Source of the DNA: Candidatus Bathyarchaeia archaeon
GTDB lineage: Archaea > Thermoproteota > Bathyarchaeia > Bathyarchaeales > Bathycorpusculaceae
Direction: 5' to 3'
Assembly: GCA_049512075.1 (NCBI GenBank)
Contig: JBEKXL010000005.1
Coordinates: 32,001-96,000, forward strand
Length of the DNA: 64,000 nt
Part shown: positions 1 through 64,000 of the stretch, one piece after another
How the letters are laid out: each line of letters begins with the position of its first letter
How positions within the stretch are numbered: the stretch's first letter is position 1
Position numbers and translations under genes: made by a program
The notes under the pieces: generated by a model
Databases searched by the model: none
Told to the model about the DNA's origin: nothing
What the model saw: only the letters and a program-made list of their open reading frames with translations

Positions 1-2629
1 CAGCTTGATGAGCAAACAGTTCAAGTGGGGCAAGCGACTCTTTAGTCGGACGCCGTCCATTGGCTGGGTCGTCCATGCTCATTATGCCCACCACTTGACC
101 GCTTGGCAACCGCAACGGAATGTACAACAAGTCGTCTGGGTTCCAATCAACTGTGTCTTTTTTGGGAACCTTGCTGGACAGTGCATACTTGAACTGTTGT
201 CGGACGAGTGGATCGCTCCAGGGCAGATAATAAAATTCGCCCAGTCGGTAACATTCAAACATTGAGCTCAAACGTTTTCGCCACAGGTCTCCTGGTGCTT
301 GGTGTCCCTTGAGGTACTGTTCTTCTTTTGGTGTTAAGCCTGCTGTCACGATGTCTGTGGTGTTTAGGTCTTCATCTCGCAGGGATATGACTACTCTTCT
401 CCAGCCCTGTTCGCGAACTGCTTCGGCGACTGTCTTGAGTCGTTTGCGCATGTCCATGGTGCGCAACATTAACGCAGAGCTTTTCATCAGGCTTTCGAGT
501 TTCTTGGAGATGCCCCGTTGCTTCTCCTCGTCTTCTTTCAACGTCTGTTCCATTCTTTTTCGTTCTGTGATGTCTCTGATTATGCCCACTGCTTGCCATT
601 CGCCCTTCATTTGGAGGGCCGAGAGAGAAAGCTCTACGGGAAGTTCTTTTCCGTCTTTGTTCTTTGCTGCGAATTCTATCTTCTTTCCGACAAGGGAATA
701 ATGGCCGGTTTTACTGAGCCCATCCAATGCTTTGTGGATGTCCTTGTGAAAGTGTTTGGGAACGATAAGTCTGAATAGGTCTTTGCCGCTTGCTTCCTCG
801 TTTGTGTACCCAAAAATTCTTTGGGCTGCAGGATTCCAATACGAGATTTTTCCTTCAGCACCCACCAAGATTATCGCATCCATTGCAGAGGCACTTATCA
901 CGCGGAATCTTTCCTCACTATCTCGCATTTGAGACAGTGCCTGGTTACGCTTTTCTTCAACGCCGATGGCTGAAGCCAGTAGCCCGATAATCTTCTTGTC
1001 CTCCTCGCTCGGGCTGAAATCCTCTTGGTAGACGAGGCACAGGGAACCGATGTATGATTCATCGAATTTTACCGCCATCCCGACGTATGTCTGCAGTTTG
1101 TAATGTGCAACGTTTGGATCTGTCTTGGCATACGATGTGTCCTGCAAGTTATTGATCACCGTAATGTTGTCTGCGCCCTGCCGAATCACGTCGTAGCAGA
1201 TATGTCCGTCGGGCTTGTCGACAGGATTATAGTCTGGAGGAGTGTTCCATCTTCCGACGGAACACAACATTCCTTGATCAAGCCGATTGTAGAGAGCGCA
1301 GGTTGCGCCTAAAAGCTCCCCACACAAAGCAACGATCCGGTTGATGTTCTCACCAGGGTCAGCTTTGAAACTTAGAAAACACCTGTTCAGCTTTTCCATT
1401 CGCTCTTCTGTTTTCTTGCGTTCAGTTACGTCACGGACGATACCCAATTCGCCTATGATTTTGCCTTTCTCAGTCTGAGGCTTGCTTGTGAATTCTCCAG
1501 TAAGGTATTCGCCAGATTTTGAACGGATACGCAGCTCATAGGGCGGGACAACTTCTCCGGCCAATGTCTTTTGAAAAGTCTCTATTGCAAGGGGCAGATC
1601 ATCGGGATGAATTATTGACATGAAAGATTTGCCTAGCCATTCGGAACGCTGCCAGCCTGTTATCGTCTCGAACGCGGGGTTCAATGAAGTGATGGTTCCG
1701 CCCTGGGCTGAAATTGTGTAGATTGCTTCCGGCGCAGTTTCGACAAGATTGCAGTAACGTTCTTCTCCTTCCTGAAGAGTTTCCTCTTTTTGCTGGCGCG
1801 GAGTCGGTTTCTCAAGTGTCACGCCAATGCAGTTGTTGTGAAGAGGAAAGACCTTGACTGAAAAGATGCTTCCGGATATACGTTCGTCGCCATAATGGAT
1901 TTCTCCTAGGTCTTTCGCCTTGCCGGACCGAACGACTTCAGCACATATTCTTGCAAACTCTGTGTCAAGCAGCTTGGGGAAGACTTCCGTCAAAGTTCTT
2001 CCTAGAACAGCTTTTTTCGGCAGTCCTGTGATCTGTTCAGCTGCAGGATTACTGAAAATCAGTCTAAGAGATCCCGTGTCATCTGGGTTTTCTAGGCTCC
2101 AAACATCCAAACCGATTTGCATGCTGTCGAGTATGCTTTCGCAAAGCCTGGCATAGCTTCTTGTCTCCTCGGAGTCGATTCCCTCTTCTGTGGCAACTTT
2201 GAAGCCAACGGTATTATCGGGAGAAGACTTCTCTGTCCTTATTTCTTCTTTTCTCGAATCGTCTTTCGTTTTTTCTTCTATCAAACTCATTTTCCACCTT
2301 AACTCGTTTATTCTATCTGAAAATTGAAAGCCCTCCTTCTCTTCATGATCAAGTCCAATCCTTTGGCAGAGATTCCTTATGATCAATTTCTCGATGACCA
2401 CCGCGGCTGAACCTAAAAGCCTCTCCAAACCAGCGGAAAACACGTCAGGATTCTTCAGTATGTCTTCTCGTTTCAACTGAAAGTTTTTCTCAAAAGAAGC
2501 ATAGATAACTTGAATACCTACTCCTTTGAAAACTTGCTCTAGCGTTTCGTCCATGACGGCGAGCAACATGGCATCCGATTTTCTGTTTGTTTTTCCAATT
2601 TTATTTTCAGATTTGGGGCGAAATGCCAT
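1..2629 (-). CDS. Signal-transduction sensor, NitrOD5/DUF3227-like - PAS - PAS - GAF - PAS - GAF; C-terminus runs off the window
   Basis: Not in the ORF track because it has no stop in the window. Hand translation from ATG 2629: MAFRPK...LLAVMDETLEQVF...FSAGLERLLGSAAVVIEKLII..., reading in frame through ATG 2290. PAS motifs NPAAEQITG, NPAFETITGW..IIHPDDL..GIVRDVTERK, YWNPAAQRIFGY..GIIRDITERK, plus GAF-like segments. Confidence 0.85.
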   Translation of the reverse strand, partial: MAFRPKSENKIGKTNRKSDAMLLAVMDETLEQVFKGVGIQVIYASFEKNFQLKREDILKNPDVFSAGLERLLGSAAVVIEKLIIRNLCQRIGLDHEEKEGFQFSDRINELRWKMSLIEEKTKDDSRKEEIRTEKSSPDNTVGFKVATEEGIDSEETRSYARLCESILDSMQIGLDVWSLENPDDTGSLRLIFSNPAAEQITGLPKKAVLGRTLTEVFPKLLDTEFARICAEVVRSGKAKDLGEIHYGDERISGSIFSVKVFPLHNNCIGVTLEKPTPRQQKEETLQEGEERYCNLVETAPEAIYTISAQGGTITSLNPAFETITGWQRSEWLGKSFMSIIHPDDLPLAIETFQKTLAGEVVPPYELRIRSKSGEYLTGEFTSKPQTEKGKIIGELGIVRDVTERKKTEERMEKLNRCFLSFKADPGENINRIVALCGELLGATCALYNRLDQGMLCSVGRWNTPPDYNPVDKPDGHICYDVIRQGADNITVINNLQDTSYAKTDPNVAHYKLQTYVGMAVKFDESYIGSLCLVYQEDFSPSEEDKKIIGLLASAIGVEEKRNQALSQMRDSEERFRVISASAMDAIILVGAEGKISYWNPAAQRIFGYTNEEASGKDLFRLIVPKHFHKDIHKALDGLSKTGHYSLVGKKIEFAAKNKDGKELPVELSLSALQMKGEWQAVGIIRDITERKRMEQTLKEDEEKQRGISKKLESLMKSSALMLRTMDMRKRLKTVAEAVREQGWRRVVISLRDEDLNTTDIVTAGLTPKEEQYLKGHQAPGDLWRKRLSSMFECYRLGEFYYLPWSDPLVRQQFKYALSSKVPKKDTVDWNPDDLLYIPLRLPSGQVVGIMSMDDPANGRRPTKESLAPLELFAHQA

Positions 2630-3152
2630 GTTCTACCTCTCTACCATAGGAAACTTGCATGTTCAGGTTTCTGCTAGCAGACTCCCGGTTGGCAGTCAAA
2701 ATTGACTAGGCCTTATGATTTATCCATTATGAATTTCGAGTACGTATTACTCCTAACGTTGTCTTCGACCATTTTTTTTGATCGATAGATACCGTTATTC
2801 TGTGCTCTCAATCGACATACACATGCAGAATAAGTGCTGGCTCGAAGGTTGCCTTGGTTGGATACCTGTCGCACAGAGAAAAACGCGGAAAAAGTCTCAA
2901 AGCTAGGCCTGAGCGTTCGTCACCGAGACGAGTATACTCGTTTGTCCAAGACCTAGTCTGCCTTATCATTCTCGTTTATGTTTTCTTGTTAGCATACGAG
3001 TATATCAAAACAAAATGCGCGCGCGAGTGATTATGGCCAGTGACTTGTATGCTTAAACAAGTTGGGAGCGATTGTTTAAAAAAGTGTACGTGATGCCTAA
3101 CAAGTAGAGAACCTACTCTAAGGTGTGGTGTGCTGTAACTCCATGCGTGCAA

Positions 3153-3365
3153 CTATTGCACAGTTGGTTCCTTCCACTTTTCTATTGTCAGCTTGTTCTC
3201 TCCGTGTTTGAAGTTTATCTTAACAGGAATCGAATCGGCTCCCCTCTTTGTCCTGGTGTATTCTTTGAACGGAAACATACTGTCCTCAGCCAAGTCCACG
3301 GGTAGGTAAAGCAAATATTTCCCGTCTTTCCTTCTGAACAAGCGTCCTCTTCCTTCGCTCACCAA
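3153..3365 (-). CDS. Small hypothetical protein, possibly AbrB/SpoVT-like swapped-hairpin fold
   Basis: 70 aa; GAGGTG SD upstream of TTG and an AT-rich TATA-like box near 3420; pattern GRLFRRKDGKYLLYLP. Confidence 0.6.
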   Translation of the reverse strand: MVSEGRGRLFRRKDGKYLLYLPVDLAEDSMFPFKEYTRTKRGADSIPVKINFKHGENKLTIEKWKEPTVQ

Positions 3366-3681
3366 ATTGTATCACCTCGATTAAATCCAAAGTTTAAGAG
3401 CTAACTCATAGGGAAGAGACTATTTAATCTTTGTTCTCAAATAATGCAAAAAGAACAGTGATTGTCTTCTCAGGTTCCCACAAAAGTGAATCACCTGTAA
3501 AAGATCACGCCAAAATCGATGACATAAACTGAACACAAACCGCGGGGTCGTGGGCGTTGTCACTCAAGGTCTTCCAAGCGAACAAGCAGTTTAGGCGACT
3601 ATCTTCTGTCTTCAGAGTATGTGCGGGCGCTGAGATTGACGATTTCTACGCAACCATCCTTATTCGTGTATATGCCCTTTC

Positions 3682-4827
3682 TCAGGTCTTTTCTTCAAAG
3701 AGCATGGCGGCTCTGCTCAGAATTTCCCTAATCTGCAGGTGTTGAGGGCAAAGCTCTTCACATTTGCCACATCTCACACATCTCTTAGCTTGGCTTTCAG
3801 GCGTGATGTGTTCCCAGTACTTGCGTTTTATCTCGTCGTCCTTATTCCTTACGTAGTATTCATTGTAAAGTGAGAATATTTCGGGCACGCTCACTCCTTC
3901 TGGGCAGGGCATGCAGTATCTGCAGCCTGTGCATCCGATGAAGCCTAGTCTCTTGTATTTGCGCTTGACTTGCCTGATGATGCTCAGTTCTTTGTCGGTG
4001 AGTATGTTGGCGCCTGATCTGTTTGCGCTGTCCAAGTTTTCTTTCACCTGTTGAATGGTGCTCATTCCGCTGAGGACAACAGAGACCTCAGGATGGTTCC
4101 AGACCCATTGAAGCGCCCACTCCGCCGGTGTTCTCTTGATACTGGCTTTGTTCCAAGATTCTTGGATCTCTTTGGGAGCTACAGTAGCCAGCCTTCCGCC
4201 GGCTATGGGTTCCATCACGACAACTGCCAAACCTTTGGAAGCGGCATAATTCAGCCCTTTTGTGCCAGCTTGGTACTGTTCGTCCATGTAGTTGTACTGG
4301 ATTTGGCAAAGTGTCCAACCGTCGTAGCCGTCTACGATTTTCTTGAAAGTGCTATACTCATCATGGAAACTGAAACCCAAGTGCTTGAACTTCCCTTCGT
4401 CCATCTTCTTCTCAGCCCACTTCAACACGTCCAACTCTTTGAGTTTCTGCCAGCCTTCTTTTCCAAGTCCGTGCAATAAGTAGAAATCCACGTAGTTCAG
4501 CCGGAGCCTCGAAAGCTGTTCATCCAAGTACTTATCCATGTCCTCTCGGGACTTGATAAGCCAAGACGGCATCTTCGTGGCCAATCTTGTTTTCTCACGG
4601 TATCCGTCTTGCAGCGCCTTTCCAACAATTCTTTCACTGTTTCCCCTGTGATAAGGATACGCCGTGTCCAGATAATTCACGCCGTGGTCGAGCGCATACC
4701 TGATCATCTTTAAAGCTTCGGGCTCGTTGATTTTCGAGGCATCTCCATCGACAATGGGCAGCCTCATCGCACCAAATCCCAGAGCCGAAGCTTTCCAGCC
4801 CAGCTTGCCAAACTTCCTGTACTTCAC
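3682..4827 (-). CDS. Aldo/keto reductase with C-terminal 4Fe-4S dicluster
   Basis: LGFGAMRLP, DTAYPYH, LATKMP, YLLH; CTGCRYCMPCP and CVRCGKCEELCPQ. Confidence 0.92.
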   Translation of the reverse strand: MKYRKFGKLGWKASALGFGAMRLPIVDGDASKINEPEALKMIRYALDHGVNYLDTAYPYHRGNSERIVGKALQDGYREKTRLATKMPSWLIKSREDMDKYLDEQLSRLRLNYVDFYLLHGLGKEGWQKLKELDVLKWAEKKMDEGKFKHLGFSFHDEYSTFKKIVDGYDGWTLCQIQYNYMDEQYQAGTKGLNYAASKGLAVVVMEPIAGGRLATVAPKEIQESWNKASIKRTPAEWALQWVWNHPEVSVVLSGMSTIQQVKENLDSANRSGANILTDKELSIIRQVKRKYKRLGFIGCTGCRYCMPCPEGVSVPEIFSLYNEYYVRNKDDEIKRKYWEHITPESQAKRCVRCGKCEELCPQHLQIREILSRAAMLFEEKT

Positions 4828-5076
4828 GAAGGTCCCTTCATCTGGTCGGATTACCCAAAGACGAGTCTGCTTATAGGTATTCTGGGTTGGCTTCTGATGC
4901 GGATATCCTGCGTGTGCTACGATCTCCTTGTTTCTTTTCTCTTTCTGAAGACAATCATTATCGGGCTTACGAAAGCCTTTCTTTCTTCGTCAGTGGTCGT
5001 CCGATAGTCCGTGAATCTGTCCTCTGAATACCTGGTGAAGGTGGTGAGAGTTGAATGTGGTTTATGCGAGCGCACG

Positions 5077-5277
5077 TCAGACCTGTTTGAAAGGTACGTT
5101 GAAACTGTGTACCTTCTTTTTTCTCCGAGGAGTCCAAACCTTTTCGCTGGTCGTTCCACTCTTCAGGGTAAAGCCTGTTAGCGTTTCAATTAAGTCCCTT
5201 ACCGTGAATGCTTCTTTCGGTTTGCTTTTGATGGTCTCCTCAATCTTGCTTTCTTCGATAAGCGGTTTTGACGTCAT
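5077..5277 (-). CDS. Possible small hypothetical protein downstream of NAC
   Basis: MTSKPLIEESKIEETIK... 66 aa, codirectional with NAC; no recognisable motif. Confidence 0.35.
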   Translation of the reverse strand: MTSKPLIEESKIEETIKSKPKEAFTVRDLIETLTGFTLKSGTTSEKVWTPRRKKKVHSFNVPFKQV

Positions 5278-5324
5278 TCTAACGGTCATCGACCAGTTCA
5301 GACTGCTTGTGTGCGCCTCATTTC

Positions 5325-5678
5325 TTAGATGCTCGATTGCAGTAGGAGGATGGCTTTCGCTAGGTCTCCTTGGCATTCTTCCAGAGCTTTTCTCGCTTCT
5401 TCCAAGCTTTTTCCTGTTTGGTCCGCTACAAGCCTGACGTCTTCTTCAGCTACGCCTGACGGTTTGCGCTCTGCCGCTTTCTCGGTGATTTTTCCACCTG
5501 TCACCTGAAAAATTTTCTGTCCCTGCATTTCAAGCATTGCAACTTCAGGCTCTTCTATGGTGATCTCTCTGCTGCTCGTTTTGATGATGACTTGCTCAAC
5601 ATCTGTCACCGCATCCATGTTCAGGCCCATACGTTGCATCATGCGCTTTGCTTCTCGAGGATTCACACGCCTGTGCAT
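5325..5678 (-). CDS. nac: Archaeal nascent polypeptide-associated complex protein
   Basis: NPREAKRMMQRMG, QGQKIFQVTG, C-terminal UBA-like EEDVRLVADQTG..GDLAKAIL. Confidence 0.92.
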   Translation of the reverse strand: MHRRVNPREAKRMMQRMGLNMDAVTDVEQVIIKTSSREITIEEPEVAMLEMQGQKIFQVTGGKITEKAAERKPSGVAEEDVRLVADQTGKSLEEARKALEECQGDLAKAILLLQSSI

Positions 5679-5724
5679 AGTCTCACTCTACCTGCGTAAC
5701 ATTTGCAATTCAAACTTCATATAC

Positions 5725-6210
5725 TTAACCTTCCTCAAGACATCCACGCCGAACTTTCACGGCGACGCCGCGCTTAAAGGCCTTCATTTCTTGACCCGAA
5801 AGAACAGCCCGCCCTACTGCCAAGATATTGCCCTCTTCGTCAAGCACGATGATTTCGTCTTTGGCGCGAACCTCGTCATCAGCTCTCACGACGTGTGCAG
5901 CAAAAACGTCGCCACCTTCAGCTATGAACTTCGCGACATCGCTCCGGACAGCGACAAAACATTTTGCAGGTTGCCTGCCGTGAACAACTCTCCTAGCTCC
6001 GTCAATGCTCAAGGAGAAGAAGCCGTCTGTCGGGCGCATGGTTCCAAGTCGTTTACCCTCTAGGTAGACGTAGCGGATTCGGCCTGTGTTCCTTGAGAAA
6101 ACGATTTTCACGTTTTCGGGAAAAAGTGCCGCGCCCACTCCTTTACCGAACTGATAATCTGCAACGCTTCTGATCCTTCTCAAGGCATCTTCCAAGCAGG
6201 TCACCAGCAA
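5725..6210 (-). CDS. PUA-domain RNA-binding protein (archaeosine TGT C-terminal-like)
   Basis: VADYQFGKG, SRNTGRIR, GGDVFAAHV, GVAVKVRRG. Confidence 0.85.
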   Translation of the reverse strand: MLVTCLEDALRRIRSVADYQFGKGVGAALFPENVKIVFSRNTGRIRYVYLEGKRLGTMRPTDGFFSLSIDGARRVVHGRQPAKCFVAVRSDVAKFIAEGGDVFAAHVVRADDEVRAKDEIIVLDEEGNILAVGRAVLSGQEMKAFKRGVAVKVRRGCLEEG

Positions 6211-6265
6211 AGGCCAAATTCTGTTTCGACAACTATAAACACCACTAATAATAAAAGCAGTTCAG

Positions 6266-6820
6266 GTGGATGGGCAATTGCGATGTGAAGTCTGTGGACG
6301 CAGAATCAACGGAAAACCCTTCAAAGTCATCATTGAAGGGGCAAAGCTGACGGTGTGCAGTGAATGCTCCAAACTCGGAGAAATATACTACGAGGAACCT
6401 AAGCAGAGAGTCGCAAGTCCACGGCTTGGGACGACGCCAAGGCCTTTGATAATTCAGACCAAGAAACCGCAGGCTCCGAAGGTGGACACAAGCTTGGAAC
6501 TCGTGGAGAATTTCGACCTAAAAATAAGGCAGGCCAGAGAGAAACTCGGGCTATCTCACGAGGAATTGGGCAAGAAAATAAGTGAGAAAGTGTCGCTTCT
6601 CCGGAAAATTGAAACTGGAAAGATGACGCCTGACAACAGACTTGCAACGATGCTCGAGCACGCTTTGAAAATCAAGCTGATAGTTCCAGCCAAAGAAGAA
6701 AAAGTTCCGCAGGCCAAGCTGGCCAGAGCTTCAGGTCGCGACCTGACCCTTGGAGACCTGATTCAGATGGACAAGAAGGGCAGTGAGAAGGAGGATACTG
6801 CTGGACGAAGGCAATCATAG
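6266..6820 (+). CDS. mbf1: Archaeal multiprotein bridging factor 1 (Zn ribbon + HTH)
   Basis: CEVCG...VCSEC Zn ribbon, IRQAREKLGLSHEELG HTH, LTLGD tail. Confidence 0.92.
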   Translation: MDGQLRCEVCGRRINGKPFKVIIEGAKLTVCSECSKLGEIYYEEPKQRVASPRLGTTPRPLIIQTKKPQAPKVDTSLELVENFDLKIRQAREKLGLSHEELGKKISEKVSLLRKIETGKMTPDNRLATMLEHALKIKLIVPAKEEKVPQAKLARASGRDLTLGDLIQMDKKGSEKEDTAGRRQS

Positions 6821-8067
6821 TTCAACGTCGTCAACAATACGAACCGAACGGCCTCGACGAACTTGAGAGTCTGGCTGAATCGGCAGGCTACACGATTGTG
6901 GGCAGGCTGGAACAGATCAGACAGGCAGACGCGCGCTACCAGATAGGCTCTGGAAAGGTGGAAGAACTCGCCGAACTTGTGAAGCAAAAAGACGCTGAGA
7001 AAGTGATTTTCGACAATCTGCTAAGGCCGCTTCAGTCCTACAACTTGGCAAAAGCCACAGGCGTCGAAATCATTGACCGTTTTCAGCTGATACTAGAAAT
7101 CTTTACCAAGAGAGCCACTACTGCTGAGGCGCAGATGCAGATCAAACTCGCAAGTCTTCGGTACGATTTGACCCAGGCCAAGGAGAGAGTGCGCCTAGCC
7201 ACGAAGGGAGAACAGCCAGGTTTCATGGGGCTCGGAGCCTATGAAGTCGACGTCTACTATGAGAGTGTCAAGAGAGAAGTTCACGCTATACGCAGAAAGC
7301 TTAAAAAAATCCGGGCAAAGAGGGTCTTGCACCGCCAAAGAAGGGAAGAACTGGGGTTTACGTCAATTTCACTGGCAGGATACACGAAGGCCGGAAAAAG
7401 TTCACTGTTCAACGCCCTTGCGGAAGAGACGGTTCCCGTGGACGCTGCTCTGTTCACGACGCTTTCCACGACGACGCGGCTTGTAACATTCTCCAAGAAA
7501 GAGTTTCTCTTAACCGACACAGTCGGCTTCATAGATCGCCTGCCGTTAACTCTGATAGAGGCGTTCCACTCAACGCTTGAAGAAACAATCTACTCTGACT
7601 TGATACTCTTGTTGGTGGACGCGGGTGAATCGATGACCGCTATTGAAAAGAAACTTGGGACATGCTTGGAAACGATAGACCGCATAGGAGCCTCAGGCGT
7701 ACCCATGATTACGGTGTTGAACAAGATTGACCTGATGCCGGAAACCGAAGTTCAGCAGAAGATAAAAAAACTGGAGGAAAGGGCAACGACCCTTGTTCCG
7801 ATATCCGCGTTGTACAAAACCAATCTTGAACAGCTGAAACAGGAGATATTGAAGATACTGAAGAACTACGTCAGGGCAACCTTCACCATACCAGTGACTG
7901 ACAAGACGATGCGGTTTATGGCGTGGCTTTTCGAAAACGCTGACGTTCAGAAAGCGGATTACAACGAAAGCTCTGTACGTGTGGTTTTCGAAGCAGCTCC
8001 CACGTTTGCGGAGAAGGTCAGAAGCCGAGTGAAAACAGAATTCAACAGGAAGGTCGAGAAAATCTGA
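6805..8067 (+). CDS. hflX: GTPase HflX
   Basis: GYTKAGKSSLFN, LFTTLSTT, DTVGFI, NKID. Homology extends upstream of GTG 6898 (KAIIVQRR..LDELESLAESAGY), so the start is placed tentatively at ACG 6805. Confidence 0.9.
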   Translation, partial: TKAIIVQRRQQYEPNGLDELESLAESAGYTIVGRLEQIRQADARYQIGSGKVEELAELVKQKDAEKVIFDNLLRPLQSYNLAKATGVEIIDRFQLILEIFTKRATTAEAQMQIKLASLRYDLTQAKERVRLATKGEQPGFMGLGAYEVDVYYESVKREVHAIRRKLKKIRAKRVLHRQRREELGFTSISLAGYTKAGKSSLFNALAEETVPVDAALFTTLSTTTRLVTFSKKEFLLTDTVGFIDRLPLTLIEAFHSTLEETIYSDLILLLVDAGESMTAIEKKLGTCLETIDRIGASGVPMITVLNKIDLMPETEVQQKIKKLEERATTLVPISALYKTNLEQLKQEILKILKNYVRATFTIPVTDKTMRFMAWLFENADVQKADYNESSVRVVFEAAPTFAEKVRSRVKTEFNRKVEKI

Positions 8068-8684
8068 AAAGAGAAGCTGCGCCTGAAATCGTTGTGTTAA
8101 GGTGGGGTCACCGGCCGACCAGAGACGCAAGGCTCACGACGCACGTTGCCCTCGTAGCCCGCGCCCTAGGAGCTTCTGGGATTATCTTGTCAGACACGGA
8201 AGACCGAAAAATCAAAGACACGATAAACGAGGTCACCCGAAGCTGGGGCGGTACCTTCTTTTTCGAAATGGGAATCCCTTGGAGAAAAGCTGTAAGTGAC
8301 TGGAAAACCCGAAACGGCGTAGTTGTCCATTTGACAGCATACGGAGAAAACGTTGAAACTACGGATGTGCTAAACCGCATTAGAGATTCTGGAAAGAACA
8401 TTTTGGTCATCGTTGGAAGCCAAAAAGTCCCTGGCGAATTCTTTTCGGAAGCCGTTTCAGACTTTAACGTGGCAGTTGGGAACCAGCCGCACTCGGAATG
8501 TGCAAGCGTGGCGGTTTTCCTTGACCGCCTCTTCAAAGGAGAGGAATTGGCTAAGAGCTTTCAGAATGCAAATGTGAAAATCATCCCCCAACGGAGAGGA
8601 AAAAAAGTCGTGACGGAGAAAAACCGTGAAACCGGCTCTCCCGTAAAGAGCTTTAAATCAAACCTTGCAAAATATATAATATAG
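8064..8684 (+). CDS. trm56: tRNA (cytidine(56)-2'-O)-methyltransferase
   Basis: LRWGHRPTRDARLTTHVALVARALGA, VHLTAYG, VGSQKVP, GNQPHSE. Start is GTG 8094 or CTG 8064. Confidence 0.92.
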   Translation: MKREAAPEIVVLRWGHRPTRDARLTTHVALVARALGASGIILSDTEDRKIKDTINEVTRSWGGTFFFEMGIPWRKAVSDWKTRNGVVVHLTAYGENVETTDVLNRIRDSGKNILVIVGSQKVPGEFFSEAVSDFNVAVGNQPHSECASVAVFLDRLFKGEELAKSFQNANVKIIPQRRGKKVVTEKNRETGSPVKSFKSNLAKYII

Positions 8685-8719
8685 AGAACAGTGCTGAGTA
8701 CTGGAAGCAAAGGGTTGTT

Positions 8720-9232
8720 ATGTTATCTAACATAGATGATGCAACGCTGCTTAAAGTTGCTGAGGCGTTGGGAGAAGAAGACGCGGTCAAACTAATTGAC
8801 ATTCTGAAGAACTCGAATGAAATAACGGACGACGAGATTGCAACCAAGACAGGCATAAGATTGAACTCTGTTCGAAAAATCCTCTACAAACTGTACGACC
8901 ACTCTCTTGTAAGCCTTAGACGCACGCGCGATCCGAAGACCGGGTGGTTCATATTTCACTGGAGGCTGCAGCCCGATCAGCTTGAGGGTTTCATACTCAG
9001 CCAGAAACGTCGAGTGCTTGAGAAACTTGACATTCGACTGGAGTACGAAAAAAACCATGATTTCTACTATTGTTACACGCCGGGTTGCAGGCGAATCCCC
9101 TTCGAAGAGGCGGTGGAACTCGTTTTCCGATGTCCAACATGTGGAAAACCGTTGATGCATTACAACAACGAGAAAATTCTTGAATCACTGACCAAGAAGG
9201 TCGAAATCCTAAGGAAGGAGCTTGGTGAGTGA
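8720..9232 (+). CDS. tfe: Transcription initiation factor E alpha
   Basis: TDDEIA..RLNSVRKILYKL wHTH, RDPKTGWFIFHW, C..C..FRCPTCG Zn ribbon. Confidence 0.95.
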   Translation: MLSNIDDATLLKVAEALGEEDAVKLIDILKNSNEITDDEIATKTGIRLNSVRKILYKLYDHSLVSLRRTRDPKTGWFIFHWRLQPDQLEGFILSQKRRVLEKLDIRLEYEKNHDFYYCYTPGCRRIPFEEAVELVFRCPTCGKPLMHYNNEKILESLTKKVEILRKELGE

Positions 9233-9764
9233 AAAACTCCCAACGAGAGAACAAGCGTTGGGGTTTCTCAAAGTGAGTGGTTGCCGCGAGAACGTCATAA
9301 GGCACGTTGAAGCGGTTTCTGCGCTTGCGGTTGAAATAGCAGAAGCCTGTAGGAAAAAAGGATACGACGTTGACGTACACCTTGTTGAAATTGGAGGGCT
9401 CCTGCACGACATTGGACGCGCTAAAACTCACAGCGTACACCACGCAGTCTTGGGAGCAGACATTGCAAGATCCCTTGGTCTGCCCGAACCTGTCGTATCG
9501 ATAATCAAGAGGCATGTTGGTGGAGGAATAACAGCAAGAGAAGCTCGAAAACTCGGATGGCCAAGAGACATTTACGTTCCGTTAATACTTGAAGAAAAAA
9601 TAGTTTCTTACGCGGACAAGCTAATCGAAGGTTCGAGGCGAGTGCCGATAGAGGTGACCATAGAAGAGCTTTCCAGAGAACTGCCGGTGTCCGCTATCCA
9701 AAGACTATGGAAACTGCATGAAGAAATGTTAATCTTGGTCGGCGACTGCGAATGCCTACCGTAA
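9225..9764 (+). CDS. HD-domain protein (TIGR00295-like)
   Basis: LLHDIGR, RHVGGG, EEKIVSYADKL; conserved position after tfe. Confidence 0.88.
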   Translation: MSEKLPTREQALGFLKVSGCRENVIRHVEAVSALAVEIAEACRKKGYDVDVHLVEIGGLLHDIGRAKTHSVHHAVLGADIARSLGLPEPVVSIIKRHVGGGITAREARKLGWPRDIYVPLILEEKIVSYADKLIEGSRRVPIEVTIEELSRELPVSAIQRLWKLHEEMLILVGDCECLP

Positions 9765-10537
9765 CGTTGTTCGCAAAAGCATACAACAATCGTCGACTGG
9801 ACAACTTTGACAAGAATCTAAAGTCTACGCTGGAAGGCCTTAAGGTTGAAGTCAAAACCTGCGGAGCAACCGCTCGCGGGTGGATTCAAATATCGGTTTC
9901 TGGAGAGGACGAAAATGTGGCTCTGCGCTACCTGGACGACAGAATAGGACTATGCCCGGCCAGCTTGGACAACATCAACAGATTCTCAACAATCAAAGGC
10001 CGCATAACAAATTTAGACAAAAGCAGAAATGAACTGCGCGTCGACATGGGAGTTTTTTCTCCAAGCATCTATGATGCAGTAATCCCGTTGGCACGCTTAC
10101 AAGCTCAGCTCGTCGATGGAAGAAAGATCTCCTTGAAGGAAATTGTTGAACTGTTCGGCTTCTGTGAGAACCTGCCCTTCACAGTGAAAATCGACAGCGT
10201 CGACAGAGACAAGAGTCTCATTGAGGCCGAAGTCGCGGAGAAGCAGCGAAGGCAGTACATAGCGTGGACAGAGTCGCTGCTTGACAGACTGTTTATCTTG
10301 GGAACATCTCTGAGCGGGATTGAGTTGGCGGTAGAAGAGGCGGGGTTCAACCGCGATGTGGTCAACATCGAACCGCTGGGGGGGTTTGAGTATGCAGTTG
10401 TGTGCAAACTCGGAACCGACGCGGTTGGGTTAATTCCGAGGATTGGCAAGAACCTGAGAAACGCAAGCCTGGCAGTGTTCAGTCCGAGGAGGATTTTCAC
10501 TTTCTTTGGAAACAAGTTGCCATTGCCTATCTCCTAG
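9752..10537 (+). CDS. DUF2110-like protein
   Basis: Conserved tfe neighbour; GEDENVA, VCKLGTDAVGLIPRIG. Confidence 0.8.
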   Translation: MPTVTLFAKAYNNRRLDNFDKNLKSTLEGLKVEVKTCGATARGWIQISVSGEDENVALRYLDDRIGLCPASLDNINRFSTIKGRITNLDKSRNELRVDMGVFSPSIYDAVIPLARLQAQLVDGRKISLKEIVELFGFCENLPFTVKIDSVDRDKSLIEAEVAEKQRRQYIAWTESLLDRLFILGTSLSGIELAVEEAGFNRDVVNIEPLGGFEYAVVCKLGTDAVGLIPRIGKNLRNASLAVFSPRRIFTFFGNKLPLPIS

Positions 10538-11456
10538 AGACAAGATAGACGCCCGCGAAGATCAGGAAGGCTCCTGCGACAGTGAACAGCGTGATTTCCT
10601 TGCCCTCGCCAACGAAAATTGTTGCGAAAAGCACGGTTATCAGCGGCTCTCCGAACATGAACGAGCTGGTCACTGAAGCTTTAACTTGGTTCATCACACG
10701 GAACCATATGAAATACCCCAGAATAGAGCAGACGAAAGCTAAGTAAAGAATTGCTGACCACTCGTTGATGCTCATGGCAAAGGCTTCGTGAAGAGAGTTT
10801 TCTGCCAGAGAGAAGGGAACCAGACAAAGTCCTCCCAGTATGTTAACATAAGCCACGACGAGAAATGGATCATACTTTTCCATGATTCTCTTCCCCATCA
10901 AGCTATAGGCGGCCCACATGAGTGGCGTGAAAAGCAAGATTGAGCTTCCAAGCAGGAAGTTGCCGCTGCTTCCCTGCATGCTCAAAGCGCCGCCTGTGAT
11001 CACAGCAAAGGTTCCTACCGCGGCAATTCCTATGCCAAGGACATTTTTCCCCATCAACTGTTCTTTGAACATTCGAGCTGAAAAAACGCTGATGAGAATC
11101 GGTGAGAGAAGACAAACCAAAATCGCTGCGATTGAAGCGCTGGCCATCTGTATTCCCGTGTATTGTGCGGCGAAGAAGAATGTAACACCCGTTAAGGCGA
11201 GGAACAAGAATTTCAGAAAATCTCTTCCTTCAATAAGAACCGTGTAATCACGGTTTCTGCTCTTGTTTAGAACAAGAGCTACGATGAAGATCCCCCCAGC
11301 AATGAGAAACCTGAAGGTAGCTATGGCGATAGGGGTCAACCCTTCCCCAAGTGTGGCTTTCACAACTACGAACGAGCTGCCCCAAAATGTGATCAGACAC
11401 AGCATCAGAACAGTGTTAAGAGGACTGATCGTTCTGGTTGCCATGCAATCTAGCAT
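10527..11456 (-). CDS. DMT/EamA family transporter
   Basis: FWGSSFVVVK, about 10 TM segments, EPL motif. Confidence 0.9.
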   Translation of the reverse strand: MLDCMATRTISPLNTVLMLCLITFWGSSFVVVKATLGEGLTPIAIATFRFLIAGGIFIVALVLNKSRNRDYTVLIEGRDFLKFLFLALTGVTFFFAAQYTGIQMASASIAAILVCLLSPILISVFSARMFKEQLMGKNVLGIGIAAVGTFAVITGGALSMQGSSGNFLLGSSILLFTPLMWAAYSLMGKRIMEKYDPFLVVAYVNILGGLCLVPFSLAENSLHEAFAMSINEWSAILYLAFVCSILGYFIWFRVMNQVKASVTSSFMFGEPLITVLFATIFVGEGKEITLFTVAGAFLIFAGVYLVSRR

Positions 11457-11561
11457 TCTTGCTCCGCTTAGTAAAGGATTCTATTGAGAAAATCGAAAAA
11501 GGCGCGCTTTGCTTGCAGTGGCTGCAAAGCCTATTCTTTGGAAACTCTCAAGGCTTTGTGC

Positions 11562-12458
11562 TCAGGCGGGTGGATTCATTTCCTTCAGCAGGTTTTCAAG
11601 GGTCTTCCTTCCTTCCCTGTCCAATGGCAATGCTGGTTTTCGAGGGTAGCCTCCTGCTAGTCCCTGCAGCCTCATAGCCTCTTTTATTGCTGCGATTTGA
11701 TTGAAACGTTTCACAAGTACCTCGTTTGCGAAGGATATGCAGTTTTGCAGTCTGCTTGCTTCTTCGTATCGCCTGTTCTTGAAAGCCTCGTATAAGTGGC
11801 TGCACAGGGCGGGGAACACGTTTCCGACCGCTAGCACTGCGCCTCTCCCCCCTGTTAGCAGCGTGGACAGCGCTACGTCAGCCGTTCCAGCCAGAACTGA
11901 AATTTTGTCACCTGTTAACCTCACGGTTTCCGTTATCGTGCCGATGTTTCCGCTGCTGTCTTTGATGCCGATTATCCTTTCGTTTTCCGCCGCGAGTTCT
12001 TGAATCTGGGGTGGTTCTAAAGAGACGCCGGTGAACTTGGGAACGTTGTAGACGACGATGGGAATGTCGACAGCTTCTGAGACTGTTCGATAGTGTTCGT
12101 GGATTTCCTTGTTTGACAGTTTAAAGTAGAACGGTGTTACTACAAGTGCGGCGTCGACGCCGAGATCACCCGCGTCCTTGGTGAAGGTGACCGTCTCTTG
12201 GGTGCTCATGCTGCCCGTGCCAGCAATCACGGGAACCTTTCCATTAACCTCATCCAAGATGGTCTCAATCACCTTTATCCTCTCTTGCCTAGAAAGGTAA
12301 GGGGCTTCACCGTTGCTGCCACACGGCGCCAACCCCGAGACTCCGCCTTCCAACCAAAATCCCACGCACGCCCTGAGCGCCTTAACGTCAAGTCGACCCA
12401 TACGTGTGAACGGTGTGACGCTGGGGACAAACATTCCATCAAGGACGAGCCTAGGCAT
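11562..12458 (-). CDS. DHDPS/NAL-family class I aldolase (GSNGE, HOGA/KDG-aldolase-like)
   Basis: TPF, CGSNGE, YNVP, IKDSSG Schiff-base Lys. Confidence 0.85.
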   Translation of the reverse strand: MPRLVLDGMFVPSVTPFTRMGRLDVKALRACVGFWLEGGVSGLAPCGSNGEAPYLSRQERIKVIETILDEVNGKVPVIAGTGSMSTQETVTFTKDAGDLGVDAALVVTPFYFKLSNKEIHEHYRTVSEAVDIPIVVYNVPKFTGVSLEPPQIQELAAENERIIGIKDSSGNIGTITETVRLTGDKISVLAGTADVALSTLLTGGRGAVLAVGNVFPALCSHLYEAFKNRRYEEASRLQNCISFANEVLVKRFNQIAAIKEAMRLQGLAGGYPRKPALPLDREGRKTLENLLKEMNPPA

Positions 12459-12679
12459 ACTCTTTCTACTCAGAACCTAACATTTAAAAATTGTCATATA
12501 CGCCTACAACCATAGCGCACACCAAACCCAGCGTGCCATGTGATGCTAAATCTGTCTTGGTTACGTGAATAGAACAGTTTTGTAGGCGTATTTTATGACG
12601 TCAAGGTGTCGGAGAGGCTGGCACTAAATATTAATTCTTGAAGATTCCAATTCTATGGAGCAATGGAGTAAGTAAATCA

Positions 12680-14008
12680 GTGAAATCATTAATCGTCAAA
12701 GGAAAATATGTCTTAACGCTGGACAGAGAGTACAGAACAATCCAACAGGGAGCCGTTTTCGTAGAAGGCGACAAAATTCTGGACGTTGGACCTGCAAAAA
12801 AAATCGAAAGCTCTTACAGCGCTGATGAAATCATTGATGCTAAAGAATGCGTAGTGATGCCGGGACTGATTTGCAGCCACAATCACATGTACGGCGTTCT
12901 TTCGCACGGCATACCCGTTTCCCAGACAACGTCAACTTTCATAGCCTTTCTGAAGAAGTTCTGGTGGCCCCGCATTGAAAATGCTTTGAACAAAGAACAG
13001 ATAAGCGCCGCTGCTTCTATGTCCTCAATTCAAATGGTGAAAACGGGAACAACGTGTTGCGCCGACGTTTTGGAGGCTCCAAACTCGATTCCAGGAGCTC
13101 TGGAGGTTGAGGCTCAAGCGACTGAAATGGTAGGTTTGCGTTCCGTGCTGAGCTTCGAGGCCACTGAAAGAATAAGCGAAGAGAACGGGTGGAAGGGGGC
13201 TGAAGAAAACCTCAACTTCATAAAAATGTATAACAGAAAAAACGATTCATTGACAAAGGGTATGTTTTGCACGCACACCACGTTCACTTGTAGCCCGCAG
13301 TTTCTGAGGAAGGTGAGAGACCTCGCCAACGAATATCCGACAGGAATACACCTTCACTTGGAAGAAGGCGCCTATGAATCAAAGTATTGCCTCACGAAGT
13401 ATGGGAAACTTCCGGTTGAGCTTTACGAAAAAATAGGTTTCCTAGGCTCCGACGTTCTGGCATCTCAATGCGTGCACACGCTTCCAAAAGAAATCAAACT
13501 ATTACGGAAACACGATGTCAAGATTTCGCACATGCCTCTAAGCAACTGTGAAGTCGGCGGTGGCATAGCGCCTGTTCCAAGTTTTCTGCAAGCGGGTCTT
13601 ACAGTCGGACTTGGAACGGACGGATATATCCAAGACATGTTTGAAGTGATGCGAGTCGCATTCCTCATACATAAAGGAAACCTCCAAGACGCCAGCGTCA
13701 TGCCTGCCGAAGCTGTTATTAGAATGGCCACAGTTGACGCTGCAAAAGCGATCCGCATGGAAAACCTCGTGGGCTCAATAACCCCCAAAAAACAAGCCGA
13801 CATCATAACGGTAGACTTGGAATCTCCAACGCCAGTAACAGCGGAAAACCTGATTCCACAACTCGTCGTCTTTGGCGAGGGGAAAATGGTTCAGGATGTC
13901 CTGATAAACGGCAAGAAAATAATGAGAAACAGAAAAATACTCACCATGAATGAAGATATGGCAAGGACGAAGTGTAGAGAAGCTGCAGAGAGTCTGTGGA
14001 ATACCTGA
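12680..14008 (+). CDS. SsnA-like metal-dependent amidohydrolase
   Basis: PGLICSHNHMY (SsnA-type CSHNH), HLHLEEG, GTDGYIQDMFE; GTG 12680 follows a GGAG SD. Confidence 0.8.
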   Translation: MKSLIVKGKYVLTLDREYRTIQQGAVFVEGDKILDVGPAKKIESSYSADEIIDAKECVVMPGLICSHNHMYGVLSHGIPVSQTTSTFIAFLKKFWWPRIENALNKEQISAAASMSSIQMVKTGTTCCADVLEAPNSIPGALEVEAQATEMVGLRSVLSFEATERISEENGWKGAEENLNFIKMYNRKNDSLTKGMFCTHTTFTCSPQFLRKVRDLANEYPTGIHLHLEEGAYESKYCLTKYGKLPVELYEKIGFLGSDVLASQCVHTLPKEIKLLRKHDVKISHMPLSNCEVGGGIAPVPSFLQAGLTVGLGTDGYIQDMFEVMRVAFLIHKGNLQDASVMPAEAVIRMATVDAAKAIRMENLVGSITPKKQADIITVDLESPTPVTAENLIPQLVVFGEGKMVQDVLINGKKIMRNRKILTMNEDMARTKCREAAESLWNT

Positions 14009-14016
14009 TTGAGCGA

Positions 14017-15120
14017 ATGGTGATGGTAAGAACGGTTCGAACGTCACTTTCATTGTGCGGAGTAAGTTTGTCAAACCCTCTGATTCTCGCCGCGGGACCG
14101 TACGGACGCGACGGCAAGACCTTGGAACGCGCGGTGAGGGCAGGTTTTGGCGCAGTTACGACAAAAACGATTAGGCTTGTTGCGGCCAGAAACCCTTTCC
14201 CTAACATGGCCCGGATAGGCAGGGACGCGCTGATTAACGCTGAGAAATGGTCTGACCTTCCTCTTCAAACGTGGGTTACGCACGAGATACCTGCGGTGAA
14301 GCATCTTGGGGTGCCGGTGATCGCCAGCATCGGGTTCACAGAGAAAGAAGCTGGAAAAATCGCTCCGCTGGTTGAAGAGGCTGGCGCTGACTTCATCGAA
14401 ACTGTCACTTACGACGCGGATCAGGTTTTGCCGACGGTTAAAGCCGCCAAGTCCGGAGCGAAAGTTCCTGTGATAGCTAAGGTAAGCGCGAATTGGCCGG
14501 ATTTCCTGAGAATAGCGGTCAAAGCTGAGAAGTTTGGTGCCGACGCCGTTTCAGCGATAGACTCTGTGGGTCCCGTGTTGGCGATAGATGTTGAAACTGG
14601 AAAACCCTTTCTTGGCAATGCGAACGGCGAAGGATGGCTTTCCGGGTCCGCTATTCACCCAATGGCCGTGAGATGCGTTGCCGAAATAGCCAAGCGAGTG
14701 AAGATACCAGTAATAGGTATAGGCGGGATTTCAAACAGTCAAGACGCTGTTGAGATGATGATGGCAGGCGCCCATTGTGTTGAACTGTGCACCGCCCCCG
14801 TCCTCCATGGACTGCAAATCGTCAATCGCATAAAGAACGAGCTTGTCGAATTCATGGAACTGAAGGGCTACAAGTCCATTCAGGAGCTGCGCGGAATCAC
14901 GCTAAAACATCTGGAGAAACAGAAAGAAGAAAGCAAGAGAAGACTACATCCACAGATCGATCGTGAAGCCTGCACTTCATGCGGACTTTGCGCAAATCTC
15001 TGTCCATATCAGGCATTGGCTTTGAGCGAGGGAAAAGTAATCTCATACAAATTAGACTGTCTCAGCTGCGGTCTATGCTATTCCGTTTGTCCTCGGCACG
15101 CCATAAAACTCAGGAGCTGA
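14017..15120 (+). CDS. Dihydroorotate/dihydropyrimidine dehydrogenase-like FMN protein with 2x4Fe-4S ferredoxin
   Basis: NPLILAAGP, VTTKTI, GWLSG, IGIGGI; CTSCGLCANLCP and CLSCGLCYSVCP. Lacks the NxSCP catalytic loop. Confidence 0.8.
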   Translation: MVMVRTVRTSLSLCGVSLSNPLILAAGPYGRDGKTLERAVRAGFGAVTTKTIRLVAARNPFPNMARIGRDALINAEKWSDLPLQTWVTHEIPAVKHLGVPVIASIGFTEKEAGKIAPLVEEAGADFIETVTYDADQVLPTVKAAKSGAKVPVIAKVSANWPDFLRIAVKAEKFGADAVSAIDSVGPVLAIDVETGKPFLGNANGEGWLSGSAIHPMAVRCVAEIAKRVKIPVIGIGGISNSQDAVEMMMAGAHCVELCTAPVLHGLQIVNRIKNELVEFMELKGYKSIQELRGITLKHLEKQKEESKRRLHPQIDREACTSCGLCANLCPYQALALSEGKVISYKLDCLSCGLCYSVCPRHAIKLRS

Positions 15121-17066
15121 ACCGCATCACACTCAAATACAAGGGGTACATGGGGAAAATCCTCCGAATAGATTTGACGGCAAGAAGGATACACAAGCAA
15201 GACTTACGGAATGAGGATGCCGAGAAGTTTCTAGGCGGCACAGGGTTCTGCACGAACATTCTTTACGATGAGACTGGCCCAGAAACGAACCCCCTTGGAC
15301 CAGAAAACCGCCTAATATTCGCAGTCGGCCCCCTATCAGCCACAACGTGGCCAGAGTCAGGAAGATACGAAGTTGGCGGCAAGAGTCCGCTCACCAACAT
15401 TCTTGGAGGAGCAAATTCTGGAGGAAGCTTCGGACCTGAAATGAAACGGGTCGGCTACGACGCCATTATTTTCCAAGGTCGTGCGTCCAAACCGGTCTAC
15501 GTCTACATAGAAGATGGAGAGGTCAAGATATTAGACGCAAGAAACCTTTGGGGAAAAGACACTGAGGAAACCATGACAATAATAAGCCAAGACCATGGTC
15601 AGAAAACTCAAGTAGCTTGCATAGGCCAAGGTGGAGAGAACCTTGTGCGTTACGCGGGAATAGTCACGGACCGTTTCCGCCTTGCAGCTCGGTCGGGCTT
15701 GGGGGCAGTCATGGGTTCCAAGAATCTGAAAGCCCTCGCTTTGAAAGGAAGTCTTCGTGTAGAAGTTGCGGACCCAGAGCGTTTCACTGAGCTTGTCGCC
15801 GAGGCAGATAAGAGAATCAAAGCAGACCCTTTTGTGCCCGAAGTCAGAAAGTACGGTACGACGATTCTTGTCGGAGCAATGAACGAGATCGGAAGGTTTC
15901 CGACCAGGAACTTCCAGACAGGAGTTTTTCCCGCGGCTGACAAGATCAGTGGCGAAGTGCTTGTTGAGAAATATAAAATAGCGGACAAGGCATGCTTCGG
16001 TTGCAGGCTTGCATGCAAGAACGTCATCAGAGTCAAGAAAGGCCGCTTCAAGGGAATGACACTGGATCATCCCGAATACGAAACGATATGTGCCTTCGGA
16101 GGCCGAATCGGAAACGACGATCTCGATTCGATAATTGAGGCGCACGTTCTCTGCAACCTCTACGGCATCGACACCATTTCAACCGGCGGCGTAATAGCGT
16201 TCATGATGGAACTATACGAGAAAAGAATAATCAGCGAAGCAGACACAGGAGGCATTGCTTTCAGGTGGGGAGACAAAGACCTGGCTCTGGACCTGATACG
16301 CAAGATCGCATACCGAGAGGGCATAGGCGACCTTCTGGCCGAGGGAACCAAGAGAGTTGCAGAGCGGCTTGATCGCGGTGCGGAAAAATACGCCATGCAC
16401 GTTAAAGGAATGGACATTCCCGCTCAGGATGGCAGAGCACAGAAATCGATGGGGCTGGCACACGCAGTCTCCACAAGAGGGGCAGATCATCTGCGCGCCT
16501 CGGCTTTTCTGGACGAAATAGGTTTTGAAGAGGCTGTGAAGAAACGTTTTGGCAAACGCTATCTGCCCGAAATGGCAAACAGGCTGGACGAAACATACAA
16601 GGGAGTGATGGTTAAGGAGTGTGAAGACTTTGCAGCCGTCGTGAGCTCGCTAGGTCTCTGCTTGACTGGAGGGTATGCGTACCCGCCAATCTTCTATTTC
16701 AAGGATCTCGCAGAAGCCGTCAGAGCCGCAACAGGGATGGAAGCCACTGAGAAATTCTTGCGGACAGCCGGAGAACGCATAGTCAATCTCCAGAGAGCAT
16801 ACAACATTCGCGAAGGCTTGTCTCGGAAAGACGATAAACTGCCGGCGAGGTTTACCGAAGAACCGAGTCCGGACGGGCCGTGCAAGGGACAAAAAGTGAA
16901 ACTCGAAATGATGCTGGACGAGTATTATCAGACACGCGGATGGGACGTCAAAACTGGTCTAATCCCCCGAGAGAAACTGGAACAACTCAACCTGAAGAAC
17001 GTTGCAGACGATCTTGGCAGAAGGGGGAAGCTTCCAATGAGGAATAGGAAAACTCATGGTGGGTAG
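15117..17066 (+). CDS. Aldehyde:ferredoxin oxidoreductase family (W/Mo-bis-pterin) enzyme 1
   Basis: YKGYMGKILRIDL, KSPLT, GLGAVMGSKNLKA, CFGCRLAC, PEYET, RGADHL. Start placed at CTG overlapping the upstream TGA. Confidence 0.92.
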   Translation: MNRITLKYKGYMGKILRIDLTARRIHKQDLRNEDAEKFLGGTGFCTNILYDETGPETNPLGPENRLIFAVGPLSATTWPESGRYEVGGKSPLTNILGGANSGGSFGPEMKRVGYDAIIFQGRASKPVYVYIEDGEVKILDARNLWGKDTEETMTIISQDHGQKTQVACIGQGGENLVRYAGIVTDRFRLAARSGLGAVMGSKNLKALALKGSLRVEVADPERFTELVAEADKRIKADPFVPEVRKYGTTILVGAMNEIGRFPTRNFQTGVFPAADKISGEVLVEKYKIADKACFGCRLACKNVIRVKKGRFKGMTLDHPEYETICAFGGRIGNDDLDSIIEAHVLCNLYGIDTISTGGVIAFMMELYEKRIISEADTGGIAFRWGDKDLALDLIRKIAYREGIGDLLAEGTKRVAERLDRGAEKYAMHVKGMDIPAQDGRAQKSMGLAHAVSTRGADHLRASAFLDEIGFEEAVKKRFGKRYLPEMANRLDETYKGVMVKECEDFAAVVSSLGLCLTGGYAYPPIFYFKDLAEAVRAATGMEATEKFLRTAGERIVNLQRAYNIREGLSRKDDKLPARFTEEPSPDGPCKGQKVKLEMMLDEYYQTRGWDVKTGLIPREKLEQLNLKNVADDLGRRGKLPMRNRKTHGG

Positions 17067-18916
17067 GCGTTGCAGGCTTTCAGCCCGAGTTCTTTGAGCT
17101 TTTCTTTTCGGGGGGTTCCCTGCTTGGACCATCCCCTAAGACGGTAGTATTTCGAGAGCATCCTGTCCAGTTCGACTGTGCTTCCTTCGAGTGGTTCTTT
17201 GAGGAACCTCTGGGGTAGCTGATCGTCCTTTCGAGAGAACCCCTCTCGTACGTTGAAGCATCGTTCCAGGTTGACGATTCTTTCTCCACAGTTCAAGAGT
17301 TCTTCTTCGGTGAAATTCTCTCCTGTCAACGCTGTGAGGGCTTTTGCAAAATCTGAAGGCATGAAAACGTAGGTTTCGGTCGTGGTGAATTTGCAGACGC
17401 CTAAGGCGTCCGTGATTGCGCAATAGTTTTCAGTGAAAACTACAATTTCAGGCTTGTACGTTGGGTTCCTCGTGTCCAAGATCTTTTCCAAAGGCTTTCG
17501 GGGGAAGAGCTGCTTCGCAACTTCCGTTTTTCGTGCAGAGTCAATCGTTGGCAGAGCGTAGAGGTGATCTGCACCGCGGTTAGATACGGCGTGGCCCAAG
17601 CCGAAGGCTTTCAGAGTTCTCGACTCCTGTCTCGGTATCTCCATTCTCTTAACGTGCATCGCAAACCTGCTTGCCTGTCCGCCTATTCTCTCAGATGCTC
17701 TCGCCGTGCCTTCCGCCAAGACATCGCCGAATCCCTTGCGATGGGCAATCATCCGGATGAGTTCCAGCGTGCTTTCAGCGTTACCCCATTCTAGGGGGAG
17801 TCCCGTTTCCTCCTTGGATATCAAACCCTTTTCGTAGAGTTCCATCGCGAAGGACACTGTCACGCCGGTTGAGATGGTGTCCAACCCCAGTTCATTGCAA
17901 AGCTGGTTGGCCTTCATGATCACGCTGAAATCTGCAATCCAGCACATCGGCCCGAAAGAGTCTATGCTTTCGTACTCTGGTCTCGAGCCCTCCAGAGGCG
18001 CGTATTTCCCTTCCGTGACTCTTGCGTATGCTCGACAGTGGATGGGACATGAGTAACATGTTTCTGGTTTGAGGAAATATCTCTCCCTTATCGTTTCTCC
18101 TGAAATCTGTTCAGCCCATGGAAACCTGGCGATCTGATGGTTCTTGGCTGGAAGGTCTCCTGTCTCATTCTTCGTGGCAATAAGCCACGGCGTGCCATAA
18201 TTGCACAGGCCTTTCAGTTGTGGGTTCTGAGGAGACCAGCTTTTGAGAGCAGCCGTGCATAACTCGCGGAATTTTTCAGGATATGCGGCCTCAACCTTGT
18301 CTTTTCCGGTCACTGCCACTGCTTTCAAGTTTTTGGAACCCATAACCGCTCCCAGTCCACATCTGCCAGCTACTCTGTCCCTGTCGGTTATGATTGAGGC
18401 TATTCGAACCAAGTTCTCGCCCGCCGGTCCTATGCAGGCAACACGGCACTTACCTATTTCTTCCTGAACTGCCTTTATCGCCTCGCTCGTTGTCCTCCCC
18501 CAGATGTGTGCGGCTGACTTCAACGTCGCAGTTTCGTTTTCAACGTGCAGATACGCGGGGTTTCTTGCTTTTCCTGATATGTGTATCAGGTCGTACCCAG
18601 CGAATTTCAGCTCTGGACCGAAGTAACCGCCAGCATGGGCGTACCCTAAACCGTTTGTGAGTGGCGATTTTGCTGCCACTGTTATTCTTGAAGAAGTCGG
18701 CCACATGGTTCCAGCTAGTGGTCCTGCGGAAAAGAGCAGGATGTTTTCAGGTGAAAACGGGTCTGTTTTTTCTTTCAGCTCTTCGAAAAGGTAGTACGAA
18801 GTTAGGCCACGTCCACCCAAGAACTTCTTCAGCATTGGCTTTTCAAGGCTATATTTTTGAACTTCGCCTGAAGTCAAGTCTACGTTTAGTGCTTTTCCCG
18901 TCCAACCGGATGTCAC
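17054..18916 (-). CDS. Aldehyde:ferredoxin oxidoreductase family enzyme 2
   Basis: GWTGKAL, KSPLT, GLGAVMGSKNLKA, CYSCPIHC, PEYES, RGADHL. Confidence 0.92.
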   Translation of the reverse strand: MTSGWTGKALNVDLTSGEVQKYSLEKPMLKKFLGGRGLTSYYLFEELKEKTDPFSPENILLFSAGPLAGTMWPTSSRITVAAKSPLTNGLGYAHAGGYFGPELKFAGYDLIHISGKARNPAYLHVENETATLKSAAHIWGRTTSEAIKAVQEEIGKCRVACIGPAGENLVRIASIITDRDRVAGRCGLGAVMGSKNLKAVAVTGKDKVEAAYPEKFRELCTAALKSWSPQNPQLKGLCNYGTPWLIATKNETGDLPAKNHQIARFPWAEQISGETIRERYFLKPETCYSCPIHCRAYARVTEGKYAPLEGSRPEYESIDSFGPMCWIADFSVIMKANQLCNELGLDTISTGVTVSFAMELYEKGLISKEETGLPLEWGNAESTLELIRMIAHRKGFGDVLAEGTARASERIGGQASRFAMHVKRMEIPRQESRTLKAFGLGHAVSNRGADHLYALPTIDSARKTEVAKQLFPRKPLEKILDTRNPTYKPEIVVFTENYCAITDALGVCKFTTTETYVFMPSDFAKALTALTGENFTEEELLNCGERIVNLERCFNVREGFSRKDDQLPQRFLKEPLEGSTVELDRMLSKYYRLRGWSKQGTPRKEKLKELGLKACNAYPP

Positions 18917-19010
18917 GATTGTTGATACTCCCGAACGTGTTATTTATCAATGCGTTTTGCCAGAGATAAGTTTGCTTACGGAAAAAGGCAAAATGCCGGC
19001 TTTCAATATA

Positions 19011-20027
19011 CTAGGTTTTGAAGGATGAAATGATGTCCGTCCCAGCTGACGTTATCCCTTTTTTCCCATCAGGCATAACGAAGATCATCTGTGTCACTCC
19101 AGCTTTGAAGAATTCTTCAACTCTTCCGAGACATTTGTTGGGCTTCCCAGCCACCGAAAACTCATCTATCATTTCATCCGTCATCAAGCCCATCGCTTCA
19201 GCGTCCATTCCTTTCTGCAAGGCTTCTCGAATAGATGCTACACGTTCTATCTTAGTGCCCAATGCCTCATGCACTGAATTCGCGGTGAAAGCAGTCATAA
19301 AAGTGGCCAAATGTCTCACTCTCTTCCTAGCCTCAGAGTCATTCTCGGCGATGGCAAAAGGGAGAATGTTGCCCACGTCTATTTCATCCATGCTCCTCCC
19401 CGCCTTTGAGGCCCCTTCCTCAATTGTTTTCAACGCGTTCTCAATGTAATGAAAAGGCGTGTTCAATAGAGAACCGTCAGCCAATTCGCCGACCATCTGC
19501 ATAAACTTGGGGCTTCTGGCTGCCAGATAAACTGGAACCTTGGTCTTCGGATGAAAAGAAAGATGAACGCCGTTTGCCTTTATCATTTCTCCATCATAGT
19601 CCACAGTTTCGCCAGCCAATACCCGATTCATAACGTTGATACCCTCCCGAACTGTGGCTAAAGGTTTCTCCCACATCTTTATTCCCAACGGTCTGAGAGG
19701 CATTTCTCCTCCGGGCCCCAAACCGACGACAACGCGTCCATTCGCCATTTCCTCGAGCGTGGATGCAAAGACGGCTAAGAGCGCCGGATGTTTCGTGTAG
19801 AAGTTGCATATGCCCGTTCCAATCTTAATCTCGGATGTTTTGAGAGCCACGGTTGTCATGTTTACAATAACGTCCCTGCAAAGAGGCGAAGGATTCTCGT
19901 CCGCAATCCAAACGTGTTTGAAACCATGCGTTTCAGCTGCCTTGGCCAGTTTCGCCGTGTCCAAGGCGGGAGCGAAACCAGCGAGGTTCAGTCCAAAAGT
20001 TCTTGTGCGAGCCATGTTTGTCTTCAC
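19011..20027 (-). CDS. LLM-class F420-dependent oxidoreductase, Mer-like
   Basis: AETHGFKHVWIAD, IKIGTG, HPALLA, GRVVVGLGPG, PVYLAA. Confidence 0.8.
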   Translation of the reverse strand: MKTNMARTRTFGLNLAGFAPALDTAKLAKAAETHGFKHVWIADENPSPLCRDVIVNMTTVALKTSEIKIGTGICNFYTKHPALLAVFASTLEEMANGRVVVGLGPGGEMPLRPLGIKMWEKPLATVREGINVMNRVLAGETVDYDGEMIKANGVHLSFHPKTKVPVYLAARSPKFMQMVGELADGSLLNTPFHYIENALKTIEEGASKAGRSMDEIDVGNILPFAIAENDSEARKRVRHLATFMTAFTANSVHEALGTKIERVASIREALQKGMDAEAMGLMTDEMIDEFSVAGKPNKCLGRVEEFFKAGVTQMIFVMPDGKKGITSAGTDIISSFKT

Positions 20028-20076
20028 CTGTCTAAATGCTTAAGTCGGCACTCAGAAATATTAAAATGGTGGAAAA

Positions 20077-21042
20077 ATGCTGAGCGTCAATAAATCAGCT
20101 GCTTCGATTTGTAAGAAGATGCTGGATGAACCTGAGAAACTGAACATCAAATGCACCCGTTTCAAGAGTGGAGCATACTTGATTGACACCGGAAACAAAG
20201 CCACAGGGGGAATACAGGCAGGCTTGTATGTGACCAAGATATGCTTAGGAGGCGTGGGAAACGTATCGTTAACGTCGATGGATTTGGAAGAAATATCACT
20301 TCCAGCTGTAATGGTCTCAACAGATTTTCCGATTCTTTGTCTCCTGTGTCAAGCATCAGGTGGCTACCGAGAGGCGATGGAAGGCTGGATCAACTTCAAC
20401 GTCGGCTCGTACAATGCCATTGCGAGTGGACCGGCAAGAGCGTTGGTTCACGAACCCAAGAAACTGTTTGAAATGATTCCGTACCTGGACTCAGCTGAAG
20501 AAGCGGTGGTAGTCCTTCAATCGGAGCAGTATCCGAATGAGGAGGCTGCTGATTTGCTGGCAGAAAAATGTGGGGTCAACCCGGAGAATCTATATTTGGT
20601 TCTTGCTCCGCTTTCAAGCATGTCTGGACTCATTCAGGTGACCGGAAGGAGCGTTGAAAACGCGATGGTGAAGCTGCACACTCTTGGCTATGATGGGAAC
20701 AGCGTGGAAAACGCGTGCGGAATTGCGCCATTGCCTCCGCTGAAATCGACGCGGATGGTACCGGATGATATGCTTTCGTACGGGAGCATCGTCCACCTTT
20801 ACGTAATGCCTGATGAAGGAAGGGATTTGGAGCAAATCGCCTACAAGATGCCTTCAAGGACGTCAAAGTGTTACGGTCGATCTTTTTCAGATTTGATAAA
20901 GGAACATGGTGGGCTGAGGGGAATAGACCTTGATCTCTTTGCTCCCGCGGAGGTCTATGTTAACGACTTGTCAACTGGCGAACTGTACCACTCTGGCAGC
21001 GTCAACAGCACGTTGATCAAGACCATGGCAGGTCTTGGCTGA
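20077..21042 (+). CDS. Methenyl-H4MPT cyclohydrolase (Mch)-like paralog 1, divergent
   Basis: MLSVN, ICLGG, VSTDFP, ASGPARAL, QVTGRSVE, DLFAPA. Confidence 0.85.
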   Translation: MLSVNKSAASICKKMLDEPEKLNIKCTRFKSGAYLIDTGNKATGGIQAGLYVTKICLGGVGNVSLTSMDLEEISLPAVMVSTDFPILCLLCQASGGYREAMEGWINFNVGSYNAIASGPARALVHEPKKLFEMIPYLDSAEEAVVVLQSEQYPNEEAADLLAEKCGVNPENLYLVLAPLSSMSGLIQVTGRSVENAMVKLHTLGYDGNSVENACGIAPLPPLKSTRMVPDDMLSYGSIVHLYVMPDEGRDLEQIAYKMPSRTSKCYGRSFSDLIKEHGGLRGIDLDLFAPAEVYVNDLSTGELYHSGSVNSTLIKTMAGLG

Positions 21043-21142
21043 ACTGGCCAGGCAACTGACCTTGCAATCGTTGCATATGGGAAGTGAACCGATCTTTTTA
21101 ATACACGACTGTCCAAGAAGGTTTGGGAACGCGATTAAGACT

Positions 21143-22636
21143 ATGCGGTCATCGTCCTGCCTGCTTGGCGTAGACATCGGAACAGAAGGCTGCAAAGCAA
21201 TAGTGTTTAACCTCAGGGGCGAATCTCTCGCGCGATCGTACCAACAGTATTCAATCACGATTCCTCAGTCTTCATGGGCGGAGCAAGACCCTCAACTGTG
21301 GTGGAAGGCTGTAAGAAAAAGCGTGGCAGATGTAGTCAAACAAACTTCCAATCGTCGAGGAGAAATTGCATGCGTCACCGTTTCGGGTCAATCTCCAGTT
21401 TTGGTTCCAGTTGACAGACGCGGCAATGCGTTAATGAATGCCCTCATCTGGATGGACCGGCGTGCGGTTGAGCAGTCCAAGACGATGGCCGAGACTGTTG
21501 GGATCACGGATGACGCTTCTATGAACTTGCCGAAAGCTATTTGGGTTAAAGAAAACAGGCCGCAGATTTTCCAGGAGACCTACAAGTTTCTTCAAACAAC
21601 GGACTTCATCGAATTCAAGTTGACAGGCAACTTTGTCACCGATTGGCTTAACGCAGGCACCTTTCACTTCGATTATCGCAGGCATGAGTGGCCCACTGGC
21701 CTCTTGAACCAGCTTGAAATATCAGTCGAGAAACTCCCAAAGGTTTTGCGCTCTTCAGAAATTGTCGGCACTGTGACTGATGTGGCCGCTCGTGAAACTG
21801 GTCTTAAGAAGGGCACACCAGTGGCGGCGGGTGGAATCGACGCCTATTTAGCCATAATAGGCGCAAACGCATTGACCGTGGGCTCAGCATGTGAGATAAC
21901 AGGAAGCTCCACGTGCCTGATGGTTCCTTCAAGACAGGATGTTCATGATCCTGAGAAGAGAGTGCAGTGTGAAAAGTTTCCACTATTGCCCAATTTCTGG
22001 ATCACATGGGGAACGATGTCTTCAACTGGGGCTTCTCTGAGATGGTTCCGAGACAACGTCGAACCCCAAGCATCCTACCAAGACTTGGACGCCGAAGCTG
22101 AAAAAGCACCCCCAGGATCCGGCGGGCTCATCTTTCTACCTTACCTAATGGGAGAGCGAAGCCCGTTATGGGACCCATACGCCAGAGGGGTCTTCATAGG
22201 CTTATCATTAAATCATTCTCGCAAGCATCTGATAAGGGCCGTGCTTGAAGGGTGCGCGTTCGGCATAAGACACAACTTGCAAATAATCGAGCAGTTGGGT
22301 GCGAAGGTAGATGAGATCAGAAGTTGTGGCGGAGCTGCAAAGAGCAGGTTCTTTGGACAAATCAAGGCTGACGTAACCGGGAAGACAGTGGTTATTCCGC
22401 GGGAAATCGAAGCCTCCGCTCTTGGCGCGGCCATACTCGCATCGGTCGGCGCAGGATTCTATCCAAATCTGAGAAAGGCCGCTGAAAACATGGCGCACAC
22501 AAAATGCAGAATCAACCCTCGAGAAAGCCTCTTTGAGAAATACGACTTCTCGTTCCGAATGTACAAAGACGCCTATCTACATTTGAAAAAGTACTTCAAA
22601 CGCTACTATTCCTCTGGAAACGCAGTTTCGAACTGA
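21143..22636 (+). CDS. FGGY-family carbohydrate kinase (xylulokinase-like)
   Basis: LGVDIGTEGCKA, WAEQDP, WMDRRA, FLPYLMGERSP, GGAAKS, ASALGAA. Confidence 0.9.
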   Translation: MRSSSCLLGVDIGTEGCKAIVFNLRGESLARSYQQYSITIPQSSWAEQDPQLWWKAVRKSVADVVKQTSNRRGEIACVTVSGQSPVLVPVDRRGNALMNALIWMDRRAVEQSKTMAETVGITDDASMNLPKAIWVKENRPQIFQETYKFLQTTDFIEFKLTGNFVTDWLNAGTFHFDYRRHEWPTGLLNQLEISVEKLPKVLRSSEIVGTVTDVAARETGLKKGTPVAAGGIDAYLAIIGANALTVGSACEITGSSTCLMVPSRQDVHDPEKRVQCEKFPLLPNFWITWGTMSSTGASLRWFRDNVEPQASYQDLDAEAEKAPPGSGGLIFLPYLMGERSPLWDPYARGVFIGLSLNHSRKHLIRAVLEGCAFGIRHNLQIIEQLGAKVDEIRSCGGAAKSRFFGQIKADVTGKTVVIPREIEASALGAAILASVGAGFYPNLRKAAENMAHTKCRINPRESLFEKYDFSFRMYKDAYLHLKKYFKRYYSSGNAVSN

Positions 22637-22644
22637 CGGAGGGC

Positions 22645-23640
22645 ATGAACATAAATCCCGAAGGATTCGTTAAAGACCTCGAAAACTCTCAAGAAATTCC
22701 TGACCACATCAAACGGCCGAACATCGTAGTTGTCGGCAGCCTACACATGGACTTGACGATCAAGGCCAAGACAATCCCCCGTCTAGGTGAGACAGTGCTC
22801 GGTGACGAGTTCAAGATGTCCCCCGGAGGAAAAGGGGCGAATCAAGCTGTAGCCGCAGCAAAACTGGGGGGAAACGTCACATTAATCGGCAGAGTCGGAA
22901 CTGAGGCTTTCGGAACTGACCTGATAAGAAATACTGGACAGCACCGGATAAACACGAAGTTTATCGTACAAGACAAAGAAACACAGACAGGGCTAGCGTT
23001 GATAATGGTTGACCAGAACGGCAACAACATTATCGCCGTTGCTCCAGGCGCAGATCTGAGGTGCAGCAAAGAAGACATTGACCACGCTGATTCAGTCATA
23101 AAGTCCGCTGACATTTTTCTCGCACAATTAGAAACACCTTTCCCGGTTGTTCAACACGCTATCCAGAAAGCCTTTCAATTCAGAGTCAAGGTGATTTTGA
23201 ATCCGTCTCCAGCTCACAGACTGCCTGAATCTCTACTCAAGAAAGTGTTCGTACTGACTCCGAATGAAAGTGAGGCAGAGAAACTGAGCGGTATTAACAT
23301 AACGGGTTTAAACTCTGCAAAAGAGGCGATCACAGAAATCTTGAAAAAAGGTACCGAAAACATCGTTCTCACGATGGGAAAAGAAGGAGCCCTAGTCGGA
23401 GCAAAAGGAGAAATAGTCCACGTCAAGAGTCCCAAAGTAAACCCGGTGGACACCACCGGTGCGGGAGACGCTTTCTGTGGCGCGTTGGCAGTGGCGATAT
23501 CTTCAGGAGAAAACTTGGAAAAAGCAGTAGTCTACGCGAACTGTGCAGGAGCTTTGGCCACGACCAAGATAGGAGCTCAAGAAGCCTTGCCCACGCGAGA
23601 AGAACTTGAAAGATTCATGAGAAGAAAGGGTCTCGTCTAA
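22645..23640 (+). CDS. rbsK: Ribokinase
   Basis: VVVGSLHMDL, GGKGANQAVAAAKLG, QLETP, PNESE, DTTGAGDAF. Confidence 0.9.
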   Translation: MNINPEGFVKDLENSQEIPDHIKRPNIVVVGSLHMDLTIKAKTIPRLGETVLGDEFKMSPGGKGANQAVAAAKLGGNVTLIGRVGTEAFGTDLIRNTGQHRINTKFIVQDKETQTGLALIMVDQNGNNIIAVAPGADLRCSKEDIDHADSVIKSADIFLAQLETPFPVVQHAIQKAFQFRVKVILNPSPAHRLPESLLKKVFVLTPNESEAEKLSGINITGLNSAKEAITEILKKGTENIVLTMGKEGALVGAKGEIVHVKSPKVNPVDTTGAGDAFCGALAVAISSGENLEKAVVYANCAGALATTKIGAQEALPTREELERFMRRKGLV

Positions 23641-23753
23641 GCTGTCGATTTTGCGCCCTTTTTGCGCCAGAAACCCCGATTCGACGACCACGGCGTGCCG
23701 CCTAACAGGATATATACCTTCATGTTTATTGTTATGCGCGAGAGGCAAGGGAC

Positions 23754-24782
23754 TTGAAGACAGCGGTATACTATGGGCCTCGAGATGTGAGAATTGAAGA
23801 AAAAGAAGTCCCAGAAATCGGTGACAAAGAATTATTGGTTAAGGTCCATGTTTGCGGCGTCTGTGGGACAGATGTTAAAACGGTCCTGAGAGGGCATCCT
23901 CTGATTAAACCTCCAGCGGTTCTTGGGCACGAAATTGCAGGCGATATCATCAGGATAGGAAAAGATGTCACGGAGCACAGAATAGGCGAGCGCGTCGTCG
24001 TCGCCCCGTATGTTCCGGACGGCACATGCTACTACTGCCTGCGTGGGCGATACACGTTGTGCACTGGGCTTTATGAAGAATCACCTACACCGGGCGGGTT
24101 TGCTGAATTCGTAAAGGTGCCGCCTAACATTGTGAAGAAAGGAACGCTTGAAATTCCGAACACAGTTTCATACGAGGAAGCGGCTCTCACCGAGCCTTTG
24201 GCGTGTTGTCTTCACGGAATCGAAGAATGCCACGTTGGTGTAGGCGACTGCGTTGCGATCGTCGGCGACGGCCCAATAGGCCTGATGCATTTGCAGCTGG
24301 CAAAAGTCAAGGGAGCGACGAAGATAATCCTGAGCGGGCAGCTGAATGACCGATTAACGTTGGCGGAGGAACTTGGCGCAAGCGTGACGGTCAACGAAAC
24401 CGAGGAAAACCCTGTCAAAAAGGTTATGGACGAAACGAACAACCGAGGGGGGGATGTGGTCATTGTTGCTGTAGGCAGTGTGGCAGCGGTGGACCAAGGC
24501 CTGAAACTGGTCAGAAAGGGAGGGATAGTGAATCTCTTCGGTGGATTTCCTGGCCAGTCAGAACTCAAGCTTGACCCCAACTTAATTCATTATTCGGAAG
24601 TCACAGTAACAGGAACCTTCGGGTTCTCACACATCAATTTTGCTAGGGCTCTTCAACTGATAAGCACAAGAAGCGTTAAAATGAATAAGCTAATAACACA
24701 CAGGTTCAAACTCGATGAAGTCCTGACAGCCATAGACGTGTTAGCAGATCGCAAAGGGCTTAAAGCCGTTGTGACAATTTAG
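23754..24782 (+). CDS. Zn-dependent (polyol/sugar-alcohol) dehydrogenase, MDR family
   Basis: CGVCGTD, GHE, CYYC..C, EPLAC, GDGPIG. Confidence 0.88.
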   Translation: MKTAVYYGPRDVRIEEKEVPEIGDKELLVKVHVCGVCGTDVKTVLRGHPLIKPPAVLGHEIAGDIIRIGKDVTEHRIGERVVVAPYVPDGTCYYCLRGRYTLCTGLYEESPTPGGFAEFVKVPPNIVKKGTLEIPNTVSYEEAALTEPLACCLHGIEECHVGVGDCVAIVGDGPIGLMHLQLAKVKGATKIILSGQLNDRLTLAEELGASVTVNETEENPVKKVMDETNNRGGDVVIVAVGSVAAVDQGLKLVRKGGIVNLFGGFPGQSELKLDPNLIHYSEVTVTGTFGFSHINFARALQLISTRSVKMNKLITHRFKLDEVLTAIDVLADRKGLKAVVTI

Positions 24783-24786
24783 CTCA

Positions 24787-25596
24787 ATGAAAAAAGAAGG
24801 GAATAACGTGTCTCAAGTTGGCAAAATCCTTCGAATGGGCCGAATATTCGATGAGAAAACCAACAGAACGCTTATTGTAGCTATGGACCACGGCCTGTTC
24901 ATGGGGCCCGTGAAGGGGCTGGAAAAACCCCTCGAAGTCGCCAGAAAAGCGTTGAAAAGTGGTGCAAACGCTCTGGTAGTCACCCCCGGTGTATGCCGTT
25001 TGATCGCTGGAGAAGTAAGAGGCAAGGCCGGAATCATACTTCGAATTGACGGGGCAACCACGGCGTATGGGCCTGATTTTTTTGACGTCCGCAGAATTGC
25101 CAGCGTCAAAGACGCTGCAAGAATGGGTGCAGATGCCGTTATCGCCATGGGATACATGGGAACTCTGAAAGAGAATGAAACCCTGGCAAACCTCAGTCTC
25201 ATCGCCCGTGAATGCGAAGAATTCGGCGTGCCACTCGTGGCAGAGATGATCCCCGTTCAATGTGAAAAAATCAAAGATCCGTACGACGCCGAAATCGTCA
25301 GTCTCGCGGCCCGCGTGGGGGCTGAAATCGGAGCGGACTTGATCAAGACTCACTACACTGGAACTGAAGGCACCTTCAGAGAAGTTGTCAAGGGTTGTCC
25401 GGTGCCCATAGTCATCGCTGGGGGCCCAAAGATGAAAACCGCAGAACAAGCGCTGAAAGTGGCGAAGGAGGCCGTCAACGCGGGAGCAGTCGGAGTGGCT
25501 TTCGGGCGCAACGTGTGGCAGCATGAGAACCCAGAGGCTATGACAAAAGCGATAGCCAAGGTTGTGCATGGAAAAGCTCGATCCAAGAGGCTCTGA
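24787..25596 (+). CDS. DhnA/LsrF-type class I aldolase
   Basis: AMDHG, ARVGAEIGADLIKTHY, IAGGPK, FGRNVWQ. Confidence 0.88.
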   Translation: MKKEGNNVSQVGKILRMGRIFDEKTNRTLIVAMDHGLFMGPVKGLEKPLEVARKALKSGANALVVTPGVCRLIAGEVRGKAGIILRIDGATTAYGPDFFDVRRIASVKDAARMGADAVIAMGYMGTLKENETLANLSLIARECEEFGVPLVAEMIPVQCEKIKDPYDAEIVSLAARVGAEIGADLIKTHYTGTEGTFREVVKGCPVPIVIAGGPKMKTAEQALKVAKEAVNAGAVGVAFGRNVWQHENPEAMTKAIAKVVHGKARSKRL

Positions 25597-25676
25597 AAGG
25601 GTTTGTAGAAAGAACAGCAGAGTGCCAGGTCGTCTCGGAGCGGGAAGCCAGTCTTGCAAGTCCGTGCGCTCGCTTT

Positions 25677-27161
25677 CTATTTTATGGGTTTTTCGGCTAG
25701 GCAGTATTTGCATCTGCTCGGCATCAGTTTTGCTGAAGGACATTGTTTGCAGTAGAAGAATGGAAGGTAAGGCTTTTGCGGTTCCAAGGCGATGAGTTCA
25801 GTGCCGTACAGGCATATCATGGGATCACTGTACAGGTGAAAAGGGTCGTCTGCAAACCGAAGCAATCCACTGAAACGTGCCGTGATGGGACATTCTGGCC
25901 ATGAGTATCTCTGCGGATTCTTCAAGACTTCATTGTCATCTATGGGCTGAAGGTCGATTTTGACGCCGTGAATTTGACCGCCCAGACCAGTCGGAGGCTT
26001 CTCAATCAAGTGTTCTCCCTGAGATAGGAAGCTGACGAATTCATCGTTCATGCATTCATACTCGAACTTTTTAGGATTTTCGAGAAGTAGGTTGAAGTAT
26101 CTTCTCATGAACAGGTCGTTCACCATTTCCGACGTGAACCCGTCAAGCCGCATTATGTGTGCAGCTCCGGCGGCTGTTACCTCCCACGTTGGTATTTCTG
26201 AAGGGTTGCCGAGCTTTCCGTTCTTTTCCGCTCTTTTGATTGTGCTTTCATAGGCTTCTGTCAGGCTCTCAAGGATGGCCATTTCAATGTCGCCCTTGCA
26301 TAGGTTGTAAGTGGTTTGAGAGACGTGGTGGAAGTCTCCGGCAGCCCAGAATGGAATCAAGCTGAGGTTTGCGTAGTGTACGCCTGCCTCAGCAGCCTTA
26401 ACGGTTGCATCGAAAATTCGGTCCTTAAACATCGTCATGCATTTCTCGTAGTCGAAGGATTTTTGTCCCGTTTCTTTCATTAGCTGAACTTGCGTTGCGA
26501 TTGGGTTTAGCCACATTTCTTTCATTCTTTCTTTCTCAGCCTCAGCCGCTTTGTGGACATCGTTGGTGTCCGCTAGTACGGTGAGAAACTTTGAACCGAA
26601 CATTACGCTGTAACTGGTGTTGCGTGCCGCCGATACCGCGTTGATGAAAGCCCATTTGTACTCAGTTTTCATCGGAAGGTTGTCAATGATTCTTCTGAGC
26701 AGGTTTGAGAATGAGCCGGGAGTGGCCACATAATCTGCAATCCACGACGGCCCATAGCGACCGCAAAACCGGGCCAGAACTTCCTCCGTGATCAAGTCGG
26801 TGGACTTGTCAACAGCTTCGGCGACCTTTAAGGAGGCGCGCTTGAAATCTCGGTCGAACTCGTACAGGATTTCAAAAACCGCCGTCGTCTGATAGTGTTC
26901 CAGCCAAGGCTCATCTTCAGGACGCACATAGTCCGTGAGGCTGCTGATAACATCGTACGCGGCCTTCGCTGAAACCGAATAGAGGTCAAAAACGTCCTTC
27001 GACTGTTTCCCGCAGGGGACAAAGCGCTCCTTCGCATGAAGCATCGGCTGCCAATCACTTACCTTAAACCGTCCACCACGCTCCTTTTTGACTGTGTCCA
27101 CCCATGCCTTCTGGATGCTCAAGATTTCATCCGCGATTTTTTCAGCCAATTTACCTCTCAT
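25677..27161 (-). CDS. DUF2193-family protein (divergent), C-terminal Cys cluster
   Basis: SLTDYVRPEDEPWLEHYQT, AAEAGVHYANL, NEVLKNPQRYSWPECPITARFS, CKQC...CKYC; family recalled from memory. Confidence 0.75.
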   Translation of the reverse strand: MRGKLAEKIADEILSIQKAWVDTVKKERGGRFKVSDWQPMLHAKERFVPCGKQSKDVFDLYSVSAKAAYDVISSLTDYVRPEDEPWLEHYQTTAVFEILYEFDRDFKRASLKVAEAVDKSTDLITEEVLARFCGRYGPSWIADYVATPGSFSNLLRRIIDNLPMKTEYKWAFINAVSAARNTSYSVMFGSKFLTVLADTNDVHKAAEAEKERMKEMWLNPIATQVQLMKETGQKSFDYEKCMTMFKDRIFDATVKAAEAGVHYANLSLIPFWAAGDFHHVSQTTYNLCKGDIEMAILESLTEAYESTIKRAEKNGKLGNPSEIPTWEVTAAGAAHIMRLDGFTSEMVNDLFMRRYFNLLLENPKKFEYECMNDEFVSFLSQGEHLIEKPPTGLGGQIHGVKIDLQPIDDNEVLKNPQRYSWPECPITARFSGLLRFADDPFHLYSDPMICLYGTELIALEPQKPYLPFFYCKQCPSAKLMPSRCKYCLAEKPIK

Positions 27162-27335
27162 AGGCGAACCTCGTTTCAAACTCAGCCCTCTATCTACACG
27201 CGCGTCTTCACGCGTGTTTGAATTGCGTCTGTGATCCTTCATAAATATTGTCATACATCAAACACACTCTTCCGATAGGCTCAGAACGGCATTCTCTGAG
27301 TTGAAAAAGTATTATTAGTGACTCATTAACCTTGG

Positions 27336-28127
27336 ATGAGGCTGGAGGGATTCTCGGTGCGTCAAGGAGAACTAAGGGGCAGCGTGGCCTTGGTTACCGG
27401 AGCTGGGTCTGGGATTGGACGTGCCATTGCTGTTCTTTTCGCTTGTGAAGCTGCGAAAGTGGCTGTTGCTGATGTGAGTGAAGGTGACGGAAAGAATACA
27501 GTCGAGCTCATCAAGAAAGAGGGTGGGGACGCGATTTTTGTCCAAGGAGACGTATCCAAGTCTACTAGTGTCAAGAGAATGGTCGAAGCAACTGTTGAAA
27601 AATACGGGAAGCTTAACGTACTCGTTAACAATGCGGGAGTCGAATCCACAGGCTCTGTCGTGGAGGTTACGGAGGAGAACTGGGACAAGGTCATCGATAT
27701 CAACTTGAAAGGCACTTTTCTCTGCTCAAAGTACTGCGCGCCAAGAATAATTGAAAGTGGGGGCGGTGCGATTATCAACATTGCCTCAGTGCTGGGTCTG
27801 GTAGGTTCTAAAGGTGAAGCTGCTTATTGCGCCTCAAAGGGGGGCATGATATCGCTTACGAGAGCCATGGCATTGGATTTCGCTTCCGAGAATGTCCGTG
27901 TGAACTGCATCTGTCCAGGCTCTGTCCTCACTCCGACGTTTAAACGAGTGATGATTGCTTCAGGAGACTATGACATCGCATTTGCCCGAAACCTGGAAAA
28001 GATACCGCTTAGACGCGTCGCAGCTCCTGAAGAAATCGCCCAAGCAGCACTGTTCTTGGCGTCGGAGAAATCTTCCTATATGACTGGAGCCGCCTTGGTA
28101 ATGGATGGCGGGTGGTCAACATCTTAG
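27336..28127 (+). CDS. Short-chain dehydrogenase/reductase
   Basis: TGAGSGIG, NNAG, YCASK, ICPG. Confidence 0.92.
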   Translation: MRLEGFSVRQGELRGSVALVTGAGSGIGRAIAVLFACEAAKVAVADVSEGDGKNTVELIKKEGGDAIFVQGDVSKSTSVKRMVEATVEKYGKLNVLVNNAGVESTGSVVEVTEENWDKVIDINLKGTFLCSKYCAPRIIESGGGAIINIASVLGLVGSKGEAAYCASKGGMISLTRAMALDFASENVRVNCICPGSVLTPTFKRVMIASGDYDIAFARNLEKIPLRRVAAPEEIAQAALFLASEKSSYMTGAALVMDGGWSTS

Positions 28128-28144
28128 GCAAAAGGTGAAGTCAC

Positions 28145-29239
28145 TTAGAAAATGGTTTTCTCAGTCGCTTTGTCAAAAATGTGAATACGCTGGTCGTTAA
28201 ACTTCACAAAGACTTTTTCTCCTTCTTCGAATCTGAAGAGAGGATCAACTTTTGCTGTGATTATGGATGACCCGATTTCTAGGCTTGCGTATCCGGTGTC
28301 TCCGAAATGTTGGAAAAGCCAGACTTTGGCTTCAACTGCGCCTTTGGACTGTTCTTTGTTCACGTAAACGTGTTCGGGTCTGATGCCCATCACTGCGTCG
28401 CGCTCAGTGAACTTTTTCTCTTTCATTGAGTCTCTGCTGCTTTCAGAGATTTCCATTTGGAACGCGCCAGTTTCCACGTATGGCTCACCGTTCTTTTCCA
28501 ATAAGTGGCAATCAACGAAATTCATGACTGGTATGCCCACGAACGTAGCGACGAACTTGTTGATTGGGTGATCGTAAATGTTCAGCGGCTTGTCAATTTG
28601 ATGCAGCAAACCGTCCTTCATAACGGCTATTCTGTCAGCAAGCACCATTGCTTCAGCCTGGTCATGAGTGACATAAACCGTGGTCGTTTTCAGCCTTTCG
28701 TGCAGCTTCTTCAATTCGCCTCTCATCTTGATTCTCAGGATCGCGTCTATGTTTGAAAGTGGCTCGTCCAAAAGGTAGATGGAAGGCTTCCTGATTGCCG
28801 CCCTGGCTAAAGCGACACGTTGTCTTTGTCCTCCGCTGAGTTGGCCAGGCCTGCGTTCCATGAGGTCACCAATCTGAAGTAGATCCGCCGTTTCCTGGGC
28901 TCTCTTCTTAATCTCTTCTTTCGGAACATTTGTGACTTGGAGGCATAGAGTGATGTTGTCATAAACTGACATGTGTGGATAAAGAGCATAGTCCTGGAAA
29001 ACCATGGCAACTTTTCGTTCCTTCGGTTCAAGGTCAGTCACCCGTTTTTCATCAAAGAAGATGTCTCCGCTCGTCGGTTGCTCTAGTCCTGCAATCATCC
29101 TGAGGGTCGTTGTTTTACCGCATCCAGAAGGTCCAAGCAGAACAAGGAACTCGCCGTCCTCTATCTCAAGGTTCAACTCGTCGACAGCCTTCACTTTCTT
29201 GAAGTGTTTGCAGAGATCCTTAAGGGTTATTTTTACCAA
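28145..29239 (-). CDS. Sugar ABC transporter ATPase (MalK-like)
   Basis: GPSGCGKTT, FQDYALYPHM, LSGGQRQR, DEPLSN, TOBE tail. Confidence 0.95.
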   Translation of the reverse strand: MVKITLKDLCKHFKKVKAVDELNLEIEDGEFLVLLGPSGCGKTTTLRMIAGLEQPTSGDIFFDEKRVTDLEPKERKVAMVFQDYALYPHMSVYDNITLCLQVTNVPKEEIKKRAQETADLLQIGDLMERRPGQLSGGQRQRVALARAAIRKPSIYLLDEPLSNIDAILRIKMRGELKKLHERLKTTTVYVTHDQAEAMVLADRIAVMKDGLLHQIDKPLNIYDHPINKFVATFVGIPVMNFVDCHLLEKNGEPYVETGAFQMEISESSRDSMKEKKFTERDAVMGIRPEHVYVNKEQSKGAVEAKVWLFQHFGDTGYASLEIGSSIITAKVDPLFRFEEGEKVFVKFNDQRIHIFDKATEKTIF

Positions 29240-29293
29240 CTATTTTCACACGTTGTTTAGCTTTTGTTGGTAACCATGATTCTTTTCTGTTTC

Positions 29294-30301
29294 TTAAGGT
29301 TTGCCCATGACATTGTGAACCCGCGGATTCTGTGCTTTGCTCAGTCTGAGGCATTTTCTTATCGTTAAGGGATTCACTTTGCCGGCCTCACATATTTCCC
29401 CTGTCTTCAGGTTGTTTATCATAACCTGGGCTGGTCGAAAGATACCGGGGTAGCCGGGGATTTTCCTGAAATCGTTTTTTGCATGTTTCAGCAATTCTGA
29501 AAAGGTTTTTCCATAGATAGGGGTGGACTCAAACACTAGTTCCTTCGCAAGTCTGTGTATGTCTTCATTGTCTGGCTCTATGGTCATGTACACTGTTCCA
29601 CCATAGCAAAGGAAATCATCTGGAAACGTCTTCATCTCGTCCGATGGACAGACGGGAACTATCGGAGCTGTTCCAACCATTTGTCTGACTTTTCTCACAT
29701 CATAGTGGAGAATTTCCCACATTGTGAATGTAACATCCTCTATTGCTCGGCCTGCAATCTGGGTCGCGCCTGCGATGCTTCGTAGGGGAGTAATGAGCAT
29801 GAACAAGGACGCAGGATCAATATTGCATTCCACAGCGATTCTTTTGGACAACTGCACGGAAGGCAGGTCGTCCATTTGAAGTACTATCACGCCGACCCTG
29901 GAATCGTCATTAACATCCAGCATGTCAAAGAGTTCCTTAGGCTTCTGCGCCAGAACTCTTGCAGGACCAGAGGCAATTGAGGTTGTTTCTTTCTGTTTAA
30001 GCAAGGGATAGCCCGCTTGGACGCCCAAAGTAGCAATAGCAGGCGAGTCTGTCATTACTGTTGCTGCGGGGAGTATCAGGTCTCCGAGTTGTACCATGGT
30101 CAACGATGCCTTGCCAAGTCCACCGAGACAGATCTCGATGATCAGCCTGCCAACTTCAAACCCTCCTCGTGCATGGACTCCACAATCCAATATGGTGGCT
30201 CCACTGTCCGACATTGTGACTACTACACCGAACTTCTCGGGGCACTCCAGAATTCCGTTAACTATCCTGAAAGAAATTTCATTCACTTTTATTCTAGGCA
30301 T
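29294..30301 (-). CDS. Mch-like paralog 2, divergent
   Basis: ILDCGV, ICLGGLG, TDSPAIA, ASGPARVLA, SIAGATQIAGRAIE, YGG. Confidence 0.85.
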   Translation of the reverse strand: MPRIKVNEISFRIVNGILECPEKFGVVVTMSDSGATILDCGVHARGGFEVGRLIIEICLGGLGKASLTMVQLGDLILPAATVMTDSPAIATLGVQAGYPLLKQKETTSIASGPARVLAQKPKELFDMLDVNDDSRVGVIVLQMDDLPSVQLSKRIAVECNIDPASLFMLITPLRSIAGATQIAGRAIEDVTFTMWEILHYDVRKVRQMVGTAPIVPVCPSDEMKTFPDDFLCYGGTVYMTIEPDNEDIHRLAKELVFESTPIYGKTFSELLKHAKNDFRKIPGYPGIFRPAQVMINNLKTGEICEAGKVNPLTIRKCLRLSKAQNPRVHNVMGKP

Positions 30302-30311
30302 GTTGAATTCA

Positions 30312-31274
30312 TCAGGTTTCTTGCGCGTACTTGGGATCGGAGGTCTCATGCGAGTTTTCAACGAGTTCTCGCAGGTATATCTTGTTTTTCCCCCAGAGAC
30401 CTCCTTGGTTGAAGCTGCTTATTCCTGTTATTCCTTGTATTCTTGTGATCGTGTCCAAGGAGACTCTCAAGCCCTTTTTCACGGTTTCCAGGTCTAGACT
30501 CCAGACCAGATACTCAATAACAGTGTTGACTCCTAGAGGAACTCTAGTTTCCGCGATCCTGTTACGGATAGTCGGGCACAAGAAAGTCGTGCTTGTCGCT
30601 TTTTCGTTTGTGTAATTAACGCCTCCAATTTTCGCTCCATTCAAACCTCCAAACGGGTGCATCACAAAGGCTCCATCAACCTCATCTTGAACCCTCTCGG
30701 CTGCGGCTCTGGTTGCCAATAGAGCGCAAGAAATGTCCTGACAGAAGAGTTCAAACGCACCATCAAAACTTGTGGTTAATCCAAAGGATTTCTCGACTAT
30801 CGATTCGCCACTCATCACTGGAATGCGGTATATTTTTCTTCCTTCGAGCTGGTCTTCCGTCTCGTAGCCGTCGCCCCAGCGCCTGACCGTTTCGCCCGAG
30901 TTCGTTGTAGCAAGTGTTTTTCTTTTCGGGACTGCGTTGAAAACTGCAACTGTAGGCATGTGTGGAGTTTGGCAGAGCATGTTGGTGAATGCGTCTTCAA
31001 ACATTTTCCTTCCGTCTTCAGTTTCAATGCTCATGCTTCTATTTCCTCGCAGAAGGACAAGGAAGCCTGGTCTCCTATCAGGGGTTTTCGTTGGCGATAC
31101 AGAGTTGCCCAGAAAGCCTTCGATCGGCGAGAAGGTTATGATTCCCCTGCACAGTCGTTGAGCGTTGGCCAGCGCAGCTTCTCTTGTGAGGCTGGTTACG
31201 AGGATTTCGGAGGATATTATTTCGCTGGATTCTATGTAAGTGTCTTCGATGTCCACGCCATTGATCTTCAGCAT
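30312..31274 (-). CDS. Formylmethanofuran:H4MPT formyltransferase (Ftr)-like protein, divergent
   Basis: KINGVDIEDTY, TPDRRPG, PTVAVFN, WGDGYE, RIPVMSGE, CPT, NQGGLWG..IYL. Confidence 0.85.
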   Translation of the reverse strand: MLKINGVDIEDTYIESSEIISSEILVTSLTREAALANAQRLCRGIITFSPIEGFLGNSVSPTKTPDRRPGFLVLLRGNRSMSIETEDGRKMFEDAFTNMLCQTPHMPTVAVFNAVPKRKTLATTNSGETVRRWGDGYETEDQLEGRKIYRIPVMSGESIVEKSFGLTTSFDGAFELFCQDISCALLATRAAAERVQDEVDGAFVMHPFGGLNGAKIGGVNYTNEKATSTTFLCPTIRNRIAETRVPLGVNTVIEYLVWSLDLETVKKGLRVSLDTITRIQGITGISSFNQGGLWGKNKIYLRELVENSHETSDPKYAQET

Positions 31275-31309
31275 CAGATTGCAGGTCCGTGGTGGTTGGT
31301 GCTCACGTT

Positions 31310-32383
31310 TTACCAAGGATTGCTCATGAGTCTTCCAATAATGTCTTTGTGAACTCTGCCAGCCTTGTGCATCCTTCCTGTCCTAGTGTCGCTTATAGCG
31401 AACTCTCCAATTATGAAACCAAGTCCTTCTTTGGCGAGCTTGTGCAAATCCAACGTCGGATCGATGTACTTCTTTTCTTCCACTGCCATGTGATAGAATG
31501 ATGTGCCGAAGGTGTTCGGATAGTTCTCTATTACTGATTCCTTAACCATCGTCCCGAAATCCTCTCCTTCTTCTGAACGAACCCAACAGTGAACTGTACC
31601 GCCATATCTGATCATGTCATCGGGCCAGCTGCAAGGTTGCTGCAGAGCTTTCGGCGAAACCGGCGAAATCGGTGTGGTTCCCATAACGTTCTCTATGCGA
31701 CGATAAGGAATCTTGTAATATTCAGTGAGTCGCCAGAACATGTCTTCCACACCCCGCGAGGAGGTTTGAGTGGTTCCCGTTATGCTGTCTGTGGGAATGA
31801 CAACCAAGTATAGATTTTTCGGGTCGATTCTGCACCTCTTTGCGATGATTTTTGAGAATTCTTCATCTGGAAGACCGTCCATGCGTGAACGTGTTTGGAC
31901 CAAGAGGACCGCGTTGTCAGGGTGAGGATCTTCGTAGGGCCATTTCTCAAATATCTTGGCTGGTTCTTGAGCTATAGCCTTCGCCGGTCCTGATATCCAG
32001 GCTGTGAACTTTTTGGTTCCAACGTGCGGTGGCGGGATCACCCCGACCCACACGTACATGGAAAGGGCTATGAAGGGTGGAAAATCTGTGTAGTGGATGA
32101 GAACAGGTAGAGTCAGGTCATCGTACGTGACAGCGGTCACTTGCGCTTCTCCGAACCCCCCGAAGGCGATTTTTGTGGTCAGCTCTCCGGCTTTGTAGCC
32201 TCCAGACACGTTTACGCCGCAGTCCAGTATTGTTGTTCCGTTCTTTAGTTCCTCTACAGCGACGTTCAATCTATCGCTGTTCTTGATCATTTCCTTCACG
32301 ATATCAAGTGAGCGTTGATTTATGCTCACTTTTTCCCAGCGTTTCAGCATCTTTTCCATGAAGCTCATTTTCCAAATCTCCAT
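31310..32383 (-). CDS. Mch-like paralog 3, divergent
   Basis: SINQ, ILDCGVNVSGG, TDFP, ISGPAKAIA, SITGTTQTSSRGVE, YGG. Confidence 0.82.
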   Translation of the reverse strand: MEIWKMSFMEKMLKRWEKVSINQRSLDIVKEMIKNSDRLNVAVEELKNGTTILDCGVNVSGGYKAGELTTKIAFGGFGEAQVTAVTYDDLTLPVLIHYTDFPPFIALSMYVWVGVIPPPHVGTKKFTAWISGPAKAIAQEPAKIFEKWPYEDPHPDNAVLLVQTRSRMDGLPDEEFSKIIAKRCRIDPKNLYLVVIPTDSITGTTQTSSRGVEDMFWRLTEYYKIPYRRIENVMGTTPISPVSPKALQQPCSWPDDMIRYGGTVHCWVRSEEGEDFGTMVKESVIENYPNTFGTSFYHMAVEEKKYIDPTLDLHKLAKEGLGFIIGEFAISDTRTGRMHKAGRVHKDIIGRLMSNPW

Positions 32384-32550
32384 AATCTCGAAGAGGACTA
32401 ATCACATAGCCCTATTTTAAAAGCTTATCCTCCGTTCCACGGTTTTGAAGTTAGCGAATGCCAGGCATCTACGGGTCAGCTTGACTGGTGCGCAAAGAAT
32501 AAAAGATGTGCCAAATGAAGATATTCTCTAAGATGCTAGAAGGAAACGGC

Positions 32551-33897
32551 ATGGCCAGCATACTGATCAAGAACGCAATCATCGTGACGATGGATGAACA
32601 AAGAACTATTCTCAAAGATGGTGCACTGGCGATAGAAGACGACAAAATCGTTGCAGTAGGCAACAGCAAGGAACTCACAAGACAATATTCTTCAGACGTC
32701 ATAATAGACGCCAAAGGAAAAGCTGCCATGCCGGGTTTCGTAAACACTCACAGTCACCTATACCAGAACCTGCTTAAGGGAATGAGAGACGACCTTCCGC
32801 TAGTGAACTGGATCTACGACGTGACGATGCCTCTGATCAAAGAGGAGTTCCAGAGCTCGTTGAAGGGAAACTTTGAAATCGGCTACCATGCAGCAATGCT
32901 CGGATGCCTCGAAGCGCTTCGGTCTGGAACTACCTGCATCGTTGACATGAACTTGCGTAACCCCAAAGTGCCAGAAGCATTCAAACAGACCGGCATTCGA
33001 GGAGTATACGCGATGAGCTTAGCGGACCAGTGGGTTCCTCCTGAAGTTTTGCTTCCCAGAGATCAGATGATGCAGATGTTCAACCAAATTGCCAGTCGGT
33101 GGCACGGAGCTGAGAATGGCCGAATACTGTGCATGTACGGCCCCTCAACGCCCTTCATCTGTTCAAAAGAACTGTTGCAGGAAATAAGGGAACTGGCAGA
33201 CAAAAACGGAATGCACATTCACATACACGTTTCAGAGACGAAATACGAACGCGATCTGGTCACGAAAGAAACTGGTAAGCGACCCGTGGAATATCTTTAC
33301 GGCCTAGGCTTTCTAGGAAACGATGTTTCCGCCGTCCACTGCGTTTGGGTTTCCAATCGAGAGATCAATCTTTTGAAAAAAACTCGCACCAACGTCTCAC
33401 ACAATCCTGAGAGTAACATGAAGCTAGCATCAGGAGTTGCTCCCATTCCGGAAATGCTGAAAAAAGGTATAACAGTTTCCCTGGGCACCGATGGGTGTGC
33501 AAGCAACGACAATTTGGACATGTTTGAAGCTATGAGAGCGGCGGCTTTTCTGCACAAAGTCTCAAGTCTAGACGCTTCAGTCATGTCTTCCTATGACGTG
33601 CTAAAGATGGCGACCATTGAAGGCGCTAGGACAATTGGTCTTGAAAACCAGATAGGATCGTTGGAAGTAGATAAGAAGGCGGATGTGATCTTGGTTGATT
33701 TGGAAAAGCCTCATCTGAGACCGCTCAACAACATAGTCGGCACTTTGGTTTACTGCGCCAACGGAGGAGATGTTGAAACAGTCATCGTGGACGGCAGAAT
33801 CGTCGTGCAAGAAGACACTGTCCGGACAGTGAACGAGAAGAACGTCATTGAGCAGGCAGAAGAGAAAGTTAAAGAACGTTTCGAGTTTCAGACTTAA
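32551..33897 (+). CDS. Amidohydrolase, MTA/SAH or nucleobase deaminase family
   Basis: PGFVNTHSH, HIHVSET, AVHCVW, HNPESNMKLASG, GTDGCASNDNLDMF. Confidence 0.9.
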   Translation: MASILIKNAIIVTMDEQRTILKDGALAIEDDKIVAVGNSKELTRQYSSDVIIDAKGKAAMPGFVNTHSHLYQNLLKGMRDDLPLVNWIYDVTMPLIKEEFQSSLKGNFEIGYHAAMLGCLEALRSGTTCIVDMNLRNPKVPEAFKQTGIRGVYAMSLADQWVPPEVLLPRDQMMQMFNQIASRWHGAENGRILCMYGPSTPFICSKELLQEIRELADKNGMHIHIHVSETKYERDLVTKETGKRPVEYLYGLGFLGNDVSAVHCVWVSNREINLLKKTRTNVSHNPESNMKLASGVAPIPEMLKKGITVSLGTDGCASNDNLDMFEAMRAAAFLHKVSSLDASVMSSYDVLKMATIEGARTIGLENQIGSLEVDKKADVILVDLEKPHLRPLNNIVGTLVYCANGGDVETVIVDGRIVVQEDTVRTVNEKNVIEQAEEKVKERFEFQT

Positions 33898-34321
33898 ATT
33901 CGGTTTGTCTTTCCGTGATTTTGCTGGGCGCGCAGCAGGCGCGCGCGAACATTTCATGGAAAACCATGATTCTCTCTTCCCCACCAAAATTCGTAAAAAA
34001 GCAAGTGGTGTCAAGATTAAACCTTGTATGCGCGCTAAGTCGGCAGATTTTGGGATAGAGGGAAAGATGCAAGCGCGCGCTAATAAGACGGGAATTTTGG
34101 AAAGACTGACCCAACGTCATTTCCGTTCAAAAGGCAAGTTTTGACCGTCAACGTAAGCTTCGTTTGCTTATTCTGGTGTTTCTTTTGGGAGGCTTGGGTT
34201 TTATTTATGAAAAATCAATTCGCTGCATCGATATTCTTTTAAACAGTTTCGTTGGCCAGCTCACAGCAAGTATTATATCGACGCATATGCAACAACGTAA
34301 GCAAGGAGGAGAAAATTAGAA

Positions 34322-35626
34322 ATGCAAAGAAAATACATGTACTCAATCGTCGGCATCGTCATCATACTTATCGCAGCAGTTGCGGTCTACTGGGTTTGGC
34401 AAAACCAGACATCAGGAGTCACACTTGAGTTTTGGGCTCCATTCGCAGGAGAACCGTCTGTCGACAACTTCTGGGGCAACGTGAGCGCAGCATACAAGAA
34501 TGCAACTGGAGTTACCGTTCAAGTCTCGATGTATACAGGTGATGAGTTCTTCACAAAGATAACAACGGCGCTTGGATCCGGCGCTCCGCCCGACCTATTC
34601 TCAACATACGGCGGAGGAGAACTTGACACATACGTCAACGAAAGCGCAGTAGCAGACATATCTGCCTTGTACAGCGAGAGCTGGGCTCAGACGCAAATCC
34701 CCGCTAACGCAAAAGCCACAGAAACCAGAAACGGCCTTCAATATGCGATTCCGTACGAACTGCAAACCGATTGGCTATTCATTAATCAGGCACTATTTAA
34801 CAAGTATAACGTTACAATTCCGTCTATCGGCACTGGGTGGACATGGGATCAATTCCAGAACGCTTGCAATACGTTCAAAGCAAACGGCATCGTCCCAGTT
34901 GCCATGAGTGGCGCAGACACATGGTCATTAACTTTCCCAGAATGCTACATATTCGAGCGTGCAAATGGACCTGACGCCTTTGGGCAAGCCCTCACGCGTC
35001 AAACAAACTTCACGAACTACTACCAGAACGCGTTCTCGAAAATACAGCAATGGGTGAACAGTAGCGACTTTCAAGCAGGCTGGACAACGGCCCACTATGA
35101 TGTAGATGCGTTGCCGCTGTTTCAAAATGGACAGGCGGCAATGTGGGTCCAAGGCACATGGGGCGTTGGAATGGTTCAGGATAACTCTTCGATACCGTTC
35201 CAGTTGGGTGTGGTGCAGTGGCCCTACTTCGCAGATCACCCTGAAGCAAACAAGTATATCTTTGGCGAATACACCAGCATCGCAGTTGCAAATGCAAGCA
35301 AACAAAAGTCAACAGCAGAAGACTTCCTGAGATTCATATCACAACCACAATGGATAATAAGCTACGCTCAGCAGACGTACAATCCAGTCGCTCAGAACGT
35401 AGCTCTACCCGCAAACACGTACCCAGCAGTTATGACGACGATTCAGACGGCCGTCAACAATGGCCCAGGGCTCATCGTAAGATATGGAAGCCAAGCACCC
35501 TCAGCATTAGCGAGCACGCTGGACACGCAAAACCTACTCGTGTTCACAGGTCAAGCAACACCGTTAGCCGCAGCTCAAGCTGACGAAGCCCAGGCAGTCA
35601 GTGTAATCGGACCTGTTCACGGATAG
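34322..35626 (+). CDS. ABC transporter extracellular solute-binding protein (carbohydrate/nucleoside class)
   Basis: N-terminal TM anchor, PDLF, YAIP, WTWDQF, FQNGQAAM..GTW. Confidence 0.88.
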   Translation: MQRKYMYSIVGIVIILIAAVAVYWVWQNQTSGVTLEFWAPFAGEPSVDNFWGNVSAAYKNATGVTVQVSMYTGDEFFTKITTALGSGAPPDLFSTYGGGELDTYVNESAVADISALYSESWAQTQIPANAKATETRNGLQYAIPYELQTDWLFINQALFNKYNVTIPSIGTGWTWDQFQNACNTFKANGIVPVAMSGADTWSLTFPECYIFERANGPDAFGQALTRQTNFTNYYQNAFSKIQQWVNSSDFQAGWTTAHYDVDALPLFQNGQAAMWVQGTWGVGMVQDNSSIPFQLGVVQWPYFADHPEANKYIFGEYTSIAVANASKQKSTAEDFLRFISQPQWIISYAQQTYNPVAQNVALPANTYPAVMTTIQTAVNNGPGLIVRYGSQAPSALASTLDTQNLLVFTGQATPLAAAQADEAQAVSVIGPVHG

Positions 35627-35649
35627 GATCACTCAAGGCACAGATAACG

Positions 35650-36675
35650 ATGGTGAAGCTTCGTATTCCTGCTGAATTAAAGAGAAGCATGGCCCCCCTT
35701 AAGGCTCAGCTTAGAAAAAGCAGAACTTTGTACACGACGCTGGCCCTTCCTAAGAAAAGCACACGCACGCCGGTGGCACTAGTCAAGGCGGGCATAAAGA
35801 AAAACTGGACGCTATACGTGCTACTGGGTCCTGCGCTTTTCATCTACATTCTTTTTTTCATTTATCCTGTGATAAATGGATTATCTTTCGGGTTTTACAG
35901 ATACTCGGGCGTTTCTCAAGTCAAGTATTTCATAGGTTTCAAAAACTATGTTGACATCGCCACTGATCCTCAGTTCCAGCTTGCTTTGTACAACACTGTC
36001 ACTATAACGGCAGCCAATTCCGTTGCACAGTTCTTGTTGGGATTCAGCCTCGCATGGTTGGCACGAAAATACGGCAGGGTCGGAAATGTCTTTCTTTCAG
36101 TGGCCCTCATTCCCATAGTGTTATCGTTCGTATCGGTAGGCCTTATGTGGCAATGGATCTACAACGCTCAGTATGGACTCTTGAATTCTCTTATTGCGTT
36201 CTTTCGCATAAACAGTGCACTGAACTTTCTCAGCCTGCCCACAATTCCAACATCTTTAACCTCTACCGCGCCTCTGCTGGCAATACTCTTGGCAGCAAAC
36301 TGGCAAGGAATAGGATTGTATGCAGTCATCTATTCTGCAGGTCTACGGGCCATCTCCCCATCAATATACGACTCGATGAGGGTGGACGGACTATCTGACA
36401 CCCAGAAGATCAGACGAGTGATCTGGCCGATGATGAAGGACACGATTGCACTTGCGCTCGTCCTCGTAATGTCATCATCATTCAAAATCTTCGATTTAGT
36501 CTGGGTGTTGACAGGGGGAGGACCAGGTCGCCTCTCCGACGTCATCTCAACATATCTTTATAGGTACGTTGGATCTTTCCAAGCCGGATACGCTTCGGCG
36601 GTCGCGTTCTATATACTACTGATAGGCGTTGCGCTCATTATCCTTCAATCCAGATTTATTCGGACGGAGAAGTGA
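35650..36675 (+). CDS. Sugar ABC transporter permease 1
   Basis: FIGFKNY, W.WIYN..GLLN, EAA-like loop YDSMRVDG, FDLVWVLTGGGP. Confidence 0.92.
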   Translation: MVKLRIPAELKRSMAPLKAQLRKSRTLYTTLALPKKSTRTPVALVKAGIKKNWTLYVLLGPALFIYILFFIYPVINGLSFGFYRYSGVSQVKYFIGFKNYVDIATDPQFQLALYNTVTITAANSVAQFLLGFSLAWLARKYGRVGNVFLSVALIPIVLSFVSVGLMWQWIYNAQYGLLNSLIAFFRINSALNFLSLPTIPTSLTSTAPLLAILLAANWQGIGLYAVIYSAGLRAISPSIYDSMRVDGLSDTQKIRRVIWPMMKDTIALALVLVMSSSFKIFDLVWVLTGGGPGRLSDVISTYLYRYVGSFQAGYASAVAFYILLIGVALIILQSRFIRTEK

Positions 36676-36682
36676 TTTAGCC

Positions 36683-37537
36683 ATGAGTTCAGAATATGGC
36701 CGGGGAAATTCGCTCAGAAAACGGTTTACCCTCGTTGTCGGCTTCGCTGTCTTGATACTCTGGTCGATTTTAGCGATATATCCTCTGATATGGACTGCTC
36801 TAACTTCTCTCAAGACGAATTCAGAAATCTTTACCAACATATGGGGCCCCCCAATTAGTCCTCAGTGGCAAAACTACGCCAAGGCTTGGACAACAGGCAA
36901 TATGGGAACCGCCTTCATAAACTCCATGATAGTCACTGGGCTTACTATACTTGTACTATTTTTGATTTCTCCGATGGCAGCATACGCCTTAGGCAGAGCA
37001 GAACATCGACTCAAAGGGCCAATACTGTACTTTTTGCTTGCTGGCATGTACATTGCCCCTCAGGTCTCAATCGTGCCCCTCGCAGTTCTGCTCCAGAATT
37101 TTGGCTTGATGAACTCATTATTTGGCCTAGTACTGGTTTACGTTGCCTCAGGTCTTCCATACTCAGTTTTCATATCTAGACTGGGGTTCTTAACCATCCC
37201 TTCATCATTGGAAGACGCGGCTAAAGTGGACGGTCTATCGACTTTCCAGACCTATTTGAGAGTGACACTGCCACTTGCGATGCCAACAGTCCTAATAGCC
37301 ATGATTCTGGAAGCCATATTCGTGTGGAACGATTTCTTGTACCCACTCGTCTTCATCACTTCACGTAATTTCAACACCTTACAGCTGGCTCTTTTCGATT
37401 TCCAGGGCAGGTTACCCCAATATGGCCCCCTGTTTGCAGGAATACTGATTTCGACTATACCCCTACTGATACTCTACATCATTTTCTCCGAAAGAATCAA
37501 GAAAGGAGTAGCCGCAGGAATAGGCGTAAAAACATAG
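36683..37537 (+). CDS. Sugar ABC transporter permease 2
   Basis: TSLKT, NS, AAYAL, LEDAAKVDG, WNDFLYP. Confidence 0.92.
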   Translation: MSSEYGRGNSLRKRFTLVVGFAVLILWSILAIYPLIWTALTSLKTNSEIFTNIWGPPISPQWQNYAKAWTTGNMGTAFINSMIVTGLTILVLFLISPMAAYALGRAEHRLKGPILYFLLAGMYIAPQVSIVPLAVLLQNFGLMNSLFGLVLVYVASGLPYSVFISRLGFLTIPSSLEDAAKVDGLSTFQTYLRVTLPLAMPTVLIAMILEAIFVWNDFLYPLVFITSRNFNTLQLALFDFQGRLPQYGPLFAGILISTIPLLILYIIFSERIKKGVAAGIGVKT

Positions 37538-37598
37538 CCCCATTCGGAAAAGGGAATTTGGAAACACGACGACCTCGTGCTGCGTCATGATTTGAGGT

Positions 37599-38600
37599 CT
37601 ACTTCCCAAATACTTTCTTGAATACTCTCACAAAGTTCTCGCCTAGAATGTTTTTTATTTCCGTGTCCGAGTAACCTCTCCCGACCAGGCCTTTGGTGAT
37701 GTTTGGAAAATCCGTTATGGTCTCAATTCCTCTTGGCCAATTGTAGATTCTCTTGTCTATCTTCATGAGGGTCATTCTCGTCGGTGGATACTCTGCCCAC
37801 CCTTCCGCAAAGTCCAACCCTATCCCGACGTGGCTAGCCCCGACAAGCTTAACTATGTAGTCGATGCTGTCGAGTAGGTCGTCGACGGTACATTTGTCTG
37901 GATCCTTGCTTATGAGTCGCGGGAATGCAGTCACGCCGATGACGCCGCCTCTCTCAGCTATCGTTTTTATTTCTTCGTCTGTCTTGTTTTGATATTCGTC
38001 CACGAGTGCTCTGGGGTTCGAGTGCGAAGCTATCACGGGATCTTCTGAGGCTTCCGCGGCTTCCAGGACACTCTTTTTTCCGACATGCGCCAAATCCACA
38101 ACCATTCCCAAGCGGTTCATCTCTTTGACAAGTGAGATCCCGAAAAGACTAAGGCCGGAATCTGTTCGCTCTCCGCCGCCATCAGCCGCAGCATTCCTGA
38201 AATGGTAACTCAACTGGATTATTCTAACTCCCAAGTAATGGTAGAGCTTCAACAGTCTCAGATCATTCTCAAGTGGCTGGATATTCTGAAAGCCCAAAAT
38301 AATAGCAGTCTTTCCCTCCCGTTTTGCCTTGACAATATCTTCTACTGTAGTCGCAAGAACCACAGTTTCGCTCTCTCCAGTTACCATATCTTGCATGTCC
38401 AGAATCCTCTTGACAGTCTCAGACATGTTGTGCATCATAGCGATGGTGTAGTTTGTGGCCGTGACTCCTCCCTTTTGAAGTTTCTTAAAATACTCATCTG
38501 ACATGATTGATGCGTTCAAAGAATCAACTATGACAGCATCTCGATGAATATTCAGAGCTCTCTTCATCTCTTCAGCGCCAAGTTTTCTCACTCTATTCAC
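37599..38600 (-). CDS. Membrane dipeptidase (M19) family protein, atypical metal motifs
   Basis: GVRIIQL, DSGLS.FG, MNRLGMVVDLAH, ASHSN, HVGIGLDF, ILGENF. Confidence 0.85.
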   Translation of the reverse strand: MNRVRKLGAEEMKRALNIHRDAVIVDSLNASIMSDEYFKKLQKGGVTATNYTIAMMHNMSETVKRILDMQDMVTGESETVVLATTVEDIVKAKREGKTAIILGFQNIQPLENDLRLLKLYHYLGVRIIQLSYHFRNAAADGGGERTDSGLSLFGISLVKEMNRLGMVVDLAHVGKKSVLEAAEASEDPVIASHSNPRALVDEYQNKTDEEIKTIAERGGVIGVTAFPRLISKDPDKCTVDDLLDSIDYIVKLVGASHVGIGLDFAEGWAEYPPTRMTLMKIDKRIYNWPRGIETITDFPNITKGLVGRGYSDTEIKNILGENFVRVFKKVFGK

Positions 38601-38789
38601 CTGTAATAAATCAAACGTTCAAGTCAGAGGCTAGACAAAATGCTTTCTGGCTTATAGAACTTGCTGAACAGGGTCTCTGTAAGACTATTGACATGCATTC
38701 TGGCCCGCCCTGGGAAGGCGTAACGTGCAGGTATGCGCGTAGGCTCGCTTTTACCGAAGACTCTACAGAACTCCGAACAGGAATCAGGC

Positions 38790-39593
38790 CTATTGCTTGA
38801 AGTTCCATGTTTCTGTTGAATATTTTTCATTGTGCAGCTTCTCGGCAAGTGCTCCCTCTTCTTCAGTCATCTCGCCATCTGCAAGCCTAATCATAAAGTC
38901 CTTTTCAAAACCTCTTCTGAGCGAATCCTTCACCTCTGCAATAGTTAGCTCTCTGCCGAGTTCGATCGAAAGAGTTGAAACCTCTTTCCTAACGCTGCGC
39001 ACACGGGGTCTTTCAGCTGAGTTCTCGTCAGAATTCAAAACCTCCAAGAGCGTTTTCAAGTCTGAACTGACCAAGATGGAGCAATGATGAAAAACGAACC
39101 CTGATTTCACGGCCCCAGCCCCTCCGGCAATCTTCCGCCCATTTACTTGAATACTGTTTGGGAATTCAAACCTTGCAGGCGCACCGAGTAATCTGAGACC
39201 TTCGATCACCCCCTGCGATAGCCTGGCGAAGGTCTCTCCCAGTTCTGTCCTGATCAAAGGATGAAATCTCCGCACAGAGATTGCGCAATTGAGATTTCCA
39301 AAGTCATGATAAACAGCTCCTCCTCCCGTAAACCTTCTCACAACGGCAACTTTATGCTTATTGCAACGGTCTAGGTTGACTTCCGTATCTGCAGACTGGA
39401 AGTTGCCTACGACAACGGCATTCGGGTTTCTCCAGAAACGTATAGTGTTCGGAGACGCGCCCTTTCCCACATTGGATGGAATGGCTTCTTCCAGGGCCAA
39501 GTTCATATATGGGTTTGGATATTCCACGTCAAGCAGTCGCCAAGTCTCTTCGTACTTCATTGGAGTCAGCAGCTTTGGAACTGTTTCAGCCAT
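38790..39593 (-). CDS. lplA: Lipoate-protein ligase A catalytic domain
   Basis: NLALEE, RRFTGGGAVYHD.GNLN, GRKIAG. Confidence 0.9.
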   Translation of the reverse strand: MAETVPKLLTPMKYEETWRLLDVEYPNPYMNLALEEAIPSNVGKGASPNTIRFWRNPNAVVVGNFQSADTEVNLDRCNKHKVAVVRRFTGGGAVYHDFGNLNCAISVRRFHPLIRTELGETFARLSQGVIEGLRLLGAPARFEFPNSIQVNGRKIAGGAGAVKSGFVFHHCSILVSSDLKTLLEVLNSDENSAERPRVRSVRKEVSTLSIELGRELTIAEVKDSLRRGFEKDFMIRLADGEMTEEEGALAEKLHNEKYSTETWNFKQ

Positions 39594-40797
39594 TCAACGC
39601 TGATGGGTTTTCCAGAATTCGTTTCATCGTCTGCAAAAATCGGGCTGCTTCTGCCCCGTTGATGATTCTGTGATCGTACACGAGGCTCAGGTTGAGTATG
39701 GATCTTGCCTCAATCTTTCCTTTGACAATCGCCGGTCTATCTTCGACAGCCCCTACTCCCAGAATGGCTGCTTGAGGCGGGTTTATTATCGGAATAAAAG
39801 TGTGCACTCCCAGCATGCCCAGGTTGGTCACGGTGAACGTCCCAGCCGACACTTCTTCCATAGAAAGGGTTCGATTTCTCGCTTTTTCGGCAAGTCTTGC
39901 TAAGAGTGCTGCGATTTCAGTGAGCGATTTTTGGTCTGCCCCGCGAATTACTGGGACTATTAGTCCTTCTTCAACATCGACGGCGACTCCTAAGTTAACG
40001 TTTTTGAGAATCTTGATTTCGTGGTCTTCCAGCGTTGAATTCACAATCTTGTGCTCCCTGAGAGCCAACGCTGCTGCTTTAACGATTATGCAGGTGTAAG
40101 TCAGGGAGACTCCTGTTTCCTCTTTGACTTTGACTAGGAGGTCTTTGCGGAAGTTTGAAGCGTCAGTCATGTCAACTTCAGTTACCACCGTAGTGTGCAC
40201 AGCTGAATTGTAGCTTTGAGACAATCGATCGGCTATCGTCTTTCTCGTACCAACTAGCGGAATGATTTCAGCTACCTCAACTCCCTCCTTCGACAGAGAG
40301 GGTGTTGATGGACCGACCGCTTCTTGTTTTCCTAGAGCTTTCAGGACATCTTCTCTGACTATTCGGCCATCCGGACCTGTTCCCGTGATTTTTGTCAGGT
40401 CGACTTTCTGTTCTTCAGCAATTTTCCTAGCCAACGGTGAAATTCTCATCTTCTCGGGAGAGGCCATAGCCTCGGGTGGCTTCACACCTCCTGTTTCGGG
40501 CGCTGCCTCGGAGATTTCGGCCTCAGCTACATCGTTCTGAATCATTGAAACATCTTCATCGGGCTCACCGATTATTCCCAAAAGCCCGGATACTGGAACA
40601 ATCGAGCCCTTTCCGGCTGTAATCTTCAGAAGGACACCGGATGCTGGAGCCTCCAGCTCGGTAGATATTTTTTCAGTCTCTACTTCAAGAAGAGGGTCTC
40701 CTTTCTGGACGCGTTCTCCTTCCTTCTTGAGCCAGTTGACAACAGTTCCATCTTTCATGGTGAGACCGAGCTTAGTCATAATCACTTTGGTTGCCAA
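39586..40797 (-). CDS. 2-oxoacid/acetoin dehydrogenase E2 (dihydrolipoamide acyltransferase)
   Basis: Lipoyl domain EVETEK, E3-binding [31 protein letters not shown]. Confidence 0.92.
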
Positions 40798-40837
40798 TTT
40801 CTGTTCTCCTCCAATTTTCAAAGATCATCCTTCGTTT

Positions 40838-41818
40838 TTATTTAACGATTTCTTGAACTGCCCTGACGATGTCGTTCTCGTTCGGAATGACCCATTTCTC
40901 CAAGGCTGGACTGAATGGGGCTGGAGTGTTCATTCCGCCGACTCTCTTGATGGGCGCATCCAGATAATCCATAGCCTCTTCTGCCACCATGGATGCGAAT
41001 TCTGCGCCCACGCCGCCTCTTTTCCACGCTTCATGAACCACTACGAACCTGCCTGTCTTCTTAACTGAATTCATGAGCGCGTCCTTGTCAAACGGAGTCA
41101 ATGTTCTGGGGTCGATTACTTCCGCGCTGATTCCTTCTCTTTCAAGCTTCTGAGCTGCTAATAAAGTCTTACTCACCATCAGCCCAGTGGCTAGAATCGT
41201 GACGTCTTTGCCGTCTCTCTTGATTTCAGCTTTGCCGAAGGGAACGTAGTACTCAGCTTCAGGCACTTGGCCCTTGCTGCTGTAGAGGAGCTTGTGTTCA
41301 AAAAAAATCACGGGGTTGTCGCTTCTAATGGCGGTCTTGAGCAGTCCTTTCGCATCGTATGGGTTTGAGGGCATAGCGACTTGCAGTCCAGGAATGTGCA
41401 TGAAAAACGCTTCAGGACTCTGTGAGTGTTGTGGGCCGGCGCTTATTCCAGCACCGTACGCTGTCCTGATGACTATTGGAGTTTTGACCTGTCCACCGGA
41501 CATGTAGCGCATTTTTGCCACTTGGTTGAGTATCTGGTCCATGCACACGCCGAGGAAGTCGGAAAACATTATTTCTGCCACGGGTCTCATTCCAACCGAA
41601 GCTGCTCCCAGTGAAAGGCCGACTATGGCTGTCTCAGATATGGGAGTGTCTCTGACCCTGTTTTCTCCAAATTCTTCCAGAAGCCCCTTCGTGACTCCGA
41701 AGTCGCCGCCGTGCACTGCTATGTCTTCGCCGAGAACAAACACCGTTTCGTCCTTCAACATTTCTTCACGTATAGCTTCCCGAAGCGCGTCAACGTATGT
41801 TATTTCTCGCATTTCCAT
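40838..41818 (-). CDS. 2-oxoacid/acetoin dehydrogenase E1 beta
   Basis: GEDI, RVRDTPISE, QHSQS, FEHK, DPRTL. Confidence 0.92.
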   Translation of the reverse strand: MEMREITYVDALREAIREEMLKDETVFVLGEDIAVHGGDFGVTKGLLEEFGENRVRDTPISETAIVGLSLGAASVGMRPVAEIMFSDFLGVCMDQILNQVAKMRYMSGGQVKTPIVIRTAYGAGISAGPQHSQSPEAFFMHIPGLQVAMPSNPYDAKGLLKTAIRSDNPVIFFEHKLLYSSKGQVPEAEYYVPFGKAEIKRDGKDVTILATGLMVSKTLLAAQKLEREGISAEVIDPRTLTPFDKDALMNSVKKTGRFVVVHEAWKRGGVGAEFASMVAEEAMDYLDAPIKRVGGMNTPAPFSPALEKWVIPNENDIVRAVQEIVK

Positions 41819-41829
41819 TTCACCCCTGC

Positions 41830-42786
41830 TCATGCGAACAGGTCTTTTGTCACTTCTTCAGGTTCGGGGTACGGGCTTTCCTGTGCGTATTTTACCGCCT
41901 CTTCCACGGCCGATTTGACCTCCTGATCGATTTTCTGAAGGTCTGCATCTGTCAGAACGCCCATGTTGACAAGTTTTTCACCGAAGTTGAGTGGGTCCTT
42001 CATCTGCCACTCTTCTCTCTCGCTCTTCGTTCTGTAACGCTGCGGATCGCCTTCGAAGGATCCGTAGAACCTGTAAGTCTTACATTCAATCAACGTTGGG
42101 CCCTGTCCCTTTCTTGCTCTTTCCACAGCCTTGTGAGCTGATTCGTAAACTGCCATTACGTCCATTCCGTCTGCGATTATGCCAGGGATGCCGTAGGAAG
42201 CAGCTCGATCGGCTATGTTGCTTATCGGCGTGGATCTTGTTGTGCGAGTGGAAATTGCGTACAAATTGTTTTCGCAGACAAAAATCACGGGCAGTTTCCA
42301 CGCTGCTGCTATGTTGATTCCTTCATGAAAAGCTCCAGTGTTCGATGCGCCGTCGCCGAAGAAAGCAACTGCTACCTGATTGGTTCCTTTCGATTTGGCT
42401 GCAAAGGCAGCGCCAGCCGCGATGGGTATGTTGGCGCCTACGATTGCGTTTGCGCCCAGTATTCCTGAACTGTAATCTGCAATGTGCATTGAGCCTCCTT
42501 TGCCCTTGCAGTAGCCTGTCTTCTTTCCGAAGAGTTCAGCCATCATTCTTCTCAGATCCGCACCCTTCGCGATGCAGTGTCCATGACCCCTGTGTGTGCT
42601 CGTTATGTAATCGTTCCTCGTCAAGTTTGCGCACACGCCGACGGCGACTGCTTCCTCTCCGATGTAAAGATGAACGAAGCCGGGAATCAGTCCCTTGGAG
42701 AATAATTCGCTGACTTTCTCCTCGAATCGTCTTATTCTCACCATTCCTCTGTACAATTCAATCATTTTCTCGCTACTGAGAGACAA
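41830..42786 (-). CDS. 2-oxoacid/acetoin dehydrogenase E1 alpha (AcoA-like)
   Basis: HLYIGEEA, STHRGHGH, GKGGSMH, GDGA..N TPP motif. Confidence 0.92.
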   Translation of the reverse strand: MSLSSEKMIELYRGMVRIRRFEEKVSELFSKGLIPGFVHLYIGEEAVAVGVCANLTRNDYITSTHRGHGHCIAKGADLRRMMAELFGKKTGYCKGKGGSMHIADYSSGILGANAIVGANIPIAAGAAFAAKSKGTNQVAVAFFGDGASNTGAFHEGINIAAAWKLPVIFVCENNLYAISTRTTRSTPISNIADRAASYGIPGIIADGMDVMAVYESAHKAVERARKGQGPTLIECKTYRFYGSFEGDPQRYRTKSEREEWQMKDPLNFGEKLVNMGVLTDADLQKIDQEVKSAVEEAVKYAQESPYPEPEEVTKDLFA

Positions 42787-42879
42787 CCAAGATCATCTCG
42801 CCTAACTTTCAGGGGTATCAAGCGCTCTGCCTTAACATAACTGTTATGGAGAAACTGCAGATTCTATCAGGTCCAAGTT

Positions 42880-43818
42880 TCAGGGCACGACGCGTGTGCC
42901 AGTCTCTCCTCGCAGAGCGCGCTCAAGATTTTCTGGGTTGGTTATAAGAGCTTCTTTTCCCTCGTGTTCCAGGTAGCTTATTATCGCTTCAATTTTTGGG
43001 CCCATGCTGCCGGCGGTGAAATGTCCCCGTTCAAGGTATTCCTTGGCTTCCGTCAGTGTCATCTTGTCAAGCGATTTCTGGTTTGGCTCTCCGAAGTTTA
43101 GAGCTACTTTCTCCACGGCTGTTGAAATTAGAAAGAGGTCGGCTTTTATGCCGATGGCAAGAAGCGCCGAAGCGTAGTCTTTGTCGATTACTGCTTCTGC
43201 TCCTTTGAGCTTGCCGTCTTGTTCGATGACTGGGATTCCTCCGCCTCCGACGGCGACGACTACTATTCCTTTATTGACGAGGGCTTTGATGACGTCCTGC
43301 TCGATGATCCTAACGGGCATCGGAGAGGGTACTACGCGGCGCCAACCGCGGCCTGCGTCTTCCATGACGTCCCAACCTCTTTCTTTCCTGTATTTTTCTG
43401 CTTTTTCTTTGTCGTAAAAGGGGCCGATGGGCTTAGCTGGGTTTTGGAATGCGGGATCGTTCTTCTTGACCAATGTCTGAGTCACGACTGACACGACGCT
43501 TGTTTTGATTCCTCTTTGTTTGAGTTCATTGTAGAGGCATTGTTGTATCATGTAGCCTATGGCTCCCTGGGTGTCAGCTCCACAGGAATCAAGCGGGACC
43601 GTGTGAAGGACGTTGCTTGCCAGTTCTGAGCGCAAGAGAATGAAGCCCACTTGAGGGCCGTTTCCGTGAGTTACGACCACTTTCCATCCTTGTTCTATCA
43701 TGCTAGCGATGTGGGTACAAGTTTCACGGGTTGCTTCAAATTGATCAGGCACCGTCTGATGGTTTTTATCCTTAATAAGAGAGTTGCCACCGATGGCCAC
43801 GACTGCTACGTTTCCCAT
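42880..43818 (-). CDS. arcC: Carbamate kinase
   Basis: AIGGNSL, THGNGPQVG, KPIGPF, RRVVPSP, GGGGIPV, AVIDKD, GSMGPK. Confidence 0.95.
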   Translation of the reverse strand: MGNVAVVAIGGNSLIKDKNHQTVPDQFEATRETCTHIASMIEQGWKVVVTHGNGPQVGFILLRSELASNVLHTVPLDSCGADTQGAIGYMIQQCLYNELKQRGIKTSVVSVVTQTLVKKNDPAFQNPAKPIGPFYDKEKAEKYRKERGWDVMEDAGRGWRRVVPSPMPVRIIEQDVIKALVNKGIVVVAVGGGGIPVIEQDGKLKGAEAVIDKDYASALLAIGIKADLFLISTAVEKVALNFGEPNQKSLDKMTLTEAKEYLERGHFTAGSMGPKIEAIISYLEHEGKEALITNPENLERALRGETGTRVVP

Positions 43819-43943
43819 GTGCTTTTTCACCTATACGCTGAGGGGTAAGTTGTAGGAATATTCATTGTCCTATAAATATGAGCGCGTCTTCTTCAAGTAC
43901 CGACGGTTTTGTCACGCGTACTGTGCATCAGGTTCGACCGCGT

Positions 43944-44981
43944 TCAAGCCACATTTAGTTTTGGTTCCTGTCCTATTGTCAGAGAAAGAACGGCCATTTT
44001 GGCGTAGAAACTGTCTTCAGCCTGTTCGAAAATAGCGGAGTTCGGTCCCTCCACAACTTCGTCGGTGGCCTCTTCGCCTCTGAAGACTGGAAGCACATGG
44101 GTGACGATAGCCTGCTTGCTCATGAGTTCATCGACATGCCTCTGATCCAGCTTCCAATTCCTGTATTTGTTGTGTATTCTGATCTCGTTGTCTGCTCCAA
44201 AAGCGGTTAAGCCTTTCTTGCCAAGTTCAGAGGTGACCCAGCTTCGCGGGAAAACCGCATCTGCATCTTTCAAGGCTTCTTTGAAATCGTTGCTTGTTTC
44301 CAAGCTTCCGCCGCTTGCTTTCGCGTTCTTTCTTGCTGTTTCAATGATTCTGGTGTCGATTTCAAACTCAGGCGGGTGGGCAAGCACAACGTCCATTCCG
44401 AACCTTGTAGCTATCTGCAGCTCTTCCTGTATGCTGCATCTTCCTCTAAGCTTACTGGAGTAAGCCCAAGTGACAGCGTACTTTTTTCCCTTCAGGTTTC
44501 GAAGTTTTCTTCTGAGAGTCATTATGTCTCCGATAGCTTGAGTCGGATGGTACGTGCAACAGGCCATGTTTATAACCGGAACCTTCGCGGCTCTTGCGAA
44601 CTGCTCCACGATTCTTCGTCCGTTGCCGTAGACAAAGTCGATGGTCTCATCCAGCACTCTCACTCCAATGCCGTCGCCAAACGTGCTGTACATGCGAGCC
44701 GCGTCCTCCAGAGTTTCTCCAGTTCCGATCCTCGTGGTGGCAACGTCAATGTACGCAGCGTGTCCGCCGAGCAGTTCCATTCCCGCCTCAAACGCCGCCC
44801 GTGTCCTGGTTGACGGCGCCCAAAAAAGCATGAAAAAGCTTTTCCTGTCCAGCATCTTTGGCGGAAGTTTGCCTTTCTTTCTTATGCTCTTCAGTTTTTC
44901 AGCAAGCTTCATCGTGGTTAATAATTCGTCGATGCTCCAGTCTTGGGTTGTTATCAGGTCCCTTCCAAACAAGCTCGACAT
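43944..44981 (-). CDS. Transcarbamylase, knotted YgeW/AOTCase-like, paralog A
   Basis: STRT, HPTQ, VTWAYS, FPRSW, HVLP (instead of HCLP); no SMG loop. Confidence 0.85.
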   Translation of the reverse strand: MSSLFGRDLITTQDWSIDELLTTMKLAEKLKSIRKKGKLPPKMLDRKSFFMLFWAPSTRTRAAFEAGMELLGGHAAYIDVATTRIGTGETLEDAARMYSTFGDGIGVRVLDETIDFVYGNGRRIVEQFARAAKVPVINMACCTYHPTQAIGDIMTLRRKLRNLKGKKYAVTWAYSSKLRGRCSIQEELQIATRFGMDVVLAHPPEFEIDTRIIETARKNAKASGGSLETSNDFKEALKDADAVFPRSWVTSELGKKGLTAFGADNEIRIHNKYRNWKLDQRHVDELMSKQAIVTHVLPVFRGEEATDEVVEGPNSAIFEQAEDSFYAKMAVLSLTIGQEPKLNVA

Positions 44982-45109
44982 CTTTACCGCCCAACAAAGG
45001 ATTGAGAGCGTTCTAGTTTTGTGAAATTCCGCCAACGCTAAGAGCGCGTTAATGGTTTTATAGGCTGTCAGGGTATTTTAGTTTTGTTTTAAGGGAGAGC
45101 AAAGCCGAG

Positions 45110-46363
45110 TTAGTCTTTGTTGATGGACTCGAACTCTTTGAGATCGGGTTTTATCGTAGGGGCTTTCATAGACTGGTTTATCACCGCTTCTGGATCCTTC
45201 AGTCCGCTTCCTGTTATCAGCACAACCACCGTCTCATCTTTTTTCACCATGTCTAGACTGACGAGTTTGACGAGGCCGGCGAGAGACGCGACGCCTGTGG
45301 GTTCTGCGAATATCCCCTCAGTCGAAGCCAGAAGGCCCTGTGACTCCAGTATCTCTTTGTCAGAGACTGCCTCAGCCGTTCCGCCTGTTTCTCTCAACGC
45401 AACTAAAGCAGCATCTCCGTCCCATGGGAATACATCTGAAAGGCCGCCTGCAATCGTTGTGGGGCGGTCCCAAGGTTCTATTTCAAACGGACCCCTGTTC
45501 TGTTTGAAGGCTCTGACCAGCGGGGCGCAGCCCTCAGGTTGTATCGCAGCGAGTTTTGATGTGGGCTCTATGAAGCCAAGGTTTTGGAAGTCGTTGAAGC
45601 CTTTCCAAATTCCAGCTAGGAGGCATCCCGAGCCCGTGGGCACTATTACCCAGTCCGGTGTGTTCCAGTCGAGCTGTTCGATGATTTCATACGCCATCGT
45701 CTTTGGGCCTTCGACTTGGTAAGGGTTGAACGGGCCGAAGCTGGGGCATGGATACCATCCGTATTTGTCAACGACCATCTGAAGCATTTGCACTGTGGGA
45801 TCTTTGCCTTTTTCGGCAGCTTTCAACCGTGTGACTTTTGTTCCGTAGAGGCGGATTTGAGCAAGCTTGACTTCAGGCGCGGATTCTAGGACGAAAGCGT
45901 AGCATTTCAATCCTGCCTTTGCAGAGTGAGCGGCGAGGGCTGCGGCAGCGTTGCCGCTTGACGCTGTGGCGGTCGTGTCAACGCCAAACTCGACGGCTTT
46001 CGAAACCCCGACAGTCATCGATCGGTCCTTGAAGGAGCCGGTGGGGCTTCGAGTCTCATCTTTGAGGTAGAGGTTTCTGAGTCCGAGTTTCCAGGCAAGT
46101 TTGGTTGCTTTTATGAGTGGTGTTCCTCCAGCATCGAGGGTGACAATGTTTTTCTTGTTTTTGATTGGAAGAAGCTCGTAGTATTTCCAAACGTTTGAGG
46201 CTCTTCGGCTGAGGGTTGGTTTATCTACTCTTTCTGCTATGGCCGAATAGTCGTAGTATATGTCAAGGCGCCCTCTGTCCTTGTTGAGGCACATGCACAC
46301 CTTTTCATCGGCTGAGTATTCTCGTCCACAGCGAGCACATTTCATTTTCGCGACGAAGGCCAA
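45110..46363 (-). CDS. Threonine synthase-like PLP enzyme
   Basis: N-terminal CxxC, PTGSFKDR, ASSGN, EGPKTMAYE, PTGSG, TGSGLK. Confidence 0.88.
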   Translation of the reverse strand: MAFVAKMKCARCGREYSADEKVCMCLNKDRGRLDIYYDYSAIAERVDKPTLSRRASNVWKYYELLPIKNKKNIVTLDAGGTPLIKATKLAWKLGLRNLYLKDETRSPTGSFKDRSMTVGVSKAVEFGVDTTATASSGNAAAALAAHSAKAGLKCYAFVLESAPEVKLAQIRLYGTKVTRLKAAEKGKDPTVQMLQMVVDKYGWYPCPSFGPFNPYQVEGPKTMAYEIIEQLDWNTPDWVIVPTGSGCLLAGIWKGFNDFQNLGFIEPTSKLAAIQPEGCAPLVRAFKQNRGPFEIEPWDRPTTIAGGLSDVFPWDGDAALVALRETGGTAEAVSDKEILESQGLLASTEGIFAEPTGVASLAGLVKLVSLDMVKKDETVVVLITGSGLKDPEAVINQSMKAPTIKPDLKEFESINKD

Positions 46364-46395
46364 TCACAACACCAGCACATGCGTCCTTGACTGTT

Positions 46396-47862
46396 TTATG
46401 GCAAGGCGACTTTCTCGTTGAACTGATTGATTAGTTCATCTATCTTGGGTACTAGTTTCTGGTTCTCGGCCCAGTATAAGTCATAATCGTACCATTGACT
46501 GTTCAGTTCGGGGAGACTGAACATTTGCTGCTCTATCCATGTGAAGTATTTCAGGTGATGTATTCGTTTGCGGTCGTAATGCGTGAGTTCCATCATCGAA
46601 TCAGTCTTCACGGCCATCAGGTGCCTGTGGAAATCTCGGATCGCATCTTTCTCATGGTATTCGCCGTTTCGTTCTTGCGCCTCTCGCAGGCGGGATTGAT
46701 ACAGTTCCATCGAGTCCGTAAACACCGTCAGCACAACATCCTTGCGGGTGAGCTCGTAGTATTTTGCGAATTTTATTGACATGAGCACGTTGGCTATGCT
46801 GGAAATGCCCAGCAGGTCAAGCTTAGAAACCAGCTCCTCGGGAACGCCGACCTCTTTTGTTAGATATCTGCGTCCTGCAGGCTCGTTGAACAGTCTCATC
46901 AAGCTGAGCGGGTCGTCATCGTCAATTCCAATGGCGACGTCCGTGTTTCTCACGTTGTGAATCCAGGGAACATGCTTGTCGCCTATGCCTTCTATTCTGT
47001 GAGCACCGTACCCATTGAGCAGAAGCGTAGGACACTGAAGAGCTTCTCCAGCAGCGATCTTTGAAGCGGGGTACACTTGCTTCAAGTAGTCGCCGCACGC
47101 AATCGTCCCTGCTGATCCGGTTGTTAGGCATACGCCTTGAAATCCGCCTCCTCCAAGCTCCTTTTTGAGGACCTCGTCCATCGCGTGTCCTGTAACGTCA
47201 TAATGGAACAGGTAGTTGCCGAACTCGCTGAACTGGTTGAAAACGAAAATGTCTTTTCTTGTTCGCTTGAGCTCCCACACCTTGTCGTATATCTCTTTCA
47301 CGTTGCTCTCGCTTCCGGGTGTGGCAATTATCTCACCTGCCACGGTCTTCAGCCATTCAAATCGTTCCCTGGACATTTGCTCGGGAAGAATCGCAATGCT
47401 GTCGCATCCGAGAAGCGTCGCATCGTAGGCGCCTCCTCTGCAAAAGTTCCCAGTGCTGGGCCATACTGCCTTATGCCTTGTGGGATCGAACTGGCCTGTC
47501 ACAAGCGGGGGAACCAGACAACCGAAAGTCGCGCCTACCTTGTGTGACCCTGTTGGAAACCACTTCCCGACTAGGGCGATTATTCTCGCCTCAACGCCGG
47601 TGAGTTCCGACGGCAACTCTATATAATTGGCTGCGGACCGAAACAACCCGCCGCTGGGTACAGGGTCGTTCTTCCAAATGATTCTGAACAGGTTTTGAGG
47701 GGCAACGTCCCAGAGCCCTGTGTTCCTAAGCTGTTCCTTGATTGCACTCGGCGCGGTGTTGGGGTTCTTTAGCTGAGCAAAGGTGGGAACCACTATCTTC
47801 CTTTCTCTGCACCTCTGAACTGTTCTCTCAAGCTGCTCTTCGTTCATCGTGAGATCTATCAA
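46396..47862 (-). CDS. Fold-type II PLP-dependent lyase of ygeW-associated clusters
   Basis: FPTGSHKVGA, WPSTGNFCRGG, TGSAGT, HRIEGIGDKH. Confidence 0.8.
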   Translation of the reverse strand: MIDLTMNEEQLERTVQRCRERKIVVPTFAQLKNPNTAPSAIKEQLRNTGLWDVAPQNLFRIIWKNDPVPSGGLFRSAANYIELPSELTGVEARIIALVGKWFPTGSHKVGATFGCLVPPLVTGQFDPTRHKAVWPSTGNFCRGGAYDATLLGCDSIAILPEQMSRERFEWLKTVAGEIIATPGSESNVKEIYDKVWELKRTRKDIFVFNQFSEFGNYLFHYDVTGHAMDEVLKKELGGGGFQGVCLTTGSAGTIACGDYLKQVYPASKIAAGEALQCPTLLLNGYGAHRIEGIGDKHVPWIHNVRNTDVAIGIDDDDPLSLMRLFNEPAGRRYLTKEVGVPEELVSKLDLLGISSIANVLMSIKFAKYYELTRKDVVLTVFTDSMELYQSRLREAQERNGEYHEKDAIRDFHRHLMAVKTDSMMELTHYDRKRIHHLKYFTWIEQQMFSLPELNSQWYDYDLYWAENQKLVPKIDELINQFNEKVALP

Positions 47863-47942
47863 TTATACCGCCCTTCGTCCTTTCTGAAGAGATAAAACTT
47901 ATAAATCCACCTACTGTTTTTCCTCAACCCAAGGTGTACGAA

Positions 47943-48995
47943 ATGAAGCCATACATTGGAGCTTTTAAGGGAAAAGATTGGCTCGAGACACAATCCTGGA
48001 GCCAAGAAGATCTTAAGCTGCTCATAACGGCCTCCAAGGACTTGAAGCAGAAGTACAAAGCAAGAAAATCCACAGCTGAAATTCTCCGCGACCGCACGCT
48101 GTTCATGATTTTCTTCAATCGCTCACTGCGGACGAGAAACAGTTTTGAAGCCGGCATGACTCAACTGGGCGGGCATGCTCATTTCCTTTCGCCCCAAGAC
48201 ATTTACGTCCCTGCTTTGCCCGAGGATGAAGAGGCTTACAAGACGGAGCGGATCGCTGACGTGGCCCGCGTACTTGACGAGATGGGAGACGCTATCGCCA
48301 TCAGAATTTACGGTGATGCTGCCAAGTGGATGTATGGACGCGGACATCGCACCGTTGAAGAGTTTGCCAAGTGGGCAAAGATTCCGGTCATCAACATGGA
48401 AGATGATGTTTATCATCCCTGTCAAGAAATGGCTGACATTCAGGCTGTAGACGAACACGTTGGCAAGTTCCAGGGTAAGAAGTTCGTTATGTCGTGGGCT
48501 TTCAGCGAAGGATTAAAACCGCTTGCAGTACCTCAGAGCTGTGTCTTGATAGCTTCGAAAATGGGTATGGACGTCGTCTTTGCCAGGCCTAAGGGCTTTG
48601 AACTTGATGATAGGATCATTGAATGGGCTAAAGATAACGCGGACAGGTATGGGGGCAGCTTCTCGGAGACGGATAACATGGAAGAGGCTTTTGAAGGGGC
48701 ACACGTGGTCTATCCTAAAAGCTGGACTGCGAGGGCTGCACTGCCAGGACCATGGGGAGGCCCAGCTCAACCGGACAAACAACTGGCGTTAGAGTACGCT
48801 AGGAAGAACAAATCTTGGATTTGCGATCAGGCGAAGATGGATTTGACAGCCAAGGCCATTTACATGCACTGCCTGCCCGCAGACCGCGGGATGGAAGTGA
48901 CCGACGAAGTCATCGACGGACCTCAAAGCGTCGCGTTCGACGAAGCCGGAAACCGATTGCACGCCCAAAAAGCAATAATGGCCGCGATCATGTAA
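47943..48995 (+). CDS. Transcarbamylase, YgeW-like, paralog B
   Basis: SLRT, HPCQ, MSWAFSEGLKPLAVPQS, VYPKSW, MHCLPADRG. Confidence 0.87.
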   Translation: MKPYIGAFKGKDWLETQSWSQEDLKLLITASKDLKQKYKARKSTAEILRDRTLFMIFFNRSLRTRNSFEAGMTQLGGHAHFLSPQDIYVPALPEDEEAYKTERIADVARVLDEMGDAIAIRIYGDAAKWMYGRGHRTVEEFAKWAKIPVINMEDDVYHPCQEMADIQAVDEHVGKFQGKKFVMSWAFSEGLKPLAVPQSCVLIASKMGMDVVFARPKGFELDDRIIEWAKDNADRYGGSFSETDNMEEAFEGAHVVYPKSWTARAALPGPWGGPAQPDKQLALEYARKNKSWICDQAKMDLTAKAIYMHCLPADRGMEVTDEVIDGPQSVAFDEAGNRLHAQKAIMAAIM

Positions 48996-49032
48996 CAAAG
49001 GCAGCTGAACTAGGATTCACTCTTCAACACTT

Positions 49033-50121
49033 TCACTTTTTCCTCAACGGTTTCTTGACTTTCTCAAAGCGTTCGGCCATTGCCTCAAACAAGTTCTCCA
49101 CGCCGAACCTCTGGACATCAGTTGCGGGCAAATTCGTTTCCTTTTCGGCTTGCCTTATGGCCGCCCTGATTTCTTCATCCGACTTCAAACCGTTGTAATT
49201 GTAAATATAGCTAATTGCAATTCCAACAACCTTGGTCCTGGGGCACAACGTTTCAATCAAACGTATTTCCTCTTTGAGACTTGGTACTTTCATTGTTGGA
49301 AAGCCGTCCCGTGTTCCTCTGAATGGATCGTGAACCATTATGACAGCGTCAGGCTGAGAACCGTAGAGTATCGCCAGGGTTTCAACTCCGTAGGCTGGGT
49401 GAGAGAGTGAAGCCTGTCCTTCAACGATGATTAGGTCCTTTCCCATCTTCGCAACGTCAGCAGTCATTTTGGCCACGGTTCCAGGTATGAAGTCTCCGGG
49501 AATGGCGTCTATGGCTGCGCCAGCGTCGCCTCTTACCAGCATCATCGTCTGCCCTGTTGCTACGGCGCCGACGTTCAAGCCTCTTTTTTCGGCCTCTTTC
49601 ACGAGTTCCATCATGACTATGTTCTTGCCAGTGGCAGCATCGGTGGCGAGGATTGCCACGACAGGCACTTTGATGTTTAATACTTCCATGAGTACTTCAA
49701 GATTCTTAGGAGGTTTTCTTAGATCGATCAATTTGACTCCATGCTGCTTTGCAAGGTCACTGAATTCCGGCTGGTCACCGAAGAAATAGTGCAGCCCACT
49801 CACGATGTCCAACCCGTTCTTGATAGCTTCTTTGATGATGCTCTTCCACTCTTCTGGAAGACTGCCTCCAGGCGGAGCGATTCCGATGATTAAGGCGTCT
49901 GGCTTGTACTTCAATGCTTCTTTAAGGCCTCCGACGATGGATATTTTCTTCTTGCCTATTCCTAAGACTTCTCCGGCGTCTTTTCCTGCTTTCTTCTCAT
50001 CAATTACCGCTACGATTTTGTATTTGCCCCCGTATATCACGAGGTCGTTGGCAGTTTTTCCTTCAAGAGTGCCAAACGCTTTGCTTGCAAGAATTATCGC
50101 AGTTTTGAGATTTTCAGGCAC
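49033..50121 (-). CDS. DUF1611-family P-loop protein (DgcN-like)
   Basis: GKTA, GIAPPGG.LP, IVSGLH, TDAATGK, ATGQT, VEGQASLSHPAY. Confidence 0.82.
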   Translation of the reverse strand: MPENLKTAIILASKAFGTLEGKTANDLVIYGGKYKIVAVIDEKKAGKDAGEVLGIGKKKISIVGGLKEALKYKPDALIIGIAPPGGSLPEEWKSIIKEAIKNGLDIVSGLHYFFGDQPEFSDLAKQHGVKLIDLRKPPKNLEVLMEVLNIKVPVVAILATDAATGKNIVMMELVKEAEKRGLNVGAVATGQTMMLVRGDAGAAIDAIPGDFIPGTVAKMTADVAKMGKDLIIVEGQASLSHPAYGVETLAILYGSQPDAVIMVHDPFRGTRDGFPTMKVPSLKEEIRLIETLCPRTKVVGIAISYIYNYNGLKSDEEIRAAIRQAEKETNLPATDVQRFGVENLFEAMAERFEKVKKPLRKK

Positions 50122-50217
50122 GTATACAGCATCTCTTTTTTTAAGCCTTCACCGCCTTACTAAAATATAACTTTATTCATTGACAATTGATGTTTGCAGA
50201 CTAGGGGTTCTGGGGAA

Positions 50218-51579
50218 ATGACTGTAGATCTTTTGCTGAAGGGAGGAAAAATAGCGACATCGACTGGCGTCACCGAGGCTGACATAGCGGTGGACCAGGG
50301 AAAGATTGTTGCCATCTCGAAAGAAACCAATCTGCCCAAGGCTGACAAGGTGCTGAATGTGGGCGGGCTTTTCGTGCTGCCCGGAATTATTGACGCCCAT
50401 GTGCACGTGTGCGATCCAGGGTTCATCCGTGAAAGCTTCAGGACAGGCACGGCGGCTGCGGCTGCGGGCGGAGTGACAACCATAATCGACATGGCCTCCT
50501 CCGCGCAGCTTCGCACTTCCTCGGTGGCAATGTTGAACAGGAAAAAGGAGATGGCTCAAAAGGAATCTTTCGTGGACTTCGGCCTGTACGGAGGGGAAAT
50601 CGCTGATGAGAAGGACTTGGTGGAAATAGGAGACTTGGTTAGGGCAGGTGTGGTCGGTTTCGGCGAAATAATGATGTGCGGCGACATGCCTGTCAAGAAC
50701 GACGAGATACTGTTTGAGGCTTTCAGGTTGATTTCAAAGGCGAAGTCAGTAGCGGCTGTGCATGCTGAGGACAACTCCGTGCTGACCGATATGAAGGAGC
50801 GGATGGTGTCTAAGGGAAGGAAAGACGTGATGGCGTTTGCCGACTCGCGGCCCAGCGAGGCGGAGGCGCAGGCCATAGCCAAGGCCTTGATCTTGTCTAG
50901 GAAGGTGAATGTGAGTCTTCATGTGTGTCACTTGTCAACAAGGGAAGGCGTGAGCTTGATTCAGGCAGCAAAGGCCCGAGGCTTGCACGTCACGACGGAA
51001 GTTTGTCCGCATCATCTGTTTTTCACGAGAGACTCGTACAGTGAACTGGGCCCCTGCATCGTTACTACTCCACCTCTACGGACAAAATATGACGCACATG
51101 CGCTTTGGAACGGTCTGTATGATGGAACCGTAGACTTAGTTGTGTCTGATCATTGTGCCTTTAAGAAGAAAGAAAAGGACGTGGGTTTGCAAGACGTTTG
51201 GAAAACTCCGCCAGGGGTACCCGGACTCGAAACGCTTGCTCTAGTGATGCTGGGAAAGGGAGTTAAAGAGGGAAAGATTTCGCTTGAAAGATTCGTCAAG
51301 GCTTCCTCTGAAAACCCGGCTAAACTCTTCGGGCTGTATCCGAAGAAGGGCGTTTTGCAGCAGGGCGCTGACGCAGACATCGTGGTTTTTGACTTTCACA
51401 AGCAGCACAGGATCAAGGCTGAGGATATGAAGTGCGTCGCCGACTACACGCCCTACGAAGGGTGGGTGGTGGCTGCAGAGCATGCTGTGACGTTGGTTCG
51501 GGGACGAATCGTCGCGAAAGAGGGCGAGGTTGTGGGAAAAATGGGGTATGGCGCTTTCGTGAAGCCTTCATTAAGGTGA
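50218..51579 (+). CDS. Cyclic amidohydrolase (hydantoinase/allantoinase/dihydroorotase family)
   Basis: PGIIDAHVH, AAAGGVTTIIDM, HAED, HLS, EVCPHHL, PPLR, SDH, GADAD. Confidence 0.9.
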   Translation: MTVDLLLKGGKIATSTGVTEADIAVDQGKIVAISKETNLPKADKVLNVGGLFVLPGIIDAHVHVCDPGFIRESFRTGTAAAAAGGVTTIIDMASSAQLRTSSVAMLNRKKEMAQKESFVDFGLYGGEIADEKDLVEIGDLVRAGVVGFGEIMMCGDMPVKNDEILFEAFRLISKAKSVAAVHAEDNSVLTDMKERMVSKGRKDVMAFADSRPSEAEAQAIAKALILSRKVNVSLHVCHLSTREGVSLIQAAKARGLHVTTEVCPHHLFFTRDSYSELGPCIVTTPPLRTKYDAHALWNGLYDGTVDLVVSDHCAFKKKEKDVGLQDVWKTPPGVPGLETLALVMLGKGVKEGKISLERFVKASSENPAKLFGLYPKKGVLQQGADADIVVFDFHKQHRIKAEDMKCVADYTPYEGWVVAAEHAVTLVRGRIVAKEGEVVGKMGYGAFVKPSLR

Positions 51580-51733
51580 AAAAGAACATCACAGGTGAAG
51601 AATTTACAGCTGTCTGTCGAAGACCATGGCGGGCGCAAAACCCAGCAAGCCATTCTTGTCAGGTTTTCTGGACGTAACCTACCCCGGTCTACTATGATAC
51701 AAATATGACTTCAAGAAAAGTGTGCGCAGTAGG

Positions 51734-51808
51734 TGGGCCGGACCGGACTTGAACCGGCGACCTTTGGCTCGTAAAGCCAATGTCCTAACCAAGCTAGACG
51801 ACCGGCCC
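51734..51808 (-). tRNA. tRNA-Val(TAC), intronless, CCA not fully encoded
   Basis: GGGCCGG TC GTCTAGCTTGGTTAGGAC A TTGGC TT TAC GA GCCAA AGGTC GCCGG TTCAAGT CCGGT CCGGCCC A folds as a cloverleaf. Confidence 0.96.
51767..51808 (-). repeat. att site within the intact tRNA
   Basis: Matches 55349-55390 at 41/42 positions. Confidence 0.92.
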
Positions 51809-52092
51809 ACATTTTTAGATTCTAAGCCTAAATCATTGAGTTTATGTTCAATGGTATTTTCGGTTCTACATTGAACACTTGAACACTGGCCGTTGTTGCT
51901 AGTGCCCAAGTTTTCATTAGGCCCAAGTTCCTTTGGTATCCTCTCTACATAATCTTTACTCTGTTGATGATAGAAGAACTCTGATTTTTTAGTGACAGGA
52001 TTCAGTCCTTTATAGTGCCTTATCCGATAGTAGTTTTTGCCTACCTTCTGTAAGAATCCCTCAATTCCACATTGTTCACATTTCAATCTCAC
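51767..52092 (-). pseudogene. int(N): N-terminal fragment of the split integrase (ORF continues through the tRNA to 51679)
   Basis: MRLKCEQCG...ESKNV-GRSSSLVRTLALRA; same att-encoded peptide as int(C); GGAGGTG SD before GTG. Confidence 0.8.
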
Positions 52093-52295
52093 TATTTCAC
52101 CTCCTTAGTTTCCATTATGCACTCAGCCTGAGAGCTTTTCAAGGATATAATGACCATTGAGAAGTTTTCAGGGTTCGTTAATAGGATGTAAAAGGTACAC
52201 ATTGTAGGATACATCTTAAACTGCAGTATAGCCTTAGTCTTCAGGACAGTATTAAATCCTATAGAGACAGAAGACAAAAGATCCATGACACTATC

Positions 52296-53096
52296 GGTTC
52301 TGTTAACTTTTCGAGACTTGAGTGATGGAAGATCTTCCTGAATTACTAGCACAACTCAAAATGGAAAAATAAAGACTCCTACACTATTTCGCATCTGCCA
52401 GATATTTCAGGTGAAATGGTTTTCTAATACTTGTTGGGTTAATGTTTGCGATGAAGCTTTGACTATCAATCAATAAGTTTGAAAACTCACTGTTGTGCTC
52501 TCTCATGAACTCTACATAGTCTGAATAGCTCTTGTGGAATGAAACAAAGATGCCATCCCATCCCATTCCTTGTCCTTCTATGGCTAAGATAACATTCGGT
52601 TGTTTCATCATCCACTCTTTCACTCTCTTGAAAGCTGCTTCGCTCACTTCAGGTTTGGTATACTTAATATTGTGTTTTACAAAGCTGAACACAACAAGTT
52701 CAAAACCAATTTTCTCCCATTTCGGTATCGCCGTATACCCATCAATAAAGCTCTTTTCAAGATTGACCCTTTTCCTGCTGACAGTGGGCTGAGAAATTCC
52801 GAGAACCTTAGCCAATTCTCTGTCACTCCTGCGGCTATTCTTCATCAGTTCACACAGAAGTTTGTTATCGATAGTTTTCATTTTATCCATGGCACATCAT
52901 TAATTAGTCCTTTTTACAATTCTTAAGACTTTTGGAAGACTCTTCGATTGAAATCCTGAAATTGGTTCTGTTGACTCTTGCCTTTCTTATATTATGTCAT
53001 TTCAAGCTGTATTAGTAATTTAAGAAAATCGGTTCTCCCTCTTTGGTTAACGTAGGCATATCTTTATCCATGCAAGCCCTAAGAGTTAACAGAACC
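52296..53096. mobile_element. Non-autonomous IS6-like element carrying an Lrp/AsnC gene
   Basis: 16-bp TIRs: GGTTCTGTTAACTTTT (52296-52311) and the reverse complement of GGTTCTGTTAACTCTT (53081-53096). Third copy at 52964-52979. Flanks ACACTATC / ACATTATC (7/8). Confidence 0.6.
52384..52890 (-). CDS. Lrp/AsnC family transcriptional regulator
   Basis: NSRRSDRELAKVLGISQPTVSR HTH, GYTAIP.WEKIG. Confidence 0.9.
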   Translation of the reverse strand: MDKMKTIDNKLLCELMKNSRRSDRELAKVLGISQPTVSRKRVNLEKSFIDGYTAIPKWEKIGFELVVFSFVKHNIKYTKPEVSEAAFKRVKEWMMKQPNVILAIEGQGMGWDGIFVSFHKSYSDYVEFMREHNSEFSNLLIDSQSFIANINPTSIRKPFHLKYLADAK

Positions 53097-53134
53097 ACAT
53101 TATCTTATCTTCAACATAACATTATCTTATCTTC
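53097..53134. repeat. 16-bp direct repeat ACATTATCTTATCTTC x2
   Basis: Copies at 53097-53112 and 53119-53134. Confidence 0.8.
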
Positions 53135-53178
53135 TATCTTTCTTTCTGCTACATCAGATCCTTGAGATCAATGCTAAG

Positions 53179-53601
53179 ATGGATGTGGTCAATGTTAAGT
53201 CTCCAAAGCATCTTGAACTGAAACCATTTATCATAGAGAAAAAAGACGGAAGCAAAATCGGTTTTGTATCCCATTTCTACGTCCTACATCCTGCAGCTAG
53301 GCAACTGGAAATAGGCTATATTTTGGTGCCGAGTGAGAGGGGGAAAGGCTACTGCACAGAAGCCGTCAACATTATGGTGGACTACTTGTTTCTTTCAAAT
53401 AATATAGAGCGTATTCAAGCCCAGACTGATGTGAGAAATGTGGGTTCACAGAAGGTTCTGGAAAAAGCAGGTTTCAAGAAGGAAGGAACAATTCGCAAAC
53501 TCTTTTTCCTCAGAGGACAACTCAGAGACGCTTGTTTGTATAGCATTCTCAGAGAAGAATGGAAGGAACCAAAAATACTAACAAGAACCGAGAAGAAGTA
53601 G
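53179..53601 (+). pseudogene. RimJ/RimL-type GNAT acetyltransferase, probably 5'-truncated
   Basis: EIGY..ERGKGYCTEA, NVGSQKVLEKAGFKKEG; lacks the usual N-terminal strand/helix. Confidence 0.7.
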
Positions 53602-53751
53602 AAAGATTCTGTCTGTTATTAACATATAAACTATTGAATAAGGCTGTTCGGAGATCATAATGTCAATTCCTCATAATTCTCAGATCCCCAGTTGCTCTTC
53701 CAAAAGCTAGAGGCTCCATAGAAGTTCAGAGCCTAAGCATTTAATCTTCTT

Positions 53752-53895
53752 TTAGTATCTTGTTCTCTCTTTTTTGGAGGGTTTCTTTCCTTTTCTTCCA
53801 CTCCACTGGTATCCACATACTTCACACTTCTTGGAACCAGCTTGAACTATTATTTTCTTACTTCCACATTGGGAACATCGTTCTTTTCGAGCCAT
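53752..53895 (-). CDS. 47-aa basic Zn-ribbon microprotein
   Basis: MARKERCSQCGSKKIIVQAGSKKCEVCGYQWSGRKGKKPSKKERTRY; below the ORF-track cutoff; purine-rich SD-like GGATGAAG upstream. Confidence 0.75.
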   Translation of the reverse strand: MARKERCSQCGSKKIIVQAGSKKCEVCGYQWSGRKGKKPSKKERTRY

Positions 53896-53969
53896 CTACT
53901 TCATCCACTAGGCATGTTTCATTTATCCAGTAATGCTTATGCTTCTAGATAGTTATTTCTATTGATCAA

Positions 53970-54006
53970 GATTTCAGGGACTCCCTAGAAGTTTTTCATC
54001 GAAGTT
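53970..54006. repeat. 37-bp direct repeat, copy 1
   Basis: GATTTCAGGGACTCCCTAGAAGTTTTTCATCGAAGTT. Confidence 0.9.
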
Positions 54007-54064
54007 TCAACTGTTCTACAGACAAAGAAAAGAGGGAACTAGTGATGTGCGAAAATGCTGGGTC

Positions 54065-54331
54065 TTAGGTAACCAGAACACTTTGTATCAGTGATGAAGA
54101 ATCAAATTCCTCAATCAGCTTCAACCCTTCATCTGTGGTTTGGTATATGTTGCCCTTTTCTTCAATAAAACCATGGGCTTTCAGAAACTCGATATACCTG
54201 GTGAATTGTCCGTAACTTAGAGAAACCGAACTAAGCAAGTGTATTTGCCTGATGCCCTTCTTTGCAGCTTTCAGAATGGCTACAGAAATGATCAAAGAAC
54301 TTCTCCTTTTCGACGGGAAAGTCAGGTCCAT
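54065..54331 (-). CDS. Small winged-helix protein (ArnR1-like wHTH)
   Basis: KRRSSLII..ILKAA, LSY..F.RYI.FL..GFI, YQTT..GLKL; GGGGAG SD before ATG 54331. Confidence 0.82.
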   Translation of the reverse strand: MDLTFPSKRRSSLIISVAILKAAKKGIRQIHLLSSVSLSYGQFTRYIEFLKAHGFIEEKGNIYQTTDEGLKLIEEFDSSSLIQSVLVT

Positions 54332-54356
54332 AACACTCTCCCCCACTGTATAGAAC

Positions 54357-54372
54357 TATCTTCTAGAAGATA
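54357..54372. promoter_or_regulatory. Perfect 16-bp palindrome TATCTTCTAGAAGATA, candidate operator
   Basis: About 25 bp upstream of the wHTH start codon. Confidence 0.45.
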
Positions 54373-54399
54373 AACATACCTTATGAGCGGGAAAAGGAG

Positions 54400-54436
54400 G
54401 ATTTCAGAGACTCCCTAGAAGTTTTTCATCGAAGTT
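54400..54436. repeat. 37-bp direct repeat, copy 2
   Basis: GATTTCAGAGACTCCCTAGAAGTTTTTCATCGAAGTT (36/37 to copy 1). Confidence 0.9.
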
Positions 54437-54480
54437 CTAAGGGCTATATGAAAAGAAAGTGGAATGTCGAACTGTTTCGA

Positions 54481-55390
54481 TTAGGTAGTTTTGTTGAATG
54501 TTTGTTCTAGCTCTGACAATGCCTTTAGTGTTCTGTCTCTTAACTCTGACAGCTTTAGGAGTCCAATAATGTTTCACAAAGATGCTTGGTGGTATTCTGC
54601 CTTGTAAGAGGTTAATCTCTTGTTCCAATATTCCATGTCTCAGTAGATAGGTACCGAAGAAATCTCTTAATTCGTTTATCCTGCATCTCTGTTTGTTTCT
54701 CAATAATCTTTTCCTAATCATCTCATAGGTTATGGGCTCGCTGTTAGCTATCTCACCTGTGCCATGTTTTCTGTTATGAATGTGATGAAGCAATTCTTAG
54801 TTTTTCGTATGAAGTCTTTGGGATATTTGAAGTGCCATAAACAGTTAAGGCTAGAATCATAGTATTCTGATAATCTATGGTTTTTGGCTAATTCGATGAT
54901 CCTGTTGAAAGACTTGATGGCCTCATTTTTTCTGAGTCCAGAAAACAGCAGATACTTCAGGAAAGTCCTTTCGTTATTTCTGAGTAGATCTTGAACTTCA
55001 GCATACCATTTTAGGATATCTAAGTCATTTCCGTTCATTATTCTTAAGAAGGCATTGAAAGTACTTGGACTCGATAGTTTAATACCGTGATTCTTCAGCT
55101 TAGATGCAAAGTTATCATAGACTCCTAGATATTTGCTGAGAATTGTTAGAGACTTGACGCAGTTGTTTTTGATGGATTGAGGCAATAAGTCTAGGTCCCT
55201 AAGGTTATCAGAGAATACAAATCTGTAGTATCTCTTGACATAACACATTATTGTATGATGGTAGGATTCTGCATACTTGCCCTTGACCCAGTGGTCAAAT
55301 TCATCTAGATTTAATGTTGTTTCATGGTTTGGGTCAATGTTAGAACATGCTCGTAAAGCCAATGTCCTCACCAAGCTAGACGACCGGCCC
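54481..55390 (-). pseudogene. int(C): catalytic part of an SSV-type tyrosine integrase with two frameshifts
   Basis: SGLRKNEA, RKTKNCF, ELRDFF, LLQGRIP, KHYW. Frameshifts near 54760 and 54555; the restored tail reads PKLSELRDRTLKALSELEQ. Confidence 0.85.
55349..55390 (-). repeat. att site: duplicated 5' half of tRNA-Val
   Basis: GGGCCGGTCGTCTAGCTTGGTGAGGACATTGGCTTTACGAGC, then diverges from the tRNA. Confidence 0.92.
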
Positions 55391-55422
55391 TTTTGCACTA
55401 TCCTAACACTCATCAAGCCATT

Positions 55423-56415
55423 TTACTTTTCTGTCCTCGTCAGCTCAGCAGCAACTCTTCCAATGATGCCGACGGGGTCTTCCAGACGAGCAAGCTTGGA
55501 TTTCACGTCAAACCGTTTGCCAAGATACTTCTTCGAATACCTCAATGCTTCGCGTGTATTTGTTATAAACAAGGGAAACCCGAGCTTTGCGAGATACTTG
55601 TTAACATAGGTGCGTCCTATTTCAGAGACTACTATGCTGGGCACACCCTGCAATGCAGCCTCTCTAGATATTGTTCCGCCTACACTAACAACCAAGTCCG
55701 CATGCGCAACAACACTGGCCGAATCCACAAAATCTGACTCGGTAGCTGCGCCTTCCTTTTCAGTCCTCTCATATCGAGAGATGAAAAGAACGTTTCCCAG
55801 TGAACCCAGTTTCTCGGTGAGCTCCACTGTTTCATCACGTTTTCCAAGCGCGTACGCGGCTCTGGTCTCCATCTGCCTTACCACAATCAGCGGCTTCTCA
55901 AACTCGAACTTTCCAATGGGCTTGAAGTCTTTAATCCATGCGACCTCATCTACTCCTTTGAACTGGACGATGCTCTTTGCCCCGAATCTTCTGAAAAACC
56001 CCTGAGGGATGGCTTCAGAAATAACCAGGGTTTCCGCTAGAGGCACCGTCAACCTGTTCACCGCGTTCGCGTGCGGCGTGTCCGCGGTCAAGATTACTGG
56101 CACACCCAGCCCAAATGCGACACGGCACAGCTCGACAGACTGGTGCGATATGGCCACGTCGGGCAAGCGATCCTTGAACAATTCTGCGAGCTGAACCATT
56201 CGCTTAGCGCTTTCCTCTAACCTGGAAAAAAGTGATGTGGGGGAGTACTTTCCGACGACAACGGGGTTTTCACCTAGCACTCGGGCCAAAAACAAGGTGT
56301 CAGGATGCTCCCTAGTCGTAAAAATAACTTCGTGTCCCGCTTTCCTTAACTGCTTAGCTATGGCGGCGCCGTACCTGACGTGTTTGCCCGTACAGGCATC
56401 GTACCACACCCTCAT
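55423..56415 (-). CDS. DUF354-family protein (GT-B-like)
   Basis: MRVWYD..KHV, DTPHA, FKGVDEVAW, GGTISREAALQGVP. Confidence 0.8.
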   Translation of the reverse strand: MRVWYDACTGKHVRYGAAIAKQLRKAGHEVIFTTREHPDTLFLARVLGENPVVVGKYSPTSLFSRLEESAKRMVQLAELFKDRLPDVAISHQSVELCRVAFGLGVPVILTADTPHANAVNRLTVPLAETLVISEAIPQGFFRRFGAKSIVQFKGVDEVAWIKDFKPIGKFEFEKPLIVVRQMETRAAYALGKRDETVELTEKLGSLGNVLFISRYERTEKEGAATESDFVDSASVVAHADLVVSVGGTISREAALQGVPSIVVSEIGRTYVNKYLAKLGFPLFITNTREALRYSKKYLGKRFDVKSKLARLEDPVGIIGRVAAELTRTEK

Positions 56416-56419
56416 TCTT

Positions 56420-56932
56420 TCACCTGCCGGGGCGCTTCAGAAAGGCGTTACGTTTGGCTTCATATGCCTCCAAAGTCATCGCTGGCCTTGCTGGAACCCC
56501 CATCACAACCGTCTTGGGCGGAACATCACGGGTCACTACGCTTCCGCCACCGACGACGGAGCCTTCTCCAACTGTGACATCTGGCAGGATTGTGACGCCG
56601 CCGCCTATGATTGCCCTGTTCTTGACGAAGACGGGCGTCAACGTACCGCTCTTGGGGTATTTGTCGTTCAAGAGACTTGTGTTGGGAGCTATGAAGACGG
56701 AGTCGCCTATCTTGCATTCGTTTGAAATCGTCACATGCGCCTGAATGCTGCAGTCTTTTCCGATCACCACGTTCTTGCCGATGTCGCAGAAGCTGCCGAT
56801 CACGGTTCCGTCGCCAATTTTCGTGTTGTCGCCTAAGACAACGAAGTTCCAAACTGTGACGTCCTTGCCGAACTTGACGTTTTCTCCTGTCTCAACGCTT
56901 TTTCCTATCTTCGGCTTCAGCATGAAGTCCAC
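56420..56932 (-). CDS. Hexapeptide-repeat N-acetyltransferase (WbpD-like)
   Basis: LbH repeats, NDKYP, VGGGSVVTRDVP..GVPAR. Confidence 0.88.
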   Translation of the reverse strand: MDFMLKPKIGKSVETGENVKFGKDVTVWNFVVLGDNTKIGDGTVIGSFCDIGKNVVIGKDCSIQAHVTISNECKIGDSVFIAPNTSLLNDKYPKSGTLTPVFVKNRAIIGGGVTILPDVTVGEGSVVGGGSVVTRDVPPKTVVMGVPARPAMTLEAYEAKRNAFLKRPGR

Positions 56933-57136
56933 TTTCCCGCTTCTACGATTTTACAAGTGCCAAGTTTAAATAGTTTGGTAGTTCGATGCCAGCGCGCGCG
57001 CTTTCGCATCTGGGGGTCAGGAGCTCGCCCATTCTTCATCGTTGAACACTCCATTATAATCATGAATTCAATTCGTTTATTAAGAGTGCTTGCCCACCCT
57101 GCCGATTTGTATCAGTGCGTGCTAGTCTATGCGAGG

Positions 57137-58510
57137 TTAGCGGGCGTAAGCTATCCACTTGTCTTTTTCAAGCCTTGCGGTGTACCCTCTCTTCCTGAGT
57201 CCCTCGTAGAGTGGCGCACCAGCGTACTCCTTGTTGAGGACAACTATATCCGCGAGTTCTGCCGCTCGTTCTTCAAAGTCGAGTTCCAATTTGGTAGCGT
57301 AGTCTTTTCCGCTGAAATACGAGATAGGGTAGGTGAACTCCTTGGGCAAAGCGGCTATGGTGCGTCCTTCAATCGCGGATATTTCCTTGAAAATCTCTGT
57401 GTCGGCCTCACTGACAAGATATTTCTGATGTCTGCCGAAAAGTCTCAACACGTAGTAGTAGCCTATAGCGATGCCCGCAACGATGAAAGGGGCGTAGGCC
57501 CATAACAGATTTGATGAATAATTAACTGCGGACGCAGCCCAGAAAGCCAATGGAAAAACCATGTACCCCAGATACCGCCATCCCTCACCTATTATTCTGA
57601 ACCTCCAGAAATTGGTCAATACTGCGAATAGCGCTAACGTGATGATCCATACAAATGAGGAAATCAATGAGGCTGAAAAAATGTTTCCCCAGAGGACAAA
57701 TATCGAGGCAGTAAAGAATAGGATCCAAGGACAATAGATTGCCAACGCTGCTGTCTTTCTCAGGGGGCTTTCGGTGCGACTGTATACGAATTGTTTCAAG
57801 TAGCTTGATTTCAAGTGGTCAACGTGGGCTTTTAGCACTTTAAGATAATACCCCTTTGAGATAGCCCGGGAGATGAGGAAGCCCGCTGCGACAGAAAGCA
57901 GATAGTCAAATCTTCCGATGAACAGGAACGCCAAGGACGTGAAGAGTACTACTTGAGCCGCGAACTTGTGAAGCAGAAGAATGAAAGCGACTAATACGGA
58001 AATGACAAGGAAATTGAACCACGAAAAATTGAGGGAAAAGAGGTAGATGAATGAAACCAAAAGAATACTAAGCGGTCGGATACAAAAGCAGAAAGTCTGC
58101 TGAAAAATCATAGGAGAACTCAAGTACACGCCCGCAGCCAGAGCCGCGAGCACGACATTGTTCGTTATCAGAATCGTTGAAATAGTAAGAATGAGCGAGA
58201 TGAAAGCGTCTGCAAGAGCCGGACCGTATTTCACCATTGGTTTCACGAAGTTTTCTGGAATAACAGCCAGCAAATAGAAAAAAAGCGGAGGATAATACTT
58301 GTCCGCTTCAACGCTTTCTCCTCTGATTCTGCTGGAAAGCTTGAAACCGTGTTCTCTTATCTTCTTGGCATCAATCAGAAATATCCAGGTATCGGCGCTG
58401 GACAGAAACATTCCCTTCAGTCTTCTGCCTAGGTAGAAGTGCCACTGAGTAAGTCTCGCAAAAAAAACGATTGCGCCAAGGAACACTGAAGGCAGCAAAT
58501 CTAGTCCCAT
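57137..58510 (-). CDS. Polytopic membrane protein, possible GT-C glycosyltransferase
   Basis: About 11 TM; D after TM1 (SADTW), YPPLF, HKF, GEGWRY. Confidence 0.6.
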   Translation of the reverse strand: MGLDLLPSVFLGAIVFFARLTQWHFYLGRRLKGMFLSSADTWIFLIDAKKIREHGFKLSSRIRGESVEADKYYPPLFFYLLAVIPENFVKPMVKYGPALADAFISLILTISTILITNNVVLAALAAGVYLSSPMIFQQTFCFCIRPLSILLVSFIYLFSLNFSWFNFLVISVLVAFILLLHKFAAQVVLFTSLAFLFIGRFDYLLSVAAGFLISRAISKGYYLKVLKAHVDHLKSSYLKQFVYSRTESPLRKTAALAIYCPWILFFTASIFVLWGNIFSASLISSFVWIITLALFAVLTNFWRFRIIGEGWRYLGYMVFPLAFWAASAVNYSSNLLWAYAPFIVAGIAIGYYYVLRLFGRHQKYLVSEADTEIFKEISAIEGRTIAALPKEFTYPISYFSGKDYATKLELDFEERAAELADIVVLNKEYAGAPLYEGLRKRGYTARLEKDKWIAYAR

Positions 58511-58727
58511 CTCAAGGCCTTCGTCTTATCATTAGACAAAATATAACAAAGCCGACGCAATATAACCTCTTACTTCAAACGTCAGGTTTTGCATCTTGCC
58601 TCTCAGATGGAGCTATGCATTTGCATAGTGCGTGGCGTGCATGACGAAAAAGCTATGAACAGAGGATGATTTCTTATATGCTAGCGCGTGGGAGAAATTG
58701 CGAACGCGAAGGTAATGGTGTTGAACA

Positions 58728-59474
58728 ATGCGTCTGAAAGATAAAGTATGCATAGTAACTGGAAGCTCCAGAGGTATCGGGAAGGGAATCGCAACAGCAT
58801 TCGCAAAAGAAGGTGCAAAGACAGTAATCAACTATTGCTCTCAAGAAGACGCGGCAAAGGAAACTGCAAATGAGATTGTTCAGAAATATCAGACTGATGT
58901 AGAAATTGTAAAATCAGATGTTTCGAAAGAGGAAGAAGTTGTTAAGATGGTCAAAATAACAAAGGAGAGATTTGGGACTGTAGATATCTTAGTCAATAAT
59001 GCTGGTGTACATAACGATAGAGTTGTCTGGAAAATGGATAAAAACATCTGGGATGAAGTAATGTTCACCAATCTCACAGGAGTCTTTCTTTGCACAAAAC
59101 ATGTAGTACCTGTGATGAGGGAGAAAGGGTGGGGAAGAATCGTAAACATTTCATCAGTGGTCGGGCAGACAGGATTATTCGGTGCAAGCAATTATGTTGC
59201 ATCAAAATCTGGTCTTTTTGGTTTTACAAAAACAGTTGCTAAGGAGGTCGCTAATAGAAACATCACTGTCAACTGTGTCGCCTTTGGCTATATTGAGGCA
59301 GGCATGAACCTTAGACTGACAGAAGAAACGAGGCAAAAAGTTCTACAAGAAATCCCCATGAAACGCTTTGGAAAGATAGAGGAGGTGGCTAGTCTAATTG
59401 TGTTCCTGTGCAGCGATGAAGCCGCATACATTACAGGTCAAGTAATTCATATTAATGGTGGTTATTATGGGTAG
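58728..59474 (+). CDS. FabG/PhbB-like SDR (3-oxoacyl reductase)
   Basis: TGSSRGIG, NNAG, NISSVVG, NYVASK, IPMKRFG. Confidence 0.88.
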   Translation: MRLKDKVCIVTGSSRGIGKGIATAFAKEGAKTVINYCSQEDAAKETANEIVQKYQTDVEIVKSDVSKEEEVVKMVKITKERFGTVDILVNNAGVHNDRVVWKMDKNIWDEVMFTNLTGVFLCTKHVVPVMREKGWGRIVNISSVVGQTGLFGASNYVASKSGLFGFTKTVAKEVANRNITVNCVAFGYIEAGMNLRLTEETRQKVLQEIPMKRFGKIEEVASLIVFLCSDEAAYITGQVIHINGGYYG

Positions 59475-59482
59475 GTGGAACT

Positions 59483-60679
59483 GTGCAGCATGCAATACAA
59501 TACGAAACTGGTGAGATTGAAGCTGGAGTAACGTTAGGAGCGAATCTAAAGATCAAAGCCAGAACGCTTCTGATAAAAAAGAACTGCACTATCGGAGATA
59601 ACACAGAGATATGTACAGATGATTTGTTCATAGATGAAGGTGTGAAAATAGAACCTGACGTGGTTATAAAAAGCAAAAAAGTGCATTTCGCCAAAAATGT
59701 GAAAATTGCACTACGAACAAGTGTATTTTCGCATGATGTTTACGTTGATCAAGACACAAGGATAGACGCCGATACTAGGATAATTGCGTACGAGAAGCTA
59801 AGAATAGGAAAGAATAGCATTATAAGAAGAAACGCTAGATTTAAGGCAAGAAACATTGAGATAGGCGATTTCTTCTATTCAGACGACAACCCTACTCCCC
59901 TAATAATAGGTGGCGGTGGTGCAGATCGCCCAACCGCACAAATAAAAATTGGCTCACGATGCGTAATTCATGACAGTTTCATAAACGTGTGCATGCCTGT
60001 AGAAATAGGAAACAATGTTGGTTTCAGCGGAGGTTCAACGATCATAACCCACGGTTTCTGGAACTCGGTAATAGAAGGATATAGCAGTGAATTTGCACCC
60101 GTCAAAATTGGAAACAACGTGATTATAGGGTACAGAGCTGTGATTTTACCCGGAGCAAGAATCGGAGATTATTGCACTATTGGTGCTGGTGCCGTCGTTA
60201 CCAAGAGTTTTCCATCCTACTGTGTCATCGGGGGAGTACCTGCAAAGGTAATAAAGACGCAACCAGACTACCCCAAGAAGTTGACATTCGAAGACAAGAT
60301 CAAGATAATGGAGGACCTGCTGAAGAAATACGCAGAACTACTCGAAGATAAAGTAGATGGGGTAACTCTCACCAAAAGCGATGATGCCTTAATCATCGCT
60401 GGAGAGTACCTGTCCAGAAAATTTCAGATAATTTTTTCACCTTCCATCAGAGGCAAACCATATGATCAGAGCTTAAGGAATGTCTTTCTAACTTTCGAGA
60501 GCATGCCGGTTTCAGACAAAAATTTCTTGATAAATCTTTCAGACTATACATATAGCGGGAAAGATGATGAAGTTACTGATGATTTAAGAGATTTTTTGAG
60601 GCATTATGGTATTCGCGTTTTTTCGAGACAGTTTCGTTCAATCCCTCCAAAACTCGGAAGGGAGCTTTTTGACACATAG
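59483..60679 (+). CDS. Long hexapeptide-repeat acyltransferase
   Basis: Extended LbH, ITHG, IGAGAVVTKSFP..GGVPAK, extra C-terminal domain. Confidence 0.82.
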   Translation: MQHAIQYETGEIEAGVTLGANLKIKARTLLIKKNCTIGDNTEICTDDLFIDEGVKIEPDVVIKSKKVHFAKNVKIALRTSVFSHDVYVDQDTRIDADTRIIAYEKLRIGKNSIIRRNARFKARNIEIGDFFYSDDNPTPLIIGGGGADRPTAQIKIGSRCVIHDSFINVCMPVEIGNNVGFSGGSTIITHGFWNSVIEGYSSEFAPVKIGNNVIIGYRAVILPGARIGDYCTIGAGAVVTKSFPSYCVIGGVPAKVIKTQPDYPKKLTFEDKIKIMEDLLKKYAELLEDKVDGVTLTKSDDALIIAGEYLSRKFQIIFSPSIRGKPYDQSLRNVFLTFESMPVSDKNFLINLSDYTYSGKDDEVTDDLRDFLRHYGIRVFSRQFRSIPPKLGRELFDT

Positions 60680-60852
60680 GTGTCTATGCATAGGGAAAGA
60701 GTTGGAAGATTCTGCGATGATCACCAAGCTCAAAAATTCTGCACACCCCGCCCGCGATTTTTGGAACAGCGCACGCGAAGACGGAGTTGAAGGTACCGTG
60801 ATAGGGGTGTGGCGAAATTAGACAAGGAACCAAAAAAGTAGGAGACGTTGCC

Positions 60853-61623
60853 TTGCTCAACAGGCTCAGAGATTTCACTTACGACGCCTACATTGACTTC
60901 ATTAACCTGCTAAAGAAGAAATACAGAATAATACCCTTCTGCGAAGTCACGGACACCAATGCGCCCTTCCTTATTCTTCGTCACGACGTGGATGCCTCTC
61001 TTGAAGCGGCGCTAAAAATGGCGGAACGGGAGAAAAAGCTTGAAATCAAATCCACCTACTTTGTATTGTTTTCTCACAAGCTCTACAACCTTCTGGAGAA
61101 AGACAGCCTAAACACCTTGAAGGAAATTTCAGGATTGGGCCATGAAATCGGGCTTCACTACGACGTCGAAACTTACGAAAGCTACGGGCGAACTCCTAGA
61201 GAATCAATGCACAACGAAATTCAAATGCTTGAACGCCTCTTAAACAGGAAGATCTTCAGCGTTGCCTGCCACAATGTGTCTCTTATTACCGGAGAAGACC
61301 CACTTAGAAATGTCAAAGGGTACATCAATGTTTACGACCCTAGATTTTGCGAGAATTACGTTTCCGACTCTTGCAGAGCCTGGTTCTTGAGAGACCTGTC
61401 CAGGCTTCTGGAATTCAAGTCCACACGTGTGCATTTGCTGATTCATCCATTCTTGTGGACAGAAAATGCCTGCAAGAGAGAGACTGTTTTAGCAAACTTG
61501 TTCAATGAAGTTGCAGCAAGAAATAGAATATATAAAGAAGAATGGCTACGAGTTTGGCACGAAAACGCGAAAGTCAAGGCCTATGACAAATCAGTGAGAA
61601 AGCTGAAACGCGACGAGGACTGA
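60853..61623 (+). CDS. Polysaccharide deacetylase-like protein
   Basis: LRHDVD, STYF, GHEIGLHYD, YVSDS, LLIHP..W. Confidence 0.75.
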   Translation: MLNRLRDFTYDAYIDFINLLKKKYRIIPFCEVTDTNAPFLILRHDVDASLEAALKMAEREKKLEIKSTYFVLFSHKLYNLLEKDSLNTLKEISGLGHEIGLHYDVETYESYGRTPRESMHNEIQMLERLLNRKIFSVACHNVSLITGEDPLRNVKGYINVYDPRFCENYVSDSCRAWFLRDLSRLLEFKSTRVHLLIHPFLWTENACKRETVLANLFNEVAARNRIYKEEWLRVWHENAKVKAYDKSVRKLKRDED

Positions 61624-61662
61624 CATCGATTCTCGGATGACGTTTCACGTTAAAGCTAACCA

Positions 61663-62715
61663 CTATCCATTCCTGGTGGTCATCGGCAAGAACCTTGCTT
61701 TAGTAGGAAGCAGAAATCTTATTACTCTAATCTCTATTTCTGTCCTTCTCTTCGTGTATGTTTTGTTTGAGAGATCAAAGATTGTTGTCTCATAGCAGTA
61801 CTTACTTGTAGTGTTCTTCTTGGCAAAGATAATTTCTTTCGCATCTTCCTTAATTGCCTGGTCGTTTGCCTCTTCAAGGAAGATAATGTTGTATGATTGG
61901 TGATCTTCTTCTATGTGCCAGCCATTTTCCAGTTCTGTAAGATTATTCGCTTTGACTGCGGTCACAAATTCCTTCATGAATTTTTTCATCATCTCATATT
62001 TTTCTTCGACAGTAACCTGTTTGTAAGGATGCAATTTCTCTGTTATGTCTTTGGCTGGGTTGCCAGCAACACACGCATAAGGTGGGACGTCTTTCGTTAC
62101 AACTGAACCAGTCAAGACAACCGATCTTCTTCCCACGGTTATCCCTGGTGATACGACGTTGAAAGAACCGACCAACCAAACATCGTCTTCGATAGTTACG
62201 GGAGCCACTTTGAAAATCGTACAGCCCTCGATTAGTTCTCCAAAAAAGCCATGGGTCCATACGCAGCTGTATGTCCCTATTCCAACACCATTGCCTATCG
62301 TCAACCTGTCTGTGGAGTTCAAAATACAGTTCTGCCCGATCCATACATTATGACCTAGCGTGCAAGGCTTGTAACCATTAACAAGTAGATGGTTGTGCAG
62401 TGAAACGTAATCTCCAGCCTCAAAAGAAGAAACAATTATTTTGCTGTCATATCCAATGAAGCAGTTGTCGCCGATTGAGAATTTGCTATTCTGCCCAGTC
62501 AGTTGTATCCTGCAGTTATCTTCAATCTTTGATCCAAAGCCTATGTGTATATGGTCTGCTGAAATAGTGGTGTTATTGCCTATCACGACATTATCCTCGA
62601 CAAGTATTTCCTTTCCCTTAATGGTTGTGTTCCTCCCTATTTTTAGGGATTTGCACAGCTGCACTTGTTCGCCCTCGATACTACTTTCGCCTTCAAATGT
62701 TATCTTGTCAGCCAT
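61663..62715 (-). CDS. Long hexapeptide-repeat acyltransferase, paralog
   Basis: LbH, WTHG, GSVVTKDVP..AGNPAK. Confidence 0.82.
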   Translation of the reverse strand: MADKITFEGESSIEGEQVQLCKSLKIGRNTTIKGKEILVEDNVVIGNNTTISADHIHIGFGSKIEDNCRIQLTGQNSKFSIGDNCFIGYDSKIIVSSFEAGDYVSLHNHLLVNGYKPCTLGHNVWIGQNCILNSTDRLTIGNGVGIGTYSCVWTHGFFGELIEGCTIFKVAPVTIEDDVWLVGSFNVVSPGITVGRRSVVLTGSVVTKDVPPYACVAGNPAKDITEKLHPYKQVTVEEKYEMMKKFMKEFVTAVKANNLTELENGWHIEEDHQSYNIIFLEEANDQAIKEDAKEIIFAKKNTTSKYCYETTIFDLSNKTYTKRRTEIEIRVIRFLLPTKARFLPMTTRNG

Positions 62716-62881
62716 CCTTCCACGACTGTCACATCAATATATATGAACTGACTATGGATCGTGCTAACTGAATACCAAACAGTACTCGGTTTTTCTTATT
62801 ATCTTTTCTGCATGGGTTTCTAATAGTACTCGGGATGTTTCTTAACGTCGCGCGCGCGTTCAAGATAAGGGCTTTGCATTT

Positions 62882-63847
62882 CTAGTAGAACTTTGGATGT
62901 TTCGTAATGTCTTTAGCAACCTCAGCCAAGCCCGCTTCAAATCCAACTCTAGGTTTGAACTTCAACATTTTTTCTATTTTTGAAATATCAGCCTGCCGTC
63001 TGCGCACAATAATCTTTTGTTCTTTTTGGTAATCCGGCTCGAGCTTGCTGTTGAACAGCTTGATCACGGTTTCTGCAAGCATTTTGACTGAAGTTGAAAC
63101 GCCGCTCCCCACGTTAAATGCTTCGCCCCAAACATCACTTTCTGCGGCAAGAATGTTGGCGTCTACCACATCGTAAACGTTCACGAAATCCATTGATTGG
63201 CTACCGTCACCGGAAATGACCGGCGGCTTTCCCCCCTGAACATTCTTCATAAAATTAATTATCACAGACGAATAAAAGGCATCAACGCTCTGTCTCGGAC
63301 CGTAAACATTGAAGTTCCTCAGAATGTTATATTTCAGTCCTTTAGGCGCAAAGATTTTCAAGGCATATTCTCCGGCGATCTTGCTAACACAATACGGAGT
63401 TATGGGGTTGAAGGGGTGCTTTTCATCCATGGGAAGGTACTGTGGATTTCCATAAACTGAGGCTGAAGAAGCAAATATTAGCTTTTCAACCCCTGTGTCT
63501 GACGCTGCTTTGAAAACGTTGAAGCTTCCGTCTACGTTTATCTGGATGCTTTCTTCTGGATGCGCAACGGAATAGTTAATGCAGACAGCGGCTTCGTGAA
63601 AAACGTATTTTGCGCCTTTCACAACGTCGCGGACAGTCTGCGAATTCCTTATATCACCTTCAATGAATTTCGCCTTCTTGGCGTCAACCAGATCCTGTAT
63701 GTATTCGCATCTTCCTCTTGTCAGATTGTCCAGTATAACAACATCGTATCCTAAATCAACAAGCTTGTGTGACAGGTGTGAGCCGATGAAACCTGCGCCT
63801 CCTGTGACTACGACTTTATTCTTCGGCATGGTCTTTACTCTCAACAT
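62882..63847 (-). CDS. NAD-dependent nucleotide-sugar epimerase/dehydratase
   Basis: TGGAGFIGSH, ASSASVYG, YCVSK, FNVYGPRQ. Confidence 0.92.
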   Translation of the reverse strand: MLRVKTMPKNKVVVTGGAGFIGSHLSHKLVDLGYDVVILDNLTRGRCEYIQDLVDAKKAKFIEGDIRNSQTVRDVVKGAKYVFHEAAVCINYSVAHPEESIQINVDGSFNVFKAASDTGVEKLIFASSASVYGNPQYLPMDEKHPFNPITPYCVSKIAGEYALKIFAPKGLKYNILRNFNVYGPRQSVDAFYSSVIINFMKNVQGGKPPVISGDGSQSMDFVNVYDVVDANILAAESDVWGEAFNVGSGVSTSVKMLAETVIKLFNSKLEPDYQKEQKIIVRRRQADISKIEKMLKFKPRVGFEAGLAEVAKDITKHPKFY

Positions 63848-63926
63848 GTATCAGAAACAATAATGTTAAAAACGTTTTCTCCTTAAATAGGAAAACCTTG
63901 CGATACTAAAGACAAGAAAGCTGGCA

Positions 63927-64000
63927 ATGTATATGCCTGAAAAGAAAATCAAACTAATCGAGCCCGTTATTGGAGAAGAAGAAATTGAAGCGGTAAAACA
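63927..64000 (+). CDS. Start of a DegT/DnrJ/EryC1/StrS aminotransferase (partial)
   Basis: MYMPEKKIKLIEPVIGEEEIEAVK: typical P.IGEEEI.AV N-terminus; fits the context. Confidence 0.65.
   Translation, partial: MYMPEKKIKLIEPVIGEEEIEAVK

Follow-up and report, generated by a model that had tools for sequence, protein, structure and literature searches.

Between dapA and a tRNA-Val gene, the Bathyarchaeia genome considered here (G000, 99.76% complete) carries a block of genes that looks like an archaeal version of bacterial purine-type ring fermentation to ATP, joined to genes for sugar uptake and to additional copies of one-carbon enzymes. On balance we lean towards its letting the archaeon ferment a purine-type N-heterocycle of two rings, which most likely enters as a riboside or with a pentose; the substrate and all the pathway steps are deduced from the protein families and the gene context. 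Chance alone does not account for the block, as parts of it co-recur in unrelated lineages, and it comprises three gene sets. Set A has an SsnA-like and a UacX/PreA-like gene, two AORs and one LLM. Set B has a CUT1 ABC importer, a deaminase-like amidohydrolase, three Mch and one Ftr-like paralog, DUF2193, pentose kinases, an aldolase, M19 and E1/E2/LplA. Set C has a hydantoinase-like gene, two carbamoyltransferases, carbamate kinase, two PLP enzymes and DUF1611.

A strain-variable block

Within the window, i.e., the whole 64,000-nucleotide stretch analysed, positions from about 12519 to 51671 are a strain-variable accessory block.

11562-12458 (-): dapA, 4-hydroxy-tetrahydrodipicolinate synthase, conserved left flank (TIGR00674 equivalog, 218.5 bits, cut-off 206.15)
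12519-51671 (no strand): accessory block, ~39.15 kb, its ends set by where the match to the G001 and G004 empty sites is lost
51732-51808 (-): tRNA-Val(TAC), conserved right flank, 3' end toward the island (ARAGORN)

DNA searches identified empty sites in two genus mates, G001 and G004, which lack the island and retain dapA beside the empty site (tblastn). By junction blastn, homology on the left stops at 12518 (G004) or 12490 (G001) and on the right resumes at 51672 in G001; the tRNA-Val flank has 98.75% identity to the G004 junction (blastn). A 137-aa ORF, 51679-52092, overlaps the tRNA. G000, G002 and G003 each carry set A as well as set C, and a DNA search of G001 and G004 found neither set. 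An earlier, sequence-only reading had proposed a contiguous island free of housekeeping genes. Pfam and NCBIfam scans bear out every gene class that it listed and reveal no housekeeping gene within the block, but its leftmost gene, dapA, is a core flank. That the island is a single linked one is partly right: set B twice adjoins SsnA-like genes, but the unit is not fixed, as in the genus mate G003 the block is in two pieces, with set C, the ureide set, lying 300 kb away from the other two sets.

Gene content

Set A:
12638-14008 (+): SsnA-like amidohydrolase (top two NCBIfam models both SsnA, one at 345.9 bits under its cut-off of 444, the other at 330.5 under 455.5)
13996-15120 (+): UacX/PreA-like FMN reductase with C-terminal 2x[4Fe-4S] domain (PF01180, Fer4 families)
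14979-17066 (+): AOR1, tungsten-type aldehyde:ferredoxin oxidoreductase (AFOR_N, AFOR_C)
17054-18916 (-): AOR2 (AFOR_N, AFOR_C; 45% pairwise identity to AOR1)
19011-20027 (-): Mer-like, luciferase-like (LLM) F420-type oxidoreductase (PF00296)

The SsnA-like protein is the best match in the genome of E. coli SsnA (28%, 165 bits), and the end of its gene overlaps the UacX/PreA-like gene by 13 bases. The product of the latter scores 204.3 bits with the PreA model (cut-off 335), and eight Cys are invariant in an alignment of six orthologues. The true start of AOR1 is probably at ~15120-15150, and among solved structures P. furiosus AOR (1aor, 488 bits) comes closest, with BamB at just 232. Mer models give the LLM protein 256.5 and 259.3 bits, below cut-offs of 276 and 348.7, and the rest of the genome has no further paralog of it.

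Set B and the two dehydrogenase genes between its members:
20077-21042 (+): Mch paralog 1, heading the kinase operon (TIGR03120, 283.4 bits, cut-off 228.8)
21035-22636 (+): FGGY kinase, xylulokinase-like (XylB model, 377.9 bits, below cut-off 380.25)
22645-23640 (+): ribokinase, PfkB family (TIGR02152, 335.9 bits, cut-off 299.65)
23754-24782 (+): Zn-dependent alcohol/polyol dehydrogenase (ADH_N, ADH_zinc_N; every NCBIfam match below cut-off)
24787-25596 (+): DeoC/DhnA-type class I aldolase, 269 aa (PF01791, 167.3 bits; NF005556, 270.4, cut-off 241)
25677-27254 (-): DUF2193 protein with a C-terminal Cys motif (PF09959, 441.8 bits)
27336-28127 (+): short-chain dehydrogenase, SDR (adh_short_C2)
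28145-29239 (-): ABC ATPase, MalK/UgpC-like (ABC_tran, TOBE_2, OB_MalK; UgpC model, 424.2 bits, cut-off 432)
29294-30361 (-): Mch paralog 2 (TIGR03120, 262.5 bits, cut-off 228.8)
30312-31316 (-): Ftr-like protein of a distinct clade (FTR, FTR_C)
31310-32383 (-): Mch paralog 3 (TIGR03120, 191.1 bits, under cut-off 228.8)
32506-33897 (+): deaminase-like amidohydrolase, TRZ/ATZ, MtaD/DadD group (top NCBIfam 460.6 bits, cut-off 609)
34322-35626 (+): solute-binding protein, CUT1 type (SBP_bac_1, Pfam scan)
35650-36675 (+): ABC permease 1 (BPD_transp_1)
36629-37537 (+): ABC permease 2 (BPD_transp_1)
37599-38600 (-): M19 (renal-dipeptidase family) metallohydrolase (PF01244, 293.7 bits)
38790-39593 (-): lipoate-protein ligase LplA (LplA-B_cat)
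39586-40821 (-): E2 dihydrolipoyl acyltransferase (Biotin_lipoyl, E3_binding, 2-oxoacid_dh)
40838-41833 (-): E1 beta (NF006667, 393.5 bits, cut-off 321)
41830-42786 (-): E1 alpha, pyruvate-dehydrogenase type (TIGR03182, 396.5 bits, cut-off 393.85)

The closest solved relatives of the solute-binding protein are binders of xylo-, arabino- and chito-oligosaccharides (E 1e-31 to 1e-10). The deaminase-like protein, sole match in the genome of E. coli GuaD, scores 418.5 bits with the 5'-deoxyadenosine deaminase model (cut-off 522). Ftr models give the Ftr-like protein 165.6 and 160 bits against cut-offs of 297 and 292.6, and its clade has 100/100 support in the tree; Mch paralog 3 is the most frequent partner of its gene, and G003 lacks both that gene and Mch paralog 2. 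The Ftr-like protein and the three Mch paralogs retain residues that line up with the catalytic Glu known from their canonical counterparts, e.g., Glu245 of 1ftr for Ftr-like and Glu186 of 1qlm for Mch paralog 3. DUF2193 occurs in 2 of 301 class genomes, and a report on M. voltae has the family binding Fe-S clusters (PMC12375889). A 319-aa ORF antisense to the aldolase, 24784-25743(-), is without a Pfam family and was rejected as a gene. The M19 enzyme is kept in L057 (77%) and L063 (61%). No second E2 was found in the genome.

Set C:
42880-43830 (-): carbamate kinase, CK (TIGR00746, 394.7 bits, cut-off 358.25)
43944-45035 (-): carbamoyltransferase 1, CT1 (OTCace_N, OTCace; under all NCBIfam cut-offs)
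45110-46363 (-): threonine-synthase-like (ThrC-like) PLP enzyme, PALP fold (NF006050, 350.8 bits, cut-off 303)
46396-47862 (-): CysK-like PLP enzyme, long (488 aa), PALP fold (PALP, 43.5 bits)
47934-48995 (+): carbamoyltransferase 2, CT2 (N-acetylornithine carbamoyltransferase model, 304.7 bits, cut-off 288)
49033-50121 (-): DUF1611, DgcN-like (PF07755, PF17396; DgcN model, 186.7 bits, cut-off 480)
50194-51579 (+): hydantoinase/dihydropyrimidinase-like cyclic amidohydrolase, HyuA-like (TIGR02033, 368.2 bits, cut-off 393.25)

CK is 50% identical to E. coli YqeA, and the HyuA-like protein is the best match in the genome of E. coli HyuA (31%, 211 bits). The transcarbamylases had been called 'YgeW-type', a label that does not stand: YgeW models score 150-161 bits (159 and 150 for CT2) where their cut-offs ask for 453 and 500, the top models for the pair are N-acetylornithine and ornithine carbamoyltransferase, and the closest solved structure to CT1 is P. 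furiosus OTC. Another 20 genomes of the class encode CT1 orthologues, at 54-71% identity. Nor does 'PLP lyase' suit the PLP enzymes, which are not DpaL-like: the closest structures to one are solved threonine synthases, and the other is only distantly matched by cysteine synthases, at no more than 61 bits. A 79% orthologue of the latter adjoins the carbamoyltransferase cluster in L079.

Likeness to the bacterial reductive urate pathway

How far does the parallel with bacteria extend? As published in 2025, the reductive urate pathway runs through UacX or YgfK, then SsnA, HyuA, YgeW with YqeA, YgeY and YgeX, with a ferredoxin-type (PF01180) UacX variant and a luciferase-family variant; against that account, sets A and C hold most of the steps (PMC12507026). 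For E. coli SsnA, HyuA, YgeW and YqeA alike, the best match in the genome lies within the island. However, a second carbamoyltransferase stands in place of YgeY, E. coli YgeY having weak matches, all outside the island, and the ThrC-like enzyme stands in place of YgeX (DpaL), which has no homologue in the genome at E<=1e-5. Also unlike the bacterial pathway, an AOR accompanies every UacX-like gene seen. A further difference is that Xdh is missing. This absence, earlier pointed out for the window, extends to the whole genome, where XdhA, XdhB, XdhC and XdhD of E. coli have no tblastn match at E<=1e-5, and Xdh-family genes were found in none of G000, G002, G003 and G283. The step by which bacteria enter the pathway, from urate to 2,8-dioxopurine, therefore cannot run as published, and known enzymes cannot bring ordinary purines to the 2,8-dioxo state.

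Several other points count against the pathway. The SsnA-like, UacX-like, HyuA-like and CT1 proteins all score under their namesake NCBIfam cut-offs, whereas CT2 clears that for N-acetylornithine carbamoyltransferase and the ThrC-like protein that for threonine synthase. No E3 above cut-off exists in the genome (best 339.5 bits vs 408.8). The likeness of the solute-binding protein to oligosaccharide binders is a further such point, although by itself it neither speaks for the earlier reading nor refutes it.

Neighbourhoods in other genomes

The proposed synteny check in relatives does not refute the linkage, as sets A and C are fused in a single compact cluster in G100, a genome of another family, where ~20 kb contains deaminases, an AOR and ferredoxin, SsnA-like, CT2 (54%), CT1 (68%), HyuA-like, CK, UacX-like and ThrC-like (68%) genes. 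Across 301 class genomes, with thresholds of at least 298 bits for SsnA-like and E<=1e-70 for CT1, 19 have both, 4 SsnA-like only, 2 CT1 only and 276 neither. As 16 of the 19 belong to family f35, few independent events are involved; counting against the pathway, in that family the SsnA-like/HyuA-like pair is separate from the carbamoyltransferase cluster. HyuA-like adjoins SsnA-like in 15 of 20 class loci, sampled from 26 places scoring at least 298 bits outside the source genome. Among 12 carbamoyltransferase loci, CK is in nine, both carbamoyltransferases in seven and ThrC-like in seven, in each of which it adjoins CT1; DUF1611 is absent from all 12. Every UacX-like gene seen with at least 150 bits (window, L029, L030, L043, L067) shares its fetched stretch with an AOR.

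About four metagenome lineages conserve the Ftr-like/Mch set along with importer, deaminase and kinases, and in two distant ones sets A and B are neighbours. The 14 Ftr-like loci have an adjacent Mch-like gene in 12, ABC transporter parts in 10, deaminase-like in eight and SsnA-like in two, one of these (L067) having two AORs, SsnA-like and UacX-like and the other (L060) SsnA-like, LLM and Xdh. Xdh genes flank SsnA-like in L060 and at two loci of G188, which points to purine-type substrates. L060 also encodes ribose-1,5-bisphosphate (R15P) isomerase (389 bits vs 314.1) and type III RuBisCO (591.8 vs 497.45), both above equivalog cut-offs, which would fit nucleoside ribose; the source genome has homologues of the two on C4, and three PNP_UDP_1 genes. 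The nucleoside or N-heterocycle fermentation that had been proposed thus gains from synteny, SsnA-like/CT1 co-occurrence and these ribose genes, but neither a nucleoside hydrolase nor a nucleoside phosphorylase is encoded in the island, and a search of the genome did not find PF01156.

A possible pathway

The compound would be imported by the CUT1-type ABC system, lose its amino group to the deaminase-like amidohydrolase and have its ring reduced by the UacX/PreA-like FMN/Fe-S enzyme, with low-potential electrons perhaps coming from the neighbouring AORs as they oxidise aldehydes. Cleavage of pentose phosphate, via the kinases and DhnA-type aldolase, is a possible source of such aldehydes. The SsnA-like enzyme would then open the six-membered ring and the hydantoinase-like one the five-membered ring. 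The C3 remnant may be deaminated by the ThrC-like and CysK-like enzymes to a 2-oxo acid, which the lipoylated E1/E2 complex would oxidise; the earlier suggestion, that pyruvate goes to E1/E2 and C1 to H4MPT, is of the same inferential kind. A one-carbon unit from the same catabolism, carried on H4MPT at the formyl or methenyl level, is probably what the Ftr-like protein and three Mch act on. The two ureido groups would be phosphorolysed by the two carbamoyltransferases, and carbamate kinase would convert the carbamoyl phosphate to ATP, possibly yielding two ATP per ring system.

Architecture and borders of the block

The accessory genes lie between dapA and tRNA-Val(TAC), with borders that junction alignments place at about 12519 and 51671 of the window, which is G000:C5:32001-96000 (G000 being the source genome). 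Scans of the long ORFs with Pfam and NCBIfam upheld the gene list that a sequence-only reading had drawn up for 11562-51579, save that dapA, which it had counted in the island, is a core gene. The genes are as follows.

11562-12458 (-): dapA, which passes its equivalog cut-off
12638-17066 (+): operon of an SsnA-like amidohydrolase, a PreA/UacX-like flavoprotein with two 4Fe-4S motifs, and AOR1
17054-20027 (-): AOR2 and a Mer-like protein of the luciferase-like family (LLM)
20077-25596 (+): Mch1, xylulokinase-like FGGY kinase, ribokinase, Zn-ADH and aldolase
25677-27254 (-): DUF2193 protein
Right of the DUF2193 gene (+): SDR
28145-32383 (-): MalK-like ATPase, Mch2, Ftr-like protein and Mch3
32506-33897 (+): deaminase-like amidohydrolase
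34322-37537 (+): binding protein and two permeases
37599-47862 (-): M19, LplA, E2, E1beta, E1alpha, carbamate kinase (CK), carbamoyltransferase 1 (CT1), and ThrC-like and CysK-like PLP enzymes
47934-48995 (+): carbamoyltransferase 2 (CT2), followed by DUF1611 (-) and a hydantoinase-like amidohydrolase (+, ending at 51579)

Three sets are distinguished: A, ring opening and AOR (12638-20027); B, importer, kinases, Mch/Ftr-like proteins and E1/E2 (20077-42786); and C, carbamoyltransferases, PLP enzymes and hydantoinase (42880-51579). The division was made because in G003, of the same genus and with about 83% DNA identity, the counterpart of 42873-51465 (CK through the hydantoinase) is 300 kb away on the same contig, with that of 12620-42865 adjoining dapA and lacking Mch2 and the Ftr-like gene.

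Two open reading frames were rejected as genes. That at 24784-25743(-), without a Pfam family and of odd composition, is the antisense of the 269-amino-acid DeoC/DhnA-type aldolase gene at 24787-25596(+), and that at 51679-52092(-) overlaps the tRNA gene. The DUF2193 protein ends in CX2CX6PX2CX2C, where Pro replaces the Asp of the family's published Fe-S motif, CX2CX6DX2(H/C)X2C. A second E1alpha/E1beta pair, 60–65% identical to that of the island, is present at G000:C9:22067-25420, followed by a Zn-ADH paralog (42%) and without an E2. The island copy is the only E2 found in G000, where no E3 scored above its cut-off.

How stable is this block among relatives? G002, a genus mate, is collinear with it throughout, with protein identities of about 90–99% and two insertions. 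One, of 4.7 kb between M19 and LplA (L012:8072-11661, L numbers denoting fetched comparison loci), encodes a DDE_Tnp_IS240 transposase along with three ORFs that match no clear family; the other, of 2.2 kb between dapA and the SsnA-like gene (L013:18891-19960), has thermopsin and dockerin fragments. The left flank of the genus mates G001 (77% complete) and G004 (97% complete) passes via dapA directly to the tRNA-Val region, and none of the island genes was found at that site. The block is thus missing in close relatives with an intact empty site beside a tRNA gene, the pattern of an integrative island. No integrase family was found among the island ORFs scanned with Pfam, and the longest word common to both borders has 9 bases. 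Composition was set aside as a sign of horizontal transfer, the island's GC of 49.2% against 47.5% for the genome being too weak a departure when 3% of 39-kb windows are equally high.

The tRNA-Val(TAC) gene, 51732-51808(-), is 150 bases past the last island gene and has its 3′ end toward the island; no att-like repeat was found at the opposite border. The right flank is of low GC at 52381-53635 (38–41%), and its genes for an AsnC-type HTH protein and a GNAT protein, like some 80 bases at 52774-52852, are multicopy across the genus mates G001-G004. Within the block itself, the deaminase-like protein is 69% identical in G002, against about 95% for its neighbours, and the binding protein and permeases are 62–69% identical in G003, against 77–94% for theirs. 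These are the likely specificity genes, and their divergence suggests cassette exchange or rapid change of substrate range.

Likeness to the bacterial reductive urate pathway

As set out by Li et al. (PMC12507026), XdhD reduces urate to 2,8-dioxopurine, whose ring is then reduced by YgfK or, in C. difficile, by UacX, a ferredoxin-type PF01180 enzyme, before SsnA opens the ring to give ureidomethyl-hydantoin and HyuA converts this to 2,3-diureidopropionate. Albizziin is then made by YgeW with phosphate, or by UacY; YgeY yields diaminopropionate and YgeX pyruvate. YqeA is named there as the carbamate kinase of the cluster, in a Chloroflexota variant a luciferase-family gene replaces YgfK/UacX, and the gene-cluster network comprises bacteria only. 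A role for YqeA in ATP formation is our reading of the abstract and headings of the companion preprint (bioRxiv 10.1101/2025.04.24.650524). The E. coli cluster is ygeW-ygeX-ygeY-hyuA-yqeA...ygfK-ssnA-ygfM-xdhD, with UacX/UacY in the C. difficile variant.

When the translated E. coli K-12 cluster was searched against G000 by tblastn (E<=1e-5), the best matches of SsnA (28% identity), HyuA (31%), YgeW (31%) and YqeA (50%) fell inside the island, and XdhA, B, C and D, YgfM, YgeX and the purine permeases had no match in the genome at that threshold. The sequence-only reading had noted that the window lacks both Xdh and YgeY; the first absence now extends to the whole genome as far as tblastn matches of XdhA-D at E<=1e-5 go, and the second holds for the window, YgeY having matches of only 22% on contigs C31 and C9, outside the island. 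Its label of ‘YgeW-type’ for the carbamoyltransferases did not survive. Both score 150–161 bits on YgeW models with cut-offs of 453 and 500, and far higher on NCBIfam models of N-acetylornithine and ornithine carbamoyltransferase; for CT1, the one compared with solved structures, OTC and AOTCase rank above the YgeW structures 3q98 and 2yfk. CT2 passes the N-acetylornithine carbamoyltransferase cut-off and adjoins a homologue of the DgcN-like N-acetyltransferase.

Among the pathway genes the cut-off of the namesake is passed by CK alone (TIGR00746, 394.7 bits against 358.25), the protein that is 50% identical to YqeA. The two best NCBIfam matches of the product of 12638-14008 are SsnA models, at 345.9 against a cut-off of 444 and 330.5 against 455.5, and its gene overlaps that of the reductase, 13996-15120, where PF01180 and two Fer4 motifs give the architecture described for UacX (the comparison being with the description rather than an alignment). 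Protein-atlas matches of the CysK-like enzyme were exclusively unnamed bacterial look-alikes of about 490 amino acids.

As in the bacterial cluster, a PF01180 and Fe-S reductase is coupled to a hydrolase, here a putative one of SsnA type, and a putative hydantoinase-type second ring opening would follow, then phosphorolysis of a ureido group by a carbamoyltransferase and ATP from carbamate kinase, with a PALP-fold PLP enzyme nearby and, as in the Chloroflexota variant, a luciferase-family gene. In contrast to it, the island is archaeal, in a genome without Xdh/XdhD/YgfM; tungsten enzymes of the AOR family adjoin the reductase; YgeY is missing and carbamoyltransferases number two, with ThrC-like and CysK-like proteins instead of YgeX; and the neighbours of all this include an ABC importer, pentose kinases, Mch/Ftr-like paralogs and an E1/E2 complex.

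Linkage in other Bathyarchaeia

A search with the SsnA-like protein alone returned three close relatives, each named Candidatus Bathyarchaeia archaeon, and one weak bacterial match. Matches of at least 298 bits, a threshold chosen after seeing the gap down to 260 (the island's own deaminase paralog scores 238), occur in 23 of 301 class genomes. A HyuA-like gene adjoins the SsnA-like gene in 15 of the 20 loci fetched; it is not adjacent in L025, L027, L029, L039 and L040, the first of which ends at the SsnA-like gene. CT1 orthologues at E<=1e-70 are present in 21 of the 301 genomes. Both genes are found in 19, the SsnA-like gene alone in 4, CT1 alone in 2 and neither in 276, though as 16 of the 19 belong to one family, f35, the independent lineages number about four. 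Genomes of f35 have the carbamoyltransferase cluster either on another contig than the SsnA-like/HyuA-like pair or at a great distance from it.

The carbamoyltransferase neighbourhood has its own regularities. Over 12 loci, CK is present in 9, a deaminase-like gene in 8, both carbamoyltransferases in 7, the ThrC-like gene in 7, the CysK-like gene in 4 (79% identical at one of them), AOR in 2 (each a locus of the class genome G283) and Xdh in 1, with HyuA-like and DUF1611 genes in none of the 12. A counterpart is in G100, a genome of another family, where about 20 kb hold two deaminase-like genes, AOR with a ferredoxin, the SsnA-like gene, CT2 (54%), CT1 (68%), the HyuA-like gene, CK, a UacX-like gene with a PreT/YgfK-like partner, and the ThrC-like gene (68%). 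In G188, another genome of the class, XdhA, or XdhBCA with YqeB, flanks the SsnA-like/HyuA-like pair, the order at one locus being XdhA, SsnA-like, LLM, HyuA-like. The proposal that the sub-clusters form a single island stands in part: set A is joined to C in G100 and to B in the metagenome loci L067 and L060, but there is no fixed unit, as the separations in G003 and f35 attest.

Other genes of these clusters merit record. In G100 (contig C1; L030:2299-7117, L047:847-3640) three genes of the MtmB family, one for a corrinoid (B12-binding) protein and one for a URO-D/MtaA-like methyltransferase are scattered among those for deaminase, AOR, SsnA-like protein and carbamoyltransferases; as a group they may serve to demethylate N-methylated heterocycles that feed the same pathway. 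Proteins with ParB_N and HTH_ParB domains are encoded inside two unrelated heterocycle clusters (L030:16079-16828 and L060:5363-6334), and may be regulators.

The Ftr-like clade and its neighbours

In the database, 23 clusters match the Ftr-like protein at E<=1e-30, with identities of 56–97%. Apart from G000 itself, no protein more than 37% identical to it was found in the 301 class genomes, and among 40 relatives the gene is in G002 only. An alignment of 14 Ftr-like sequences led to 22 metagenome loci, two of which, identical to the window, were set aside. Of the 14 loci with at least 36% identity, 13 form with the window protein one clade of 100/100 support on a long branch, separate from all other Ftr homologues, including those of G000 on contigs C22 and C2; L062 and L073, short matches, were left out of the tree.

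What are these proteins likely to do? The Ftr-like protein is below the Ftr equivalog cut-offs (165.6 against 297 and 160 against 292.6) and the Mer-like protein is below its own; Mch1 (283.4) and Mch2 (262.5) pass the TIGR03120 cut-off of 228.8, and Mch3 (191.1) falls below it. The Glu aligned with Glu245 of 1ftr is kept in the Ftr-like protein, as is that aligned with Glu186 of 1qlm in Mch, residues which we take to be catalytic in Ftr and Mch, respectively. The folds are those of the canonical H4MPT enzymes Ftr, Mch and Mer, but the island genes are in transport and sugar operons and not with one-carbon genes. Outside the island G000 has a single Mch homologue, a fragment at the end of a contig (G000:C18:8-349) with 40–43% identity to Mch2/Mch3, so that the canonical Mch of this genome is not fully assembled.

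At 12 of the 14 Ftr-like loci an Mch-like gene is adjacent, and the other two are contigs of less than 2.7 kb. ABC transporter parts accompany the gene at 10, a deaminase-like gene at 8, DUF2193 at 5, PfkB or FGGY kinases at 5, an E2, LplA or lipoyl-synthase-like gene at 4, and M19 at 2. Two distant loci unite set B with set A. The order in L067 is binding protein, permeases, Ftr-like, Mch, AOR, AOR, SsnA-like, UacX-like, deaminase-like, and that in L060 is SsnA-like, LLM, XdhB/C/A, binding protein, permeases, Ftr-like, SDR, Mch3. L060 has in addition a PRPP-synthetase-like gene, a PfkB kinase, R15P isomerase (389 bits against 314.1) and type III RuBisCO (591.8 against 497.45). In the lineage of L063-L065, where identity of the Ftr-like protein falls to 39%, set B stays together, including M19, E2/LplA, DUF2193 and the kinases, and there are an ADP-ribosylglycohydrolase-family gene, an MFS transporter and a purple-acid-phosphatase-like gene; in L067 a metallophosphoesterase adjoins the binding protein. 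To judge from gene content, these neighbours would fit ribosides released from nucleic acids. In G000 homologues of RuBisCO and R15P isomerase are side by side on contig C4, and the genome has three PNP_UDP_1 genes; no PF01156 hydrolase was found in it. Whereas L060 has R15P isomerase and type III RuBisCO beside its Ftr-like, Mch and ABC genes, these are outside the island of the window, which has ribokinase, the xylulokinase-like kinase, a polyol dehydrogenase and the DhnA-type aldolase instead. A further neighbourhood, G283:C5 (DUF2193, Ftr, Mch, LLM, AOR), was rejected as a copy of set B, its Ftr being outside the island-type clade.

Aldehyde oxidoreductase or xanthine dehydrogenase beside the ring-opening genes

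All the UacX-like genes scoring 150 bits or more in the loci examined (window, L029, L030, L043, L067) have an AOR gene in the same fetched stretch, at about 7 kb in L030 and elsewhere adjacent or a few genes away, often with a small ferredoxin gene between. The LLM-type neighbour accompanies Xdh instead (L026, L060, L077). The MoCo-binding domain PF02738 has 8 matches in G100 and 7 in G188, and was not found in G002, G003 or G283. Might AOR itself be the missing hydroxylase, or a ring reductase of the BamB type? Both ideas were down-weighted, AOR1 being by similarity a typical aldehyde oxidoreductase, nearest to that of P. furiosus (1aor, 488 bits; BamB, 232 bits), and AOR accompanies the ferredoxin-type reductase rather than replacing it. 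For that reason the AORs are read as an electron source for the ferredoxin-type reductase.

A proposed pathway and its competitors

Gene families, block borders, presence or absence in relatives, recurring neighbourhoods and the conservation of the aligned Glu residues are computed directly; the class of substrate and the order of steps we infer. In the pathway envisaged, the UacX-like enzyme would reduce the ring with electrons passed from AOR via ferredoxin, two phosphorolytic ureido cleavages would yield two ATP, a 2-oxo acid end product would go to E1/E2, and the Ftr-like protein and Mch paralogs would have a one-carbon role. In clostridial purine fermentation the intermediates are formiminoglycine and formimino- and methenyl-tetrahydrofolate (PMC7269680 cites Barker 1961 and Hartwich 2012 for it), and the functional analogy, with formate-level ring carbons passing to a pterin one-carbon carrier through a transferase and a cyclo-enzyme, may apply to the Ftr-like and Mch-like proteins. 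The carrier here, unlike the clostridial one, would be H4MPT and the enzymes would have the folds of Ftr and Mch; neither FTCD-type genes nor those of glycine reductase were seen. A bolder proposal is that the Ftr-like clade and its Mch-like partners are an H4MPT-dependent counterpart of the clostridial formiminoglycine/tetrahydrofolate branch, through which formyl, formimino or methenyl groups from purine C2 and/or C8 would go directly to the one-carbon pool of the archaeon, and that together with AOR-driven UacX-like ring reduction and two ATP-yielding carbamoyltransferase steps they permit fermentation of purines or nucleosides without a molybdenum hydroxylase. So specific a proposal is tentative and, taken whole, quite unlikely to be right. 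The pathway itself, which we prefer to its competitors, has as weak points that without Xdh there is no route to the 2,8-dioxo ring, that a glycosidase or phosphorylase is absent from the island, that most scores are under family cut-offs, that matches to threonine-synthase and N-acetylornithine-carbamoyltransferase models give mundane names, and that the genome has no E3 above its cut-off.

One competitor, rather unlikely, dispenses with a common substrate. Independent catabolic operons would have piled up in a recombination hot spot beside the tRNA gene: a pentose or oligosaccharide uptake and kinase operon, a 2-oxo-acid dehydrogenase that depends on lipoate, surplus one-carbon enzymes for H4MPT, a pair of enzymes that open N-heterocycle rings, and an amino-acid pathway of the citrulline or N-acetylcitrulline type that yields carbamoyl phosphate. 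The distant set C of G003 and its want of Mch2 and the Ftr-like gene, the separation of ring-opening pair and carbamoyltransferase cluster in f35, the IS-type transposase inside the block of G002, the score of CT2 above the N-acetylornithine carbamoyltransferase cut-off beside the DgcN-like homologue, and the nearest solved relatives of the binding protein, which bind xylo-, arabino- or chito-oligosaccharides, all speak for such accretion. However, pairs of sets adjoin in unrelated lineages (A with C in G100, A with B in L067/L060, AOR with carbamoyltransferases in G283), and set B holds together in the L063-L065 lineage, in which its Ftr-like protein has diverged. Repeated and differently combined adjacencies, which chance would not repeat, are the chief argument against pure accretion.

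The proposed purine pathway has also to be set against a pyrimidine one, in which cytosine, uracil or thymine from pyrimidine nucleosides would pass through the deaminase, a PydA/PreA-like reductase and a dihydropyrimidinase (the HyuA-like protein), the carbamoyltransferases would phosphorolyse N-carbamoyl-beta-alanine and N-carbamoyl-beta-aminoisobutyrate for ATP, and the AORs, by oxidising the malonic semialdehydes so formed, would supply the reductase with electrons again. The reductive pyrimidine pathway (PreT/PreA or PydA, PydB, PydC) has in common with the island an FMN/Fe-S reductase like PreA and a hydrolase resembling dihydropyrimidinase, but the island is without a PreT-like partner and without beta-ureidopropionase, having carbamoyltransferases and a kinase in their place. 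Xdh is not needed for pyrimidines, in agreement with its absence; the best NCBIfam model of the UacX-like protein is PreA and that of the HyuA-like protein TIGR02033 (dihydropyrimidinase/D-hydantoinase, 368.2 bits against a cut-off of 393.25); a class-III aminotransferase is present in the related locus L065; and AOR beside the reductase would close the redox balance. Set against this, the most conserved pair (15 of 20 loci) is SsnA-like with HyuA-like, and a pair of hydrolases that each open a ring suits a substrate with two rings; in G188 that pair is flanked by Xdh genes, as is, with LLM, the SsnA-like gene of L060; the PALP-fold enzymes beside the carbamoyltransferases (7 of 12 loci) would have no role for beta-amino acids; and the island lacks an aminotransferase. 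On balance a pyrimidine substrate is distinctly unlikely.

Breakdown of the ribityl- or ribosyl-bearing pterin or deazaflavin cofactors of dead cells (methanopterin, F420, lumazines, flavins), with Mch, Ftr-like and Mer-like proteins serving through their H4MPT/F420-binding folds, the deaminase acting on pterins, ribitol or ribose going to the polyol dehydrogenase and kinases, M19 trimming glutamyl tails and sets A and C dismantling a uracil-like ring, would account for three Mch genes, one Ftr-like and one Mer-like gene within sugar and transport operons, for Zn-ADH, SDR, xylulokinase-like kinase and ribokinase, which fit a pentitol or pentose, and for a clade that is always with transport or deaminase genes and not canonical one-carbon genes, but it is very unlikely, given that the kept Glu of Ftr and Mch suggests ordinary one-carbon chemistry and that R15P isomerase, RuBisCO III and PRPP-synthetase-like genes in related loci are typical of nucleoside ribose.

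Significance for Bathyarchaeia

Bathyarchaeia are among the most abundant uncultured archaea of anoxic soils and sediments, and their substrates are debated. Supplementary tables apart, no paper was found that names both Bathyarchaeia and ssnA, and the one found to mention Bathyarchaeia together with purine degradation ascribes allantoin use to Atribacteria. Nucleic acids are a major fermentable pool and the known purine fermentations yield one ATP per purine, according to a review of the fermentation of necromass (PMC7269680); it was not until 2025 that the reductive urate pathway of bacteria was solved, with a survey confined to bacteria (PMC12507026). The type of pathway has thus been known in bacteria since that year. 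What is distinct here is that the genes are archaeal and Xdh-free, with AOR beside the reductase, two carbamoyltransferases, and a union with a separate Ftr-like/Mch clade and a pentose module. That clade, through its ties with genes of transport and ring cleavage, offers a lead in itself at the level of the family. If the purine proposal is true, the reductive urate-type pathway would extend to a second domain, the two phosphorolytic ureido cleavages would suggest a higher ATP yield, the presence of AOR and not Xdh beside the reductase would mean a bypass of the molybdenum/selenium hydroxylase, and there would be concrete enzyme and substrate tests with which to cultivate or trace Bathyarchaeia.

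Follow-up and report, generated by a model that had tools for sequence, protein, structure and literature searches.

Divergent Mch- and Ftr-like genes at the core of a rare bathyarchaeial island, with a possible role in N-heterocycle catabolism

Four genes in a Bathyarchaeia MAG from a peat archaeon, mch-ftr-mch-malK, appear to be central to a catabolic island that is rare and laterally mobile, and not to be spare copies of the cell's C1 pathway. The gene set had been proposed in a first-pass annotation of the window (the whole stretch of 64,000 nucleotides analysed here), and all four open reading frames are indeed present at 28145–32383 on the minus strand (Table 1). The extra, strongly altered copies belong to three enzymes that normally serve C1 metabolism only; their constant linkage to an importer, sugar kinases and a deaminase of ring compounds suggests recruitment to a new task, the breakdown of an imported N-ring compound. 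Our preferred reading, which we hold tentatively and rate a little below an even chance, is that the genes encode neofunctionalised cyclic-amidine hydrolases and a formyl transferase that would act on an imported ribosylated N-heterocycle.

Table 1. Features of the window discussed in the text.
Feature	Position	Strand	Remarks
Accessory island holding all these genes	12638..54793 (approximate, ~42 kb)	.	From comparison with genus-mates
MerL, Mer-like F420-type LLM oxidoreductase	19011..20027	-	TIGR03555 259.3 bits (cut-off 348.7); divergent from MchC
MchC, third Mch-like gene	20077..21042	+	PF02289 MCH 291.4 bits
FGGY (xylulokinase-like) kinase, PfkB ribokinase, Zn-ADH	21035..24782	+	XylB and ribokinase models
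DUF2193 [4Fe-4S] protein	25677..27254	-	PF09959 441.8 bits; likely start 27161
SDR oxidoreductase	27336..28127	+	NCBIfam
MalK/UgpC-type ABC ATPase	28145..29239	-	ABC_tran, OB_MalK and TOBE_2 domains
MchB	29294..30361	-	PF02289 MCH 272.7 bits; real start probably ATG at 30301
FtrL, divergent two-lobe Ftr-like protein	30312..31316	-	FTR 74.6 bits, FTR_C 72.6 bits
MchA, most divergent Mch-like copy	31310..32383	-	PF02289 MCH 198.8 bits; first gene of the operon
Divergent intergenic region	32384..32505	.	Between MchA and AmidoH2 genes; contains TATA-like element
TATA-like element CTATTTTAAAAG	about 32412-32424		Within 32384..32505; putative promoter
AmidoH2, cog0402 deaminase-type amidohydrolase	32506..33897	+	Amidohydro_1 234.5 bits
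CUT1-type ABC importer	34322..37537	+	SBP_bac_1 binding protein and two permeases (Pfam families)
M19 (renal-dipeptidase-type) metallohydrolase	37599..38600	-	PF01244 293.7 bits
tRNA-Val	51732-51808		Right end of island
Integrase-like fragment	54437-54793		Right end of island; weak, 25 bits, below cut-off

The core genes are closely packed. FtrL shares 7 nt with MchA and has its stop codon 10 nt ahead of an internal ATG of MchB, and 54 nt separate MchB from MalK. As the order of the core genes is also kept in L020, L021, L027 and G385, spacing and conserved order point to co-transcription. The MalK gene is found downstream of MchB in these four and downstream of MchA in G003; the ATPase scores 424.2 with the UgpC model, which has a cut-off of 432. 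The TATA-like element was read directly from the sequence and may act as a promoter.

All three Mch-like copies in the window are full-length Pfam matches to canonical Mch (PF02289, TIGR03120; PDB 1qlm, 4gvq), but they fall into deep, separate clades. Their PF02289 scores are 291, 273 and 198 bits, compared with 356–425 bits for the canonical Mch of relatives, which is present as one full-length copy per genome. Identity to solved Mch is about 36–45%, as shown for MchC, and MchA is 33% identical to the genome's canonical Mch. The Mch tree places both the MchB and the MchC clade outside the canonical one (32 rows, support 99); MchC forms a clade of its own (support 100), and the MchA clade contains 30 rows with an SH-aLRT of 100. 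The window copies also sit in a catabolic island, not beside C1 or Wood-Ljungdahl genes. Because the paralogs branch outside canonical Mch, are not the only copies in the genome and have conserved linkage, the distinct Mch subfamily suggested by the first-pass annotation is real. MchA falls short of the NCBI equivalog cut-off for genuine Mch (TIGR03120, 191.1 against 228.8), whereas MchB (262.5) and MchC both pass it, so these two may remain methenyl-H4MPT cyclohydrolases.

Residues were compared between 46 non-canonical and 33 canonical rows, with M. kandleri Mch numbering taken from the alignment. Q93, K118, E140, R183, E186 and N226 occur in 33/33 canonical rows, and we take residues 93–95, K118, R183 and E186 to have the roles described for the A. 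fulgidus Mch structure. In the non-canonical rows, E186 is retained throughout (46/46) and R183 in most (35/46), with Ser replacing the catalytic Arg in 11, whereas K118 is mostly lost (retained in only 9/46), E140Q and N226D are near-universal (45/46 each) and the 93–97 loop is rebuilt. MchB retains Q93, K118, R183 and E186 and carries E140Q and N226D; MchC has the changes K118E, E140Q and N226D, and its Q93–W97 loop contains an insertion. The motifs quoted earlier are present in the translations (GRSVE and PDDMLSYGS in MchC, GRAIE and PDDFLCYGG in MchB, SRGVE and PDDMIRYGG in MchA). The proposed PDD signature holds for these three copies, but across the 46 members it becomes xDD (x = P, A, S, M, E or V) with E140Q. 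The SQxAGW motif, described as lost in all three, has lost its Q in MchA only; MchB preserves most of it (Q-AG-Y), and MchC keeps Q and GW with an insertion of about seven residues between them. A heterotrimer had also been considered; an obligate form is unlikely, as MchA is found without MchB in G003, L029 and L031–33. MchB is gained or lost together with FtrL, and both are missing in G003.

FtrL shares the two-lobe architecture of Ftr (PDB 1ftr, 1m5s) and retains Glu245, whose equivalent (E268) is invariant in 19/19 sequences. However, it reaches only about half of the family cut-offs (NCBIfam scores of 165.6 and 160 against 297 and 292.6) and shares 30% and 26% identity with the two canonical Ftr copies of the same genome. 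The Ftr tree separates an FtrL superclade of 36 rows from 39 canonical-side rows with support of 99 each, which agrees with the earlier description of FtrL as a divergent paralog. ANME and methanogens are already known to have paralogs of Ftr, Mch and Mer, and their Ftr2 is uncharacterised according to the available text of PMC9012536; beside their Ftr1 and Ftr2, FtrL represents a third type that is more distant. Its linkage partners are DUF2193, kinases and a deaminase rather than Fwd genes, and those Ftr fusions with FwdA-like and GXGXG domains that were found belong to canonical Ftr. In the Fhc complex of methylotrophs, as far as the accessible part of PMC6926001 describes it, an Ftr homolog likewise works with an amidohydrolase-superfamily protein. 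However, AmidoH2 is of the cog0402 deaminase type rather than FwdA/FhcA-like, and the island system has no FhcB or FhcC homologs.

The host runs H4MPT chemistry, as its genome encodes a canonical Mch together with two copies each of Ftr and Fae. The canonical Mch is a fragment at the edge of contig C18, 97% identical to the canonical Mch of a genus-mate, and the canonical Ftr genes lie on C22 and C2. One Fae is part of a Fae-Hps fusion frame outside the island, and no Mtd was found in the genome. The MAGs that contain L023 (Bipolaricaulis) and L022 (Hadesarchaea) have formate-THF ligase and no match to canonical Mch or Ftr; if their binning is right, H4MPT could not be the universal acceptor. 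G130, a genome that is 74% complete, contains three Mch-like genes and no Ftr match.

Linkage of these genes to transport and catabolic genes, first noted in the window, is conserved across distant lineages. The recurring set (FtrL, an Mch-like gene, a cog0402 amidohydrolase, M19, DUF2193, PfkB and FGGY kinases and a transporter) is found in distant Bathyarchaeia, in archaeal-looking contigs and in short contigs binned as Hadesarchaea and Bipolaricaulis. Besides the window, 9/11 fetched stretches with FtrL-type loci contained an Mch-family gene, and the two that did not are contigs of only 2.6 and 5.2 kb. DUF2193, PfkB, FGGY, AmidoH2, M19 and MalK recur around these loci, whereas island-type partners were found at 0/5 canonical-Ftr loci in the same comparison. 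In G385, Ftr-like, Mch-like, AmidoH2 and M19 genes come together three times, in separate modules that each include sugar oxidoreductases. The distant lineage L031–33 adds an MFS transporter and an ADP-ribosylglycohydrolase-family gene, the latter found only there.

AmidoH2, linked to the core in L020, L031–33, L023, G003 and twice in G385, is the invariant partner of the Mch and Ftr paralogs. Its best NCBIfam matches, both below cut-off, are ethylammeline chlorohydrolase (460.6) and 5'-deoxyadenosine deaminase (418.5), and among solved proteins it is closest to MTA/SAH deaminase, 8-oxoguanine deaminase and AtzA. M19 is syntenic in L020, L031, G003 and the three G385 modules, and the SDR gene adjoins FtrL or MalK in L020, L021, L027, L029, L030 and G003. 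DUF2193 directly adjoins FtrL in L022 and L031–33, where PfkB and FGGY kinases flank the pair; its AF2 model (pLDDT 93.5) gave no Foldseek match at E ≤ 0.001 among the 324 listed with E up to 10. Pfam families bear out the remaining transporter subunits reported beyond the core. The nearest solved relatives of the importer binding protein bind xylo-, arabino- or chitin-oligosaccharides, and the best of them scores only 110 bits. The run headed by MchC, annotated earlier as kinase/dehydrogenase/aldolase, does contain an FGGY kinase (XylB 377.9, cut-off 380.25), a PfkB kinase (ribokinase 335.9, above the cut-off of 299.65) and Zn-ADH, but no aldolase is found among its genes. MchC lies back to back with MerL, a gene absent from the first-pass annotation. 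MerL is the genome's best Mer-like match, and among 60 relatives orthologs with at least 84% identity occur in G002 and G003 only.

The gene set is rare, with MchA-type genes found in 4/401 Bathyarchaeia genomes. Extra Mch copies, DUF2193 and MerL co-occur in the same 3/61 relatives; DUF2193 is present only in G000, G002 and G003 among these. In genus-mates G004 and G001, a homolog of DHDPS (window 11562–12458) is followed by homologs of 54748–56415, with no island genes between them. The region is thus an accessory island that is absent from these two genus-mates. DNA at its right end has a GC content of 0.38–0.41.

From the sequences, we infer the substrate, every reaction and the acceptor as follows. 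The target would be an amino-N-heterocycle in ribosylated or otherwise glycosylated form, our best candidate being a purine nucleoside; the ABC system would import it, and the cog0402 amidohydrolase would remove an exocyclic amino group. The Mch-like enzymes would then use their retained Glu, in most cases with Arg, to hydrate the cyclic -N=CH-N- amidine to an N-formyl amine, by the chemistry that converts methenyl-H4MPT to formyl-H4MPT. FtrL, with its catalytic Glu retained, would transfer the formyl moiety to a tetrahydropterin, which in this host would be H4MPT, and MchC and the Mer-like enzyme would pass on the C1 unit. Both kinases (ribokinase and xylulokinase-like) and the dehydrogenases could use the sugar, and M19 and DUF2193 may process the remainder. 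Conversion of a cyclic amidine to an N-formyl amine, with formyl transfer to a pterin, is found in IMP cyclohydrolase/AICAR transformylase and in clostridial formiminotransferase-cyclodeaminase. The island enzymes would follow the same chemical logic, although they have no sequence relationship to these proteins. No nucleoside phosphorylase or hydrolase was found within the window. The importer binding protein speaks against this scheme, as it is nearest to pentose-oligosaccharide binders rather than nucleoside binders, so the sugar genes could reflect plain hemicellulose use.

The first-pass annotation had offered formimino transfer and amidine ring hydrolysis as options, and we lean to the latter because the invariant partner is a purine/pterin/triazine-type deaminase and the conserved core lacks a formimino source. 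In the formimino route, which we consider unlikely, a ring-opened intermediate (e.g., formiminoglycine) would give its formimino or formyl group to H4MPT via FtrL, and the Mch-like enzyme would act as a cyclodeaminase that converts formimino-H4MPT to methenyl-H4MPT and NH3. Chemically, the Mch back-reaction would need little change to use ammonia in place of water, and the shared changes N226D, T187D/N and E140Q place acidic or amide groups close to the catalytic pair. The island also contains SsnA-like, PreA/DPD-like and hydantoinase-like genes, carbamoyltransferases and carbamate kinase, which typify anaerobic purine breakdown and resemble the reductive uric-acid cluster of E. coli (xdhD, ygfK, ssnA, hyuA, ygeW, ygeX, yqeA) as given in the available text of 10.1101/2025.05.19.654654. 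However, no XdhD or YgeX ortholog was identified, and the E. coli pathway, as that text presents it, has no Mch or Ftr component. The purine-type genes (42.9–51.6 kb) all score below equivalog cut-offs, carbamate kinase excepted, and are not adjacent to the cluster in G003. AmidoH2 has a weak match (156.9 bits) to formiminoglutamate deiminase, another member of the cog0402 family, but the conserved core has no enzyme that makes formiminoglycine or formiminoglutamate, and the sugar kinases and importer would remain unexplained.

The paralogs could instead be near-isofunctional isoenzymes in a pentose or xylo-oligosaccharide locus, where the Mer-, Mch- and Ftr-like proteins would handle C1 units (formaldehyde via Fae-Hps) for C5–C6 interconversion. 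This is consistent with the closeness of the binding protein to xylo- and arabino-oligosaccharide binders, the xylulokinase and ribokinase scores of the kinases, the two Fae genes, the equivalog scores of MchB and MchC and the rank of MerL as the genome's best Mer-like gene. Yet canonical Mch and Ftr are already present, residues invariant in canonical Mch are replaced, Mtd was not found in the genome and Fae-Hps lies outside the island. The constant partners AmidoH2, M19 and DUF2193 would also be left unexplained, even in modules with quite different sugar genes, and we judge this explanation improbable.

A role in pterin-cofactor scavenging seems similarly doubtful. What is imported would be a cofactor of the methanopterin type, derived from methanogen necromass; the Mer-, Mch- and Ftr-like enzymes would retain a scaffold that binds pterin but act on the pterin as their substrate, AmidoH2 would be a pterin deaminase, the kinases and dehydrogenases would act on ribose and ribitol, and M19 would trim the amide-linked tail. 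The canonical forms of all three paralog families bind H4MPT, and cog0402 contains pterin and isoxanthopterin deaminases, with 2paj and 3hpa among the AmidoH2 matches. The ATPase scores best as UgpC, a phosphodiester importer type, the L033 cluster includes a purple acid phosphatase, and FtrL and an Mch-like gene occur in the MAGs whose C1 genes are of the THF type and not the H4MPT type. However, the fit is purely circumstantial and involves no known pathway, a search of the literature on methanopterin salvage or degradation found nothing relevant, cofactor supply seems small for a 42-kb island, and the binning of the two short contigs (L022, L023) is uncertain.

The Mch and Ftr paralogs of the window are functional genes under purifying selection, as dN/dS is 0.06–0.15 for MchA, MchB, MchC and FtrL (0.064 for MchA against G003). 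Despite one in-frame TAA in the MchC of G003, it is highly improbable that they are decaying duplicates without current function, given these values, the intact reading frames in G000, G002 and G385, and clades that are conserved to about 30–50% identity with their linkage kept.

The order Mch-Ftr-Mch-ATPase that the first-pass annotation had read at this locus is borne out by profile matches at 28145-32383, but its gene list lacked the Mer-like gene MerL. MchA and FtrL overlap by 7 nt, an internal ATG of MchB comes 10 nt after FtrL, and 54 nt separate MchB from MalK. This spacing and the conserved gene order fit a single transcription unit; a scan for terminators and for sigma-70 promoters, a model unsuited to archaea, gave background levels. 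After AmidoH2 come the genes for the binding protein and the permeases of a CUT1 ABC importer and then M19, a renal-dipeptidase-type metallohydrolase, and an SDR gene, the gene of the [4Fe-4S] protein DUF2193 and a 319-aa gene lie between the two Mch blocks. The importer set is complete, with a MalK-type ATPase bearing a C-terminal OB/TOBE region, an SBP_bac_1 binding protein at 34322-35626 that weakly resembles pentose-oligosaccharide binders (110 bits) and two BPD_transp_1 permeases. The PfkB kinase scores above the ribokinase cut-off and the FGGY kinase at the xylulokinase cut-off. Among proteins of solved structure, AmidoH2 is closest to deaminases that act on adenine nucleosides, 8-oxoguanine and triazines, and 5'-deoxyadenosine deaminase is among its best NCBIfam models. 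The 319-aa gene overlaps the end of the DUF2193 gene, has no Pfam or NCBIfam match and is conserved in two other Bathyarchaeia loci (L020, 78%; L021, 31%) and weakly in genome G130 (24%), while the leads from an Atlas features search with it were all below 0.9. Its identity with the ADP-ribosylglycohydrolase-family gene of the distant contig L033 was ruled out, as the two have no similarity.

Genes of the window's Mch/Ftr-like cluster and its surroundings
Gene	Coordinates	Strand or remark
MchA, Mch family PF02289, 198.8 bits	31310-32383	-
FtrL, two-lobe Ftr family, 74.6 + 72.6 bits	30312-31316	-
MchB, Mch family PF02289, 272.7 bits	29294-30361	-
MalK/UgpC-type ABC ATPase	28145-29239	-
MchC, Mch family PF02289, 291.4 bits	20077-21042	first gene of FGGY kinase, PfkB kinase, Zn-ADH run
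MerL, Mer-like F420-type oxidoreductase	19011-20027	divergently paired with MchC
AmidoH2, cog0402 amidohydrolase	32506-33897	divergently paired with MchA
DUF2193 gene	25677-27254	-
319-aa gene	24784-25743	-
Two tungsten-type aldehyde:ferredoxin oxidoreductase genes	14979-18916	tail to tail, adjoining MerL
Lipoate ligase, 2-oxoacid dehydrogenase E2 and E1 alpha and beta	38790-42786	-

The C1-enzyme paralogs of the cluster form families of their own. The PF02289 matches of MchA, MchB and MchC span profile positions 1-309 of 311, and MchC (283.4 bits) and MchB (262.5) score above the cut-off of the TIGR03120 equivalog (228.8 bits), with MchA (191.1) below it. Their identity to canonical Mch is 33%, 38% and 36% for MchA, MchB and MchC, respectively, and 30-34% among themselves. 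FtrL has both Ftr lobes (PF01913 and PF02741), falls below the NCBIfam Ftr cut-offs (165.6 vs 297 and 160 vs 292.6) and shares 30% and 26% identity with the genome's own Ftr copies; MerL is below the TIGR03555 (Mer) cut-off (259.3 vs 348.7 bits). Phylogenies were quick searches with a midpoint root, in which the canonical rows are almost wholly Bathyarchaeia (in the Mch tree, Bathyarchaeia plus two rows, L024 from Jordarchaeia and L037 from a metagenome). In the Mch tree (71 rows), the canonical clade (32 rows, SH-aLRT 99) contains none of the three window paralogs. MchA belongs to a clade of 30 rows (100) and MchC to one of three (100), and the MchB clade has four rows, namely a starred three-row core and L027 on an unsupported fork. 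The Ftr tree (75 rows) splits into an FtrL superclade of 36 rows and a remainder of 39, both supported at 99, so that FtrL branches apart from canonical Ftr1/Ftr2. The superclade comprises a Bathyarchaeia clade (28 rows), a Hadesarchaea/L031 clade, a Bipolaricaulis/L034 clade and P0026. In database searches, FtrL had only one cluster at 50% identity or above among 1.84 billion representatives and then matches at 35-38%, and among 5.8 billion proteins it had 23 relatives at 56-97% before a fall to 33%. MchA had 26 relatives at 47-99% identity.

Ordinary C1 copies are found elsewhere in the host genome. Its assembly (2.73 Mb, 99.8% complete; an archaeal 16S rRNA gene was not found in it) has, on the margin of a contig (C18:2-307), a fourth Mch, which carries GSQYAGW and is 97% identical over 107 residues to a genus-mate's canonical Mch. 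It also has two further Ftr genes (N-lobes 168 and 148 bits) and two Fae genes, one within a Fae-Hps frame; a genome search found no Mtd (PF01993) and no Fhs. Canonical full-length Mch scored 356-425 bits among the 60 relatives, of which only G002 and G003 had a second full-length copy, and extra fragments lay at contig ends in G033 and G041. Of the 61 genomes searched, a total that counts the host, nine had no Mch match, and additional divergent copies (about 195-291 bits) occurred only in the host, G002 and G003. The TIGR00144 model (beta-RFAP synthase) was below cut-off even in the host and in G385, a genome of another family in the same order, and is uninformative on H4MPT biosynthesis. 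A canonical-type Ftr gene overlaps a PfkB-family kinase gene in the host (L072 6294-8185, G000:C2) and in its genus-mate G003 (L097 3244-5039), so Ftr-PfkB pairing is not confined to FtrL.

The active sites of the divergent Mch copies have been rebuilt (residue numbers are those of M. kandleri, taken from the alignment). All 33 rows with the canonical signature have Q93, K118, E140, R183, E186 and N226. In the 46 non-canonical rows, E186 is always kept, R183 is kept in 35 (Ser in the 11 others, all of the MchA family) and K118 in nine; E140 is Gln in 45 and N226 is Asp in 45. The PDD motif proposed in the first-pass annotation is present in the window copies, but it does not mark the family, since xDD is found across the non-canonical rows, with P, A, S, M, E, V or Q before position 226. 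E140Q is just as good a mark. The three window copies all have E140Q and N226D, MchA and MchC have K118E, and all three possess both Arg183 and Glu186, which we take to be the catalytic pair of Mch, in agreement with E186Q entries in the PDB. The Q93-W97 loop is altered in each: MchA lacks the Q, MchB retains Q93 along with K118, and in MchC an insertion of 7 residues separates the Q from the GW. From structure papers, residues 93-95, K118, R183 and E186 presumably line the Mch active site, and Glu245 presumably acts as the acid catalyst in Ftr. The FtrL residue aligned with Glu245, E268, does not vary in any of 19 FtrL sequences.

We compared 31 window proteins with 17 loci by tblastn. The window's gene order is repeated in two Bathyarchaeia loci (L020 and L021), L027 and L028 have MchA-FtrL-MchB-MalK-SDR as far as the contigs extend, and L029 has permease-FtrL-SDR with MchA alongside. 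Three near-identical distant contigs (L031-33; FtrL 39%) carry MchA, MFS, AmidoH2, FtrL, DUF2193 and PfkB, followed by an ADP-ribosylglycohydrolase-family gene, FGGY and a purple acid phosphatase; L031 additionally has MalK, a second Mch-like gene and M19. Shorter versions are FtrL-DUF2193-PfkB in L022 (binned Hadesarchaea), FtrL-Mch-like-AmidoH2 in L023 (binned Bipolaricaulis) and permease-FtrL-Mch-like in L034. An FtrL-Mch fusion in L023 was ruled out: the long open frame holds the MCH domain only, and FtrL lies in another frame. AmidoH2, DUF2193, PfkB, FGGY, MalK and M19 were all absent by tblastn from the five canonical-Ftr loci (L024, L025, L026, L036 and L037). In the island of G003, MchA runs directly into MalK without FtrL and MchB, and MchC is interrupted by one in-frame TAA in place of the window's Gln codon (L069 about 19440, G003:C1); this island may be a decaying variant, or the TAA may be a sequencing error. 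G385 has a window-type operon and two further modules, one with an Ftr-like gene (28%), an Mch-like gene, AmidoH2, FAD_binding_4, CCG/Fer4 and M19, the other with MchA, GFO_IDH_MocA, an Ftr-like gene (36%), AmidoH2, a second GFO_IDH_MocA and M19. Its contig C12 (L084/L085, 71 kb) holds three Ftr-like genes, four of the genome's five Mch-family matches, two AmidoH2 genes, three M19 genes and two binding proteins; here the same module has expanded locally, combined with different oxidoreductases (GlcD/GlcF-like; Gfo/Idh/MocA). Across loci, this linkage reveals a constant core of Ftr-like, Mch-like, cog0402 amidohydrolase and M19 genes, joined by varying sugar-acting genes and an importer.

DUF2193 follows the divergent Mch copies exactly, as both occur in the same three of the 61 genomes, which also hold the MerL orthologs (at least 84% identity). 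In distant lineages (L022, L031-33) it lies immediately downstream of FtrL. Its AF2 model is all-alpha (pLDDT 93.5) and had no PDB match at E<=0.001 among the 324 Foldseek matches listed, and an Atlas search gave no usable match. The alignment has an invariant His/Asp cluster (H262, D276, H278, H279) and a C-terminal Cys motif, features that look more like those of an enzyme active site than of a pure Fe-S carrier. Only two papers in the literature searched mention DUF2193, and the single study of it reports that it binds [4Fe-4S] and neighbours a MIP channel in methanogens, and assigns it no function (PMC12375889). The present loci give the protein its first genomic context outside methanogens.

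What might such a module do? Mch adds water to a cyclic -N=CH-N- amidine, which yields an N-formyl amine, and Ftr transfers formyl groups between amines. Their partners here all work on C-N bonds or sugars. The simplest scheme that uses every conserved part, all reactions of which are predicted from the genes, is catabolism of a ribosylated or glycosylated amino-N-heterocycle, and we favour it tentatively. After import, this compound would be deaminated, the Mch-like enzymes would open the ring to a formamide, FtrL would move the formyl group to a tetrahydropterin, and MchC and MerL would pass the C1 unit onward; the sugar would be phosphorylated, and M19 and DUF2193 would process the remainder. 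Our best guess at the best-fitting substrate is a purine nucleoside, as the two CH-amidine carbons of a purine would match two cyclohydrolases; such a route would be independent of molybdenum hydroxylase. For a formyl group, N5 of H4MPT is a thermodynamically easier target than N10 of folate. A bolder version, which we regard as rather doubtful, is that the Mch and Ftr folds would have their first job beyond C1-carrier interconversion, namely the molybdenum-independent hydrolytic opening of purine-type CH-amidines (C2 and C8, by MchA and MchB), with the carbons kept as formyl-tetrahydropterin and the novel-fold Fe-S protein DUF2193 taking part, spread as a mobile island among anaerobic archaea and possibly bacteria.

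Three other readings bear on the same genes. Since MchB and MchC still exceed the Mch equivalog cut-off, the binding protein is weakly pentose-oligosaccharide-like and Fae-Hps is present in the genome, one possibility is that the paralogs are isoenzymes for interconverting C5 and C6 compounds during growth on pentoses. We consider this unlikely; it leaves the deaminase/M19/DUF2193 core and the rebuilt active sites unexplained. The formimino route suggested in the first-pass annotation is chemically attractive, and the island also holds genes at 12638-15120, 42880-48995 and 50194-51579: an SsnA-like amidohydrolase overlapping a PreA/DPD-like Fe-S flavoprotein, a carbamate kinase (above cut-off), two OTC-family carbamoyltransferases, threonine-synthase-like and CysK-like PLP enzymes, a DUF1611/DgcN-like gene and a hydantoinase/dihydropyrimidinase-like gene. 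This set, here in an archaeon, resembles parts of the bacterial reductive uric-acid cluster (10.1101/2025.05.19.654654). However, linkage of the purine-type genes to the core does not extend beyond this genus, and the 42.9-51.6 kb block is unlinked to it even in G003. We consider the route improbable. A methanopterin-like cofactor as the substrate itself would explain the recruitment of exactly the three H4MPT-binding families. It would also account for the L023 and L022 MAGs, which have formate-THF ligase and no canonical Mch or Ftr match. These contigs are only 4.3 and 5.2 kb long, so their binning is unsure. We give this reading a low probability. Pseudogenisation is very improbable, as dN/dS is 0.064 for MchA, 0.154 for MchC, 0.151 for FtrL and 0.141 for MchB, so all four genes are maintained.

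To our knowledge, the textbook enzymes Mch and Ftr have just one established function, which they fulfil in methanogenesis, in methanotrophy and in the Wood-Ljungdahl pathway of archaea, and they serve as metagenome marker genes for those C1 pathways. Source records already label the present paralogs cyclohydrolase or formyltransferase. This conserved paralog set, with its rebuilt active sites and its ties to a deaminase, a hydrolase of the peptidase type, sugar kinases and an importer, will lead annotation pipelines to over-call C1 metabolism. A second consequence is that a catabolic pathway not yet known probably exists in Bathyarchaeia, which are among the most abundant archaeal groups of anoxic sediments and peat. 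The paralogy itself is already known, as divergent Mch2, Ftr2 and Mer2 occur in ANME and methanogens, with Ftr2 uncharacterised (PMC9012536). We found no literature account of this cluster, of neofunctionalised Mch or Ftr, or of Mch/Ftr paralogs in a catabolic or transport setting or linked to DUF2193; only confirmation of the proposed chemistry would make the system categorically new. The Fhc/Fwd complex combines an FwdA/FhcA-type amidohydrolase with B and C subunits, whereas AmidoH2 groups with cog0402 deaminases and a profile search of the window genes found no FwdB or FwdC homologs in the cluster.

MchA-type genes (E<=1e-60) are rare, being found in four of 401 Bathyarchaeia-class genomes, the host included. 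In two genus-mates, G004 and G001, a housekeeping block (HflX-like GTPase, aTrm56, TFE-alpha, HD, DUF2110), EamA and DHDPS match window 3.7-12.5 kb in the same order and are followed directly by homologs of window genes 54748-56415 (L099, L101). This junction shows that about 42 kb, roughly window 12.6-54.8 kb, is accessory. The right end of this island has tRNA-Val (51732-51808), DNA of 0.38-0.41 GC, HTH regulators, a GNAT gene and a weak, sub-threshold archaeal integrase fragment (54437-54793). The lipoate ligase and E2 genes show synteny with the cluster across three distant lineages (including L032/L033 4092-6029 and L084 8-1174), which hints at a 2-oxoacid as the end product. An aldehyde:ferredoxin oxidoreductase (42% identical) is also found in G130 (L086) near MchA, MerL-like and PreA-like genes.

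Follow-up and report, generated by a model that had tools for sequence, protein, structure and literature searches.

Our preferred reading, held tentatively at a probability of roughly 0.45, is that a repeat of about 40 nt found beside a split archaeal integrase gene is a family-specific element that marks the boundaries of gene modules, that modules are exchanged at it, and that it doubles as a hairpin at 3' ends. The window, by which we mean the whole stretch of 64,000 nucleotides analysed, holds a decayed array of this repeat inside a fossil suicidal-integrase element at a tRNA-Val gene (Table 1). The repeat belongs to a family of copies, here called motif A, which keep one orientation per array; the units between them recur with different neighbours, and the anchor copies adjoin either int(C), the catalytic part of the integrase, or rpl12. 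The arrays look integron-like, and from comparing them we infer recombination at the motif.

A repeat search of the window recovered a 37-nt pair at 53970-54006 and 54400-54436, with 97% identity (36/37) and a spacing of 430. When up to three mismatches were allowed, this 37-mer matched the window at two places and had 0 matches in each of 100 shuffles, so that the two full copies 430 bp apart described in an earlier, sequence-only reading of this DNA are borne out; in the whole 2.73-Mb genome the same two places are the only matches. In the sister elements L124 and L137, homology to the window ends exactly at 54400. The third copy, A', lacks the second 13-nt unit and has its first 6 nt replaced; at up to two mismatches the 13-mer has four matches in the window, a number reached by 8 of 100 shuffles. 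Weak by itself, A' is nevertheless to be taken as a genuine half copy, because its orthologue in locus L126, which lies in another genus, carries the complete 24-nt motif: there a zinc-ribbon unit 93% identical over 204 nt to that of the window begins to match inside this complete copy. The partial third copy of the sequence-only reading therefore stands, but not its supposed decay with distance from the integrase, since it is a distinct half form that recurs in other genomes. The order in the window is thus int(C), motif A, a winged-helix (wHTH) gene, motif A, a zinc-ribbon gene and A', that is, two and a half units.

Table 1. Features of the integrated element and its decayed array; positions are those of the window.
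Feature	Position	Strand	Basis or remark
tRNA-Val(TAC), integration target	51732..51808	-	ARAGORN; Rfam tRNA 64.7 bits
att direct repeat, copy 1	51767..51808		first 42 nt of tRNA-Val(TAC); repeat search
int(N), N-terminal zinc-ribbon part of SSV-type ('suicidal') integrase	51811..52092	-	frame translation
ORF86, no assigned function	52092..52352	-	ORF list; no Pfam match
Lrp/AsnC-like HTH regulator, 168 aa	52384..52890	-	PF13404 E 5e-8
5'-truncated GNAT acetyltransferase, 140 aa (about 180 aa in relatives)	53179..53601	+	PF13302 E 2.5e-19
Motif B, conserved stretch that precedes DUF4760 genes of other arrays	53590..53635	+	
Half copy A' of the boundary motif	53703..53726	+	nhmmer E 0.067
Zinc-ribbon microgene, 47 aa	53752..53895	-	ORF list
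Full copy of the boundary motif	53970..54009	+	24-nt constant part, then TTTCATCGAAGTT
Sso10a-like winged-helix (wHTH) protein	54065..54334	-	PF14947 E 2.1e-14
wHTH promoter	54350..54380	-	TATA-like TTTAT overlaps palindrome ATCTTCTAGAAGAT (54358-54371)
Full copy of the boundary motif	54400..54439	+	abuts int(C) stop codon, convergent orientation
int(C), catalytic part of split integrase	54437..55347	-	two overlapping frames
att direct repeat, copy 2 (element's other end)	55349..55390	+	41/42

The repeats sit within a decayed integrated element of 3.58 kb at tRNA-Val, which has a 42-nt att repeat at both ends (spacing 3582 bp). The two integrase parts flank the element and both translate att sequence (GRSSSLVRTLALRA), the att lying inside the integrase gene; the int(N) frame continues into the att repeat and the tRNA, and the tRNA-Val(TAC) is intact after integration. 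These features agree with the SSV-type, non-IntI integrase proposed earlier. Homologues pass the PF16795 cut-off: the relatives in L079, L073 and L123 score 40-53 bits, while int(C) of the window, because it is broken by a frameshift near 54750-54793, reaches 25 bits where the cut-off is 27 bits. Its frame ends at the TAG at 54437-54439, abutting the repeat, and not at 54481 as first reported. Homologues of int(C) were found in 57 of the 401 genomes of the class; in G290:C56 an integrase frame of this clade is open over 407 aa. The window int(N) is 89% identical in amino acids to that of L124, where ORF86 also adjoins it (72% aa identity over 50 aa), and the int(N) homologues in L122 and L131 adjoin tRNA genes. 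An Rfam scan of 51500-55600, with E up to 1, returned the tRNA only.

The spread of the motif was assessed with its consensus, a 24-nt constant part (GATTTCAGGGAGTCCCTAGAAGTT) usually followed by TTTCATCGWAGTTCTA. Across the 332 genomes of this Bathyarchaeia family it matched 96 times, in 27 of the genomes, where the control gave 10 matches; outside the family no arrays turned up. An exact 26-mer occurred in one other species of the genome collection, the genome of which holds at least 10 copies in three arrays, and had no match in the viral collection. In all, 75 copies at 23 array loci delimit 52 units, 70-2711 bp long, and no locus has copies on both strands, so that the motif is neither a one-off duplication nor a genome-wide promoter motif, the two outcomes that would have spoken against the sequence-only reading. 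Genes point along the array in 27 of the 52 units, against it in 12 and both ways in 9, the other 4 units being empty; many units hold 2-5 genes. In the 12 units that contain reversed genes only, the flanking motifs nonetheless keep the orientation of the array. A 1043-bp unit is common to two arrays of genome G401 that have unrelated flanks, and arrays also occur away from tRNA genes. The array hosts come from peat and sediment metagenomes. Neither the motif strings nor such arrays were found in the literature searched, subscription journals and supplementary files lying outside that search.

This distribution bears on the idea that the repeat simply arose by a single duplication at this place, or that it is a REP-like hairpin which a Y1 transposase (RAYT/IS200-type) has spread. 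The near identity of the two window copies fits such an origin, as do the imperfect palindrome at gene ends and the GTAG present in the common CGTAGTT variant of the motif; however, a motif found in so many genomes, at no more than 12 copies per genome and confined to accessory islands, makes either version very unlikely. The idea is largely refuted by this distribution and by the search for PF01797, which was not found in three of the five motif-bearing genomes searched (G598, G599 and G401), two of which carry 9-12 copies.

A few families supply most array modules again and again, above all GNAT (16 of 23 loci) and DUF4760 (tandem genes). Three genes of the window, wHTH, zinc-ribbon and Lrp-like, are also found at other loci as units between motifs, differently ordered and with other neighbours. 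The Lrp-like gene, present in 11 of the 23 array loci, is a motif-to-motif unit in L119 and L123; the window copy is 88.6% identical in nucleotides to L119 9305-9863 (in inverted orientation) and 87% to L123. The GNAT gene of the window covers only positions 56-138 of the PF13302 profile, and is 77% identical in nucleotides to L080 16504-16865; it is what remains of the module that arrays hold most often. Motif B has 87-91% identity to L073 5074-5120 and 3877-3910, and in L073 it stands upstream of DUF4760 genes; in the window, with no DUF4760 gene behind it, it is an orphan remnant. PADLOC and PHROGs scans of the cargo genes gave nothing decisive. For the TM-anchored secreted array proteins the label PEF-CTERM is our assumption; NCBIfam did not detect a PEF-CTERM signal in them.

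The genes of the two array units in the window had been named from the letters alone, and the names hold unequally. The wHTH assignment is confirmed by PF14947, while against the Sso10a family NF053610 the protein scores 55.2 bits, below the 60-bit cut-off; the 47-aa frame has only sub-threshold matches to zinc-ribbon profiles, and tblastn finds its unit again in L126, with 89% aa identity, and close to L079, with 70%. Together with its own promoter and terminator, the wHTH gene makes up the 430-bp motif-to-motif unit, which is conserved in other arrays with 84% identity to L119 and 74-75% to L113 and L132, each from motif to motif. Its promoter block is common to the 10 loci compared (the window, L003, and L004-L012), preceding each homologue either unchanged or with a few substitutions, of which L010-L011 have the most; the palindrome ATCTTCTAGAAGAT within it is probably an autoregulatory operator. 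The nine stand-alone homologues, L004-L012, keep this palindrome and have no motif A, and no integrase was seen among their ORFs of at least 80 aa within 1.5 kb.

Taking these genes into consideration, one could suppose that motif A is itself an operator for the Sso10a-like wHTH or the Lrp-like regulator, coordinating or silencing the island. At its core the motif is palindromic (AGGGA-S-TCCCT), and CTAGAAG is common to it and to the conserved wHTH promoter palindrome, TTCTAGAA; in the window the TATA-like boxes of the two genes that it flanks follow it after 25-45 nt, and wHTH units are always motif-flanked. However, the wHTH gene occurs in only 5 of the 23 array loci and the Lrp-like gene in just under half, the stand-alone homologues do without the motif, and elsewhere the motif is mostly at gene 3' ends. 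We regard an operator role as quite improbable.

The position at gene ends is accompanied by a structure. The dyad symmetry, earlier called weak, is stronger than that: TTTCAGGGA/TCCCTAGAA gives a hairpin of about 13 pairs followed by T5. In the imperfect hairpin of the 24-nt part the flanks, TTTCA and TAGAAGTT, hardly vary while the centre does; in this register 85% of cells pair, compared with at most 67% in slid registers. Its free energy is -10.7 to -12.5 kcal/mol, with T5 following in full copies; half copies have no T-run. Covariation is modest, with 18 both-side changes against 10.9 ± 2.8 in shuffles. The conserved pairs include G-U, which implies a fold specific to one strand and points to the motif strand. 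Thirty-two of the 75 copies start between -18 and +26 nt from a co-oriented stop codon, and the motif overlaps the stop codon in 10 copies.

These properties keep alive the alternative, already raised in the sequence-only reading, of a terminator or regulator motif, which in its pure form makes motif A an RNA 3'-end element (a hairpin-plus-U5 terminator, an insulator or an mRNA stabiliser) with no role in recombination. The motif would then be part of every transcription unit in a single family of related islands, and the mosaic would reflect ordinary divergence, duplication and deletion only. In line with this, the co-oriented genes have no other T-run, while reversed genes carry their own CCCTCTTTTTT-type terminators. 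On the other hand, for 21 of the 75 copies no co-oriented ORF ends in the 400 nt before the motif, the two full copies of the window have reversed genes on either side, and the half copies have no T-run. A simple bacterial-type terminator scan left the full copies unflagged and flagged only a hairpin at A', on the minus strand. Moreover, it is the sequence of the stem flanks, and not merely their structure, that is nearly invariant across genera, and the motif is about 85-95% identical beside integrases that share only 26-45% of their amino acids. A purely 3'-end function seems improbable to us.

The edges of shared tracts bear on whether modules are exchanged at the motif. Twenty-six HSPs had an identity of 80% or more; 28 of their 104 endpoints are in a motif or no more than 10 nt from one, and several of these HSPs start at motif position 0-2 or end at 21-27. 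Within 10 nt, the rate was 14.2% for HSP endpoints compared with 3.1% for random positions; however, the number of endpoints per site was 1.91 for motifs and 2.15 for ORF stops without a motif. The breakpoint enrichment at motifs is thus present against random positions and gone against ordinary stop codons, and the equality with stop codons counts in favour of a 3'-end element alone. The sister allele L134 lacks the whole stretch 53078-53702, an indel of 625 bp for which A' is a breakpoint; A' is also the end of a tract of 94% identity to L134; only one end of the indel is at a motif, and GCGCGCT filler is present. This was the one indel seen among the allele pairs, where no clean motif-by-motif insertion or deletion was found; L118 and L132, orthologous integrase elements of sister genomes, diverge too fast beyond int for unit-level indels to be visible. 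Between orthologues the motif diverges about as fast as its flanks, e.g., 37 of 44 positions agree where the unit is 84% identical. For 51500-55600, the assembled contigs of four public runs yielded no trustworthy excision joint, circle or empty site; where contigs join 53998 or 54006 to 54400, the matching sides span only about 30 nt and may be no more than the repeat itself.

Ten array loci have an SSV-type integrase, and at 9 of them a convergent copy of the motif follows int(C) at a distance of no more than about 170 nt; several of these integrase genes have a T-run of their own ahead of the motif. At the other 13 of the 23 array loci no such integrase was found in the range covered, and two of these lie between rpl10 and rpl12. 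The sister elements share the integrase and the motif with the window (L124 with about 80% nucleotide identity over the int(C) stretch and 89% over the int(N) flank, L137 with 86% aa identity), and their cargo beyond this shared part is unrelated. Yet the closest integrase relatives, with 82% identity in L135 and L136 and 60% in L053, are without the motif. With E up to 0.1, it was absent from the relatives at 20 genome loci (L053-L072) and 15 metagenome loci (L135, L136, L138-L152), and above that value only two matches appeared, in L138 (E 0.95) and L146 (E 0.44).

A more far-reaching reading is an integron-like cassette system, in which motif A would be a dedicated site-specific recombination site, functionally like attC/attI. 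A tyrosine recombinase, either the suicidal integrase while intact in the episome or one acting in trans, would insert and excise modules, and the copy beside int(C) would be the entry site. We find this possible and on balance doubtful. The arrays of direct orientation anchored at int(C) speak for it, and so do the invariant outer arms around a variable centre, which resemble the core site of a recombinase, and the hairpin site at unit 3' ends, overlapping some stop codons as attC can; the coexistence of half and full forms is consistent with a crossover after GAAGTT. Against it stand the absence of such an integrase from the range covered at over half of the loci, that of the motif from the nearest integrase relatives, as well as the array-side integrases themselves, which are split or frameshifted and target different tRNAs (Val, Thr and Ala). 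The motif also has no similarity to the tRNA-Val or att sequence (local score 6, with 915 of 1000 shuffles scoring at least as high), and neither circles nor empty sites were seen in the contigs. For the sequence-only reading this means that its motif does delimit variable units, mostly beside int(C) where an integrase is present, but that the units are often multi-gene and often at loci where no such integrase was found in the range covered. Its mechanism, an SSV-type integrase adding one-gene cassettes, finds no support in these loci, given also the small number of module families, breakpoints no commoner at motifs than at stop codons and the lack of a clean insertion or excision allele.

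In the arrays each module ends with the 24-nt constant part, which most modules follow with TTTCATCGWAGTTCTA; under our preferred reading, modules would be lost, gained and re-ordered through recombination within the shared motif. The adjacent integrase, while intact, or an integrase in trans would be the prime suspect for the enzyme, with short-homology recombination as the alternative. On the transcript, the hairpin with T5 would provide a defined 3' end for co-oriented modules, in a putative terminator role.

The stakes differ with the reading. It is conceivable, if hardly to be counted on, that this Bathyarchaeia family has a cassette system independent of IntI and attC, with a hairpin site of 24-40 nt bounding mobile modules. 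Its arrays might, with similar reservations, have been seeded beside suicidal tyrosine integrases and at fixed sites such as the rpl10-rpl12 spacer, and its modules might, which we likewise hold to be less than probable, move between elements and chromosomes by site-specific recombination at the motif. If true, the integron principle would have been invented twice, the second time in archaea. Confirmed recombination at the motif would mean cassette arrays built on another recombinase family and on a much shorter site than in integrons, and this in a class of archaea that is abundant and yet uncultured; it would account, too, for the fast-changing sets of surface, membrane and acetyltransferase genes in small suicidal-integrase elements and even in a ribosomal-protein gene cluster. 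Even if it is only a 3'-end hairpin, the 24-nt pattern is a usable island marker with few false matches, as the control search indicates, and its strict orientation and anchor positions offer concrete substrates for work on archaeal integrases and termination.

Among known repeats, the REP/BIME elements of bacteria are imperfect palindromes of about 35-40 nt at gene 3' ends that could stabilise or terminate transcripts and promote rearrangements. Motif A is likewise an imperfect palindrome at gene 3' ends and may have the same roles; it differs in its low copy number, its confinement to islands, its single orientation per array and the lack of a detectable Y1 transposase in three of the five carrier genomes. 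Like the SSV-type elements and the archaeal tRNA 'gene capture' described in the accessible text of PMC8371274, the element of the window has its att in int, a tRNA target and decaying int remnants; internal repeat arrays bounding cargo do not feature in that text, and the hosts here are known from peat and sediment metagenomes, not from hyperthermophiles. The integrase of pTN3, an SSV-family enzyme of Thermococcus, is described in the available part of PMC5495485 as recombining homologous non-att segments of about 100 bp or more with low specificity. This is a precedent for recombination away from att, and by analogy a possible route for module exchange at short repeats; however, that activity needs about 100 bp where the motif has only 24-40 nt, and carrying it over to the integrase clade found here would be an extrapolation.

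The closest comparison is with integrons, sedentary chromosomal integrons such as the Vibrio VCR arrays, and CALINs, among them the archaeal integrons of Ghaly et al. (2022; PMC9668308). These are likewise arrays of same-orientation hairpin sites with variable units between them; the site is at the unit 3' end and may overlap the stop codon, one copy adjoins a tyrosine recombinase gene, and some arrays are without a recombinase, as CALINs are, to which the integrase-less arrays found here would be the parallel. The modules bounded by motif A are only putatively mobile. The recombinase here is a suicidal integrase, probably of the PF16795 family, with its gene split by its own att, and not IntI, which combines PF00589 with an additional domain of its own. 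The motif, at 24-40 nt, is shorter than attC (55-141 nt, folding as a single strand), does not have the R''/L''-L'/R' layout, and has no GTTRRRY core on either strand of its consensus. As for the anchor copy, it follows the 3' end of int and is not upstream of the gene. Finally, integron cassettes are diverse, mostly single, promoterless and co-oriented, whereas the units bounded by motif A often comprise several genes, have promoters of their own and represent few families.

The two 37-nt repeats that the sequence-only reading had described beside the integrase were borne out by a repeat search: they are identical at 36 of 37 positions, with a spacing of 430 bp, and a search for the 37-mer allowing 3 mismatches or fewer gave 2 matches in the window and none in 100 shuffled sequences. 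The partial third copy claimed there is not significant taken alone, either in a shuffle test or in a profile search; it is nevertheless real, since its orthologue in another locus (L126) is a complete 24-nt copy before the same zinc-ribbon unit, with 93% nucleotide identity. One detail had to be corrected: the stop codon of the int(C) frame, placed by that reading at 54481, is a TAG at 54437-54439, touching the repeat.

A tRNA-derived direct repeat and a split integrase place these repeats within a decayed integrated element of 3.58 kb. The direct repeat (42 nt, 41/42 identical) is the first 42 nt of tRNA-Val(TAC) and is translated by two ORFs, one upstream of the tRNA and one at the other end, which are int(N) and int(C), the two halves of an SSV-type ('suicidal') integrase (PF16795), as defined in PMC8371274; int(C) has a frameshift near 54750-54793. 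The host element of the array thus belongs to the suicidal-integrase class. Fragments of such integrases are common in the class Bathyarchaeia (int(C) homologues in 57 of 401 genomes), and many of them are part of very small elements of 2.6-6.5 kb with tRNA-derived repeats of 40-50 nt at the ends (L053-L072, L133-L152); the hosts were found in peat and sediment metagenomes, not among hyperthermophiles. Two integrase relatives have repeats of their own, a 372-bp tandem duplication adjoining a tRNA end (L059) and a 29-nt internal repeat with copies 1311 bp apart (L068), both unrelated in sequence to the present motif (motif A).

Among the cargo (see table), motif B is a second conserved intergenic block, which in other arrays lies upstream of DUF4760 genes and in the window persists without its gene. 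The promoter block of the winged-helix (wHTH) gene, TAGRTTTATSTTCTAGAARATRC..TATA, is strongly conserved upstream of homologues in L004-L012, being exact or with few substitutions in 10/10 loci compared (most altered in L010-L011). Autoregulation is suggested by this arrangement, in which a palindrome overlaps the TATA-like box and the gene is followed by a C-rich T-run terminator.

Coordinates of features in the window and in compared loci; cargo numbers follow the plus strand, beginning at the int(N) end and finishing towards int(C)
Sequence	Feature	Position	Remark
Window	37-nt repeats	53970-54006; 54400-54436	
Window	42-nt direct repeat	51767-51808; 55349-55390	
Window	tRNA-Val(TAC)	51732-51808	minus strand
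Window	Cargo 1, ORF86		
Window	Cargo 2, Lrp/AsnC-like regulator		
Window	Cargo 3, GNAT gene		5'-truncated
Window	Cargo 4, motif B	53590-53635	orphan promoter remnant
Window	Cargo 5, zinc-ribbon microgene		
Window	Cargo 6, Sso10a-like winged-helix gene		
Window	wHTH promoter block	54350-54380	
Window	High depth in runs X7/X10	52322-52869; 53555-53691; 53966-54102	
L073	Motif B	3877-3910; 5074-5120	
L082	Motif coding for C-terminus	16187-16238	
L080	Motif coding for C-terminus	10070-10121	
L079	Motif coding for C-terminus	13070-13121	
L130	Motif coding for C-terminus	9574-9625	
L113 with L114	rpl10-rpl12 island	9203-9711	L113 positions
L128	rpl10-rpl12 island	8665-11704	
L059	Tandem duplication	6948-7469	
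L068	29-nt repeat	3136; 4447	
L134	(GC)4	9650-9656	filler of 625-bp indel
Window	(GC)4	56992-57000	end of 94%-identity tract
Window	(GC)4	54772	8-nt insertion inside int(C), allele of another population (run X6)
L128	(GC)4	~10815-10822	~25 nt past rpl10 stop, island edge
L079	(GC)4	8415; 18269	both ends of G401 element

When one genome per species was scanned, the exact 26-mer recurred in one other genome, G401 (locus L073), which has at least 10 motif copies in three arrays. When up to 3 mismatches were allowed, the 24-nt pattern GATTTCAGRGNNTCCCTAGAAGTT gave 96 matches in 27 of the 332 genomes of the same family, against 10 for the reversed pattern; the matches are concentrated in a few genera and often clustered on a single strand. 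In a class-wide sample of 401 genomes, those outside the family had single matches only, with 2-3 mismatches, in 16 genomes (2 control hits), and no motif arrays were seen there. The 37-mer has no further place in the 2.73-Mb genome besides the two window copies. A one-off duplication, or a REP/RAYT origin, has a negligible probability. Because the observation of the sequence-only reading stands and the motif neither occurs only here nor is a genome-wide promoter motif, its idea survives. In the main text of openly accessible articles, neither the motif strings nor arrays of this kind were found.

A profile search of the window and 22 fetched loci (E ≤1) returned 75 copies, in which TTTCA and TAGAAGTT hardly change from copy to copy, whereas the centre varies. 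In 'full' copies, about two thirds, the constant part continues as TTTCATCGWAGTTCTA, to which the second 13-nt unit of the sequence-only reading belongs; in the remaining 'half' copies it is followed by unit-specific sequence. Within each of the 23 loci all copies lie on one strand, and consecutive copies delimit 52 units of 70-2711 bp, with ORFs co-oriented only in 27, reversed only in 12, mixed in 9 and absent from 4. The cargo is recurrent, not diverse: GNAT genes occur in 16/23 loci, Lrp-like regulators in 11 and wHTH genes in 5, DUF4760 genes stand in tandem within arrays, and a methyltransferase, a ZIP transporter and TM-anchored secreted proteins (CBM96/DNRLRE, NosD-like) are among the remainder. 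The 430-bp wHTH unit is conserved over its whole length between motifs in L119 (84% identity) and in L113 and L132 (74-75%); L119 and L123 have the Lrp-like gene as a unit between motifs, 87-89% identical and opposite in orientation to the window; the zinc-ribbon unit is found again in L126; and two G401 arrays have in common a 1043-bp unit with the motif at both ends and unrelated flanks.

The secreted-protein genes (those in the table and others) end within the motif, whose first 19 nt supply their final residues (..KISGSP / ..KISEGS) and the stop, so the same DNA is translated in some units but not in others. Two runs from other peat/sediment metagenomes, X7 and X10, have summed contig depths of hundreds to thousands over motif A, motif B and the Lrp-like gene and low depths over the wHTH and int bodies; the three modules are thus apparently abundant in many organisms of those samples.

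The motif strand is predicted to fold into a hairpin of ~13 pairs, AAGAUUUCAGGG-AGU-CCCU(A)GAAGUUU, and then U-rich sequence, with a free energy of -10.7 to -12.5 kcal/mol and modest z-scores. Over 69 copies, 85% of cells pair, compared with at most 67% in slid registers, and changes on both sides number 18 versus 10.9 ± 2.8 in shuffles, 5 of 500 of which reach the observed value; two conserved G-U pairs favour the motif strand. A role of the motif as an operator is very improbable. A co-oriented ORF ends at -18 to +26 nt from the motif start in 32/75 copies, 10 of which provide the stop codon themselves (TAG), and reversed genes end in separate terminators of the CCCTCTTTTTT type. An element acting at RNA 3' ends and nothing else would fit these ends; 21/75 copies have no co-oriented ORF end within 400 nt, and we consider this reading improbable.

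HSP endpoints fall within 10 nt of a motif in 14.2% of cases versus 3.1% at random positions; per site, however, they number 1.91 at motifs and 2.15 at ordinary stop codons, and so are no commoner at motifs. In the 26 high-identity HSPs, 28 of 104 endpoints are at a motif, several at position 0-2 or 21-27, so that units border on one another within the 24-nt part or at its edge. No reliable excision joint was seen in assembled contigs of public runs, and we regard a true site-specific cassette system as doubtful. The near-identical allele L134, also present in a contig of one run, lacks 53078-53702 and has GCGCGCT instead, with the breakpoint at the start of the half copy; from there to 57003 it is 94% identical to the window, and 99.9% in the remainder. 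This difference is a recombination tract ending at the motif, not a motif-by-motif event. Several junctions have (GC)n, and (GC)4 lies at recombination or insertion junctions in several loci; the genome has 646 copies of GCGCGCGC and 353 of CGCGCGCG, with ~28 expected from base composition and at most 44 for other 8-mers of the same composition.

SSV-type int(C) is present in 10/23 loci, in 9 of which a full, convergent copy lies within ~170 nt of its end; these array integrases are only 26-45% identical to that of the window and located at different tRNAs. Sister locus L124 has int and motif in common with the window (nucleotide identity ~80% across motif and int(C), 89% in the int(N) flank) and unrelated cargo beyond, the homology ending exactly at 54400; L137 (86% identical) repeats this pattern, and L134 (96%) has the array of the window. 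Against a tight link with the integrase, the motif is absent from integrase relatives L135, L136 (82%), L053 (60%) and ~30 others, 13 loci have no SSV-type integrase within the stretch fetched, and the motif, which is not tRNA-derived, has no similarity to tRNA/att sequence. Against it also, arrays L113 and L128, from two genera, lie between rpl10 and rpl12, one interval being 16.4 kb long with at least 8 motifs and the other 1.7 kb with one, and the copy nearest rpl12 being conserved in both; no tRNA was found in either stretch, and L113 and L128 yielded no integrase (L114 was screened by tblastn alone). These ribosomal stalk genes (P0 and P1) flank a hypervariable island.

Taken together, the cassette-capture idea holds as far as the motif being a boundary element in islands that are built of modules and reshuffled; capture mediated by the integrase was not borne out. 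We favour, with a probability of about 45%, a boundary element that is a site of module exchange and at the same time serves as a 3'-end hairpin. The exchange could be carried out by an intact or trans-acting integrase or by short-homology recombination; a precedent is the pTN3 integrase (PMC5495485). We rejected an assignment to the integrons, because the present system is without IntI, its motif is without attC architecture and its units are not promoterless single cassettes; in their working, the arrays are nonetheless like those of integrons and CALINs, as these are described in PMC9668308.
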